In this document: positions 1 to 64,000 of the stretch, piece by piece
How the letters are laid out: each line of letters begins with the position of its first letter
Numbering within the stretch: the stretch's first letter is position 1
NCBI RefSeq assembly: GCF_902459465.1
Contig: NC_047083.1
Location: 124,001-188,000, forward strand
Length of the DNA: 64,000 nucleotides
Reading direction: 5' to 3'
Source of the DNA: Asterias rubens
Lineage: Eukaryota
Program-made: the position numbers and the translations under genes
Notes under the pieces: generated by a model
Database searches by the model: none
Seen by the model: only the letters and a program-made list of their open reading frames with translations
Told to the model about the DNA's origin: nothing

Positions 1-720
1 AAACCCATACCCTAGTACCCAAACCCTTACCCTTCCCTAGAACACTCTTACCCTACCCTAGTACCCAAATACATACCTTACTACCAAACCCATACCCTAG
101 TACCCAAACCCTTACCCTTCCCTAGAACACTCTTACCCTACCCTAGTACCCAAACCCTTACCCTTCCCTAGAACACTCTTACCCTACCCTAGTACCCAAA
201 TACATACCTTACTACCAAACCCATACCCTAGTACCCAAACCCTTACCCTTCCCTAGAACACTCTTACCCTACCCTAGTACCCAAACCCTTACCCTTCCCT
301 AGAACACTCTTACCCTACCCTAGTACCCAAATACATACCTTACTACCAAACCCATACCCTAGTACCCAAACCCTTACCCTTCCCTAGAACACTCTTACCC
401 TACCCTAGTACCCAAACCCTTACCCTTCCCTAGAACACTCTTACCCTACCCTAGTACCCAAATACATACCTTACTACCAAACCCATACCCTAGTACCCAA
501 ACCCTTACCCTTCCCTAGAACACTCTTACCCTACCCTAGTACCCAAACCCTTACCCTTCCCTAGAACACTCTTACCCTACCCTAGTACCCAAACCCTTAC
601 CCTTCCCTAGAACACTCTTACCCATACCCTAGTACCCAAACCCATACCCTAGTACCCAAATACATACCTTACTACCAAACTCATACCATAGTACCCAAAC
701 TGTGACCCTACCCTTGTCCC
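1..720. repeat. C-rich compound satellite with a 131-bp higher-order unit; runs off the left edge
   Basis: Three modules: A=AAACCCATACCCTAGTACCC (20 bp), B=AAACCCTTACCCTTCCCTAGAACACTCTTACCCTACCCTAGTACCC (46 bp), C=AAATACATACCTTACTACC (19 bp). They recur as A-B-B-C, with A starting at 86, 217, 348 and 479 (period 131), and decay after about 600. Confidence 0.95.
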
Positions 721-1044
721 CAAATTCTACCCAACATTGTTACCCATCCTGACTCTCCTAAATGACTCCTCCCCCATGAACCCTTCCTTCCACACCTCCT
801 TTTCTCTTGCCTCAGTTCTTCCTACAGTATGTTACACTTTGCTGCTGTATTCCATTGATATTCATTGTGCTCTTCACTCCCTCCGTGTCATTCCTTACTC
901 CTCCTTTAGACGTCAAGTAACCCTTCTCCGTTTCTTCAAGTTACACCCATCACTCCAAACTCATTACATCCTTTTCCTCTGTACCCAAAGTTATTTCCTT
1001 AACCACTTTAAGCGAGACCTTTTTTGTTGCAATTCATTACATGC

Positions 1045-1310
1045 CACCCCCAAATGAGCCCCTACCCCTCCCCCTTAGCCCCTAATGTCCCCCACCTTGC
1101 CATCCTGGATCAAAAACATCTCCTCCCCTTGCCCACTCATGCACCCCTAAATGAGCCCCCCCCCCCACCCAAACGAGCCCCTAATGTCCCCCCTACCATA
1201 CCACCCTGGATCAAGAACTGACCTCCCCTCGCCCACTCATGCACCCCAGACAAGTGGCCACCCAAACCCCCCACCTTACCACCCTGGATCAATAACTGAC
1301 CTCACGGTGT
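1045..1310. repeat. Degenerate C-rich tandem repeat, about 3 copies of 80-100 bp
   Basis: CCCTGGATCAA-type cores recur near 1103, 1204 and 1281. GCCCACTCATGCACCCC and AAATGAGCCCC each occur twice, about 99 bp apart. Confidence 0.7.
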
Positions 1311-1459
1311 GTTTGAAGCTGATCATGATTGCTGTGTTTCCTCTTTCTCTCTTGCTCTTTTATCCTTCTCACTTCTACCAACTCCCGATTCGTCGGAGTA
1401 GTTTACAAGATTGGCGTCCAAGTGAAATGTAAGTTTCTACTGACACTCTCTTTCCCACT

Positions 1460-1723
1460 GGGTCCAATTTCATAGCACTGCTTAGTGATAAACATTCTCC
1501 TGCTTACTATAGCAGAAAAATTTGCTAAGCATAAGCGTATTTCACAGGTTAGCTTTAAACTAAGGCGGCCATCTTGTGCGTTCACCATTGATTTGTGTTG
1601 TTACGCCAATACGCCTTAGCACTGTAATACCTTTCTTTACGCTACGCTTAGCAGCGCTTTAAAATAGAACCTTGCGCAGTAAGCACATAATTGGCTGTTA
1701 AGCGGCTCTATGAAATTGGACCC
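1460..1723. mobile_element. MITE with perfect 16-bp terminal inverted repeats (TIRs)
   Basis: GGGTCCAATTTCATAG (1460-1475) is the exact reverse complement of CTATGAAATTGGACCC (1708-1723). Related ends occur near 10880 and at 52770-52955. Confidence 0.85.
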
Positions 1724-1821
1724 TGGTCTTAATTATACAAAAGCTGGATATAGCATTGATCATCAAAAGATGAACCCCAAAGGTTTCCATCGTATTACTC
1801 CTCTCAAAGACATTGACTAAA

Positions 1822-1995
1822 GCAAAGTTCATACTTCATGTGAATGCAAAGTGAATTTTGACGTCGCAAGGCTGTGTTTGCTGCAAATGTCTCCGCAGAA
1901 GTTGAGCACACCTTTCGTCTTCTGTATTGTTTTGGGGGGAATTTGCGGCGTCACAATTTGTATCGCATTAGCAGGAAGTACCTCATGGGCTTTAA
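1822..1995. mobile_element. Degenerate MITE-like element
   Basis: Imperfect inverted ends: CATACTTCATGTGAATGC at left and GCATTAGCAGGAAGTA at right. Confidence 0.45.
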
Positions 1996-2215
1996 GCAAA
2001 CTAGTGAGTGTAAAAAACAGGAGTATAAACATGGCACCTTATTGGCTTCATAGATGCAGTATCCAGTTTGTATCATATAGATCAGTGTTTTTACCCCCTT
2101 GGTCATTTTGGTTTGTGGTGGGCTAATTCATTTATAACTGTTCTAGAAACCTCACAGTCACTGTAATTTCAGACTTAAGTGATAAGGATTTGTGTTATTC
2201 ATCCTTTTCTTTTAG

Positions 2216-3449
2216 CAAATGAAAGAGAAGATTTTATACCCAGTCATTTCATCGCTATACTGTGGTATGCCTCAACTGTATAGATTACATTTAGTACTGC
2301 AGCTGCAAATTGGTAGTTTGGACATCCAGTAAGAACCAAGATAAGCTGCAATGGCTGCAAAATTGCAGCCTATACATTCCGATTGATCTCTGTTGCATAC
2401 ATACGCTCATTGGCAATACAGGGATCTGTTATAGTATATCATGTGTGGCTAGATCAAGTTGTAGATAGAGTTTGGAAGCTAAGACAATTTTGAGTTCTTG
2501 AGATTGGTCAGAAATATTGTTACAAAAGGAACACAAGTGACAACAAGGTTTGTTGTTTGTTTGTATATGTAGACATTAAAAAAAGGAAGAACGAGTAAGG
2601 AATGACTGATATCAAAAACATGTTTTTTTTTTGGGGGGGGAGGAAGACCATCGGATACTTGACAGGAAGATTGGATTAGAATCACAATTACAGTCAAATG
2701 TGACAAGGAGGTTTTTAGTTTGTTTGTTTTTGTTTGTAGGTTAGAGGACACACACAATGTAGAAGCCTGGATCGGAGGATCTTGTCTGTTATTTCTGCAG
2801 TAAGAGGTTACAAAGAAGAAATACACAAAGAAAACCCCTTCCCTCAACGAATGCTTTGATTACAAGTGCAACAATTTGAAGATAAAATCCAATTTTCAAC
2901 TTTCTCATTATCTTCAGCTTGTCTGACTGGGATCAGTCCCAAGGACATCATGAGTCAACTGAACTTAGGTCCAAACTTGAAGAAGAAAGACAAGCAAGAA
3001 AAGAGGTCCTGGCAATGAGACGAGCTTTAGCACAAGAGGTCAAAGAACAAAGCAAGGTCATGGCAGGTCAGTTGGGTTAAAGGTCCAAGTAATATATTTT
3101 TACTGTTCTGTGTCTGTGGGATATTGTTGGTGTTTTATTGATTCTGTGCAAGTTCTCAATATACATGAACACATTGTTAAAGACCTACCAATATTTCTGT
3201 GTTGAGCCATCTGGCCTTTGACAGCCTGTGCTAGGTGTTAAGGTTCCAATACCCCTCCCTGCCAATCAAACCTTCTGGCATACTGGGGTGCCAGTAACTA
3301 GTAGACCCTTTCTGCACTTTTGTTATTCTTGGGGTTGCTCAGTTCTGTGGTTCCCTGATTTAAAGATCAAATATTGAATAATCTTGACAGCTCGTAGCAT
3401 GAAGATCAGTACTGGAACTCCTCCTCAACAAGTATCACTAGCAAGATGA
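2216..3449 (+). CDS. 3' part of an unidentified protein with a C-terminal coiled coil (5' end not resolved)
   Basis: Exons 2216-2264, 2918-3066 and 3391-3449 join in phase with AG/GT sites: ...NEREDFIPSHFIAILCLSDWDQSQGHHESTELRSKLEEERQARKEVLAMRRALAQEVKEQSKVMAARSMKISTGTPPQQVSLAR*. A possible upstream exon ends at the GTAAGT donor near 1429, but its acceptor is unclear. An alternative frame exists (see findings). Confidence 0.6.
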
Positions 3450-5259
3450 CAACCTCACCATGACAACATCACCATGGCAACATCAACATGACAACATCAC
3501 CATGACTTGAGACTATAAGCTGTGGTTAGCGTCGATTGTCTGCAACTGTCTAAGCTCGTATGACTGCGGTGATTCTTATACTGGCTGAAAGTTTCTGATT
3601 CATCGAAGCTGACTCGACAGTTCATGTCATGGTAAGCGAATTACCATGCGTTACCATGGAAATAGATTTAACAGATATTCAATATAATAACATGTAATAG
3701 AGATGAAGCTGGTAACCATAGAGTGGATACCAGCATTCTTAGGATGATCATACCTCTTATGCCTGCACCGTTTGAAAAAAATGAAGTAACTTTTTATATT
3801 AAGTTCCGTGTTGTGAGGTTTTTTTATCATCAATTACATTACTGATGAAATTTTAGTTTTATATCACAAGCTATATGAAGATTTAATGGTGTTCATAGAA
3901 TATTGATACCTTCTTTCTTTTTTTTCTTTTTTAGATGAATTTACACTTTTGATTTTTAACCTATTAATAACCTTTGCTAATCTGAAATTTAATTTCTATA
4001 AAATTGTATAGTTTGTTATCACACTAATAATGTTTGCATTATTTTAAGTTTAATGTAATTTTTAGTTGTGTGCATATAATCCTTTGTAAAGGAAGGTGTA
4101 TTTAGCAGAGTTTTATTTTTACATTTTTCAGATGTAAATTCTTAATGTTTCAGAAGTTACAAAAGGCCAGAAATTACAAATACAGAAATTGTTCACTTGT
4201 TGGGAAATACTCAAACAACAAAAACACATTGCTTCCAAAGACAAATCCTCGGCCCAAATCAAATGCAATCAAATGTTTTAGGAGTCGTTTTATTTTTGTG
4301 AATTTTAAATTGGTAACGAGGATGCAGTTTGAAAGTGGCCGGCCAGGTTTGATTATTTTGGAGTCAGGTCGGTTATTGACTCGACCTGAACTTTACAACA
4401 AATTATAACTTGCCTTTAAATTGTTTGATGCTTGCTGTGAATATTTAGTAATGAACAGAAATGCAAATTAGCTGAGATTTAGGTTAACCAACATTTATAA
4501 TTTAGTTTTTGTATTTTTCTCTGTTGGTAAAAAGGAGAAAATTATTCACTGCAAAGTTTGTATTCAGTTTATTGATATCAGTCTGATAGTCAGAAGTTTT
4601 AGAAAACATGAGGCAAATAATTGCCCCATCTCAAAAAGATCCTTGATTGATTTTTTTTTTTTACATAGGTTTCTTTTTGGATTGTTTCAGTTTGATTTTA
4701 AAGATGTTGTTTGAGCTGAGTTTCATTCATTTCAGAAATTTCACCAACTTGAGAATAAGCTTCAAATGAATGGGTTTTTATTGAGGTCTGTTAAGATGTA
4801 CCCATATTATTTTACTTGAAATAGTTAGTAAAAGCCTAGCTTTTATGAAGGCAAATAGGAAACTGCCATCTTTATTTTAAAACTTAAAAATAACAAAAAT
4901 TTAATTTGTTTTTGACCTTTCACATTTGACACTGGACAGATTTTGTAGCCACTGATTGTATATAAGATGTAAACACACTAGTTGCTTCCATGCTTCCATG
5001 CAAATGTATTTTGATAAATAGAGCAGATGGATTAAAATGCTGTGGTTATTTTAGAGAAAACGCCTTTAGCTCTTTTTACTTCCGCATAATTGTTTTGAAA
5101 AGTTAATTTGAATTTAATGAAGTACACTAAGTACACAAGGCATTACCATGTGCATTTTAGGTTTAGCCTTATGTACTTATCATTTTTTTTGGCTTTTTGC
5201 TTAAAATAATTTCAAGGCCTTTTGTGCTTAGCAATTTGTGAAAAGTATACAAGTGTAGT

Positions 5260-8200
5260 ACCTTGTGTACTTTCTTGAGCGAAAAGTTCTCAAGGCTATA
5301 GCCTTGTACACTTTTTCGAGCGAAAAGTTCACAAGGCTATAATAGCCTTGTACACTTTTACGAGCGAAAAGTTCACAAGGCTATAGCCTTGTACATTTTT
5401 TCGAGCGAAAAGTTCACAAGGCTATATAGCCTTGTACATTTTTTGAAGTGAAAAGTTCACACTTTTTCGAGCGAAAAGTTCACATTTTTCGACAGAAAAG
5501 TTCACAAGCCTTGTACACTTTTTTGAGCGAAAAGTTCACACTTTTTCGAGCAAAAAATTCACAAGGCTATAGCCTTGTACACTTTTACAAGCGAAAAGTT
5601 CACAAGGTTATAGCCTTGTACATTTTTTCGAGCGAAAAGTTCACAAGGCTATAGCCTTGTACACTTTTTCGAGCGAAAAGTTCACACTTTTTCGAGCGAA
5701 AAGTTCACACTTTTTCGAGCGAAAAGTTCACAAGGCTATAGCCTTGTACACTTTTACGAGCGAAAAGTTCACAAGGTTATAGCCTTGTACATTTTTTCGA
5801 TCGAAAAGTTCACAAGGCTATAGCCTTGTACACTTTTACGAGCGAAAAGTTCACAAGGTTATAGCCTTGTACATTTTTTCGAGCGAAAAGTTCACACTTT
5901 TTCGAGCGAAAAGTTCACAAGGCTATAGCCTTGTCAATTTTCAAGCGAAAAGTTCACAAGGTTATAGCCTTGTACATTTTTTCGAGCGAATAGTTCACAA
6001 GGCTATAGCCTTGTACATTTTTTCGAGCGAAAAGTTCACACTTTTTCGAGCGAAAAGTTCACATTTTTCGAGCGAAAAGTTCACAAGGCTATAGCCTTGT
6101 ACACTTTTTCGAGCGAAAAGTTCACAAGGCCTATAGCCTTGTACATTTTTTTGAGCGAAAAGTTCACAAGGCTATAGCCTTGTACATTTTTTTAAGCAAA
6201 AAGTTCACACTTTTTCGAGCGAAAAGTTAACATTTTTCGAGCGAAAAGTTCACAAGGCTATATATAGCCTTGTACATTTTTTCGAGCGAAAAGTTCACAA
6301 GGCTATAGCCTTGTACATTTTTTCGAGCGAAAAGTTCACAAGGCTATATATAGCCTTGTACATTTTTTCGAGCGAAAAGTTCACACTTTTACGAGCGAAA
6401 AGTTCACAAGGCCTTGTACACTTTTTCGAGGTAAAAGTTCACAAGGCTATAGCCTTGTACACTTTTTCGAGCGAAAAGTTCACACTTTTTCGAGCGAAAT
6501 GTTCACAAGGCTATAGCCTTGTACACTTTTTCGAGCGAAAAGTTCACACTTTTTCGAGCGAAAAGTTCACATTTTTCGAGCGAAAAGTTCACAAGGCTAT
6601 AGCCTTGTACATTTTTTCGATCGAAAAGTTCACAAGGCTATAGCTTGTACACTTTTTCGAGGTAAAAGTTCACAAGGCTATAGCCTTGTACACTTTTTCG
6701 AGCGAAAAGTTCACAAGGCTATAGCCTTGTACACTTTTTCGAGCGAAAAGGTCACTTTTTCGAGCGAAAAGTTCACAAGGCTATAGCCTTGTACATTTTT
6801 TCGATCGAAAAGTTCACGAGGCTATAGCCTTGTACACTTTTTCGAGCGAAAAGTTCACAAGGCTATAGCCTTGTACACTTTTACGAGCGAAAAGTTCATA
6901 AGGCTATAGCCTTGTACATTTTTTCGAGCGAAAAGTTCACAAGGCTATAGCCTTGTACATTTTTTTAAGCGAAAAGTTCACACTTTTTTCGAGCGAAAAG
7001 TTCACATTTTTCGAGCGAAAAGTTCACAAGCCTTGTACATTTTTTCGAGCGAAAAGTTCACAAGGCTATAGCCTTGTACATTTTTTCGAGGGAAAAGTTC
7101 ACACTTTTACGAGCGAAAAGTTCACAAGGCTATAGCCTTGTACACTTTTTCGAGGTAAAAGTTCACAAGGCTATAGCCTTGTACACTTTTTCGAGCGAAA
7201 AGTTCACACTTTTTCGAGCGAAAAGTTCACAAGGCTATAGCCTTGTACACTTTTTCGAGCGAAAAGTTCACATTTTTCGAGCGAAAAGTTCACAAGGCTA
7301 TAGCCTTGTACATTTTTTCGAGCGAAAAGTTCACAAGGCTATAGCCTTGTACATTTTTTCGAGCGAAAAGTTCACAAGGCTATATATAGCCTTGTACATT
7401 TTTTCGAGCGAAAAGTTCACAAGGCTATAGCCTTGTACACTTTTTCGAGGTAAAAGTTCACAAGGCTATAGCCTTGTACACTTTTTCGAGCAAAAAGATC
7501 ACAAGGCTATAGCCTTGTACACTTTTTCGAGCGAAAAGTTCACACTTTTTCGAGCGAAAAGTTCACAAGGCTATAGCCTTGTACACTTTTTCGAGCGAAA
7601 AGTTCACATTTTTCGAGCGAAAAGTTCACAAGGCTATAGCCTTGTACATTTTTTCGAGCGAAAAGTTCACACTTTTACGAGCGAAAAGTTCACAAGGCTA
7701 TAGCCTTGTACATTTTTTCGAGCGAAAAGTTCACAAGGCTATAGCCTTGTACATTTTTTCGAGCGAAAAGTTCACAAGGCTATATATAGCCTTGTACATT
7801 TTTTCGAGCGAAAAGTTCACAAGGCTTATAGCCTTGTACACTTTTTCGAGGTAAAAGTTCACAAGGCTATAGCCTTGTACACTTTTTCGAGCGAAAAGAT
7901 CACAAGGCTATAGCCTTGTACACTTTTTCGAGCGAAAAGTTCACACTTTTTCGAGCGAAAAGTTCACAAGGCTATAAGCCTTGTACACTTTTTCGAGCGA
8001 AAAGTTCACATTTTTCGAGCGAAAAGTTCACAAGGCTATAGCCTTGTACATTTTTTCGAGCGAAAAGTTCACACTTTTACGAGCGAAAAGTTCACAAGGC
8101 TATAGCCTTGTACACTTTTTCGAGCGAAAAGTTCACACTTTTTCGAGCGAAAAGTTCACATTTTTCGAGCAAAAAGTTCACAAGGCTATAGCCTTGTACA

Positions 8201-8590
8201 TTTTTTCAAGCGAAAAGTTCACAAGGCTATAGCCTTGTACACTTTTTCGAGCGAAAAGTTCACACTTTTTTGAGCGAAAAGTTCACAAGGCTATATACTT
8301 TTACGAGTGAAAAGTTCATACTTTTTCGAGCGAAAAGTTTACATTTTTCAAGCGAAAAGTTCACAAGGCTATAGCCTTGTACATTTTTTCGAGCGAAAAG
8401 TTCACACTTTTACGAGCGAAAAGTTCACAAGGCTATAGCCTTGTACACTTTTTCGAGCAAAAAGTTCACATGTTTTCAAGCAAAAAGTTCACAAGGCTAT
8501 ATAAGCCTTGTACACTTTTTCGAGCGAAAATTTCAGAAGGCTTGATAGCCTTGTACACTTTTTCGAGCGAAAAGTTCACAAGGCTATAGG
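5260..8590. repeat. 3.3-kb minisatellite of 41-bp units built from two palindromes
   Basis: Consensus is ACAAGGCTATAGCCTTGT (perfect 18-bp palindrome) + AC + ACTTTTTCGAGCGAAAAGTTC (21-bp near-palindrome). The 21-bp module is often repeated on its own. The left edge is degenerate (about 5130-5290) and the right edge is abrupt. Confidence 0.97.
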
Positions 8591-9337
8591 ATTTACCCTA
8601 AAACATAGTCCTCAGCAAATGCTTCTTTACAAAATTGATCTCAGTTTTATATAAAATATCAGAAAAATTCACTGCAACATATATACAGAAAATAAACATG
8701 CAAACGTTTTATACATACAAAAATATAAAATAGGAATATTTACAAAAGATATGGCCAAAACAAAAAAACGCATTAACTTCCAAGCTTACAACTAAATTAA
8801 TTAAGATTATTAACAAAAAGTAAAATCACAGACGGCATCTTAAGATACTCCTAAGGTCCATCATCATCTTATAACTCACCTCGCTTAGGGCCATGTAACA
8901 CAAAGCAATTTACTGGCAACCAGTTAATACAGGCAATCTCCAAGAACACAAGGCCTTCAAATTTGTATGTTCAAACTGTTCTTCTTTGGATTGTATGACA
9001 TTGTTTGAAGAATGACTCATTAGCTACCAAAGTAGTCCTGTAGCATGCGTTGATGGGCATGATACTTTCATCACATTCATTGCTTACATGCCTTGGTGTT
9101 CTTGAAAGTCTCCAACAGAAGTTTACAGTTGACTCATAGGGTGCCCTTTACCAAGGAGAAAATGCCTTGTTCTCCTTGTCCTTTCCACAACGAAGCATAC
9201 AGGCCCGCACTGAAGTTGGTTGCCTCAAAGTTACCTGTAAAAGTTGCTCGTGTGACAAGGTCCTTACAGTCAATGTTCAGCAGGTGTCTTTAAGGTGGTT
9301 TTGGGCGGGGCAATGGATGCGATGAGAAAACGTGCTT

Positions 9338-9885
9338 CATATTGTAAGGAATCCTCTTGGTCTTAAAGGAGGAAGACTTGCTCTATTTCCCTTCATTATC
9401 TGTGTGCTTGGACTGTTAGTCAGCTTTACGTTGTTTCATTGACGCCGAGATCGCTGGGTTCCTTTAAAGAGAATGGTGTCATATCGTAAGGAATCCTCTT
9501 GGTCTCAAAAGAGGAAGACTTGCTCTATTTCCCTTCATCATCTGTGTGCTTGGACTGTTATTCAGCTTACGTTGTTTCATTGACGCTGAGATCGCTGAGT
9601 TCCTTCAAAGAGAATGGTGTCATATCGTAAGGAATCCTCTTGGTCTTAAAGGAGGAAGACTTGCTCTATTTCCCTTCATCATCTGTGTGCTTGGACTGTT
9701 ATTCAGCTTTATGTTGTTTCATTGAAGCTGTGATCGCTGAGTTCCTTTAAAGAGAATGGTGTCATATCGTAAGGAATCCTCTAGGTCTTAAAGGAGGTAG
9801 ACTTGCTCCATTTCCCTTCATCATCTGTGTGCTTGGACTGTTATTCAGCTTACGTTGTTTCATTGACGCCGATATCGCTGGGTTT
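9338..9885. repeat. Tandem repeat of 141-142 bp, about 4 copies, overlapping the stop codon and 3' UTR of the CH-ankyrin gene
   Basis: The copies start with CATAT(C/T)GTAAGGAATCCTCT at 9338, 9480, 9621 and 9763 (periods 142, 141, 142). Confidence 0.95.
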
Positions 9886-12800
9886 CTCTGCGGTGAACTC
9901 AGAGAAAGTGCAGACACTTGAGCATATAGACCTTTCCCGTGGTAACCTTTGACCTTTTGTGTGATGGCACGGACGAGGTCACGAGCGTGCTTCAAACTGT
10001 AAGCTGTAGAAATCAAAGAAACATAAAAACAACGTTAGAGAACGAACAAGCTGTTGAGAAAACGGTTTCAATTGATTTGATTTGCAACTAACTTCAAAGC
10101 TCTACATCCAGCTAAATATGATTAGAAGCGTTGCATGATGTAGGAATTTACACCTTGCATGACCTTTAACACACTTTTTACACCAGGCAGAGTGCCAAAG
10201 GACCAAATATTATGCCTGTCCTGTCATGGGAGTAAAACAGACACAAAGGATTTTAGTCCTTTTTACTGTGATTAAAGGCCCGGTCACACAGGCCCCAATA
10301 ACGAGAACGAGAACGATAAAAATTTAGGCCCTCGATTGGTTGAATAAGCGCGAGTGTATTCTGCATGAAGCAATTCAAGCAATTGAGGGCATGCATTTTT
10401 ATCGTTCTTGTTTTCGTTCTCGTTATCGGCCTGTGGGACCGGGCCTTTAAACCATTTGATGGTCCTCACCTTTTAGTCTTGCTTTAATCTCATCAGTGAA
10501 GAAGCCACACTCCAACCATTCATCAAAATCAATGATGCAATCAAACGATGTCAGCCCTTGAAGATTCTTATGTCTTACATTAGCTCCTGAATTAATCAAA
10601 ATTAGAACATTCATCAAAATCAATGATGAAATCAATCGATATCAGCCCTTGAAGGTTCTTATAAAGAGTACATTCTGAAGTCCTGAATCTCATTTCTGCT
10701 TTGTGTTTTTTTGTTTTTGCTGTCCTTATATAACAACATTCCTGATATAAAGAGGGCAGTTTGGCCAGTCCCAGGGACCTTGTTGTAACGAGAGGTGACT
10801 ATCTAGTAAACTTGCAGGTACATGTACAACCACGTGTTAACCTTGCTAAGCAAGTTTTTGTGCTAACTTGGTTGTGAAATTGGGCCCAGGATCTAAGTTT
10901 CAAACTCTTTAAATGAACTGACCTGCTTGTAGTAAGACGCTTGCTCCATAGTAATTATTTGCTTGAGTTGCAAAGAACAGCGGAGAGCAGATATCTTCAT
11001 TAACAGCGTCTACATCAGCTCCATATTCAATCAAACACTCTAGGATATCTGTAGGTCCAGTCATACCAGCAGCGTAGTGTAGTGGTCTAAGGAGAATAAT
11101 TATCAACAAAATAGTCAATGGCCTGACGTTTCGACCCTAGCAGAGTCTTTCTAAAGGGCTAAAATGACAACACAACAAACATGAACAGGTACAGTAAGTA
11201 TAGCGTAAGCAGTGAGGTGGAAAGAGAGTCCAAAAGACACACACAAAAAAGCAAGCGGTATGATAAGAAGAACGTTAAGGGGGGGGGGAACAGAAAACCA
11301 GAAAGCACAAGTTAGAACAATTAAAATAAAAAAACATCATTTTAAACAAATTTAGAAATCTGATTTGAAGTAGAGTGTACATGTACATACGTGTTTCCCC
11401 CAGAGTATCTCTGATCCAAGTCTGCTCCATGTTGGAAGAGAAATCTCATCATCTCAAGTCTCTTCTTACTAAAAACAAGAAAACAAAGAACAGTCTTTAC
11501 TTTTATGCATACGTTTGGTATTGATTCTGAAAATTAACGGCAATAAAAACTTACTAGGTAAGAAGTACAGCAGCTTTAGATAGTATAATGGATAAATAGA
11601 GAAACTTCTCACTTCAAAGTACTGCGGTATGCAAAAAGATATTTTAATCTGAGAAGAGTTACTGACAGTAGCGTTTCTCAGATTGTGTATTCCAAAATGC
11701 AGATTATTCTTCATAATCGCTCCGGATCTGAAGCCAGAGCTACTGTTTTGAAACTATAACCCAACTCAAAACTTTTCATCTACAAGTCCTCCGTCATCCT
11801 ACAGTACACTATTAACCCCTTCAAACCAGTAATCAACTATTATCAAACTGTGAGCAAATTATCTAACTAACTATCAAGCGGGATTAGTTACCTTTTAACC
11901 TGTTCAGTTAATATCCGATGAACTAGTATATCTTGTTCATGTTCCTTGAAGTTGAATCCTTGTTCCAGCAACCAAACAGCACAATCCAAGAAGTCATTGG
12001 CCAGAGCTAAATGAAGTAAACTTGGTGGGGATTTCGGATCTTCATTCTGTAAAGATTGTCTTATATTTCCATCAGGGTCGGAGTCTAGAAGTAGTTGGAT
12101 TGCATCGATGCGTCCTTGCATGGCACAGCAGTGGATTGCTAGTAACTCTTTATTGTTACGATGAATCAGGTTAATACTCTCAGCAAGCTGCAAAGTAAAC
12201 ACAAAAAATAAGAATACAAATATTTATAAAGCAAAAAAAAACATATCCACCAAAGGGTGCTCAGGGCACTTGTAAGAAAATAACTTTTAAAAATAGCATG
12301 TCACAAGATGTGATTTTAGTTTGGTCTTGAAATTTTCGACAGTATCATGTCTCCACTGAGTTAGGGAGTTTGTTCCACAAGCGAGGAGCGGCAGAAGCAA
12401 TTACTCAATCACCCCATGATCTTTTTCGATTTGGGGGACAACTAGAGATAGATTACTAGAAGACCAGAGTGACATGGCTTGTGGATGTTGATTAACAGAA
12501 GCGATGTACTGGGAGAACTTTTATGACATCAATCTTCAAACAGACTAAACACACAATGTGAAAAACCACTGATCTTACCAGTTCCTTGAGGCAATCAATA
12601 GAGGTAGCTTTACCCGCCTCTCCGTAACACTTCACATGAAGTGGAGTATTCCCTTCTGAATCTATAGCATTCAACTCGGCTCCATTCTCAAGTAACAGCT
12701 AAGACAATAAAAAATTGACAAAGTTACAATTATACAATTCTTCTTACTGTTAAGATGTTTTAAGATCCTCACCGCTACTAACCAATCCCTGGCCTAGCAC

Positions 12801-25049: not shown

Positions 25050-26229
25050 TGTTCTGGCTTGCTAAACTAACTCCTCAGTAAAAAAAAAAATTGTCTCGAT
25101 GTCATCAAAAAGTCACATCAGATTTCCTTGGCCTCGGTAAACAGTACGAGAATCCTAGGGAGAATCCAGCTTCTAAAGGGGTGTTCCTCATTGGTAGATG
25201 ATGATGATGAACTCACTCCAATTTGTTACCAGGGAAAGAGGAAGACTCGGCGGTCTAACTCATAAATGTCAGCAATACATCAAGTTTGTTTATAAAGTCT
25301 TGGAACAATTTAGAAGACAAATCCTCAGAGTTAAAAAAATGAAGCGATTCCTTGCATTAGCCACTGTACTTCATGGAGTTAAAATAAGAAATATTCTTGA
25401 AGAATTAGTCAAGTTATCATCTTGTCGTTTAAACTAAATTGAGGTTTGCTTGATGACATCACTAGTCTGGAGAGAGGTTGTAGGAAGACATCATTCCAAC
25501 TTAGATTTATGATGATAAACGTCAGTCACTTAGATTGGTTCTTCTTCTACTTTATTCACTTCAAAGAAGCTTTGCCTTGATTGATCCTAAACGGTTGGTC
25601 TATCCTTATTCAGCCAAGATATCTGTTTTTAGAGATAAATAATTCAATTTTAAAAATTATAAAAAGAAATGATGTTTTAAAATACTCTGTGAGAAGGGTC
25701 AACTTTATTCTGAAACCTCACGACAACTTATAACTTAGGACAAGTCTAACTATATAGTCAAAAACTCATGTTAACAACGACACAGACACAAGGACAAAAC
25801 TCTTCAAATCAAGAAACACGTTTTCAGTTTCAATTTCACTTTATAATTATTTATTGGCTAGTAGGGACTAGTACCTAGTTATAATTCTATTTTTAAATAC
25901 AGGTAGGAAGTAAATGTATCCGATGTAAAGGTCACCTAATGTAAAACTAGGAAAAAGAAAATGTTTGTAAAAGTAGTAGGCCTACTGGATCGAGTGACAC
26001 TTCTTTACCCTCCCCACCCCACCCCACCCCACCCCGCCCCCTCCTCAAAAGTTGAGTCATGCAACAAGTGCAGTGGACGTGTGGTTGTGATAAAGGTTGT
26101 TTGGGTTGTCATTTGGTGATGAAGTTGTGGCAGGTCACGGACACTTTTCCCAGAAAGTTAGTGTAGTATTACAATAATGATTTTCCAAAAACACAAACAT
26201 TAACTTTGTATTTTCTCGGCCTATTTTCT

Positions 26230-26490
26230 CACCATGTTTCGAAGAGCGTCCGTCGTCGCCTGGCAAATTGATGTGCGCATGCGTCTTGTTTACTTTATTC
26301 GATGATTATAATTAAATTTGTAACATAGTAATATTTAATCAATAAAATGTTTATCAAAATTCAAATTTAAATATTTAAGTTCTCCGTTATTTATTAGATG
26401 TTTAATTTATTAATATTTGTATTAAAAATCTTGATATATAAAGCTACAAGAAAACTATTGTTTGAACGAGGACACAAGATGGCGACGCCC
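26230..26490. promoter_or_regulatory. Probable bidirectional promoter between the CH-ankyrin gene (-) and IFTAP (+)
   Basis: RFX X-box-like GTCGCCTGGCAAA (26255-26267), NRF1-type TGCGCATGCG (26274-26283) and YY1-type CAAGATGGCG (about 26475-26484). A minus-strand donor near 26232 suggests a 5' UTR exon. The region is locally CpG-enriched. Confidence 0.6.
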
Positions 26491-27266
26491 ATGACACATT
26501 CCTAGATACCTTCCTAGATGATCGTTTTACTGTGTTGACATGAAACATTGTCGTTACGCTTTAGCGATTTTAGCAATAACAATAACATCAGCGGCCGACG
26601 AGCTGTCAAAATAGTGACACTGACCACTTACATACACTGACAGACAGGTAATGTGTTTTCCTCCATTCCTGGTCTTTCATTATCAAGCAGTTGCCGAAAA
26701 CTCGAGTTTTCGAATGAACAAATAAAGTAAAAAAATGAAACTTGGCAACACCAACAGCACTCAACAGAATAAAAATAGTGATACGAATAATATTGTGACA
26801 AGTTTCTGTAAATTTCAACATTTTTTGTCTTCTTTTTTTTTTGTCTGCTTGTGATGTTCCATTGAAACTTTCAAGAAGGAGAAATTTGTGTCGACCGACT
26901 AGTGTTTTATTTATGTGTTCATTCAAATTCAGAAAACTGTTGGTGTTAGGTCAGTTGAGTTAGTTAGTAAAGAAGTTTTGCGATAATCACATAGGTCTAT
27001 TAAGGTTGGTTTACTTTTAAAAACAAGTGGTGGATTACCAAGATTAGATTAGAATACGCAATGACTTCTTTAAACACCACAGACAAAATAATGATACCAG
27101 CAGCACCAATGGCATTGCCACTATTAAACTGTAGTCTGCAGTTTTGGGGGGATGAAACTTGTTTGCGTATTCTAATCTGGTCTTGCTAATCCACCACTCT
27201 TACTGAAACTCATTGTATCATTTGCTGTTTTATTTTAGGTATTGCATCTTGGGTGACAAACCAACA

Positions 27267-29057
27267 ATGGCAGCTGGCAATCATGACCAAGAAAATGAAA
27301 CCAACACATTGATTGAACATCACATGGAGACTGCCATAGAAACTGTTCTTAGCAACCAAGAACAAAGCTATGAGGATTTTATGGGATGTTTTGTTTCTCT
27401 TAAGAAAGGTTAGATTCCTGGATCTACCTTCTGGTCTTCTGCTCTTTTATTTTATATTTTTTACAAATAAATTTCGGACAGATTTGATCACTCAATGTTG
27501 TTTTTTTAATACTCAATGTTGCTTTTTCATCTGTGGAAACATTTTGTTTGTATGTGTTTTTAATGCCAATAAATAATAACAACAAATTTCTAAAAAGTAC
27601 AAAAAGCCGACAGAATACAGTTACAAACAATGGCTGGTATCATTCATTCGACACTCGTCATAATTTGACTAACAATACAATAGCTAGTCTCTGTCCAGTC
27701 AATAATATGTAATAATTTTTGTTTTATATTCGACAGAAGATGTTGCAGCGCACCAAGCCCAAATGATGCAAAAAATGTTACAACGAAGCGACAAAAAAGC
27801 AACAACAGAGATTCAACGTTCAGAGACAGAAGCCTCTAAGGAAGATGACCAAAGAACACATGTCAACATTGAGGAAGAAATTGAAATAGAAGCAAGTTTA
27901 ACTTCCTTACTTTTTAGGGGCGATACAGAATAGATAGTCAATGTTTATTTTTTTAACAATTTTTTGTTTCCTTTTTTATTCTTAGGAACTCGATGACGGA
28001 TATTTTGCTCCAGCACGGAGCTCAATGGATCCGGTTTCCGGACACAAATTTGTTCAGGTACATAATCTTATAAACTATACATCTTTTTGAACAAAACAAA
28101 AGTTTAATGACCTGATGCTTTGACCCTAGCAGAGTCTTTCTGAAGTACCTTCTTTTTTGTTATTGCTTCTTAGTTATTGTTGCTTCTTATTCAATATTGA
28201 CTCTTAATTGTGGTTTTGGGTGTGTAACAAAAAATAAATAAATAAGTCTAATAATATGCCAGAAATGGTAATCCACTTTTTGAGTGGCCCCAAATTGCAA
28301 ATTATTGGTTTGTTTTATCTTAAAATGGCAGGTGGATAACTTTGTAGATGATGCAGAACTTAGTGAAGATGACTTACAAAATACGAATAGTGCTGATGAA
28401 GAACTGGAAGCATCTCCTTACGAGTCTTCATTTTTCCTCAATGAAGATTCATCTAAGATACCATTGAAACTTTCCAAAGACATTGTAAGAGAAGTAGAAG
28501 AAGATGCTGAAGGGGAATCCCCAGTGATGCATCTTGAGCTTCAAGAAGGTCATGATATGAGGACCCTCCCAGGTGAAGCTGAGGATGAGAAAGATGGAAG
28601 ACTCTCCTCCTTATCAGATGATGCAATTCATGAAACTCGGCTCAAGATGTCAACAAAGATGAACCAAGATGTGGATAATTTAGAGCAGTCTAAAGTCAAT
28701 CTTGAGGTACTAGCTAGTTTAAAAGATGTTACTTAATTTTGTTCATATTGCGCATCATTATTAATTGTCATATAAATGTAATTAATTATACTTGTTAAAT
28801 TTTAAACAACACATGTTTGGTTTGGAGATCTTACTCAACAGTTTTACATCATTAAAAATTGTCATTTAAATGTAATTGTTGATACTTTTTCAATTTTAAA
28901 CAATATTATTTGTTTGCTTATCAATTTTCTTCTTCAGATTTCTACAGATGAAGTACAGCCTTTCTCGATGGATAAAGATTTTGATTATGATAATGTAGTC
29001 TTGACGCCTAAATGGGACTCGAACCATACACCCCCTGGCTGGAAGCCAAGTTGCTAA
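27267..29057 (+). CDS. IFTAP: Intraflagellar transport-associated protein (C11orf74/NWC ortholog), 287 aa
   Basis: Exons 27267-27408, 27737-27891 (GC donor), 27986-28057, 28332-28706 and 28938-29057 (864 nt). The characteristic conserved blocks are EQSYEDFMGCFVSLKKE, QVDNF, LPGEAE and DEVQPFSMDKDFDYDNVVLTPKW, separated by acidic linkers. Confidence 0.9.
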
Positions 29058-31430
29058 ATTTTAAAATTGAAAACTGACTTAAGTGTTTTACATGTATGTA
29101 TATATATAATTGAATGAGCATTGTATACTCGGTGCTTCCTCAAGTATTTCAGAAAAGTTATGGGGTTCTTTTTGTAACAGTCACCAATAGAGGGCGCAAC
29201 ATCAACTGTTTTGGAGGCTGACTGTCAGGGGTGCACCACACTACATACTCATAGAAAACAATACTAATGGTTAAATATTTTTAAAAAACTCAATATTTTG
29301 CTTCAAGTCCCTCCTCTTGAAAAGCTATCAAACATGTTTTCAGACCACTAAACTTCAGATTTCTTTTCAATATTTAGCAGGTCAGCCATTTGGAGTTTTT
29401 GTTTATTACCCGAGAAAAAAACACCACCGAAAAAGCGGTTTTCTATAACTGTGTTTTCTAAAAACTGACTTGCTGCACATCTTCATGAGGCACTCCCCCA
29501 ATTCCAAAGCTAAATAGGACCACATTTATCATGGGGAAACACAAACCCCCATGTTGTGATAAATTCTCATTACACAATCTGTTAACTACATGACCCCCAA
29601 AACACGTTATTACTCAAAAAAAGTATTTATAGTGTATATACTCTTTTTAGAGCCAACACTCCCTCAAAAGAGATATTATTACACATTGTTCTGCAAGGTT
29701 ACTATTCACTTGAGTGTTTATATTATTTCACACCATACAAGGCTTCAAACACCATTTCAAATTATGATGGCTGCTGATGTTTCACTGTATGTGAACCTAT
29801 AATGAATTCTTTACAGGAATTTAGGGTGTGGTATGGTACTCGTTCCTGAACAAGATGAATTATTGTGGGGAGGATGGTCACGCGCAACATGCCACATAAT
29901 CTGGAATGGACTGAGCAGGTATAACAACTTTGTAAAATGGTTAGAATGTCATAGGATTACCTGAATTCATCTGTTGTAGTGGCGTCCAAACACTGATAAG
30001 GGAATAAATATTCAGTTATTTAGGAGAGCCCGAATTGTTTCTTTTAGCTTTGCCAGTCTTTATTTAAACATGTATTTATTATAACAAGCCTGTAGTGTGG
30101 TGAAGTTCTTTGAGGGGGAAATACATTTATGAGAAACAACATTCGGTTTCATGTTTTGTTCCACTTATTTATGTTCTTATCTTGTCATGGGGTTGTCTCT
30201 ACTGATAAGAGAGTGTCACGTTGTATGAAATGGAATAGTCCTACCTGGGCTAGTCTTTCCCCGTGTCCGATCCGCTAACATTCTCAATGCAACGGCTTGG
30301 ACTCTATTGACAAAAAAATCTACATAGGGGAGCTGTTTCGCTATTACATGTACCCCAGCCCTGTCCACAAGTCTTGGCTCTTCGGAGAGAATTCCTGTAG
30401 TTGTTTCGTCAAACCATGGAATCCATCCCTGGTCAAACATGGTCAAACGCGACCCCATGCACAAAAAAACAAAAAACAAAAAATTACAATCCCATATCAA
30501 TCTAATTATCTAAAACATACACTTTGCTAAACAAGTTGTAAAGTCAATAATGGTTTGTTTATTTGCTAATGATCCAAAGTTCGATTCAAACACCAGTTGA
30601 AACCAGATCAGCATGTTGTTATTGTAACTTGGAAGGGGTTGACCAAACTTTATCTTTGGGTTTATTCCGTTTGAGGGAACAACTTGGCCACTTTGGTTCA
30701 ACACTCCATTGCCGAGTGACTTATAGGTGTTGGATTGGAGTCATCACAGCTTTTGCAAAAGAACGTAAGTACCCAAAGTTACACCATCGGAGGATGATAG
30801 TCACGCTCAGTCCCTAACACAAAAAACTATAACAATTTAATACGAATCAAAGAAGTTTTTTCGATAAGGGATAACAATGTCAACTGACACAAGTGGTCAA
30901 TTACATTAAAACATACCTTGTTTTGATTTATAGCTCATAATGATTCTTAAAAATGTGTACACAATTTTGAGATATAAAAATGCCGTGTGACGAATGTGCT
31001 AATTCTTAAAGATGGCTTGCGGGTTCCAGGATCCCCGTTGTTCAAGAGCCTCTCACATAATTATGTTACTGATGAGGTTTACAGAAACACGAAACTATTG
31101 GACACAATGAAGACTTCGTGATTCTTTCAAGAAATTTGCATGGTTCAAGGAAGGAAGTTATAAGAAAAATTCTGAAAAATTGGAAACTGATAAATCGCAT
31201 GACAGAATAAAGCGCTCATTTTTTGTTCTCTTAATTTTCTTTACCACCGAATTTTAAGAGTTTTAAGCGAGTATGTTAGTTAGGGTGTGTGTTTATTAAA
31301 AACTGCAAGATGCCAATTCTAACACAACTGTCCCTTTCAAAATCTACGAATAAATAAGCCAATGTTTTGGGGTTTGTTTTCCAGATAAATCAAGTTCGAT
31401 CGTGTTCTAGAAGCCACCAGGAGAGAAAAC

Positions 31431-33453
31431 ATGGCGACACAAGTACCGGTGGCAGAGAACCTGGACGCAGCTATGCACATACTTCACGCTACTGCCTTGA
31501 ATAAAGACTTTCAAGACGATATTCATAAATTTTACGACGGTTGGGCGAAGGACTATGACAAGGTATTGAAGTTTGGCATTCTAGGGCTAATAATAGTAAA
31601 TGATAATGTCTTCGGGGATTATTTACGGTAATGACTTATTAATTATTTAATGCCAGTATTATTTTATCTAACATTTTCTTGAACAAAAATGGACTTTGAA
31701 ACTTTTTAATAATTATTATTCATACTGAAGCATCTGGACAACGCTAATTACAACGGCCCCGCACTCACCGCAGAAGCTCTAAATAAAGTGCTGTCAGATA
31801 AAAGCGCCCTCATCTTGGACCTTTGTGCAGGAACTGGAAGAGTGGGACAAGAGGTATGGACCTTTATTAATAAAAATGTGCATTAATATTGAGCATACAA
31901 ACAATAAAACTCTCAGTGTTGAGTGTGAGCACTAACACGTTACTCTATTCAATTGATGCTGAGATTATTTACAGTTCTTATTCACTTTTTCCCCCAACTC
32001 CTACGTCACTCAGCTAGCTAAACTTGGTTTCAAGCGGATCGATGGCGTAGACTTTTCACAGCAATGTTTGGACATCAGCGCCTCGAAAGGAGTCTACGAA
32101 AGGCTCATTTGTGATCGTCTCGGCAAAAACAAGATTAAAGGAGTTGATGACGGTACTCCGGTTTTCTTGACATAATGACACCATACATGACTATTACGAT
32201 AAATTTTCTTAAGAAGTTTATTAAATTATTGTTACATGAAAAAATGACCACTCATAATAGGGAAAACATGCAGGCCTATACTTGTTGAACTGGGGGGGGG
32301 GGGGGGGGGGGTTCTGGACATCTTGATACGATAAATAATTTATGACTTTAACAAAGAAACGCATTTTTGTTCGAACCGATGCCATTGCACAAAACCGTTC
32401 CTTCATTCATAATTATTTTGAGATCCGCACCATGCCGCATTTTTTAATGTATGTTTTTTTCCCCTTCCGTTTTTCTAGATTATTATAGTGCGCTGACCTG
32501 CGTTGGAGCGTTATCGATCGGTCACCTGAAAGCAGACGTATTCGATGAATGGAACAGAATTCTCAAAAAAGGTATAAGACACCACTTATTTTATTTCTTT
32601 TAAAAGGCGAATTTACATAATTTGACCATTGGGTTCAGTGTCAGAACTTTTTGTCGGGTTTTGGCGAGACCCGGTTTGTGACGTCCTTTGCTATGTTTGA
32701 GGAGGTACCGTAATCTATGAGTGAACTTTTCCCAAAATGGCCACAAAAGTGGGTAATAACACAGGAAACGCATTCAATCAAACAATAATTATTTATGCTC
32801 AAATTTGTTCTACACAACATGATCAAGAGAGAAAATTGAACATTCTCATTAATAATGCGTGTTGCGATCAGCTGCGAGGATCAGAAGTCGGCGGCCACCG
32901 TTACGTACCATCAAAGCACAAAATAGCGTGCAATCAACCCATTGACAGACCTTGCACAATGCAGATCCTTTTTTGCAGATTGGCCTAATTCTCGGAAACT
33001 GTATCTACAATATTATCAGTCTGCATTAATATGACGTACCCCTACTTATGATCGTGCCGCGCCACAAACGACGAACTGACATCTGATGCCACTACTGCGT
33101 TCCCGAAAGTATCGAAAGGCTGGTTAAACAAAATTCCATAAAGTTTACATTGTTGCAACTGGTGCCGCCTGTGCAGTTTTTTTCTGCTATTAATGAAAGT
33201 GGGCCATAGACGATAACATAAGTTGAAAAGCTTTTTCTTTTTACTGATGTGTACAGGTGGTTTTATGGTTTTTACTCTGAGCTGGGCCATGATGGACGGC
33301 GACCCACAGGAACACATCGACACTATGACTGAGATGAAACAAGTGATTGAGGGTTTCATTCAAGATGGTACATGGGAGTTGGTCGACAAGGTCGACATTT
33401 CCCTTATTCGAAAAGTTGGACGAGCTGACATGTACACCATTCGCCTAGTATAA
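31431..33453 (+). CDS. METTL27: Class I SAM-dependent methyltransferase, METTL27/WBSCR27-like, 227 aa
   Basis: Exons 31431-31562, 31731-31853, 32014-32152, 32479-32571 and 33257-33453 (684 nt). Motifs: FYDGWAKDYD, ILDLCAGTGRVG (motif I), IDGVDFS, YSALTCVGALSIGHL, EWNRILKKGG. This family often has several paralogs in invertebrates, so strict orthology is uncertain. Confidence 0.85.
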
Positions 33454-34106
33454 TTGAATAATAGATGATGATTCAGTCAGTTCGGATGTTGATGGAGTAT
33501 TTTCAGGACAATGAGGGCGCTGTGTCCTCCAGACGGGTGTGTATGTATACATGTACCATAAACGCACAAAATTCATGCACATAATTCATGCACAAAACTG
33601 GTTATCATGAAGCTTAAGATAACGATTAAGTTGATTAAAACGTAATTTGTCATGCAACTACTATAGGCGAGGCATAGATTGGTAATCATGACAAACCACA
33701 AAGGGATTATGTGTTTCAACTTTAGAGGAGATTGTTTTAGATAAAGGCTTTTCAGATAATTGGCTTAGAATTGGAGGAGATACAATAATATCTATTGTAA
33801 ATTTGATTTTTTATTTATTTATTTATTTATTTTTTTTTTTTTTTTGGGGGGGCACAACAGAACCTCCAGGGGAGGGGGCAGTTCTAACTAAAATGAAGAA
33901 ATTAATACCATTGGGTCTATAGTGGCAGGAACTGGCATAGAATAAAACAAAGAAATATTAACACAAAATTGGATGGATAGGCCAATATTTCGACTAAACG
34001 CACTTACTATGGCCGATAAACGGTGTGTTTTCTTTTATGTGTTTTGCCCTCTAAAGCCGATGGTCCGAAAAAGGGCAATTTAAAAGGTAAACGTAATTGT
34101 ACGACC

Positions 34107-34227
34107 TAGCCCACCTTGTTGAGCTGTTGATGGCTCCGCTTATAAACATCGGTCTCATCACTGTCAACTGACAGTGATGAGACCGATGTTAAAAGCGGAG
34201 CCATTAACAGCTCAACAAGGTGGGCTA
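34107..34227. mobile_element. 121-bp foldback element (near-perfect hairpin) with a 10-bp target-site duplication
   Basis: Arms at 34107-34166 and 34169-34227 are reverse complements apart from about 3 differences, around a 2-nt loop. TTGTACGACC is repeated directly at 34097-34106 and 34228-34237. Confidence 0.9.
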
Positions 34228-34499
34228 TTGTACGACCATGTCAACATAACAAATTCAGCTACGCACACCTTTGTTCAGCTACGCACAACATTATTTTTTG
34301 TGTACAAAAATGTTTTGATTACTAATTTTGTTTATCTAAAGTGAGCACATTATTAATATTATTATATTGTCCGCTCAAAATAAACATCTAACTATTACGC
34401 ACAAGAAGAGAGAACCGTGTTTGTTAAATTATTTGCTGCAGACGATTTCACAAAGTTTAGCCTATGAACGTATGCAAATCTTCTCGCGTTTTCACGGAA

Positions 34500-34600
34500 C
34501 TTGATTGGCTATCTGTAATAATTGCCCGAAGCTAATTGGTCAATAATTTGACCTTCGCGTGACCTTATAGTTCAACGCGCGAAACTGCATTGTATAAAAG
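34500..34600 (+). promoter_or_regulatory. Cell-cycle-type promoter: two inverted CCAAT boxes, an E2F site and a TATA box
   Basis: ATTGG at 34504 and 34535 (31 bp apart), GCGCGAAA (reverse of TTTCGCGC) at 34577-34584, and TATAAAAG at 34593-34600, upstream of the ATG at 34973. Confidence 0.6.
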
Positions 34601-34972
34601 TGAGTAGATTTTTGTGTGAAAATTATTCTTGGTGGTGGACGCGTCTACTCGTTGAACTACATTTTGTAGCTGTTTCAGTAAAAAAAAAACGTAGGCCTAC
34701 TTCAGCTTTAACAAGTTCAGAGGTTTTGACCTAAAATCGGGACTCATCATCCACTCAGTCTCTAATCTAACTCAATAAAACTCAGTGCAGCAAGTGTGTA
34801 CGCAGTGTAGGGAGTGTGTGTTGTACAGACAGTCGCCGAGTCAGTGAATGTGATCGAACCAAAAGAAAATACAAAATCCTCGACAACTCTGCCATTTGCA
34901 TTTTGATCTGCGGTATTTCCAGTCCCACATTTGACTTCTATTCTATAACAGTGACAGACACCACAGGCAAAA

Positions 34973-36742
34973 ATGGCAAAAAAGACACGTGCAACATCAA
35001 GGTAGGTTATTTCCATTTCCATTTCATAAAACCATCATGCTTAATAAAACTATTGCTAAATAATGTCATGACCGTGTCTCATGAGCAATGATCATATGAT
35101 GAGCAATTGAATTTGGCCAGTTTATAAAACTTGGAAAGGACCCCTTCCTTTGCTGATTAAAATATCATGGATGACTTAAGTTCAGGCTTTAAATCAGTTT
35201 GCTTTAAATAAAAATAATGACAATAAAATGTCAACATGCTGGTTATAAATAGTGTCATGACTGTTCACTGTCTGTAGACTTCACTTGTGTAGTGCAACAT
35301 GTGGAAGTCAGAGTTTCACTTTGGTATGAGTATGACATTGAAATTGAACATGTTGAACAACATGACATGGTCATGATGATCATGAGTCCAACATACATCC
35401 TACAAACAACTGTACAAGTTCAACCAACCATCCATGAAAACCACATCTTTTGTAACGACCTTGACATGCTTGATGCACCACTACTACTACGTACTAGAGT
35501 AGTAGTACTTACTAGGCCCGGGCTCGAGTTTATTTTTATTTAGTGATATTTATTTTTACTTAGGCCTACACACACACAGCCACAGACAGGGAAGAGTCCT
35601 CTTACTTGTTACCATTCTATTCTGAAATTTGCGTTGTTGTGTGGTCTTAAATTTTCAATATCAAACACAACTCTACTTTCTGAAGAGGTTTTAAGTTTGA
35701 ATTGAAGTTAAAACCTACACAAATGTGTAGCGATGGCGGTTCTTGAAACTTGATGAAGAGTAAAAAGGCATGCTAACAACTAGCCTACCTAGGCTCAGAC
35801 AATTAAACTGCATCCATATCAGATTGTAATAAATAAATTCATCCATGTCCTCAGGGCTGCGTCATTGGATCCCACATCCATCGTAGAACCACCAATCGGT
35901 GATCTCCCAGACACTGCAAGCAACAATACCACAGAGCCCAACATGCCGGAGGCAGCCAAGGAAATCCCTAGCTCATCAGATGCAGCTACCATGGCAACAC
36001 CAAAATCAGAGAGCAAAGTTACAGGTAGGCAAGGTCAAAGTTCAGAACTCGAGCAAACTTATTTTTGCCATTGTCCCAAATCCATCTCATGCAATACATC
36101 GTTTAAAACCAGGCATTGAACTTCCCTCTTTAAGTTGAAGGGGCACAACTGTTTTCCTTTGCTAAGGCCTAAGGGGCACTTCTACGAGTAAAAGCACAGT
36201 GCAGGGCACCACAACATTTGCTGTGCGTGCCGTGGATCAATTCGAGGCATTAAGTACCAGATGAAGAAAAGTACAGTTATAGCCTGTGGCTAATTTTACC
36301 AGAAACTTCTGATACAACACAGAACAAAGGTGTGTTGGTTTGGTGTTTGTCTCAGTTATATTTTCATGGCGAGAGCAAAATAATGATTTTTTTCCCTTCT
36401 TATTGTCTGTCTATCTTAGAAGCAGCCCAGAATGATGATGATGCAGAAGTTCCTGACCTCAACTCTCCTGCAGACGAATCTGAATCACCCGAGGCACCCC
36501 TGGACCACGACACTCAAGAGCTTGACGATGAGCTACTTGAAGATGCTCTTCATGTCGAAGAAGTCAAGACACAAGAAGATGAGGTTGTAGATGAGCAACC
36601 CAGCAGTTTGGAAGATAACGAGACTGAGAATCGTAAGAGACCTTTAGAGACGATTCAACCTGATGAGGTCATACCGGCTAAGAAGATGATGTCAGAGGTC
36701 AACCAGGATGGGTCGGCCAATACAATCCAATGCGAGGAATAA
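34973..36742 (+). CDS. Small acidic, low-complexity protein with basic NLS-like ends, 173 aa; family unknown
   Basis: Exons 34973-35001, 35855-36024 and 36420-36742 (522 nt) join in phase: MAKKTRATSRAASLDPTSIVEPP...EAAQNDDDAEVPDL...ENRKRPLETIQPDEVIPAKKMMSEVNQDGSANTIQCEE*. Confidence 0.8.
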
Positions 36743-38380
36743 ACCCCAAACAAATTATGAGTCCATTAATGACCACGTAAAAGAACAATACTGGTGGTCC
36801 TAGAAAAACATCAATTTAAAAACTCAAAACCATCACCCCACCCCCCTAACAAAAGTTATTAAATTTTTACAGAAGTTGAACACTTTATAATTGGCCCAAT
36901 ATATGGGTAGTTGAACACATTTTATCGCTTGAATTTCTAGTTCGTAATTATTTATCATCAGACATTTCAAGTTACTCTTCATAACGTTTTTGAAACAGAA
37001 TGTTTCATTGTTATCAGCGTTTGACACAGTTTAAGCCACAATTTGAGTATTTTACATGCCATTTCTTATTTATATTAGAGTAAAAATCATTAATTTTGAT
37101 TTCACGTCATTGATTCTGTCTCTTAATTTGAGTTTATCTATAAATTATGATACAAAAGACAAAACATTTTTAAATGTACATTCGGAGTCTACCAAGAAAA
37201 TAATTGTTCTAAATGCACTGCTTTATTTAGATCTTGCTTCTTAAGTACAATGGATTATAAAATTAAGCTTTGGTTTTAGTACAAAACAATACAAAACTAC
37301 AAAAATATTTATGAAAATATAAGAAATGTAATTAATGAAGCTTTAAAATCAGCAACATGCCTTAAACTTTTGAGACAACTATGTCCCAAGGAATTTCCCA
37401 AGGATTTTTGGAAATGGTCCAAATATGGCTTGTTCAAAGACTTTAATTTCAGGAATGCAGGTTTTAATAAGTTATATTTCTAGAAAGTTTAAACACAAGT
37501 AAAGTTGGATTTGTGAAATTATAGAGTTGATTTATCAAATAAAAAGTCAAGAGTTACTAAAGATCAAGTCTCGTCCACATCTTTTTAGCCAAATGCAGGG
37601 GAATAGAATATACATATGAAATATATTTTTCCATTATAAAAAAATGGAATGTTTTCACAAACTTTCATCTTTCAATAACATAGATAGCTTGTTGGTAGAG
37701 CACCGTGAATTCAAATCTAGTCTAGTAAATTTGTCTTTGTTCAACCCCAAATCTTTCAATAATTTCAAGAAAACTGCAAGATTTATGTTTTTTGCAAAAC
37801 TACCTAGCTCTCTAAAAAATAAAAACAACTTTGGTCCATTCTCAGCCGTTAAATCTATAAAGATTATAAGAAAAATATAGAGTTACATCAGGAACTAGAA
37901 AAATATTAGTTATCTCATAAGTGAGCATGCATTCCAGCAGATTTGCTCTGCTCACATCATACCAAATTAATTTCCAAGCAAATTTGATGCGTAGATTCCA
38001 AAATGCAAACCCACATCACATCAGCCATGTAAAATAGGTTAATATCTCACTCTGTTGCTATGGACCCACCAATCAGAATCAAGGATTCAAGTTTGCTGGC
38101 AGATAATATTGACTTTAGTACTTGATACTTCAAGTATGAGAAAAAGTATTTAAAAATCTAAAGTACATGATGCAGAGTAAATATCTAATAGTTCAAAGTC
38201 AAAGATCTCCGATTAAATATTTTGCATAAATCCAACAAATGACCAAAGACTCCTGGTAAAATAAGTTCAACTGATCAGCACAAATGCAAAACCTAGTGTT
38301 TAGTACCAGTAACTTAGTAAGATGATCTATTACAGTCACAGACTTCCTAACCAGACGCCTGTTCATTCTAAACCAATCAA

Positions 38381-41300
38381 TTATGGCCGAGCAGAAACAC
38401 CTTGTTGCAAGCTCTCTCGTTCCACTTTACGCTGATGTTGCTTGCAGTAAACCTTGCCATTAAACAAGGCATAGTTGGACAAACTGATGGAGAAAAATAA
38501 AGTAAAAAATGTTAAATCATACACCTCAGATTTAGTACCCTTAAAAGATTTTAAACGATTTAACCCAAGACTATTATATAACTCTTAAACAGGATGTTGA
38601 CATTGGTGTGGCAGAATAAGTTACTTAAACAATCAGAGATTTTTTGTTCCCCAACCATTTTTGAACAAATTATAATATAAAAAAAGCTCTAAATTCTCCC
38701 CTATTCTAGGCCATCAAAAAGTTGACTCAACAACTGTACCTTGTAACCTTCTTGCAGTGTTCACATTTGAAGCATTGCTTGTGGTATAACTTCTTAGCTA
38801 CTTCAAGACGTTCCAGAGTGTACACATTCTTGTTACAGATGATGCACTTATCATAAGCCGGTGCTTTCCAGGATGACTTTCCAGAAGACTGAGAAGAATC
38901 AAATTAAGACATAAGAAACTTGATTAATCTCCAAAAAGAAGAAATACATTGCTCACACAAGTTTAAAAAGCACCACAACTATCAAAAATTACAAAAGGCA
39001 GAAAAAATTAATAAAAACCATACACACCCAGACAGACCAGGTATATATAATTTTTAACTTTGATCAACATTTTTAAAATACACAATTATTAATGTTGTGG
39101 TTGTGACACAAAACCACAGCCCAAGAGATGCTGGCGGCAGAAGACATAACGATATTTTTTTTGAGACTCAGAGCGTGAGCCGGATGCTCAGTATTGCACG
39201 CATTGGTCTTAGCACACGCACAACTGGCGAGAACTGTGAAAACGGACCGCCCAAACGTCTCCAACTCTTCTGTAATAATTTAACGACCCTCACTCACCCT
39301 TTTGATGTCAGTCTGGTCCTCTCCATGTCCAATCTTTGTCTGGAACATATTTAGACGACCTTGAACTCCTCCGCTTGCTGCTATACCCTCATTACGCTCT
39401 TGTAAGAAAGACTTCTTCGCAGGCTAGAAACAAAAAACATTGAAAAACCATGTTAATCTTGAGAAAATCATAACACCAAATTTTAATTTTTACAAAAGAC
39501 TCCCTCACTGGCCGCCACTGTCGAGGTCAATCAATGGAAACGTACCATGTGTGTACAACTCTCAGCTAATGACAGGTGTTCCTTTGACCTTTGTGAGACA
39601 CTATTTGGGTTTGTGACATTACAATAATAAGAAGAAAAAGAAGAAGAAGAATACTTATAATGTCTAATAAATGTCAAACCTTGAGGCTCATGGCACGGAA
39701 AGAAACACAGACTTTAAAATAATAATAAAGCAATAATCCAAACAGCATAACAACTTTCAATACCAAAACAATATATAAAACTAAGCCAAACTACTCTTCT
39801 GGAAGAGATGGGTTTGGAGAGAAAGTTTATATGCAAGGAAGGAGTCTAATCCCAAAAATACCTTTTTGTCTTCAACAAAGAATCCTTTCTCCTTGATCTT
39901 GCTCACATGTCTACAAAGAAAACGAAAGCAAACATGAATTATTGGCACGATTATTTCAAATAATGTGACTACCAAATAACCAAGATCTACAAGTTAACTG
40001 TAAAATCGTAAAAATCTCAACATTACACTGTTTCTACTCACCCAGTATCTATGGTGATCACAATAGGCTTCTTGGGAGTACTGCAAAAAGATTAACAACA
40101 AACGTTTCAGGGTCTTAATTTTGGTGTAGTATAACCAGCTTTAATATTGTTTTCTTTACTGTGAGATCGCCTAACATCAAATGGCCAGATGGCCCTTTCA
40201 AGGTGAGAGCTTCATGTTACTGATTTGGGCTATATACCCAAATCAAACTTATGAGGCACACTTTATATACGTTTTATACACTTAATTTACAAATAAAATT
40301 GTTTCAACTGTTATTTTATTCATCTTCTAGTTTTCTCAGTCATTAACTATACTTACGCCACTTTACTCAAGTCGGCTATGCGTTGCTGCAACTCGACCAA
40401 CTAAAAACAAATTAAGAAAATTATCCTCATTAATATAAGACAGTTTGAGCCTAATTCCTCATAAATATTATCCAAGAGAAGTTGGAATTAGTGTCAAGCA
40501 TTCATCATCTCAGTCCCTTGAAAATTTTAGTTCAAATCAACAACATTTATTTCTATTTTACATTATATCTCATGTGCCGATATCATACAAAATAATGGTA
40601 TATAATAGTAGGAATAAGGCAGAGTTAGTGAAATGGAGACAAGCTTCGGTAATATACTCACATCATAATCTTGACGTTTTCTACGTTTCATCAAGTCAAA
40701 CTTTACTTCATATACTTCAACCAGCTTGGCCTAGAGAGAGGATAAATGCCAATACAGTATTAAATCAGTTCTTCATTATCATTCGCAACTTAAACTTCAA
40801 AAATGGATTTACTTCAAGGGAAGGAAATGGAAACAAGTTTATTATTTATAGTTAATTCCTATCATATTAACCACACCAGGCAAAGCTTTAAACACTACTT
40901 AATATACAGAGTGTTCCACGGTTGCCTTTACCTGAAGATTTAAGGCAAGTTCCTTGAGGCGTTCCATACTGGTATGAGAAGAGACGCTGAGGGGAGGGAC
41001 ACGTTCATCAAGAATCGTCTCCTTATGATAAGCAAGCTCCTCAGGTGTCATGTCTCGTTCCTTCTCAGCTTGGAAAATACTGTCCTGAAATATTCAACAA
41101 TTAAACATAGATTAAGAAATCCACCTCAGCTCAAACAAACCCTAAACTGTAAATAATTAGTTGAGGCCTGACGACAATTCAACTCTAACAGAGTCATGTT
41201 GTTGTTAAGCTTTCGAGAGAGACTCTGCTAGGGTCAAAACATCAGGCCATTAACTATTGTTGCATTTATACCATCTGGCTTTTTGTTGTATGTTGTTTGC

Positions 41301-43915
41301 AACAGCTAATTCTATTTTCTGTAAATAAATAATCATTTTAAAAGTAAATTTAGCTGAATGTTTGGAATTGAACAAAGTGTTTGTCCTTACCGAGATGCTG
41401 TACATGGGTTGAACATACTCCAAGGAATTCTGGATATTTCGACGTTTCTCCTCGGCTTCTTGACGACGTTTTTGAATCTCTTCACGAAGCTTCTTAGCAT
41501 CCTCCTTTAGTCAGAAATATAAAGTAAATCTTGATCAAGTCCAGATTCAAAGGAAAGAGTTCACCATGAGAATTAACAATAATATTAACTCAAGAAACAA
41601 ATAAGCACATCAACAGATAATTTAGACAGAGAAAGTTTTCTTATCTCACCGCTTCGCGAGCAAGTCTTTCTTCCTCCTCCTGTTTCTGACGCTGCTCGTC
41701 TTCTTCGTGTTTACGTCGACGACGCTCCTGAAAGAAAAACACACAGAAATCTTGTCTTAACTCTCAGACTTTACTCTTGTAACATTACAATTACAGGTAA
41801 CATCAGGGAGAACATTGATCAAGAAAATATAGTAGCAATCAGTATAAAAACAATAATTTTGAAACACATGATTGTTTTTATAAACTAAGAGTAAAAGATG
41901 AAAATCAAATGTTTATAAAAATAGCAACGCACCCTCCTTTCCTCAAGCTCTTGCCGTTCCAGTTCACCCTGCTGTCTACTCAAGCGAATTTCCTCCCTCT
42001 GTTCTCTGTAACGCTCTTCTTGTTCATGCTCACGTTTCAGACGAAGCTCCTGAAACATCGACAGTAAATCTCATCGATTTAAACTTAAATTTGAACATCA
42101 ATTCAAATTTGGTGATAAGTTTGACCTCCTGAAAATGAGTGTTTCAGTTTAGTTTTTTAAATAGTTTTTTACACAAAATTTGAGATAGTAATCCACTTTT
42201 TTAAATTGTCATATTCACCTCAGCTTTTCTTTCTGCTTCATTGATATCAGATTTATCATCTGACCTCTCAAGGGTGATCCTGAAGGAAAAAAAACAGAAA
42301 ATCATCAACTTGAATTTAATTGAAAAACAAACTTATTTACTATTAAACTCTGAATAATATCTTTCATTCTCACTAATGACTATTATTTATGTAACCAAGA
42401 TATTCCAACGAAAAAAACATTTCTGAAAGTAAAAGTAAAACTTACTCTGTCGTCCTTTTCTGGAATAAGAGAAGAAAGAAACAGAAACAAATTGTTAATT
42501 TCAAAACCTTTCAAAATGAAACAAAGAAGAGAGTAAATTTCTGTTTAAAACAAAATGTTTCATTCGTGTTGTTCAAAGCACATTTTCAGTTTCAAACACA
42601 CAGCTAATTTCGGCTATTGTAAAAGACCAGTGTTCACGCACTCATTGGGACCTTACATACAAAAACAACTTCTTTTTTTATTTGCAAATTTGATAAGTCA
42701 TCAGATTCAAAAGTAAATTGTGGAAAACCCCTGCTCACCACTGCTTTTGAAGGCTAATTCTTTCAATCTTTTCTCAAAATCTGACACATTTCGGGGCAAA
42801 GATTTTTCAACTAATTTTCACTATGATTATCTGAAAATTGCCTAATAACTGTGCACAAGATCAAAACTTATCAATGTTATGCATACCCTATAAAATTTAT
42901 TTCAAAGACATTTAAAGCAGCCTGCTTTCAAAGAAACAAGAGTTTATTTCTATTTTAAGGATGGGATGGGATAATTGATTGAACTGATAACAAATGATTT
43001 CAAATGTACAACTATTACTATCTAAGACTCCTCTAACACCACAAAACACTGCAAGAAATGCAAAATGTATAGATCTATAAACAACAACATTAAAAGCATC
43101 GGTAACTTCAACCAAAACATTTTTTGAAAAAGTGAATGGGAAAGACATCACAGTACTTAACCAGCTACACACGAAATATATTATGCATAAAAGAAAATGT
43201 GTGGAGTTTGTTAATAATGTTTGAGATGCACAAAAACGCGTCACTTTGAAAGAAATGTTTACAAGAAAACAATGTATTCCCAATGAAAATGTCTTGAAAT
43301 GCCACAATATTCAACTAAACACTCACTGTATGTGTTAGTATTAGTAATAAAAATGTTCGTGCAAAGTCTGAACTTTGACCTACAAGTTGACCCGAGTTTA
43401 CACTTCCAACTGAATTTTCTTCCTCCTCACTTGATTGGTCGCTATTCTGCTGACAAAGTAATGAACATTCATGATTTATAACTGGTTACATGTACATTAT
43501 GAGGGATATCAGAAACCTAACATTTTAAACTTCCAGTACATAAGCAGGCTTAAAAAAAGTGTTAACACTTCTTTGCCAACAATTTAACAACTAAGAAAAA
43601 AACAAATTCTCCAAACTTACCAACTTCACTTCCATTTCGGATCCATTTTGACGGGAACTATGATAAGAAGTTTTTATCACAGTCACATTCTCCTTTGAGG
43701 CAGCTCTTGAAAATTAAAAAAGGATTTTTTTTCTTCTTTTAAAAAAACACATTTGGATTTGTAACTTAACATTGAATTAATAACAAATCTGAAAAAGAAT
43801 TAATCATCACCATGGTAACCAATACTTACAATTCTCTATCGTCTTGTTCTTTTTCTTCCTGTCTCCGACGACGACGCTCCTCACGACGACGAGCACGTTC
43901 ATCATCAGCCATCAT
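38381..43915 (-). CDS. Troponin T-like protein with a C-terminal LIM domain, about 428 aa
   Basis: Exons 43830-43915, 43621-43705, 42446-42459, 42219-42279, 41933-42049, 41650-41727, 41391-41504, 40932-41084, 40662-40730, 40357-40400, 40042-40080, 39862-39910, 39298-39423, 38740-38888 and 38381-38483 (1287 nt). An E/R-rich helix leads into the TnT T2 core MTPEELAYHKETILDERVPPLSV...LKELALNLQAKLVEVYEVKFDLMKRRKRQDYDLVELQQRI. The LIM domain is CIICNKNVYTLERLEVAKKLYHKQCFKCEHCKKVTSLSNYALFNGKVYCKQH. Confidence 0.85.
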
Positions 43916-45333
43916 AATGTTTATTAACTAACGACCTGTTCAAATTATTAGAGGTAGAGTCATTCTTTGGATTTTGTCAAGACTAATTTGTAAACAACAT
44001 TATCATAAAGAATTTAATAACAGTCACCTGTGTGAGTTTCAGTTCAACACATCAACTCTTGTCTAGGCCTACTTGTTGAGAAAACAGCCAAAAATTGTAT
44101 ACAGAAAATTCCATGAAGCATGAAAACCAATATAAAGAATATATACAGTCAGACATCAATTATTGGGAGGGGGAGCAAGATACCTCCCTTAGTTACATAA
44201 ATAAGGACAGTTAAGATCCTCGCAATTAACACCCTTTGCTTTGCTATTAATATTAAACATACAGATGAAATGACAGGCAACAGCTTATGTCAACAATCCT
44301 TTCAACATCAATATGATAATCTGAAACACAGATATAATAATTAATAGTACATTAAATTATTAATAGGCCGATTTTAAATGTTATACTTTACATTTATGAT
44401 AAAACGGAGTTCCAAATGCGCATAATATTTCTGTCGTTAACTTTCAAAATCAAATAAAAATTTTAACAATCCCATATTATACAAAGTTTAAAAACTATTA
44501 ATTAATTATTAAAACGTATTTAATTTTAAACACTGTAGTGTAAAAATACTGAATAATTATCGATATATTGTTAAAAGAAACAGCCGTACCAACAATATGG
44601 AGCGGAAGCTTCACTTCTCAATCAATTTTAAATGCCTTTTGGGGGACAATTGAACCATTTCCGCACCACCCCAGACCTAGCCAGCTCGAATCTAATATAA
44701 TAAGTCCGAGCTTTCAGCCTTGTTTACAGTCCAACTTGCCCGCCGTGACGCGACGCCCACACACCGCGCACACCACCTGCCAGAAAGGGGTGCACTACGT
44801 CAAAAATACTCGTCAAAGGAAAGTGTTGGCATCAAAAGTTTCAGATTAACAATACCACAAATCATCCTAAATTTACAATACATCAACCAACTCACAACAT
44901 ATACCATTAAAACATGATGCATATTTACCTTAAAAGCTGTTTTCTGGGTTCAAATAAACTCGGAACTTTGCGAATCCACAAGTAGTCGCGAACTGTTTTC
45001 ACACAAATCTGGGTACTTCACACAATCACTGGTTCCATATCGATCGTGGAGTAATTCCCTTTGATTGGCGGACACCAGCTAGGATTCGTTTTATTGACAT
45101 TTCGTGTGTTGACCTCAAACAAACAAATACTTAGTGAACTTTACATTCCAGCTTTGTAAGGGACCGTATCAAAAGTTGCGTTCGTCTGTTTACTTATTGT
45201 GCTTATTGTAGGTCCAAAATTGTCACAAAAAGTAGTCACATTATTCAGTATCTCTGAAAAGAAAACTTGCTCGTTAGAATACACCAAATGAAATAATGAT
45301 GTACATAGCTATATATATGGTACAACCATACCG

Positions 45334-45737
45334 GGTGTCGTATGCAATTATGTCCTCTATGCAATAATGTCTGCCGGACGGTTTTGCATATGCAATCGTG
45401 TCCGCCCGGACGCTGCTGCATAATGCAATTGTGTCCGCCCGGACACAGTTGCATATGCAGTTGTGTCCGCCCCGTGCAAAACCGACCTTGCAGTAGTAAA
45501 CGTCCTTGGTCGACGGAACACCTTCGCAATTTTTTTAATGGACATTCGCTGCAATCATAAAATACTTGAATATTCATGCTGCATATTAATACGTAGGTCA
45601 AGTGCATGCACGCCCGTTTACGCGCGTACAGTCATGTCCACACAGGACGGTTTTTGCATAGCCCCGGACACGATTGCATATGCAAAAGTGTCCGGAGCGG
45701 ACAGTATTGCATGGCGGACACAGTTGCATCTGGCACC
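45334..45737. mobile_element. MITE with subterminal TGTCCGCC/ATGCA repeats, between the two TnT-like genes
   Basis: The 22-bp TIR matches 17/22 (GGTGTCGTATGCAATTATGTCC vs GGACACAGTTGCATCTGGCACC). Several internal TGTCCGCCCGGAC..TGCATATGCA units are inverted between the two halves. Confidence 0.8.
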
Positions 45738-46597
45738 ACAAAAGGCACTTCACTTGCCTTTTTTAACCAGTAGAGGGCAGCATATAATAATATAACCAGT
45801 ATCAGCCCGTTTGGCCAATTATGACGTAGTTGTAAGGAATGACAAGTATGTCTAAGATGATGATAACAAGGTCCCTCCGTGAAGATCAAGAAAGAAGAGG
45901 AAAGTGAAGATCGTTTCATCTCGTCTTGCTGCTGGTCTGCCAAGGATACGGGTTGAAGTTCAAGAAGAGTTATTCCGCTCCAGAAGAAAGGTAAAAACTA
46001 AAACTTTTCCAATTTAATTAAGACAAGTTCAGGCATTTAATGTTAATTATTGAGGAGAGTTAATGATGACTATGGTAACACCGTATAGGAGGGCCTCCAT
46101 AATAATACCATGGTTTTACTATGGGCAAAAATTATGAGAGACAAATCAAAAAACTTGTTCAACAAGACGAGCCAATATTTTCATAATGGAGAAAATTATT
46201 AATTTGAGCCTTTATTTTATTGTATAGAGAAAACATTGAAAACGTCTTCATACAATAAAACCTCCTCATCAATTTTACTTTTAGATTGCTGTTTCAAAAA
46301 ACAATATTAAAATTTTAAATCTTAAAAACAGTCACGCATTTATTTTTGTACAATTAATTTTTTAGTAATTCATTATGTATACAGGCATGAAGATTTACAA
46401 AGTAACATAGCCTATTTTGTTCTTAATAGAAAACATAAAAATAGACTTATTCTCTTTAATTTATATTATTTCGTCCTGGCAACAACTGACGCCAAAAGCT
46501 CCACAAGGCCATGCCATTGCCCCTCTGGTAACTCAACAGCGAATACTATTCATCTCTGTAATTTCAACAGCACATGTAACCGTACACATTTTGAAGC

Positions 46598-46607
46598 CCA
46601 AATAAGG
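46598..46607. promoter_or_regulatory. CArG box (SRF site) about 345 bp upstream of the + strand TnT start codon
   Basis: CCAAATAAGG is an exact match to CC(A/T)6GG. Function is inferred only from its position next to a muscle gene. Confidence 0.45.
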
Positions 46608-46950
46608 GGCTTAGTTATGCCATAGAGCAAGGACCCGCTCTTGCTGCTATAATGGTTAAGCCAACCTTAAAGGGGTTCAACTGTGTTTATATACTCGTGT
46701 TGAACGTTGTCAAAGTCGCCAACACTTTCTTTAAAAAATTTGACATTAATTTATGATGGGTTTATATTATGTGCTTTTATTAAGACTATGTACACAAAGT
46801 TGGGCTGGATTTTACAATAAATTTTGATTAGAACCTCCCCAAAATACATCGTCGATCAGTGTAGGAAACCTCTGAATTGGGTCTTTTCTTAAAATTGTAC
46901 TATTATTTTGTAACCACAGTTTTACGGGAAGATAATAAAACAACCTCAAG

Positions 46951-49900
46951 ATGGCAGCACCAGAAAGGTAAAAATAATAAAATAATTTGTATGAATATTT
47001 AAACAAAATTAATTATATTATTATGGTATTCAGGATTGGTACATGGATTTAACATAAAAATAATAGACAACATGTGATAATATATTTATGGGCTTCAACC
47101 GTCGACGTGTTATTCTAACGTCTAATAATAATTCTGAACTATTTCTTTTGATCCTATTAGTGAAGAGTCTGAAACCATGGCAGTAATTAAGGTAAGAACA
47201 AAAAGGACCTTGAATCTTTAATAACATTCACAATAAATATCATCGGAATCAAACGCTTTGCAAAATTTATTTACATCTAAATCATGCTAGGCCTACATCA
47301 CGATACTTTATCTAAGACGAACAGTTCCAAGAAGCGCTGGATATCACCTCTGAGAAATAAAGCTTTTGGACAAGAAGTTTTCTGAAAACTTCAAGAAATG
47401 AAGTGTGCTTGTTCACAATAAGGAATAGTTGTGATAACGTTATAACCCTCCTCTATGGTATCGCAACTAAATAAGGAACACTTTTTCGTGATAACAAAGA
47501 ATAGGACTATATTTTGTTTATACCGATGTGTATAAGCTCTGTATAACTGTTCATTGCTATTACATAATGTCTCGTGTAGGGTTAAAACTAGTTTATATCA
47601 TTTGTCCCCGATGCAAAAATAGATCCGAGAATAACATGACAATATCAACATAATTGTGAACCTTTTGGTGTTACCGCAAACCTTTCTATATCGTATTTCC
47701 ACCATGCAAAGTTTCAAACCCTACTAAACATTTTGTTTGTTTCTTTTTAATGTTAGGAAAGAGAAGAGAAAAGGAAAGAGGAGCTCAAGATGGAATTAAT
47801 TGAAGCTCGAGATGAGATTCGTAGAAAGAGTGAAGAAAAGGCGAAAGAACTTCAAGAACTTCGCGCTAAAAGGGTAAAGTTTAAATTACTCAAATCAAAG
47901 GAAGTGGATGACATAATGTAGTGGTGGATAGAACTGTCCACTGTTGATCAAGAAACCGCGCATGGTTGGCAAGAACCGCCGAATGTTATTTTAAACACTC
48001 GAAGTTTTAACAAAATTCAAGTATCTTCTGCAACATTTCAATTAAATAATACCCCCCCCCCCCCCATGATTGGCTGCTTTTGTTTCCAATAAAATTCAAC
48101 ACAACGTTTGAATATTATTGCGTAACATTGTTAGAAACAGTGCCTATTGCAGTTTATGGCTTTCCGTGTACAGATTTTGTCCAACCTCGCTTAGCAAAAC
48201 CTCGCCATGAATGCAATAGAAAGGACATCCATATGGACCGTAAAGGGGGTAACCCTGTTTCAGCCCCAGGAGAAGGTGGCAAAGACCCCTGGACAAAATT
48301 GTAGCCCACACCTAAGAGTGGCCTTCAGGCCTTCTGTCTGGCGACTTGCATACAAAAAACTCAGCGTAATGCCTATACAAATTATTTTAAATTGGTGCTT
48401 AATTTTCAAACTGTTATTTTTCTTGTCAGGATGCACGTCGTGCTCAGCAAGCTGAGGAACAAAAACTACGGGAACAATATGAAGCAGAGAGACGAGAAAA
48501 GGAGAAAGTAGAGAAACAAAAACGGAAGGAGATGTTAGAAATGAAGAAGAAGGAGAGAGAAGCTAGCCTCAAGGCAATGCACAATCCGGATGCTTATCAT
48601 GCCATCATTGTTGAGGCAAGTGCTATTTCATTGTTTCATCTGCATTTTTTAACGACACAAAAGGGGATCAGATTAAGATCACCAAATAGGATAGCCTCAT
48701 TGTCTAAATGTGTGCTCATACTATAAGAGTCAACGTGTCAATAAGTAACATTCAATATGATACAAATCTCACATTGGAACCCATTTTAATTTAAAACGAA
48801 GTTGACTTTGTTGTTGACTTTGTTGTAAACAAAAAGAGGGTATTTTTTAACTTTCTGTAGAAGGAAGAGCCGAAGAAAAAACCCAAGAAGTCCCAGGAAG
48901 AACTTGAGAAAGAGAAAGAGGCAGCGATGAGGGAACGGATCCAACCTCTATCAATCGGTAAATAAGAAACATGTTTTATTTTCACAACCAGTCAAAATTT
49001 GATTTAAGAAAATACAAGTTGTGTGAACAATCTTTAAAATGTAAAAAATCACCGTAAAACCCCCTCCCTATTACACCTTGTTCTTAAAAACCAAAATCTG
49101 AGATCTACAAGAAAGTAAAACTTCGGGGACAATTTGGTTTTACTCTTACACCGATGTGTGTAAGCATTGTATCCTTAGTATAGGCCGACCTTCCAATTTC
49201 TGTGAACTAAAACCACAGGCATTTACTCGGAGGAATTCGAACACACGACCTTCTTTATTGGCCGATTCTTAATCCCTGGGGCATTGTGCAAATTAAACAA
49301 TCATCTATTAAATTCGTCGACAATGATAACTGAATCTTAAACCATTTTTGAAAACCTTTATTCAGTTCAACCGACCTAAACCCGATTACTATAACCATTT
49401 ATGCTATTTAGGAGGAAGCACTGCTGAAGAGAAGATTCGTGAGATAGCACGCAACCTTCTTCAGAGACTGAGTAACATCTATGCTGATATCTTTGATATG
49501 AAATGTCGCAAGAAACGCCAGGTGTATGATGTAAGATATAAGTTTTAATAATTTAGCGTCAAAATCCGCCTTCAAAAAAAAAAACGCTCAAGGCGCTATA
49601 ACAGATTAAAATAAGAAAATCAAGGAAGGCAATAAACATATACCGAAGATATAAAACAATTACATCTAGTATTAATTATAAATGTTATGGACGTTTGGAT
49701 TTGGATTTCATTTACTAGAACAACATATATTGGTCAATTGACATCATCACCTCAATACATCTTGGTTGCTCCATTTTGGGCGTCAATTATTATATCCCCC
49801 GTGTAGGCCTATATGTTTTATATTCAGTGCTAATTTTAAGGTGACGCACTCGCGTTCACAGGCTCTTCATAATACTTGCAACATTTGACTCTCAAAATGG

Positions 49901-51591
49901 CATGCAAACCATGCATGCAGACAGTATAAACGCGCATGTGACGTCATACGAGGGGATCAAACGGATTTATTTCAAAAATAAATGACAAAATCAATCAATG
50001 GATATCATTGAGTAATTTGAGGTTTTTTTAATTTTATTTTCAGCATACTGAACTGCTTCAACGCATCGCAGATTTAACCAAGGTCAAAGAGTAAGTAGTA
50101 CTAGCTTGTATTTATTTCCATAAAATGTCGTTTTCCTCAATAATTTGTGGCATATTTCGTTCATTACAATTAAATGTTCTTATCGTTTTTGTTGTTGTTT
50201 TTATTCCTCCGCAGGCCACATTCTGCTGAGGCTGCTGGAACGTGAGTACACTAAGTGACAGTCGGTGACAACGACAATGACATTTTGTTGACAACACGAC
50301 AAGAAAACAAGTACCAAAAAAATGACAACACTTAAAGATTAATAAATAAATAAGAAATCATAATAGTCACGTGACATGGCGAAAGAATGACAGGGACACA
50401 AAGAAATATCAATGTATACGTTCTTGTTGACGTTCATATATTTTCACATCGTTTTTCAGTGTACACAAGTTCAAAGATGGAGGCGTATTCAAACCTCAGG
50501 TAAGAAACCATTCATGAATATTCACGACCCTTTCGCTACATGAAAACTGAAACTGGAAGTACAGCTTCTTAAAACTAAAAACGACAGAGTCCTATCTTGA
50601 CTTCCATTTTGTTTTGTTGGATTCTTAAATCCAGGAGCACGACCATAAGACGAAGATGCAGATGGACGCAGAAGCCGGTTCTATAATGTCTTCCGGTGGG
50701 GTCAAAGGTCGATCTGGGATGTTTGGGGGAGGCTCTGAGAAGAAAACCCCGGTAAGTCACGTGTTGTGTGATGAATAAAAACCAGCAAGAATCTAAGAAT
50801 GAATGAAGTCTCGAAATGATACCAAACTCTAAAAACTCCCAGGTCAGAATTGACTATGATTCCGGGTCCCATGGGGTCTGACCCATTTAAGGGTCAGTGT
50901 GACCCACAATCTGTGCCAATGAAACGTAGAAATGGGTCAAACTGATGCACAATCCAAGTTAACATCCCATTATTATTGTTAAATCGGTTTGGGTCAATCT
51001 GACCCAGAAATATTTCACGAGACCCTGACTCCAAGTCAATTCTGACCCGAGAGGTTTTTAGGGAGCTCAAAATGGCTGTGATTTTGATATTATGTAGGAT
51101 CAAAGCAAATTGAATCGTGCTCAACCAATAACTGTCAGATTTAATTGGAAGAAAAACTAGTTTTGTATGACTAATGTGCTGACGTCACAGGCATGACACC
51201 CGGCCCCGTTAATAGAAAGATCTCAAGACTAAAACATACTCTTCATTAATACCTATACCTGAGTGATATTATGAAGTATTAGATCAATGCAGAAGGTGTT
51301 AACAATTTAGCCAAATAATATTACGTTTATGGCAAACTGACATTAAACGCAACTCAAATAACTGTCCCGAGTCCGACTTGACCCCAGCAAGACAGACACG
51401 TACAAGACGAATGCGTTTCCCCCTTTTATGCTAACACTGTTAATGAAAAAAGGTTGAATAAAGAGGCATAAAAATGGCTCGAACACACAACAATTAGAAC
51501 TAAACAAGTAAAACCCTGCCATAACACGCGCTTAACAAGCATGTCAAATATTACCCATTCTTTATTTATACAGGAGGATGACGAAGGCTAA
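46951..51591 (+). CDS. Troponin T-like protein, 271 aa
   Basis: Exons 46951-46967, 47161-47191, 47757-47873, 48430-48615 (GC donor), 48861-48957, 49412-49530, 50044-50090, 50215-50241, 50460-50499, 50635-50751 and 51574-51591 (816 nt). The core KKSQEELEKEKEAAMRERIQPLSIGG..EEKIREIARNLLQRLSNIYADIFDMKCRKKRQVYDHTELLQRI matches the TnT pattern EEK..l..RI.PL.I....l.ekA.eL.......KyDl..r.kRQ.YDl.EL..R. Confidence 0.88.
50826..51065. mobile_element. MITE with about 30-bp TIRs, in the last TnT intron
   Basis: ACTCTAAAAACTCCCAGGTCAGAATTGACT at left vs AGTCAATTCTGACCCGAGAGGTTTTTAGGGAG at right, with internal GGGTCA/TGACCC repeats. Confidence 0.75.
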
Positions 51592-52769
51592 CATTAACGG
51601 AGATTCTGAAAGAACTTGAGCATCAAATGAGGTTTTGGCGCCAAATTAAGTTTGCTTTCCCGCCATCTTGCCTATTGAATATCTGCTGCATGATCGAATA
51701 AACCTCAACAGCAGAACGTTTAAATTAATTTGTAACCAATGTAGATTAGAACCGTGTGTTCAGCCTTTTGGTTGTAATGCTTTAAAAATAAAACCAGAGG
51801 GCCTTTTTCATTGTTAAACACACCTTTTGATAAGTGTTATTTCGGGGAGGAAACTTAATATTAGAAGTCTTCACTGTTGCAGTAATACAGATACAACTTG
51901 TATTTATAAAAAATGTTTGTTTGGGTTGCTATTTTTAAACAACTTTCTGCAAACTTCCATCTTACTACAAAGAACCATTGATCGTATTTTCAAAACTTGG
52001 CAACAAATTTACCAGATTGTGTTAGGATTTTAGAACGCTTGACAATTAAAAGATATGAAACTTTCACAAAATAGTTTGCATTATATTGTCTGGTATCTAA
52101 GCTTCAATTGTTAATATTGTGCATTCCTTCGTTTCATCTCCCTCTCCGCAGGGTTTGGATCGGGCTCAGACTATTGATCTGACCAAGTGATTGGCTCAGT
52201 AGCAACCAAAGGGGTGCTTTGCAGTGTATCACGTGGTATATTGTTTAAGTTTTACTTTCGAAATTGTGTCGACCAACATGAAACCAAAACTACTGGATAG
52301 AAGAAGTTTTCCTGGAACACAATCAAAGCGTCACTGGACGCCAATTTGCGAATCTTCCGCAACATTTGAAGTAAAATTCCATTATTACGCAAACGGCAAT
52401 AAAAGTTTTCAAAATGCAGTCTTGATCTCACTAGACGACAAACAATCTTAACATAAACTCTCTACTTGTTTAACCCAAAACCTTCATCTGTATTGTTAAT
52501 GTTATTACTGTATTCTAATTTCAGGGCCTCTTCTAACAAGTCAGTAAAAATTCAACAACTGTTCAAGACGACTTGAAATGTTCACTCTGTTGTAATTTCC
52601 TTGTGATAAAGATGTGAAACAGAAAGGAAACTCGGAATAACTTAAAGAGGACCGTGGGTTCACATTCTACCTGGTCCTCGACCGACCATCATTATGTCAG
52701 AATACCATACGGAGCTTTAGAAGTACCATCAGACTTGTCTAGATTCTGATATAGTCCGGATTAAGATAT

Positions 52770-52955
52770 CAGAACTCAATTTCACAACAACTTGCTTAGC
52801 ACAGAAAGTATTTCTAAAAAGAAATAGGCTACGAGCATAAATCACAATAAGTTTACATGATTGTTTTGACTGGTTCCCCACTCATCATTTCTTGCCTAGC
52901 AAAGGAGTTCGTCAAGCAGGGCTGAGTTTTTGAACAGCTTTATGAAATTGCCCAC
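52770..52955. mobile_element. Degenerate MITE related to the 1460-1723 element
   Basis: Ends CAATTTCAC... and ...GCTTTATGAAATTGCCC, with an internal GCTTAGCACAGAAA. Confidence 0.5.
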
Positions 52956-53594
52956 TGACAGGTTCCACACAAAGTACCGACTTCTAACAAGAAAAATCTC
53001 AATAATATTTTCAGAATCTTGACAGGTCGGATGGAATTTCATAAGCTTCGCTTCCAAAACTTTTATTCCCATAACCATTTGAGTCCATGGTGTGTTCGGA
53101 TTGGTAGCTTGGTACATAAACATTTTGACATTTTCCCTTGTGGTTTATTACTTGATTTTGACAAAATTTTCTGTAGACTCATGAACAATAATTGGCCTAT
53201 CAATGTCTTTTGTGTCTGTGTTGGTATATAAACATTTTTTAAATGGGGATGTTTGACTACACAATAGGACAATCGGATTGAAATGAACATTAAAATTGTT
53301 ACGGTTCAAGGTCGTGTGGTAACTTTTACCCAATAAAAATATTTCAACTTACAAAATGTTTCAAGAGTGCTTCTTTGTTTCTTTGGTAAATTAACACTGT
53401 TAATAGCTCTCAACTATTGAAAGCAAAGCGAATCTAGAAATCAACACCCAAACTGTGTTATGTATACGTCGTGAATTAACAAGGCACGCCAATTAGTTAT
53501 GTGGATTCAAAATTATTTATTTGACTCCACAAAATGGCTGACCGTGTTTAGTTTGCAAAGTAAAAGGAAAACAACGCAATTTCGAGGCATATAA

Positions 53595-53963
53595 AGGCTC
53601 TATACACTATCGGTAAAATCACTTAAAATAATTGTTAGCATAAAAACTAACTTGGAGAGCTGTTGATAGTATTAAAGCATTGTGCAAAACGGCTCCCTCT
53701 GAAGTAACGTGTTGGTTTTTTTTAGAAAGAAGTAATTTCTCACTAAAAATATTTCGAGATCTCAGAATTAGATTTTGTCGAAATCAAGCATCTGAAAGCA
53801 CACAATTTGTGCGACAAGGGTGTTTTTTTTCTTCCATTAGTCTCTCGCAACTTCGACGACCAATTGAGCTCAAATTTCCACAGGTTTGTTATTTAATGCA
53901 TATGTTGAGATACACCAAGTCTGATGACTGGTCTTTGCCAATTACTAATAGTGTCCTGTGTCT
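53595..53963 (+). mobile_element. MITE family A copy
   Basis: Carries the shared core AAATAATTGTTAGCATAAAA...GGAGAGCTGTTGATAGTA...ACGGCTCCCTCTGAAGTAAC and ends GTGTCCTGTGTC-TTAA. Confidence 0.8.
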
Positions 53964-54148
53964 TAAAAACCACATTTCTAAACCATATTTAAACCGCGCT
54001 TTTCATAGACCAACTCGCCTGATCCATGCAACGTGCCCCTTCAAAGTACACTTCATTATGTTATAAAGTTCATCAATTCCTAGAATATACAAGAATCGAG
54101 TCGCGTCGTACACCAAGTGTTTGGTTATCACTCTGTGATAAATAAGTT

Positions 54149-54193
54149 GGGGTAGGGGCGTTGGGGTAGGGGCGTTGGGGTAGGGGCGTGGGG
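54149..54193 (+). repeat. G-rich 14-bp repeat with G-quadruplex potential
   Basis: (GGGGTAGGGGCGTT) x3 plus GGGG gives seven G4 runs with 2-4 nt loops. Confidence 0.85.
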
Positions 54194-57100
54194 TAATGTT
54201 TGGACGTATCCTTCAAAATAACAGAGACGTAACTAATTCTTGATAGAGTATAAGCTTACTGTTTAATGACCTATTGCTCCATAACGTAAGAACATTACAC
54301 TATAACATCATTGTGTGTACACATCAATATCTAGCACTAACAAAACCTTGTTAATAATTCGATTCTCTGTCACTCGGAACATTCCAAACTAGTCCACTCC
54401 CTTCGTGATAAACTGTCATCTAAATAACGATTTCGGTTCTCACACAATTGTTTTAAAATGTTACAAATAAAAACTTTAAAATAAATAATGACGTCAGAAA
54501 GGTTTATAATATTATGCAAGGCTGAACCCACCAATCAGAGGGTAGGAGTTAACCACTGCAGCTATCAACCAATAAAGAGAACTTAATAATGATTTATTCA
54601 ACATAATTGTCCAATCGGGTGTTATTTAGTAATGAATATTCATATTGCATGTTGCCATGAAAGGCGCGTTTGCTGGGGGGGGGGACTTTTGGTTTGTTTC
54701 TTTATTTCATTTGTTTCGAAGCGAAACAGAGGAAGGGACTGCCTTGTATTATTGTTTCATGTTGTAGTTTACAAGAGGCCTTTCCCTCCCCCTACACAAA
54801 CAAGCAAGGTAAACATTTTCCCCTGCCTCATCCAAAGATGTTGTCTGGGTGTTTAACTTCTCACAGGCGCATGACTAAATAAAACAATCTGGAGGTTTTC
54901 TTATGAAGTGAAAAAATAGGATAACTGATGATCCAACCTTACAGGTAAAATGTCTGCATTTCCTGTAGGTTATTATATTAATATTATACTAGCACATAAA
55001 TTAGTAGAGAATCTCATATTTTCATCATTTTTTGGATTAACTTTTAAAAATGAACACAGCAAGTCTGTGTTGTCATGGATTTTCACATCTTGGTACACTA
55101 GTAAAAATATATGCCATACAACTAAACACCTTAGTTTTAAAAACTGTTTTTCCCAGATGATCTTTTTTTTTTTTTTTGGGGGGGGGGATTAGAAAAGAAT
55201 GTAGTAAAATGAGTAACATTAAACTGTTACTGCAGTCTTCAGTCCATGAAGTTGCAATATTCAGTGGGTGTGGCTTACAGTACAACTTTCCACCAATCAG
55301 AACACTCCAAATGTCATGCATATTCATTATATACATGAATAAAACATAACATGCCCACCATTACAAGTCCAATCTTCGGACTAATATTGCCTACAATTAA
55401 TTGGGAAGGAAAAAAAATCCTATATCTGATAGATGTTCAGTGCATTGAATAACAATTTCTGCCATGATTTGGGGATTCAATTACTTGATCTGAACAGACA
55501 TAGTTCCCTATGACCACAATTAAAAATACCATGCATTAAATCATTTTGTAAAAGGCACCAGCCCAAAATGAAACCATGGTTGTTAAACGACCAATAGCCT
55601 TGTTTATAACAAATTATAACTGCTGTACAATAAGCCGTTCCCATCAAGTATGTGAACTACATTCATGCATGCATTCAGACACTATTGGTTTGCAAACTCT
55701 GTAGAGGTGTCCAGACACAAACAAATGTATATAATGCCCCATGCAATCAGTCCCAAACAAAAAGGCGAGATATTCCCACCACTACTAGTACTAGTAGTGT
55801 TTTATAACGCTACATTCACATTCCAAGTGTGGACTTCGGAACAAAAGAGTCCACATCATGTAGGTGCTTGAAACACTATGTGGACCTACCCTCATCCACA
55901 CAGTGTTATTTACAGTGATGAGGAATAGGATTTCCCTTTAGTGTATAGTACATGTACAAAGGAGTATCCACAGAGTGCATGCAACACAGAGTGCATGCAT
56001 GCACAATGCGCAATTAACATACCATGGGAAAAGACTATTAATGCCTGAATTTAAAAAGAAATAGATTATACACGTATTATTCTATTGAACGTAAAACCAT
56101 TCAATGGAATTTGCAAAATTATAAATTCACAAAAAATTAGATGAAAGAATAATATTTGAAACAAAGGCTGCAGTAAACAGAAAATATGACCACAAATGAA
56201 AGCATTGGTTACTGTTTTGCTAGCCTACACAACTACCCTTTAAATGTTTATGTATACACTGTACAACCTATCACAGGCTACACAAGGCATAGGGTAAAGG
56301 TCAACATATAAAAGTCAAATGTTTCTGAAACATCATCTATTTCAGCAGCAACTTGTTTTAAAAAGACTAAAGAATACTGGTATTTCTTGAGCCCAAAAGC
56401 CTTAAATCTACCAGCATGTTGAGGTTGAATCAGTCAATGTACAAATATTGAAGACAAGTCAAATGACCAAGACATGATAGGAGCAACTTGCCCAATTAAG
56501 AATATTGCCCAGATGAGAACATTCTTCTCAACTATGAGAAAATTAAGTACAATTTGAAACTTTCAGGGTGGAAGAATATAACTAAAAGAGGTTGGATGTA
56601 ACACTATATGTGAATACAGTATCTATTTGGAGAAAAGTATTGATTCCTAATCAAGAAAGCCTTCTTCTAGGATGCATTGATGTTGCAGCCTTGTGAGGTG
56701 TTGAGGGTGGGGCAACAGGTAGTTGGGCTAGGGTGGGGAGCGAGGTAGTTCTTAAGGAGTGCCAACTGTCCTACGTTGAAGTGTGATCCACATCTATTTT
56801 GTCCCCCTACTTTACTTCTCCCAAGCTCCACTCCAGAATAACCCCATCCCTGTCAAACCATTCGCCCAATGACATAGAAAAAAAACAATACGTAAGATTT
56901 CCTGCAGTGATCATCACAATGAACTCAATCGATATCAGATCGATCGTAGGCGCAGTGGAAGATAAGACACATGGAGTTTTTTTGACCTTTGAAAGTCAGA
57001 TAAGATGCGTCTTATTTGCTGGAAGTCACAGTCATCACAATCATACAAGTCAAGATTTAAAAAAAATACTTTAAAAATGGTACTCTGTCATCTAGAGATG

Positions 57101-58624
57101 GGTTTTTGTTTTCTTTTTTACAAATAAAGACAAATAAATGCAGTGGAAGACTTCTTTATATGCACATTTTGAAAATACAGTAAACTAGTTACTATGTATA
57201 AACGGAGAAAAAAAAAAAAAAGGCTATAAATAACATGAGGGTCGCACATAGTAACAATGAGCTGTATATATTTGCATTTCTTTTTAAATGTCATCAGTTA
57301 ACACACTACATTATTCTAATACACTGATAAATATTCATAAGTCATGAATATGTAAAAATGCTAATATATTCTACAATTAATAACTAAACCTGTACACACC
57401 TATTAATAAACCAACATATAAAAGGACAACCCACTCTTACAGGGGGTATATGAATATTCATTTATAAATAGTGACTTTCAGTAAGTTATTCAATGCCCAA
57501 AAATAGCATTCTTTGAAATTGTGACCATGGCAACAAGATTTAAAAAAGAGAGAGAAAAATCTACATAAAAGACTGGAAGGAACGATTGGATTCTTCCTCC
57601 TCCAGGTTTGGGGCGGGGGGGGGGGGGGAGGGGGTCTACGGCAAGCTTTGAATTGAATCAATTATCTACTAAGCTACTGTAGAGTCTGGCGTGTAACAAT
57701 GTGAAGTACAGCACACTCCTGTAAAAACAATCAAAACAAAAAAAGATTCATTATTTTATCATACAGTTTAATATTTTGTGCATTTATCAGAATTCATCAA
57801 ATAATACAACAATTTTTTTTTTATAGATTGTATGGTATTTCCCATCAAAATTCAAATACATGGTATGGTTTTATGTACTTTTTGAAAATGCTGCACAGTG
57901 GAAAACAAAGTTCATGTGTTTTCATACGATGAACAAAAAAATTGAATTGAATTGAACGATGATGAGAAGAAACAATGCAGTAACAAGTAAATAATCTCAT
58001 TGTTGCAATTTGGTTTAAAACTTTTGTTGTTATTGATTGTTTTCATACTGTCAATGTTTTCTTTATAAACAAAATCCTGCTCATAATACAACTGGACTTT
58101 CATTGGATTTCCCCGAGGTTCTTTCTGCCACTTTATCATTTTAAGATATTGTTCTTACCTGTTTACGTTCTAACTGCACACAAATTGAGAAATCAGTCTT
58201 AATTAGTGACTTCATGTTTCTTCAAACTCTCACGGAAATCAGATTTATGCTGGAGATAAAACAAGAAAAGTACGAGACCATATGTAAGATTACACTCCTA
58301 TTATATTTGCGGATGTATAAATAAATTCTTGAATGAAAGATCTCATGCGACCTGATAATAATGTCAACTTATAATATAGCACATAAAAGTCCACATAAAA
58401 GATGATCAAGGCACTTCACACACACAAAAAAAACAAGACCAAAAACATCTTATCTAAGTAATTATTAAAGTAATCTAATAAATTCTTAAACAACAGCTAA
58501 CAATGTTTAAATCATTAAAAAGTATAAAGTATATTGCAAACCAAAAAGGGGGGGGGGGGGGGAGAAGAAAGAAAGTTGCATTGTAATTTTTACAGAGAAA
58601 AATTGAACTGGATAAAGTTGTTTT

Positions 58625-61600
58625 TCAAACCTGGTCAGTTTTGTCTTCTGATTTCTTCTCTACTTTCTTCAATGTTGGCTTCACACTGAAAATAAACATA
58701 CAAATCAAGAGTCAGGAATCATCTTACTCAGAACTTCAGACAATCTGATCTGATTGGCTGCATATTGCACCCCAGCACCTTGTAAACCATCACTTGGTGC
58801 TATTCGAATAAATCTGTCTCATACTTCAAAGAGACGCACCAAATATTTCAGTACAGACAGAATAGTTTGAGATAAAACTACTGAGAAGAATTGCTACTTA
58901 CAATCTACCCTTTATTTCCATTGCTCTTCTGTTCAGCTCGTCAATCTACAAAAATCATCACATCAAAAAAACACAACTGTTACACAAATGTAATATGAAT
59001 ACAAAATTCCTCAAAGCACTTGACAGCAAAATGAAAAGCATTAAGAAACAAAAACATAGAGTAACGAAGAACCAATCACTTTCAAATGTCTTACATCCAA
59101 ATCTTTATCTCGGACTTCAACTTCTAGATCATATTTATCACTTTCAGCTAGTACGAGTTGCTCATGAAGTCTTTCACAGAGTGCTTTAAGATCTCGTTGA
59201 CTCATGGAGTCTACATCGACCATCTTAACATTATCATTAATGAATTGAGATTTCTCAGCAGCAGTCTCTGTCTTTTCCTTCTGAAGGTCTTGACCAGCTT
59301 TCTTCATCATCATGGCCTAAAGACAGAGAAAACAAGTTTTTAATTTTAAAGTTATACACTGGGAAGAATTGGTTTGATCCACCCACCTACTTCACGTTTT
59401 GATTATTAAATATTGAATGGTGTTTTAATGTAATCTATACACGGAACAACAAAATATTGCTTCAAATATACCAGATATTTTAGATCAAAGGTTTTCAACA
59501 TCAGTAGTTTTCTGTGACTTTTCCTTTTAATCAGAGTAGAAATTGATGATCTTGGCGTCTTTTCACACTTACCTTGATATTCATCTTACGACCTGATTTC
59601 ATTTTGCCCATAAGTGACATTTTCTTCCCCTCAGCGGGTGGAGCCGCCGTTTCTCCATTCTCAGCGGGTGCAGCTGGTTTCTTCTTACGCTACAATCAAC
59701 AATAAAGTTATATTTATTTCATTTCTCTGACAGATTAAAAGTACAATATAGCACATTGGTAAAAGCATTAAAAGATACACTAGGCCTAATGAAATAATAA
59801 TAATCAGCTTTTATACAGCACCATTAACCCCCAAAAGGGTCCTGTGGTGCTTTACATAGGTTACAAATATTAAGCAAGTTAAGAAAATAATGAACAATTT
59901 AAGAAAAACAGATAAGAATGCATAAGAAAATTACAACTGACCAAAGACAATTTTTTTACAAATTTAAGTAACAACAATACTGGACAATTTAAGATAAACT
60001 GAGAACAATTCAAATACAGAGGAATGAAAGAGAACCAGCTTGAGCTTGAAGGATTGCCTAAAAGAAAAAAAATCATGTCTAGAGGCTCTCCTCTCAAGTT
60101 AACTTGAACTTCCTTGGATCATTCTACAGGAAATGCCATCTGTAAACCATCAAATTCACATACAATTCAATTCAATAAATTTATTATTAACATCACATTA
60201 AAATCTTATGATAAAAAAAACCAAGAAATATTTGTAAAATAGAAAAAAATAACTATAAAAATATAAACGGGACAAAATACACAGTGACAGAAATATTTAC
60301 AATTATACAATTATCTAAAAAATAACAAAAATTCTTATACAGTGCATGTTTGTACATAAAATACAGACTAAATGTCAATTCAAGTCAATTTTATATATTT
60401 TATCACAAGTTAAAAATGATCCAGAATGAACAACTTTTCACAGCAATTTAAGTAACTAAGATGGCAACCTTTGGGGTCTTCTTTCCTCACTAGAAATAAA
60501 CTTTAAAAACGACTCCAGCTACGATTAAATAATCTTACCTCTTCTTCCTCTCGTTTCTTTTTGCGATCAGCGTCGGCTTTTGCCTCAGCTTCCTTCCTTT
60601 TCCGTTCCTGAATAATAATAAAAATAAAAATAAACATAATAGTAAAGTATTTATAGAGAGCCCCACCCCAATCCAACACTAGTGGACACCATGGTGACAC
60701 CATGTTAGAAATCTCTTTTATGAGTAGTGGTTGCTCCGAGATCTCATAATATGACTTGTGAATAGAGAAAAGTAAATGTCTTACTTCACCAACGAGAGAC
60801 AATTGTGGTAAGAAAATGTTAGGACTAAGTAAGGTTTGTGGTGTTACCATGTTAGAAGAATCTTTTATGAGTAGTGGTTGCTCTGAGAGGAGACGGTTTC
60901 TGCTTGATGTTTTCAATTAGTTTGCTCTGACCCTCTCCTGGAGAGCACACTGACCAAAACATGGAGCAGTACAAACCGGCTCTTCTTAGAGCCATAATTA
61001 CTCACAAAAGAAATTCTACATGGTGTCACCTGAACCTGAACTAGCTGAACCTGAACCTGAACTGCAAACCTTACTCACAAAGTATGATCTTATTTAAAGG
61101 CAATTTATGCCTGTCCATAAGGGTACAAGTAACATTCCTTAAGAACAAGGGACTGCCCCGTTTTTTCCAGCGTGCCTATCCTGAAGTCTTAATCGCTCCT
61201 ACCTCATCTTGCTTGCGTTTCTTCTCCTCAGCTAGTCTCTGTCTTTCTTCTTCTTCTTCTTGTCTACGTCGTTCCTCTTCTTGAGCTGCTTCTTCTTGCT
61301 GTTGTTGCTCCTAATCAATCACAATGTCATTAAGAGGAAGGTGTAAGTGGAAACATTTAGTGGCAATGAAAACTTATTTGTTAGAAGTCCAAAGCAGCTT
61401 TCAAAAGCATTTTGAGAAACATTTCACTTCGAAGTAATGTGGTTATACATGTGAGATCAGTTTTAATACCCCAATATTTGACTCTGGGAAGCGTTATACT
61501 GCAGTAATGCTTCATGTAAGATCAGTTTTAATACCCCAATATTTGACTCTGGGAAGCGTTATACTGCAGTAATGCTTCATGTAAGATCAGTTTTAATACC

Positions 61601-63351
61601 CCAATATTTGACTCTGGGAAGCGTTATACTGCAGTAATGCTTCATGTAAGATCAGTTTTAATACCCCAATATTTGACTCTGGGAAGCGTTATACTGCAGT
61701 AATGCTTCTTAGATTGGTATTCATTTTCTGACTAATTCTTCCTGCATGAAACACTGACCTCTTCTTGTCTTTGACGCTCTTGCTCCTCTTCCTGCCTCCT
61801 TTGTTCTTCTTCTTCTTCTTGTGCTCTGGCTGCAGCTGCTTCTTCCTCCTGTTAACAATCAAGAATAATAATAGTAATAATGATACAGGCCTGGAATGAC
61901 ATGCAGGCCACAGAGGCAATGCCCTCTGTTCCCCCTGGTCTTGGCCTTGGTGCCCCTACAAAAGTTATTTTAATGCATTATTGGGTTTCTACCGGTGGTT
62001 TAAACAAACATAAAGACAACAAATTAAAATGATTAGGTTTGGGGGGAAGTTGACCTGTTTGGTTAATAAATGGAGGCATTAGTGGTTACCATGGATTGGG
62101 GGTAACTATGGATAGATGGTTGCTATGGAATGTTACAATAAATGGATTAAAACTATGGGTACATGGTTGCTATGGATAGGTTGTCATGATGGATAGATGG
62201 TTGCTAAGGAAGGTTACTATAAATGGATTTAACTATGTATACATGGTTGCTATGGATGTGTGGTAACTATGGATAGATGGTTGCTATGGATTGGTGGTAA
62301 CTATGGATAGATGGTTACTATGGATTGGTGGTAACTATGGCTATGTGGTTGCTATGGGTAGGAAGGTACTACAAATATGTCATTGCTCTGGATGGGTGGT
62401 TGCTATGGGTACGGTGGAGATAACTATTTGAAGTTTCTTTGGATCACCTTGCGTCTCTCTTCATCTTCATTATTGTTCTCCTCTTCCTGTTCAATCTCGT
62501 CTCTAGATGGACTGTCAGCCTGTTGACAAGAGTATGACAATGACAATGACAATGACAACAACATAAATGACAAACCTGCAATCAGATGTATTCAAATGTC
62601 AAATGATGATGTAATGACAAAGAGAAAATGGTTATCAAAATGGAAAGATGACAATGTCAATGATATTGAAATAATGACAAAAATGACAATGACAGTGACA
62701 ATTGTAACATTGTATTAGTGGTAAAACAAGGATAATGAAGTCAGCATGTAAGGTATTGCAGCTGCCAAACAAATGATAAAGCATTTACAACCCGTTTATA
62801 AGAAAAATGTGATCAAAGAATGAGATAAAATTAATTTTTGTGACTGTGACAAAGCTAATTTTCCAAGAACAACTTTTATTTTGTATAGAAATATTTTGCA
62901 GTGACACCGTGTTGATAACTCTCTTTCGAGTAGTGGTGGTTCTGAGAAATATCTGAGGGTTCAATGTTTCTGACAGTATACTCTCTCCGTCGTCAGGAGA
63001 CCGATAGAGACAACACTCTTCATCGTCAGGTGATGACAGACGGAGAATGTTGAGCCCTCCGCTTCTTCTCAGAACCACCGTCACTCCAAAAAGATTTATT
63101 TACATGCTATCACTGAAACCATTTTTTTTTTCCTTCAGTGAAGTGGTCGTTGGGAGGGTGTACTCACTTCATCATTTTCTACAACTGGTTCTGGCTCTGG
63201 TTCTGGTTGACGTTCTGGTTCTGGAGCTGGTTCAGGAACTCCCTCCTCTTCTCGTTGTCTTCTTTCTCTTCTTTCTCTCCTCCGTCTCTCAGCGTCTGTC
63301 TCCTCAGTAGGACCATTTGTTTCTATTGTTTCCGATTCACCTGCGTCCAGT
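58625..63351 (-). CDS. TNNI: Troponin I, long invertebrate-type N-terminus (5' end beyond the window)
   Basis: Exons 63168-63351, 62448-62519, 61759-61848, 61203-61310, 60539-60607, 59573-59689, 59095-59316, 58902-58945 and 58625-58685. The core reads GRKMNIKAMMMKKAGQDLQKEK...DLKALCERLHEQLVLAESDKYDLEVEVRDKDLDIDELNRRAMEIKGRFVKPTLKKV, including the TnI inhibitory peptide (G[KR]F.KP.L[KR][KR]V). The first exon seen starts in phase 2, so upstream coding exons are missing. The 3' end may continue through further exons. Confidence 0.92.
61448..61708. repeat. Near-perfect 65-bp tandem repeat x4 in a TnI intron
   Basis: CATGT(A/G)AGATCAGTTTTAATACCCCAATATTTGACTCTGGGAAGCGTTATACTGCAGTAATGCTT starts at 61448, 61513, 61578 and 61643. 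Confidence 0.95.
62085..62410. repeat. Degenerate minisatellite of (G)GTTGCTATGG / GGTAACTATGG motifs in a TnI intron
   Basis: About 15 recurrences of GTT(G/A)CTATGG or GTAACTATGG, spaced about 17-25 bp. Confidence 0.8.
62924..63091. mobile_element. MITE with about 25-bp imperfect TIRs
   Basis: TTTCGAGTAGTGGTGGTTCTGAGAA at left vs TTCTCAGAACCACCGTCACTCCAAAA at right. Related fragments lie near 60715 and 60866. Confidence 0.7.
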
Positions 63352-64000
63352 CTAATTTAAATAATTAATTGACGAGCCAAAATGTAAATGAGGATTTTAG
63401 AATTTCAAAGTTGTTAAGAAGTTTGACGAGTTTCAGTACAGGAAAAAAAAAACACTTTTTGAGATATGGAGGACACTATATGAGTACACTGTTTGGGCGT
63501 AAACAGACAAATTTACCCAAACCTAATAGTATAGTGTCCATTGTATCTCAAATTGGCTTATAGTATGAAAAGAGAAAATGGAATGAAGACCAATTCATTT
63601 CACAACTGTATATTGAATTTCATTATCACAAGAAACAAAAACATGCAAAAATTCAGTGTATATATATATAAATGGAAAGGGAAAGAGCATTCACTTGTAG
63701 TTCTGAACTGTTCTTTTGACCATCACTCAATCACATGCAATTATCCAAAGTAGTAGCACATAATAGACATGTGTATTTTGAGGAACGGAAGATAGAACAA
63801 CGCCAACATTTCAAATACATATTTCAAATAACTTCAAAATTGCGTCCAGGATTTCCAGAATCCTATTCATCAGTTAAAAGTTCAATCACACAAAAATCAT
63901 GCTTCAAAGTGTAAGTTTCACTCATGATTAAATCTTATTAATAAATCAAGAATACATGAAACTGCATGTTAAAATTAGAAACAGAAAGCACAATACACAA

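What the first reader, a model, noticed from the sequence alone, without database searches (positions are those of the whole stretch)
38381..63351. Three-gene troponin cluster (TnT-LIM <- -> TnT -> <- TnI) in a probable echinoderm
Seen in sequence: two intact multi-exon troponin T-like genes and one troponin I gene lie within 25 kb, with no other recognisable gene between them. Established: vertebrate TnI and TnT genes occur as linked pairs (TNNI2-TNNT3, TNNI1-TNNT2, TNNI3-TNNT1). Echinoderms were long regarded as lacking troponin; from memory, TnI was later reported in sea urchin larvae, while TnT was less clearly documented. Inference: TnI-TnT linkage may predate chordates, and this lineage may keep a divergent thin-filament regulatory system with two specialised TnT subunits. 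No troponin C gene is in the window.
Basis: partly seen in the sequence, partly recalled or inferred. Interest (0 to 1): 0.85.

Follow-up and report, generated by a model that had tools for sequence, protein, structure and literature searches.

The report
Sea star troponin gene cluster
In the common starfish, the genes for one troponin I and two old troponin T relatives (one ending in an extra LIM zinc-finger part) lie side by side within 25 kb; the genes are real, but four other echinoderm genomes do not keep troponin I next to the pair, so ancient linkage is not shown.

Summary
The window is Asterias rubens (record LR699113.1). It holds three troponin-family genes with no other recognisable gene between them:
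- TnT-A with a LIM domain: 43915-38381, minus strand, 15 coding exons, identical to RefSeq XP_033645905.1.
- TnT-B: 46951-52190, plus strand, 11 exons, 278 aa.
- TnI: 63351-58625, minus strand, with its 5' end outside the window.

Both TnT-like proteins belong to troponin T. An echinoderm profile matches solved TnT chains collinearly over T1 and T2 (E 1e-13), against 4e-5 for TnI. The TnI stops 11 residues after the inhibitory peptide, like the published sea urchin TnI.

The A/B duplication predates the sea star/sea urchin split. The head-to-head A-B pair is kept in Acanthaster and Patiria. Urchins encode both modules in one gene.

TnI was not found within 10 kb of the TnT genes in those two sea stars or in two urchins. 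No TnT lies within 10 kb of a mussel TnI. Pre-chordate TnI-TnT linkage is therefore unproven.

The gene content (one TnI, two TnT, no TnC) was published in 2018. I found no paper on the Asterias cluster, the TnT-LIM fusion or the shared C-terminal tail. The scan had already noted the LIM fusion and the short TnI on this same window.

The parts
38381..43915 (-). TnT-A (troponin T paralogue with a C-terminal LIM domain). CDS of 15 exons: 43915-43830, 43705-43621, 42459-42446, 42279-42219, 42049-41933, 41727-41650, 41504-41391, 41084-40932, 40730-40662, 40400-40357, 40080-40042, 39910-39862, 39423-39298, 38888-38740, 38483-38381.
   Evidence: Exact threading of RefSeq XP_033645905.1 (P0030, 428 aa). 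On this protein Pfam gives LIM 34.3 bits, Troponin 23.4 bits and Caldesmon 23.3 bits.
40357..42049 (-). TnT-A troponin part: the T1-like helix (42049-41391) and the T2/IT-arm core (41084-40932, 40730-40662, 40400-40357). The core includes ...ERLKELALNLQAKLVEVYEVKFDLMKRRKRQDYDLVELQQRIADLSKV.
   Evidence: The A. planci orthologue aligns at residues 111-298 to cardiac TnT 93-275. Profile A5 scores 54 bits against TnT chains.
39298..40080 (-). TnT-A tail exons, carrying two conserved motifs (GHVSKIKEKGFF and SGGVQGRLNMF).
   Evidence: The motifs are conserved in all echinoderm TnT modules aligned (A3). Exon phases are conserved across them.
38381..38888 (-). The two LIM-domain exons of TnT-A. All eight zinc ligands are present: C-x2-C-x17-H-x2-C-x2-C-x2-C-x17-C-x2-H.
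   Evidence: Read directly. Pfam LIM 34.3 bits. The best solved relative of the orthologue's LIM is EPLIN/LIMA1, 2d8y, E 6e-16. This part is 84% identical to P. miniata.
46951..52190 (+). TnT-B (troponin T paralogue without LIM), 278 aa. CDS of 11 exons: 46951-46967, 47161-47191, 47757-47873, 48430-48615 (GC donor), 48861-48957, 49412-49530, 50044-50090, 50215-50241, 50460-50499, 50635-50751, 52152-52190.
   Evidence: Model built from the orthologues P0020 and P0021. NCBI calls a 278-aa gene over exactly this span. The P. miniata orthologue aligns at residues 4-205 to cardiac TnT 83-279, E 5e-7.
43916..46950 (.). Spacer of 3.0 kb between the two divergent start codons of TnT-A and TnT-B. It may hold a shared control region (inferred).
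   Evidence: Coordinates. No Pfam match in its ORFs. It contains a 32-bp tandem repeat of 3.6 copies at 45358-45472.
58625..63351 (-). Troponin I, visible part of 258 aa. Exons: 63351-63168, 61848-61759, 61310-61203, 60607-60539 (Glu/Arg/Pro-rich N-terminal extension), 59316-59095 (core), 58945-58902, 58685-58625 (inhibitory peptide GRFVKPTLKKV, then stop). The 5' exons lie beyond the window.
   Evidence: Pfam Troponin 54.3 bits on the core exon. Best solved matches are TnI chains, E 7e-6.

Best explanation
The region holds what is probably the whole troponin-family gene set of the starfish Asterias rubens. It comprises two troponin T paralogues transcribed away from each other, with start codons 3 kb apart, and a troponin I gene lying tail-to-tail with the second one.

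**Shown**
- All three are ordinary spliced genes.
- Both TnT proteins keep the tropomyosin-binding-type T1 helix and the T2 helix that pairs with TnI.
- Both carry an extra tail of about 70 residues with two conserved motifs.
- TnT-A continues into one EPLIN-type LIM zinc finger, which is among the best-conserved parts of the protein.
- TnI has a long acidic N-terminal extension, the TnT-pairing helix and the actin-binding inhibitory peptide. It stops 11 residues later, without the TnC-binding switch helix or the C-terminal domain.
- The A/B split is older than the sea star/sea urchin divergence.

**Inferred**
- Each TnT forms a TnI-TnT pair through the IT-arm coiled coil and sits on tropomyosin-actin filaments without troponin C, which published surveys do not find in ambulacrarians.
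- Inhibition comes from the TnI peptide.
- The tail, and in TnT-A the LIM domain, add further actin-filament or calmodulin contacts, giving two kinds of thin-filament complex.

**Unresolved**
- Whether the closeness of TnI to the pair in Asterias is inherited or recent.
For: - **Gene models.** Exact threading of P0030. The TnT-B model matches the NCBI-called gene in span and length. The TnI exons are in phase.
- **Family.** Pfam Troponin scores 54.3 bits on the TnI core exon, and 27.6 bits (cut-off 26.2) together with LIM on the A. planci TnT-A orthologue. Single TnT-A and TnT-B orthologues hit TnT chains at 2e-5 and 5e-7, ahead of TnI at 7e-3 and 0.04. The echinoderm profile A5 hits TnT at 1e-13 over T1 plus T2, and TnI at 4e-5.
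- **The fusion is real.** The same TnT-tail-LIM architecture, with the same exon phases, occurs in four sea stars and in every annotated isoform.
- **Purifying selection.** Synonymous sites are saturated while dN is 0.1-0.3. The LIM is 84% and the tail 83% identical between A. rubens and P. miniata.
- **Age of the paralogues.** The tree splits (A + urchin module 1) from (B + urchin module 2) with 96/95 support.
- **Short TnI.** It matches the sea urchin TnI described in PMC5341096. Muscle expression of echinoderm TnI is reported in PMC5341096, PMC12588293 and PMC11925454.
Against: - No expression or protein data for these three starfish genes were examined here.
- The A. rubens TnT-A and the TnT-B orthologues fall below Pfam's Troponin cut-off when scanned singly (23.4, 16.7 and 19.9 bits against 26.2).
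- PMC5888912 judged the tropomyosin-binding sites of ambulacrarian TnT poorly conserved.
- Classic biochemistry classed echinoderm muscle as myosin-regulated (PMC2226187).
- The tail has no significant match to any Pfam family.
- The LIM function is a guess.
- The spliced A. rubens TnT-B and TnI models themselves could not be sent to the family tools.
Confidence: 0.75

Rival explanations
1. The TnI-TnT adjacency in Asterias is a relic of the original tandem duplication that made TnI and TnT. It would then be the same linkage as the vertebrate TNNI-TNNT pairs, broken up independently in other lineages.
For: - TnI and TnT are sister families, thought to have arisen by duplication before the protostome-deuterostome split (PMC9825255, PMC5888912).
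- By my estimate, random placement of TnI within 10 kb of the TnT pair has a probability of about 5e-5.
- Vertebrates keep three or four such pairs (PMC9825255).
Against: - No TnI lies within 10 kb of the TnT genes in two valvatid sea stars and two urchins.
- No TnT lies within 10 kb of Mytilus TnI.
- TNNI and TNNT are not close in amphioxus or Ciona (PMC9825255).
- This reading needs at least four or five independent separations.
Confidence: 0.3
2. The adjacency is a recent, lineage-specific rearrangement in the Asterias (forcipulatid) lineage and says nothing about ancestry.
For: - The A-B pair and the small gene downstream of TnT-A are syntenic with A. planci, but similarity stops after TnT-B.
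- In A. planci an Exo_endo_phos gene follows TnT-B where Asterias has TnI.
Against: - A chance landing next to the only other troponin-family genes is very unlikely.
- Only 10 kb on each side could be inspected in the other species.
Confidence: 0.35
3. The two TnT-like proteins no longer act as troponin subunits. They would work as caldesmon- or EPLIN-like actin/tropomyosin side-binders, independent of TnI.
For: - The T1-like region matches caldesmon strongly (hhalign E 4e-13 over 93 columns; BLASTP 3e-5).
- There are weak Pfam Caldesmon hits.
- The tail motifs EKGxF and GGVxGRxxMF line up with caldesmon's WEKGxVF and GVAGRINDW at the same spacing (hhalign P 0.007).
- The LIM is of EPLIN type.
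- TnC is absent from ambulacrarians (PMC5888912).
Against: - The T2/IT-arm region, which I recall caldesmon lacks (not tested here), is conserved and scores as TnT (42.6 bits on T2-only chains).
- A TnI with an intact TnT-pairing helix is retained, and it is essential in urchin larval muscle (PMC5341096).
- The Caldesmon score is far below its cut-off (23 against 50 bits).
- The tail similarity is not significant by BLASTP.
Confidence: 0.15
4. The TnT-LIM fusion is an annotation artefact that merges a TnT gene with a separate downstream LIM gene.
For: RefSeq models are computational, and the automatic names given to them are inconsistent ('trichohyalin-like', 'vicilin-like', 'troponin I-like').
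Against: - Exon phases fit across the junction.
- The same junction exons occur in four species and in all listed isoforms.
- The tail exons that bridge TnT and LIM also exist in TnT-B and in both urchin modules.
- The LIM exons have no start exon of their own.
Confidence: 0.03

Closest known systems
Vertebrate TNNI-TNNT paired loci (TNNI1-TNNT2, TNNI2-TNNT3, TNNI3-TNNT1)
   Same: A troponin I gene and a troponin T gene lie within a few kb to tens of kb of each other. A third, TnT-related gene sits in the same locus: CALD1, LSP1 or LAD1 in vertebrates (PMC9825255), and TnT-A here.
   Different: The order and orientation differ. Here both extra genes are full TnT homologues with a T2 region. 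The adjacency is not seen within 10 kb in four other echinoderm genomes, nor in amphioxus or Ciona (PMC9825255).
Sea urchin troponin I (HpTnI, LC187281; Yaguchi et al. 2017, PMC5341096)
   Same: Both have a long N-terminal extension, a conserved TnT-binding helix and inhibitory region, and no TnC-binding switch region.
   Different: The starfish gene is a different species' orthologue. Its 5' end is outside the window, so its full length is unknown. It lies next to the TnT genes.
Canonical troponin T (for example human cardiac TnT in 8uww, 9e2e)
   Same: The alignment is collinear over the T1 helix and the T2/IT-arm helices, ending at ...RIxDxxKV. Alternative splicing is confined to the N-terminal variable part.
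   Different: There is an extra C-terminal tail of about 70 residues with two conserved motifs. TnT-A adds a LIM domain. TnT-B has no acidic N-terminal region. No troponin C partner is known in the phylum.
Caldesmon (CALD1; Pfam PF02029)
   Same: The Glu/Arg/Lys-rich T1-like helix is strongly similar. Two short tail motifs occur in the same order as caldesmon's C-terminal calmodulin/actin-binding motifs (the functional naming is from my own knowledge).
   Different: To my knowledge caldesmon has no T2/IT-arm region; I did not test this here. The Pfam score is below the cut-off. The tail resemblance is weak.
EPLIN/LIMA1 and LIMD2 single LIM domains
   Same: The best solved relatives of the TnT-A LIM domain are 2d8y (E 6e-16) and 2lzu (E 4e-12). 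All eight zinc ligands are present.
   Different: Here the LIM domain is the C-terminus of a troponin T, an architecture I did not find described.
Sea urchin double-TnT gene (XP_030845415.1 in S. purpuratus, XP_041471434.1 in L. variegatus)
   Same: Its first module groups with starfish TnT-A and its second with TnT-B. The tail exons and phases are the same.
   Different: In urchins the two modules sit in one gene on one strand and there is no LIM domain. In starfish they are two divergent genes and A has the LIM.

Membership tests
Troponin T | Pfam Troponin domain (PF00992) at or above the gathering score | tested here: inconclusive
   The A. planci TnT-A orthologue scores 27.6 bits against the 26.2 cut-off and urchin P0024 scores 39.6. 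A. rubens TnT-A scores 23.4, and the TnT-B orthologues 16.7 and 19.9, all below the cut-off. The model covers both TnI and TnT.
Troponin T | Collinear similarity to solved TnT over both the T1 (tropomyosin-binding) and T2 (TnI/TnC-binding) regions | tested here: met
   P0021 residues 4-205 align to cardiac TnT 83-279, E 5e-7. Profile A5 positions 24/36-210 align to TnT about 96-278, E 1e-13, 54 bits.
Troponin T | Closer to TnT than to its sister family TnI | tested here: met
   Against profile A5, TnT chains score 54 bits (42.6 for T2-only chains) and TnI chains 26 bits. Single sequences give the same order.
Troponin T | Placement inside bilaterian TnT in a phylogeny that includes TnI and caldesmon | not tested
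PMC5888912 reports ambulacrarian genes inside the TnT orthogroup.
Troponin T | Binds tropomyosin and TnI on muscle thin filaments | not testable with these tools
   This needs biochemistry or localisation. PMC5888912 notes poor conservation of the tropomyosin-binding sites.
Troponin I | Pfam Troponin domain with best similarity to TnI | tested here: met
   54.3 bits on the single core exon. The top 13 solved matches are all TnI chains, best E 7e-6; TnT chains score 0.06 or worse.
Troponin I | Inhibitory peptide (vertebrate GKFKRPTLRRV) | tested here: met
   GRFVKPTLKKV is read across exons 58945-58902 and 58685-58625.
Troponin I | TnC-binding switch helix and C-terminal domain after the inhibitory peptide | tested here: not met
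   A stop codon falls 11 residues after ...KKV. Mytilus TnI continues for about 40 residues. Sea urchin TnI shows the same absence (PMC5341096). Alternative downstream exons were not studied.
LIM domain (PF00412) | Two zinc fingers with eight Cys/His ligands at LIM spacing, and a Pfam score above the cut-off | tested here: met
   C-x2-C-x17-H-x2-C-x2-C-x2-C-x17-C-x2-H is read. Pfam LIM scores 34.3 bits against 22.9.
Caldesmon (PF02029) | Pfam Caldesmon at the gathering score; C-terminal actin/calmodulin-binding domain | tested here: not met
   Scores are 23.3 bits (TnT-A) and 36.7 bits (urchin) against a cut-off of 50, and only over the Glu-rich helix. The tail against the caldesmon C-terminus gives BLASTP E 0.3-3 and hhalign P 0.007.
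Conserved TNNI-TNNT paired locus | TnI and TnT adjacent, and the adjacency shared by related lineages | tested here: inconclusive
   They are adjacent in A. rubens (about 6.4 kb between the stop codons). No TnI lies within 10 kb of the TnT genes in A. planci, P. miniata, S. purpuratus or L. variegatus. Larger distances could not be examined.

The most novel reading that the evidence does not exclude
The starfish locus (TnI, TnT, and a second TnT paralogue with added actin-binding parts) may preserve the ancestral deuterostome arrangement from which the vertebrate TNNI-(CALD1/LSP1/LAD1)-TNNT loci descend. Caldesmon, so far treated as a vertebrate novelty, would then be a derived TnT paralogue that kept the T1 helix and the tail motifs and lost the T2 region.
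Probability: 0.1. Interest if true: 0.8.

Novelty: new variant of a known kind. Interest (0 to 1): 0.5.

Why it matters
Echinoderm muscle was long thought to lack troponin. How a troponin without troponin C could regulate contraction is an open question raised by the sea urchin TnI work.

This locus gives exact gene models for all three partners in a tractable starfish. It shows that the two TnT forms are ancient and under purifying selection. It also shows that both carry a conserved tail, and one a LIM domain, which are natural candidates for the missing regulatory or anchoring contacts. That makes direct tests possible, such as pull-downs, calmodulin binding and knock-downs.

For genome evolution it provides a non-vertebrate case, the first I could find, of a TnI gene next to TnT genes. 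Because the neighbouring lineages examined do not share it, it does not yet settle whether the vertebrate pairing is ancestral.

Tried and rejected
1. **Representative-library search.** One TnT-A exon of 51 aa returned only four proteins. It still yielded the A. planci orthologue that unlocked the rest.
2. **Isoform X2 proteins.** They were not on record for locus look-up; the X1 isoforms were.
3. **Full-length echinoderm TnI.** A search seeded with TnI exons plus a long first row found only fragments and mussel TnI. TnI could therefore not be located in the other echinoderm genomes.
4. **Tail homology to caldesmon.** Pfam finds nothing in the tail, BLASTP is not significant and hhalign gives only P 0.007. 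I kept it as a lead, not a finding.
5. **In-frame stop after the ...RIADL(S/T)KV exon.** I first took it as a sign of a short tail-less isoform. It is simply what any phase-2 GTAAGT or GTGAGT donor gives, so I dropped it.
6. **Lone LIM-like half (GGKLYCKPH, 55268-55291, minus strand).** The match to the A. planci orthologue (P0003) has E 0.15 over 12 residues and there is no first half. I treated it as possibly chance.
7. **A. planci scaffold identity.** The published A. planci TnI identifier (oki41-31) hints at scaffold 41. I could not show that this is the scaffold carrying the TnT pair.
8. **Spliced models.** The A. rubens TnT-B and TnI models have no reference form, so they were not sent to the Pfam, PDB or structure tools. 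The identical RefSeq protein (TnT-A) and orthologues (TnT-B) were used instead.
9. **Structure prediction.** None was run, because long helices give uninformative fold matches.


Full report
**Origin of the window.** The window is eukaryotic, with about 36% G+C and short exons with GT-AG borders. Earlier scan notes call the genome a sea star. RefSeq protein XP_033645905.1 of Asterias rubens (P0030) threads onto the window without a single mismatch. The A. rubens record LR699113.1, positions 152381-177915, is identical to window 28381-53915. The window therefore corresponds to positions 124001-188000 of that record.

**TnT-A.** The protein has 428 aa and is encoded by 15 coding exons on the minus strand, 43915-38381. 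From N- to C-terminus it has:
- a variable N-terminal part;
- a long Glu/Arg/Lys-rich helix that includes ...KLREEIQKRRQEAEEKRR...;
- a core reading ...ERLKELALNLQAKLVEVYEVKFDLMKRRKRQDYDLVELQQRIADLSKV;
- a tail with the motifs GHVSKIKEKGFF and SGGVQGRLNMF;
- one complete LIM domain with all eight zinc ligands.

Pfam on this protein gives LIM 34.3 bits, Troponin 23.4 bits (cut-off 26.2) and Caldesmon 23.3 bits (cut-off 50). The A. planci orthologue passes the Troponin cut-off at 27.6 bits. Against solved structures, that orthologue's LIM is closest to EPLIN (E 6e-16). Its residues 111-298 align to cardiac TnT 93-275 at E 2e-5, ahead of TnI at 7e-3.

The same architecture is annotated in A. planci, P. 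miniata and A. amurensis. The automatic names vary: 'vicilin-like', 'troponin I-like', 'troponin T, cardiac muscle-like', 'trichohyalin-like'. All listed isoforms keep the LIM and differ only in N-terminal exons. Exon phases across the TnT-tail-LIM junction are identical in the three species whose models I threaded.

**TnT-B.** I built the model from the A. planci and P. miniata orthologues, both named 'troponin T, cardiac muscle isoforms-like'. It has 11 exons, spans 46951-52190 on the plus strand and encodes 278 aa. One intron has a GC donor at 48616, where both other species have GT. NCBI calls a 278-aa gene over exactly this span. The P. miniata orthologue aligns at residues 4-205 to cardiac TnT 83-279 (E 5e-7; TnI 0.04). 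A single 39-aa exon of the window already ranks 13 TnT chains first. TnT-B has the same tail motifs (TVHKFKDGGVF and SGGVKGRSGMF) but no LIM.

**TnI.** Seven in-phase exons on the minus strand encode:
- a Pro/Glu/Arg-rich extension;
- the helix AMMMKKAGQDL...LKALCERLHEQLVLAESDKYDLEVEVRDKDLD;
- then IDELNRRAMEIKGRFVKPTLKKVEKKSEDKTDQV and a stop.

The core exon scores 54.3 bits on Pfam Troponin and matches TnI chains best. The protein ends 11 residues after the inhibitory peptide, whereas mussel TnI goes on for about 40 residues. This matches the published sea urchin TnI, which has a long N-terminal extension and no TnC-binding switch region (PMC5341096). No start exon lies between 63352 and 64000, so the gene runs off the window.

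**Family assignment.** A profile of eight echinoderm TnT modules (A5) hits solved TnT chains at E 1e-13 (54 bits) over T1 plus T2. It hits T2-only TnT chains at 4e-10 and TnI chains at 4e-5. Both paralogues are therefore troponin T homologues, not generic coiled coils. Similarity to caldesmon is strong but confined to the T1-like helix (hhalign E 4e-13 over 93 columns; BLASTP 3e-5).

The tail is conserved in every echinoderm module. It lines up with caldesmon's WEKGxVF and GVAGRINDW motifs at the same spacing, but only weakly (hhalign P 0.007; BLASTP not significant). Pfam sees nothing there.

**History of the paralogues.** Sea urchins encode two TnT modules in one gene on one strand, without a LIM. 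In an unrooted tree, starfish A groups with urchin module 1 and starfish B with module 2, with 96/95 support on the separating branch. The duplication therefore predates the asteroid-echinoid split, and the two copies have stayed neighbours in both lineages.

Between A. rubens and the two valvatid sea stars, synonymous sites are saturated and dN is 0.1-0.3. The LIM and the tail are the best-conserved parts against P. miniata, at 84% and 83% identity.

**Synteny.**
- The head-to-head A-B pair and a small gene downstream of TnT-A are conserved in A. planci and P. miniata.
- TnI is not. No TnI exon was found by tblastn or tblastx in the 10 kb beyond either end of the pair in those species, nor beside the urchin genes.
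- In A. planci an Exo_endo_phos gene follows TnT-B.
- No TnT lies within 10 kb of TnI in Mytilus trossulus.
- Joyce et al. report that TNNI and TNNT are not close in amphioxus or Ciona. They also report that CALD1, LSP1 or LAD1 lies between the vertebrate pairs (PMC9825255).

The Asterias adjacency is hard to get by chance, about 5e-5 by my estimate. It is nonetheless not shown to be shared. Distances beyond 10 kb could not be inspected.

**Literature.** Inoue and Satoh (2018) counted TNNI 1, TNNT 2 and TNNC 0 in A. planci and noted poorly conserved tropomyosin-binding sites (PMC5888912). Echinoderm TnI is expressed in muscle (PMC5341096, PMC12588293, PMC11925454). Searches for TnT with a LIM domain in sea stars, and for TNNI-TNNT synteny in ambulacrarians, found nothing.

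**Verdict.** The genes and their unusual features are real. The gene complement and the short TnI are already known. The cluster in Asterias, the TnT-LIM fusion, the shared tail and the A/B orthology with the urchin modules appear undescribed. The claim of pre-chordate linkage remains open.

Noticed in passing
window 60973-61017 (+), inside a TnI intron: An Rfam histone 3' stem-loop match just above the gathering score (34.7 against 34 bits). The stem is GGCTCT/AGAGCC with loop TCTT, followed about 13 nt later by a purine-rich CACAAAAGAAA. No histone ORF lies upstream. A block of about 40 nt is repeated at 60700-60745 and 60848-60890.
   Followed up: partly
window 61448-61708, inside a TnI intron: A near-perfect tandem repeat, 65 bp in 4.0 copies with 99% matches.
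   Followed up: no
window 55268-55291 (-): A lone LIM-second-half-like peptide (VLIGGKLYCKPH) 3.3 kb downstream of the TnI stop. It sits behind an AG in the same phase as the last LIM exon of TnT-A. No first half was found and the match has E 0.15, so it may be chance or a relic.
   Followed up: partly
window 48616 (+): The TnT-B intron after exon 48430-48615 uses a GC donor (GCAAGT) in A. rubens. A. planci and P. miniata have GT at the same position.
   Followed up: yes
L005 10001-48896 (S. purpuratus) and L006 10001-37191 (L. variegatus): Sea urchins encode two complete TnT modules one after the other in a single annotated gene (581 and 443 aa), with no LIM. The automatic names include 'protein MNN4' and 'trichohyalin'.
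   Followed up: partly
window 28381-36742 (+): NCBI-called neighbours downstream of TnT-A are a 173-aa gene (34973-36742, conserved in A. planci), a methyltransferase-domain gene (31431-33453) and an IFTAP-domain gene (from 28381).
   Followed up: no
window 5783-7851 (+) and 1-2000: Long stop-free stretches come from a short repeated unit (...FSSEKFT...RAKSSQGYSLVHFFERKVHKAIALY...). The first 2 kb have unusual composition (46% G+C, GC skew -0.52).
   Followed up: no
window 11891-13513, 16897-17196 and 20653-20967 (-): Ankyrin-repeat-like exons and what looks like a calponin-homology exon (by eye, not tested) lie on the minus strand upstream of the troponin region. They probably belong to one or two further genes.
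   Followed up: no

Follow-up and report, generated by a model that had tools for sequence, protein, structure and literature searches.

A troponin-T-like gene of the sea star Asterias rubens whose transcript ends in LIM-domain exons, and its conservation in echinoderms

On the minus strand of Asterias rubens contig NC_047083.1, a troponin T (TnT)-like core is followed by two exons that encode a LIM domain. This locus raises the question of whether the two parts belong to one gene and, if so, what kind of protein that gene makes. The window analysed was a stretch of 64,000 nucleotides (positions 124,001 to 188,000 of the contig), and all coordinates below are those of the window. An earlier note, made from the DNA letters, had proposed that the TnT exon splices in frame to the LIM exons, and RNA, profile, structure and orthologue evidence was brought to bear on that proposal.

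The gene yields a 15-exon mRNA with an in-frame ORF for a 428-aa protein, laid out as follows.

43830..43937, minus strand: exon 1 (residues 1–29), mapped by RNA contigs; ATG at 43915–43913
43621..43705, minus strand: exon 2 (residues 30–57); joint 43705 to 43830 in contigs and raw reads
42446..42459, minus strand: 14-nt micro-exon (residues 58–62), AG/GT flanks located
42219..42279, minus strand: exon 4 (residues 63–82), RNA and ORF
41933..42049, minus strand: exon 5 (residues 83–121), start of the E/R-rich helical region, RNA and ORF
41650..41727, minus strand: exon 6 (residues 122–147), RNA and ORF
41391..41504, minus strand: exon 7 (residues 148–185), RNA and ORF
40932..41084, minus strand: exon 8 (residues 186–236), beginning of the T2/IT-arm-like troponin core (Pfam Troponin 191–276, PDB cardiac TnT 190–277)
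40662..40730, minus strand: exon 9 (residues 237–259), motif KFDLMKRRKRQDYD, RNA and ORF; best tblastn piece to insect TnT
40357..40400, minus strand: exon 10 (residues 260–274), RNA and ORF
40042..40080, minus strand: exon 11 (residues 275–287), RNA
39862..39910, minus strand: exon 12 (residues 288–303), RNA and ORF
39298..39423, minus strand: exon 13 (residues 304–345), linker with conserved motif GGVQGRLNMFQ, phase-0 donor
38740..38888, minus strand: exon 14 (residues 346–395), first zinc finger and start of the second; Pfam LIM E 1e-5 with the exon alone
38381..38483, minus strand: coding part of exon 15 (residues 395–428 and stop), rest of the LIM (to H411, 38437–38435) and a 17-residue tail
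38200..38380, minus strand: start of the 3' UTR, in the X1 contig (38200–38483 is contig 1277–1560 of 2439)

Contigs and junction reads were seen for every intron of the gene. The proposed in-frame splicing holds at all of its coordinates: RNA contigs from two runs (X1 and X2) link 39298–39423 to 38740–38888 and on to 38381–38483, and raw RNA-seq reads of two further runs (X19 and X20) cross the same junctions. Reads across 39298 to 38888, which the earlier note had named as the check on its proposal, were found in X19 (3) and X20 (27), and the same joint lies in one contig of X1 (depth 35) and one of X2 (depth 419). These contigs also span the joint between 38483 and 38740, crossed by raw reads of X19 (14) and X20 (27), so that the troponin and LIM exons stand on a single contig in both X1 (2439 nt) and X2 (2062 nt). 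The donor after 39298 reads AGG/GTGAGT, the acceptors on the minus strand are tctcag/ at 38888 and catcag/ at 38483, and the stop TAA of the LIM-bearing form lies at 38383–38381. The LIM exons are regular terminal coding exons of a troponin-T-like transcript.

Between the two sides of the joint 42279 to 43621, 14 letters were present in four of four RNA runs and correspond to the micro-exon. The X1 contig extends about 880 nt past 38200 at one end and carries 70 further, unmapped letters upstream of exon 1 at the other. At exon 11 the raw reads of organism B place the cut a single base off and hold an additional letter.

Read from the spliced exons 14 and 15, residues 360–411 form a complete LIM domain with exactly the spacing that had been claimed, C-x2-C-x17-H-x2-C-x2-C-x2-C-x17-C-x2-H, within the tested rule C-x2-C-x16-23-H-x2-C-x2-C-x2-C-x16-21-C-x2-(C/H/D). 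The Pfam LIM profile (PF00412) gave 34.3 bits (E 2.9e-8, cut-off 22.9) on P0152, a database protein two substitutions from that of the window and used for Pfam scoring; this score and the phmmer match to EPLIN (E 1.4e-16) indicate that the spacing match is more than chance. Against solved structures, phmmer found EPLIN (2d8y) at that value, CRP1 at 4.6e-16, LIMD2 at 4.3e-13 and a MICAL-type LIM at 2.7e-9. The LIM has a pLDDT of 72–83 in the AF2 model, for which Foldseek ranks 1–3 were the EPLIN, LIMD2 and NICAL/MICAL LIM domains. The suggested EPLIN/LIMD2/MICAL class thus contains the closest solved relatives by sequence and fold, with a soft class boundary because CRP1 is equally close by sequence. 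The domain is predicted to bind zinc, with the two ions expected of the LIM family, and the eight ligands are invariant in an alignment of four species. In orthologue comparisons conservation along the protein is highest in the LIM, with identities of 90, 77 and 46 % versus 64, 60 and 40 % for the T2 core. Like EPLIN/LIMA1, LIMD2 and MICAL (2d8y, 2lzu, 2co8), the protein carries a single LIM and shares their ligand spacing and YCK.H ending. The A. rubens LIM differs in its place, C-terminal in a troponin-like protein, and the usual post-LIM segment F.QLFK.KGNYDEGFG (seen in P0040 and fish proteins) is replaced by QRKVERESLQQG.

The troponin side of the protein is less clear-cut. Single exons were too short for Pfam scoring of this part, and database copies of the protein were scored instead. 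The Troponin profile (PF00992) gave 23.2 bits on P0152 (E 8.8e-5, residues 191–276), under its cut-off of 26.2, which counts against a troponin reading; the orthologues gave 27.6 bits in Acanthaster, above the cut-off, 18.7 in Patiria and 17.0 in the crinoid. By Pfam, membership of the A. rubens gene in the troponin family is marginal. In the PDB search, residues 190–277 aligned to the T2/IT-arm helices of solved cardiac TnT at E 4.5e-5 versus 5e-4 for the best troponin I (TnI) match, TnT being closer by a small margin. Full-length cardiac TnT chains aligned over residues 102–277, the T1 region included, and only low-scoring alignments were obtained between the E/R-rich region and the tropomyosin-binding T1 part of cTnT (105–200). 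A profile of the C-terminal part reached insect TnT at E 3.7e-6 in a search of 5.8 billion proteins. Compared with TnT (human cardiac, 8fmn_B, 1j1d_B, 8dd0_K), the protein shares an E/R/K-rich helical body, a T2 region with KFDL..K.KRQ.Y and a linked TnI gene, the latter recalling vertebrate TNNI–TNNT pairs. Vertebrate TnT ends in a short basic C-terminus, whereas the A. rubens protein runs about 150 residues past the coiled coil, through a disordered linker into the LIM. The linker covers about 80 residues between core and LIM, is predicted to be disordered and holds a GGV.GR..MF motif. A likeness of GGVQGRLNMFQTK to caldesmon/LSP1 motifs around ..N.WE.K was also considered and set aside, BLAST against one LSP1 sequence being not significant. 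Two Acanthaster genes have been placed in the TNNT orthogroup (Inoue & Satoh 2018, PMC5888912); in that study, tropomyosin-binding sites were poorly conserved in ambulacrarian TNNT-group genes and their function was left open.

In the databases, RefSeq XP_033645905.1, 'trichohyalin-like [Asterias rubens]', has exactly the sequence of the A. rubens protein, and annotated proteins built in this way also exist in Asterias amurensis, Patiria miniata, Acanthaster planci and the crinoid (feather star) Anneissia japonica (XP_071809444.1, XP_038047763.1, XP_022088333.1 and XP_033118876.1; 99.5, 69, 62 and 37 % identity, respectively). In the three other sea stars and the crinoid the order is kept: E/R-rich helical N-terminal half, T2/IT-arm-like core, linker with GGV.GR..MF, LIM. 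All 13 annotated isoforms from the five species contain the LIM. An estimated half a billion years of evolution separates these echinoderms.

A relative in the sea urchin Strongylocentrotus purpuratus (XP_030845403.1, 'protein MNN4') has a homologous core (38 % identity; 151 bits with the core profile) and shows the motif of the linker as GGVRGRLAMF, and differs in having two tandem TnT-like units in one prediction and no LIM. None was found in any isoform or, by tblastn and pattern search, in the gene ±10 kb, which suggests that at least one class can do without the LIM. A word-based search with residues 195–428 returned three sea star clusters only, and the crinoid and the sea urchin came in with a profile search. 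The LIM exons, searched against 1.84 billion representatives, matched mostly multi-LIM proteins; among the 150 matches listed, one (P0033) also had a troponin core. The distribution given here covers sea stars, a crinoid and a sea urchin. The earlier note knew of no troponin carrying a LIM domain, which stands for the literature, in that no paper describing the architecture was found in a search on troponin and LIM in echinoderms, and falls for the databases. RefSeq and UniProt contain the A. rubens protein and its orthologues from five echinoderm species, and a precomputed Pfam table gives PF00412 and PF00992 for the Acanthaster protein; these automatic entries mean that the architecture was already catalogued. 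The RefSeq entries are the same protein and architecture under automatic predictions whose names mislead and disagree with one another (trichohyalin-like, vicilin-like, troponin I-like, troponin T cardiac-like, calponin-homology-like). Public gene names thus hide one consistent architecture.

A second TnT-like gene, which is LIM-less and on the plus strand, and a TnI gene lie within about 20 kb of the TnT-LIM gene. In a search of the species' own genome with the core, the gene itself was the sole match at exon level; the plus-strand paralogue is too diverged for this test. The exons concerned are the following.

59095–59316, minus strand: TnI exon, about 15 kb from the TnT-LIM 5' end
within 58628–58711, minus strand: KPTLKKV exon, about 15 kb from the TnT-LIM 5' end

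A predicted complex of the TnI exon with residues 186–290 scored 0.53 (best of three controls 0.00), with runs agreeing on at least 97 % of contacts and a partner pLDDT of at least 74. Among solved complexes 51 of 78 attain the mark for such predictions, among mismatches 2 of 108; passes at 0.60 or less were those of 5 of the 78 solved complexes and all four passing mismatches, so that a score in this range, more often wrong than right unless the pairing is likely beforehand, lends weak support to pairing. The score may also reflect memory of the solved troponin core.

This is a conserved echinoderm gene, and we consider it likely that it encodes a member of the troponin T family with a single EPLIN/LIMD2-type LIM at its end. 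The helical half would run along tropomyosin and actin in the manner of TnT, and the T2-like helices would pair with the neighbouring TnI. The flexible C-terminal linker would present the LIM as a zinc-dependent protein–protein docking module, which may link the thin-filament complex with some other partner in the cytoskeleton or in adhesion. This mechanism would be set in a phylum reported to be without troponin C (TnC).

The earlier note had allowed for two isoforms. The LIM form is confirmed by the joined RNA; support for the LIM-less form is weak and varies with the sample. The phase-0 donor of exon 13 is the branch point, and reading through it gives the LIM-less end ...DIKRVSEGR*. An X1 contig (depth 25.5) follows this read-through as far as about 39217, and position 39222 has 6 and 4 raw reads; the form has no obvious poly(A) signal and was absent among the annotated isoforms inspected. 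A LIM-less product may be made at a sample-dependent level. Because transcription does pass the donor, the locus could in principle hold two genes, a TnT-like one ending in VSEGR* and a downstream LIMD2-like one, the joined RNA being an occasional conjoined read-through. In X19 the exon 13–14 joint has 3 reads versus 14 for the exon 14–15 joint, and RNA covers 38889 to about 38935, immediately 5' of exon 14; together these hint at transcripts entering the LIM exons another way. Yet the LIM exons have no in-frame ATG, an in-frame stop stands five codons upstream of exon 14, and the joined form is the major contig in X1 and X2, with 27 joint reads in X20. The joined architecture and conserved linker recur in five species and in every annotated isoform, and the idea that the LIM was captured recently from a paralogue is rejected, the closest of the genome's other LIM exons being 43 % identical. 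We regard two separate genes as extremely improbable.

A rather unlikely reading, though the strongest of those set against ours, is that the product is no working troponin and is instead a caldesmon/LSP1/EPLIN-like actin side-binder of smooth or non-muscle cells, derived from the TnT/TnI/caldesmon superfamily, whose helical half and linker bind or bundle F-actin and whose LIM recruits partners as in EPLIN. The sub-threshold Troponin score is compatible with this, as are Pfam Caldesmon matches in P0152 (E 9.1e-5) and P0033 (0.0022), a shark lsp1a protein found at E 1.2e-7 and the LIM-less TnT-like gene in the window, which could be the true TnT. Vertebrate TNNI–TNNT clusters also contain CALD1/LSP1/LAD1-type genes (PMC9825255), and echinoderm muscle is mostly smooth-like (PMC5888912). 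However, the Caldesmon/LSP1 profile (PF02029) reaches 21.8 bits against a cut-off of 50 and is confined to the E/R/K-rich helix (residues 63–172), the T2 core aligns specifically with the IT-arm helices of TnT and with insect TnT, and the in silico TnI pairing is weakly positive. The earlier note had instead suggested that the LIM lets the thin filament sense strained actin. Many LIM proteins associate with stressed actin and TnT would put the LIM directly on the filament, but recruitment to strained actin requires LIM domains in tandem, three at the least, with 7–8 residue linkers, a single zyxin LIM not being recruited (10.1101/2020.03.06.980649). The single LIM of the A. rubens protein, which is of the EPLIN/LIMD2 class, disfavours the suggestion and leaves it very unlikely. 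Somewhat less improbable, if still doubtful, is that in a TnI/TnT-LIM complex the LIM and the GGV.GR..MF linker replace TnC as regulatory or anchoring input. The LIM would then dock, for example, an adhesion/dense-body partner or a calmodulin-type sensor. The three-gene cluster of TnT-LIM, TnT-like and TnI would then be a preserved early stage of the locus at which vertebrates carry TNNI, TNNT and CALD1/LSP1/LAD1-type genes. Ambulacrarian genomes are reported to lack TnC (PMC5888912, PMC5341096). Early biochemical work saw myosin-linked control alone in echinoderms (PMC2226187), which speaks against the preferred troponin reading.

The preferred reading, a LIM-ending troponin-T-family protein, bears on the existence of a working troponin system in echinoderms and hemichordates, which has been disputed since the 1970s. 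Troponin I is essential in sea urchin larval muscle (PMC5341096), and the function of the TnT-group genes is unconfirmed (PMC5888912). A conserved LIM-ending member of the TnT group in sea stars and a crinoid would provide a testable handle on the role of that group, and a case from nature in which a cytoskeletal docking module is joined to a regulator of thin filaments.

The troponin T-LIM (TnT-LIM) feature is real and conserved, and the observation is confirmed. The exons were re-read on the minus strand of the window, which is animal DNA with a G+C content of about 36%, and the coordinates and reading frames that the earlier note had assigned to 38381-39423 were all correct.

Features of the TnT-LIM gene
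42446-42459, minus strand: micro-exon of 14 nt with clean AG/GT flanks, present in all four RNA runs and recovered from the letters between two joint sides
39298-39423, minus strand: exon 13, acceptor tttctag/ at 39423 and donor AGG/GTGAGT after 39298, encoding PAKKSF...GGVQGRLNMFQTKIGHGEDQTDIKR
38740-38888, minus strand: exon 14, encoding SSGKSSWKAPAYDKCIICNK...CEHCKKVT
38483 to the stop TAA at 38383-38381, minus strand: coding part of exon 15

Exons 14 and 15 jointly encode C-x2-C-x17-H-x2-C-x2-C-x2-C-x17-C-x2-H, the spacing of the complete LIM domain claimed previously, and no LIM-like exon was found elsewhere in the 64-kb window. The spliced mRNA contains one long ORF, whose 428 codons run between the ATG at 43915 and the TAA at 38381. 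Isoform X2 of Asterias amurensis is 16 residues shorter than its isoform X1, so the N-terminal exons are probably alternatively used.

Candidate RNA sources comprised small RNA-like contig sets labelled organism A, which contained every sampled word of the LIM exon, raw RNA-seq runs under a sister label (organism B), and a pair of marine metatranscriptomes. Four runs (contig sets X1 and X2, raw runs X19 and X20) were mapped onto 38200-44100. All introns of the 15-exon transcript were recovered as GT..AG joints in these runs. The junction check proposed by the earlier note, 39298 to 38888, gave one contig in X1 (depth 35), one in X2 (depth 419) and 3 and 27 raw reads in X19 and X20; the LIM intron joint 38483-38740 had 14 and 27. 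Troponin exons and both LIM exons lay together in single contigs of 2439 nt (X1, from exon 1 onward) and 2062 nt (X2, from upstream exons onward) that extended into the 3' UTR. LIM exon words also occurred in marine/seawater metatranscriptomes (1.00 of sampled words in X13, 0.64 in X14), which would be consistent with planktonic larvae expressing the gene, or with shed material.

Translation past the exon-13 donor gives VSEGR*, the basis on which two isoforms had been proposed. This read-through of about 80 nt (39217-39297, minus strand) was covered by an X1 contig of depth 25.5 extending to about 39217 and by 6 (X19) and 4 (X20) raw reads over 39222; no AATAAA was seen in the stretch, and the deeper intron 38988-39184 was almost without RNA coverage. 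Read-through (6) and LIM joint (3) together approximated the upstream joints (about 11) in X19, whereas the LIM joint (27) predominated over read-through (4) in X20, so the balance may vary with the sample. The two-isoform proposal thus has some support from RNA, but the 13 annotated isoforms of five species all carry the LIM domain, with no LIM-less form among them. In all four runs RNA also covered the stretch immediately upstream of exon 14, 38889 to about 38935 (depth 21 in X1 and 156 in X2, 8-9 raw reads). An in-frame stop within this extension, together with the lack of any in-frame ATG in the LIM exons, prevents it from encoding a LIM-only protein from AUG. RNA at 38889-38935 and 39217-39297 points to further transcript forms. 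An intron repeat at 41155-41351 exceeded the neighbouring exons 20-50 times in RNA/contig depth (reaching about 5000 in X2). Variant letters were frequent in it, both of its sides had loose ends, and a joint at 41215/41295 was of the 'opposite strands' type, all of which suggests a short inverted-repeat (MITE-like), high-copy element transcribed from many loci.

The LIM exon was queried against 1.84 billion representative proteins. Among many multi-LIM matches there was a single-LIM match, P0033 (79% identity), with Pfam LIM and Troponin both above their cut-offs, and searches seeded with it yielded the other proteins listed below.

Database proteins with the fused architecture and their RefSeq names
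P0166, XP_033645905.1, Asterias rubens: trichohyalin-like
P0152, XP_071809444.1, Asterias amurensis: uncharacterized protein
P0151, XP_038047763.1, Patiria miniata: troponin T, cardiac muscle-like isoform X2
P0033, XP_022088333.1, Acanthaster planci: vicilin-like seed storage protein At2g18540 isoform X2
P0153, XP_033118876.1, Anneissia japonica (crinoid): calponin homology domain-containing protein DDB_G0272472-like isoform X3

The protein assembled from the RNA joints equals P0166 in every letter; RefSeq and UniProt therefore already contain the fused model, though the names it bears there obscure what it is. The earlier note knew of no troponin with a LIM domain, and no paper noticing or characterising this architecture was found in the literature searched, but the sequence has been annotated automatically in five species. 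Half of what that note had named as counting against it, an architecture both catalogued and characterised, was thus found.

For the troponin half, residues 190-277 matched the T2/IT-arm in structures of human cardiac troponin T (E 4.5e-5), full-length cTnT could be aligned over residues 102-277, and troponin I chains scored about ten-fold worse. A profile of the C-terminal 269 residues reached insect troponin T (E 3.7e-6) in a 5.8-billion-protein database. Pfam Troponin scores were marginal against the cut-off of 26.2 bits (Asterias 23.2, Acanthaster 27.6, Patiria 18.7, crinoid 17.0).

The LIM half scored 34.3 bits against a Pfam cut-off of 22.9. The nearest solved domains by sequence were EPLIN (1.4e-16), CRP1, LIMD2 and MICAL-type LIM, and Foldseek ranked EPLIN, LIMD2 and MICAL LIM domains at the top, both in agreement with the class assigned previously. 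In the AlphaFold2 model of residues 160-428 the LIM domain had the expected hairpins and terminal helix (pLDDT 72-83), and residues 279-356, modelled with low confidence, are probably a disordered linker.

Identity to the Asterias rubens protein
LIM (360-411): Patiria 90%, Acanthaster 77%, crinoid 46%
T2 core (186-276): Patiria 64%, Acanthaster 60%, crinoid 40%

Across the aligned Asterias, Patiria, Acanthaster and crinoid proteins none of the eight zinc ligands varies, and the LIM domain is the best-conserved segment of the protein; this is strong evidence that it is under selection as part of TnT-LIM. Recent exon capture was rejected, since no other LIM exon in the genome exceeded 43% identity. 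EPLIN-type LIM domains in the unrelated proteins P0158, P0154 and P0160 are preceded, at a few to a few dozen residues, by a GGVKSLAAKFG / IAAKFKG / SLKAKFES-type motif resembling the GGVQGRLNMFQ before the LIM domain here. Motif and LIM might travel as one module; LIM-less paralogues also bear the motif.

Two sea star orders and a crinoid share the fusion. In Strongylocentrotus purpuratus the relative (P0157, XP_030845403.1, 'protein MNN4') is predicted as a 442-aa protein that has no LIM and consists of two TnT-like units in tandem, each finishing close to a GG(V/I)..RL..(F/L) motif, and no LIM exon was found at its locus (AAGJ06000018.1, 24403269-24436811) or within 10 kb on either side. 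The simplest reading, for the sea stars, crinoid and sea urchin compared, is that the fusion arose before the crinoid-eleutherozoan split and was lost in echinoids.

Neighbouring troponin genes
about 47757-50775, plus strand: second TnT-like gene, LIM-less, head-to-head with the TnT-LIM gene
59095-59316, minus strand: troponin I exon of 74 aa, ...LKALCERLHEQLVLAESDKYDLEVEVRDKDLD
within 58628-58711, minus strand: troponin I exon with KPTLKKV

Open pieces of the plus-strand gene include KKKPKKSQEELEKEKEAAMRERIQPLSI and STAEEKIREIARNLLQRLSNIYADIFDMKCRKKRQVYD, and its tail, SSGGVKGRSGMFGGG, resembles GGVQGRLNMFQ of exon 13. The two TnT-like genes and troponin I thus form a cluster within about 21 kb; in vertebrates TNNI and TNNT are linked, with CALD1/LSP1/LAD1-type genes nearby (PMC9825255).

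TnT-like helices, flexible linker and LIM domain come in conserved order from a single mRNA and ORF, and it is very improbable that two genes or a conjoined transcript are involved. The main rival, in which the protein is no working troponin subunit but binds the side of actin in the manner of caldesmon or EPLIN, is considered rather unlikely. Pfam Caldesmon matches were weak, far under cut-off and confined to the E/R/K-rich helix. Two Acanthaster genes were assigned to the TNNT orthogroup by Inoue & Satoh (PMC5888912), who drew no conclusion on their function in view of the poor conservation of the tropomyosin-binding sites, did not find troponin C in ambulacrarians and made no mention of a LIM domain in these genes. 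Complex prediction of the troponin I exon with TnT-LIM residues 186-290 gave weak support for pairing (score 0.53, best of three controls 0.00; at least 97% contact agreement between runs, partner pLDDT at least 74). Of 78 solved complexes 51 reached the mark, as did 2 of 108 mismatches. Passes at or below 0.60 are wrong more often than right unless the pairing was likely beforehand, and a pass may stem from solved troponin cores that the predictor has learned.

For TnT-LIM as a troponin subunit, family knowledge suggests that the helical part would bind along tropomyosin and actin and pair with troponin I, and that the LIM domain, on its long flexible tether, would dock another protein. One known partner in this LIM class is SEPT9, for EPLIN (PMC11077590). 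Strain sensing, raised by the earlier note, is disfavoured because it depends on no fewer than three LIM domains in tandem with short linkers, a single LIM not being recruited (10.1101/2020.03.06.980649). TnT-LIM bears on the question of thin-filament regulation in Ambulacraria.
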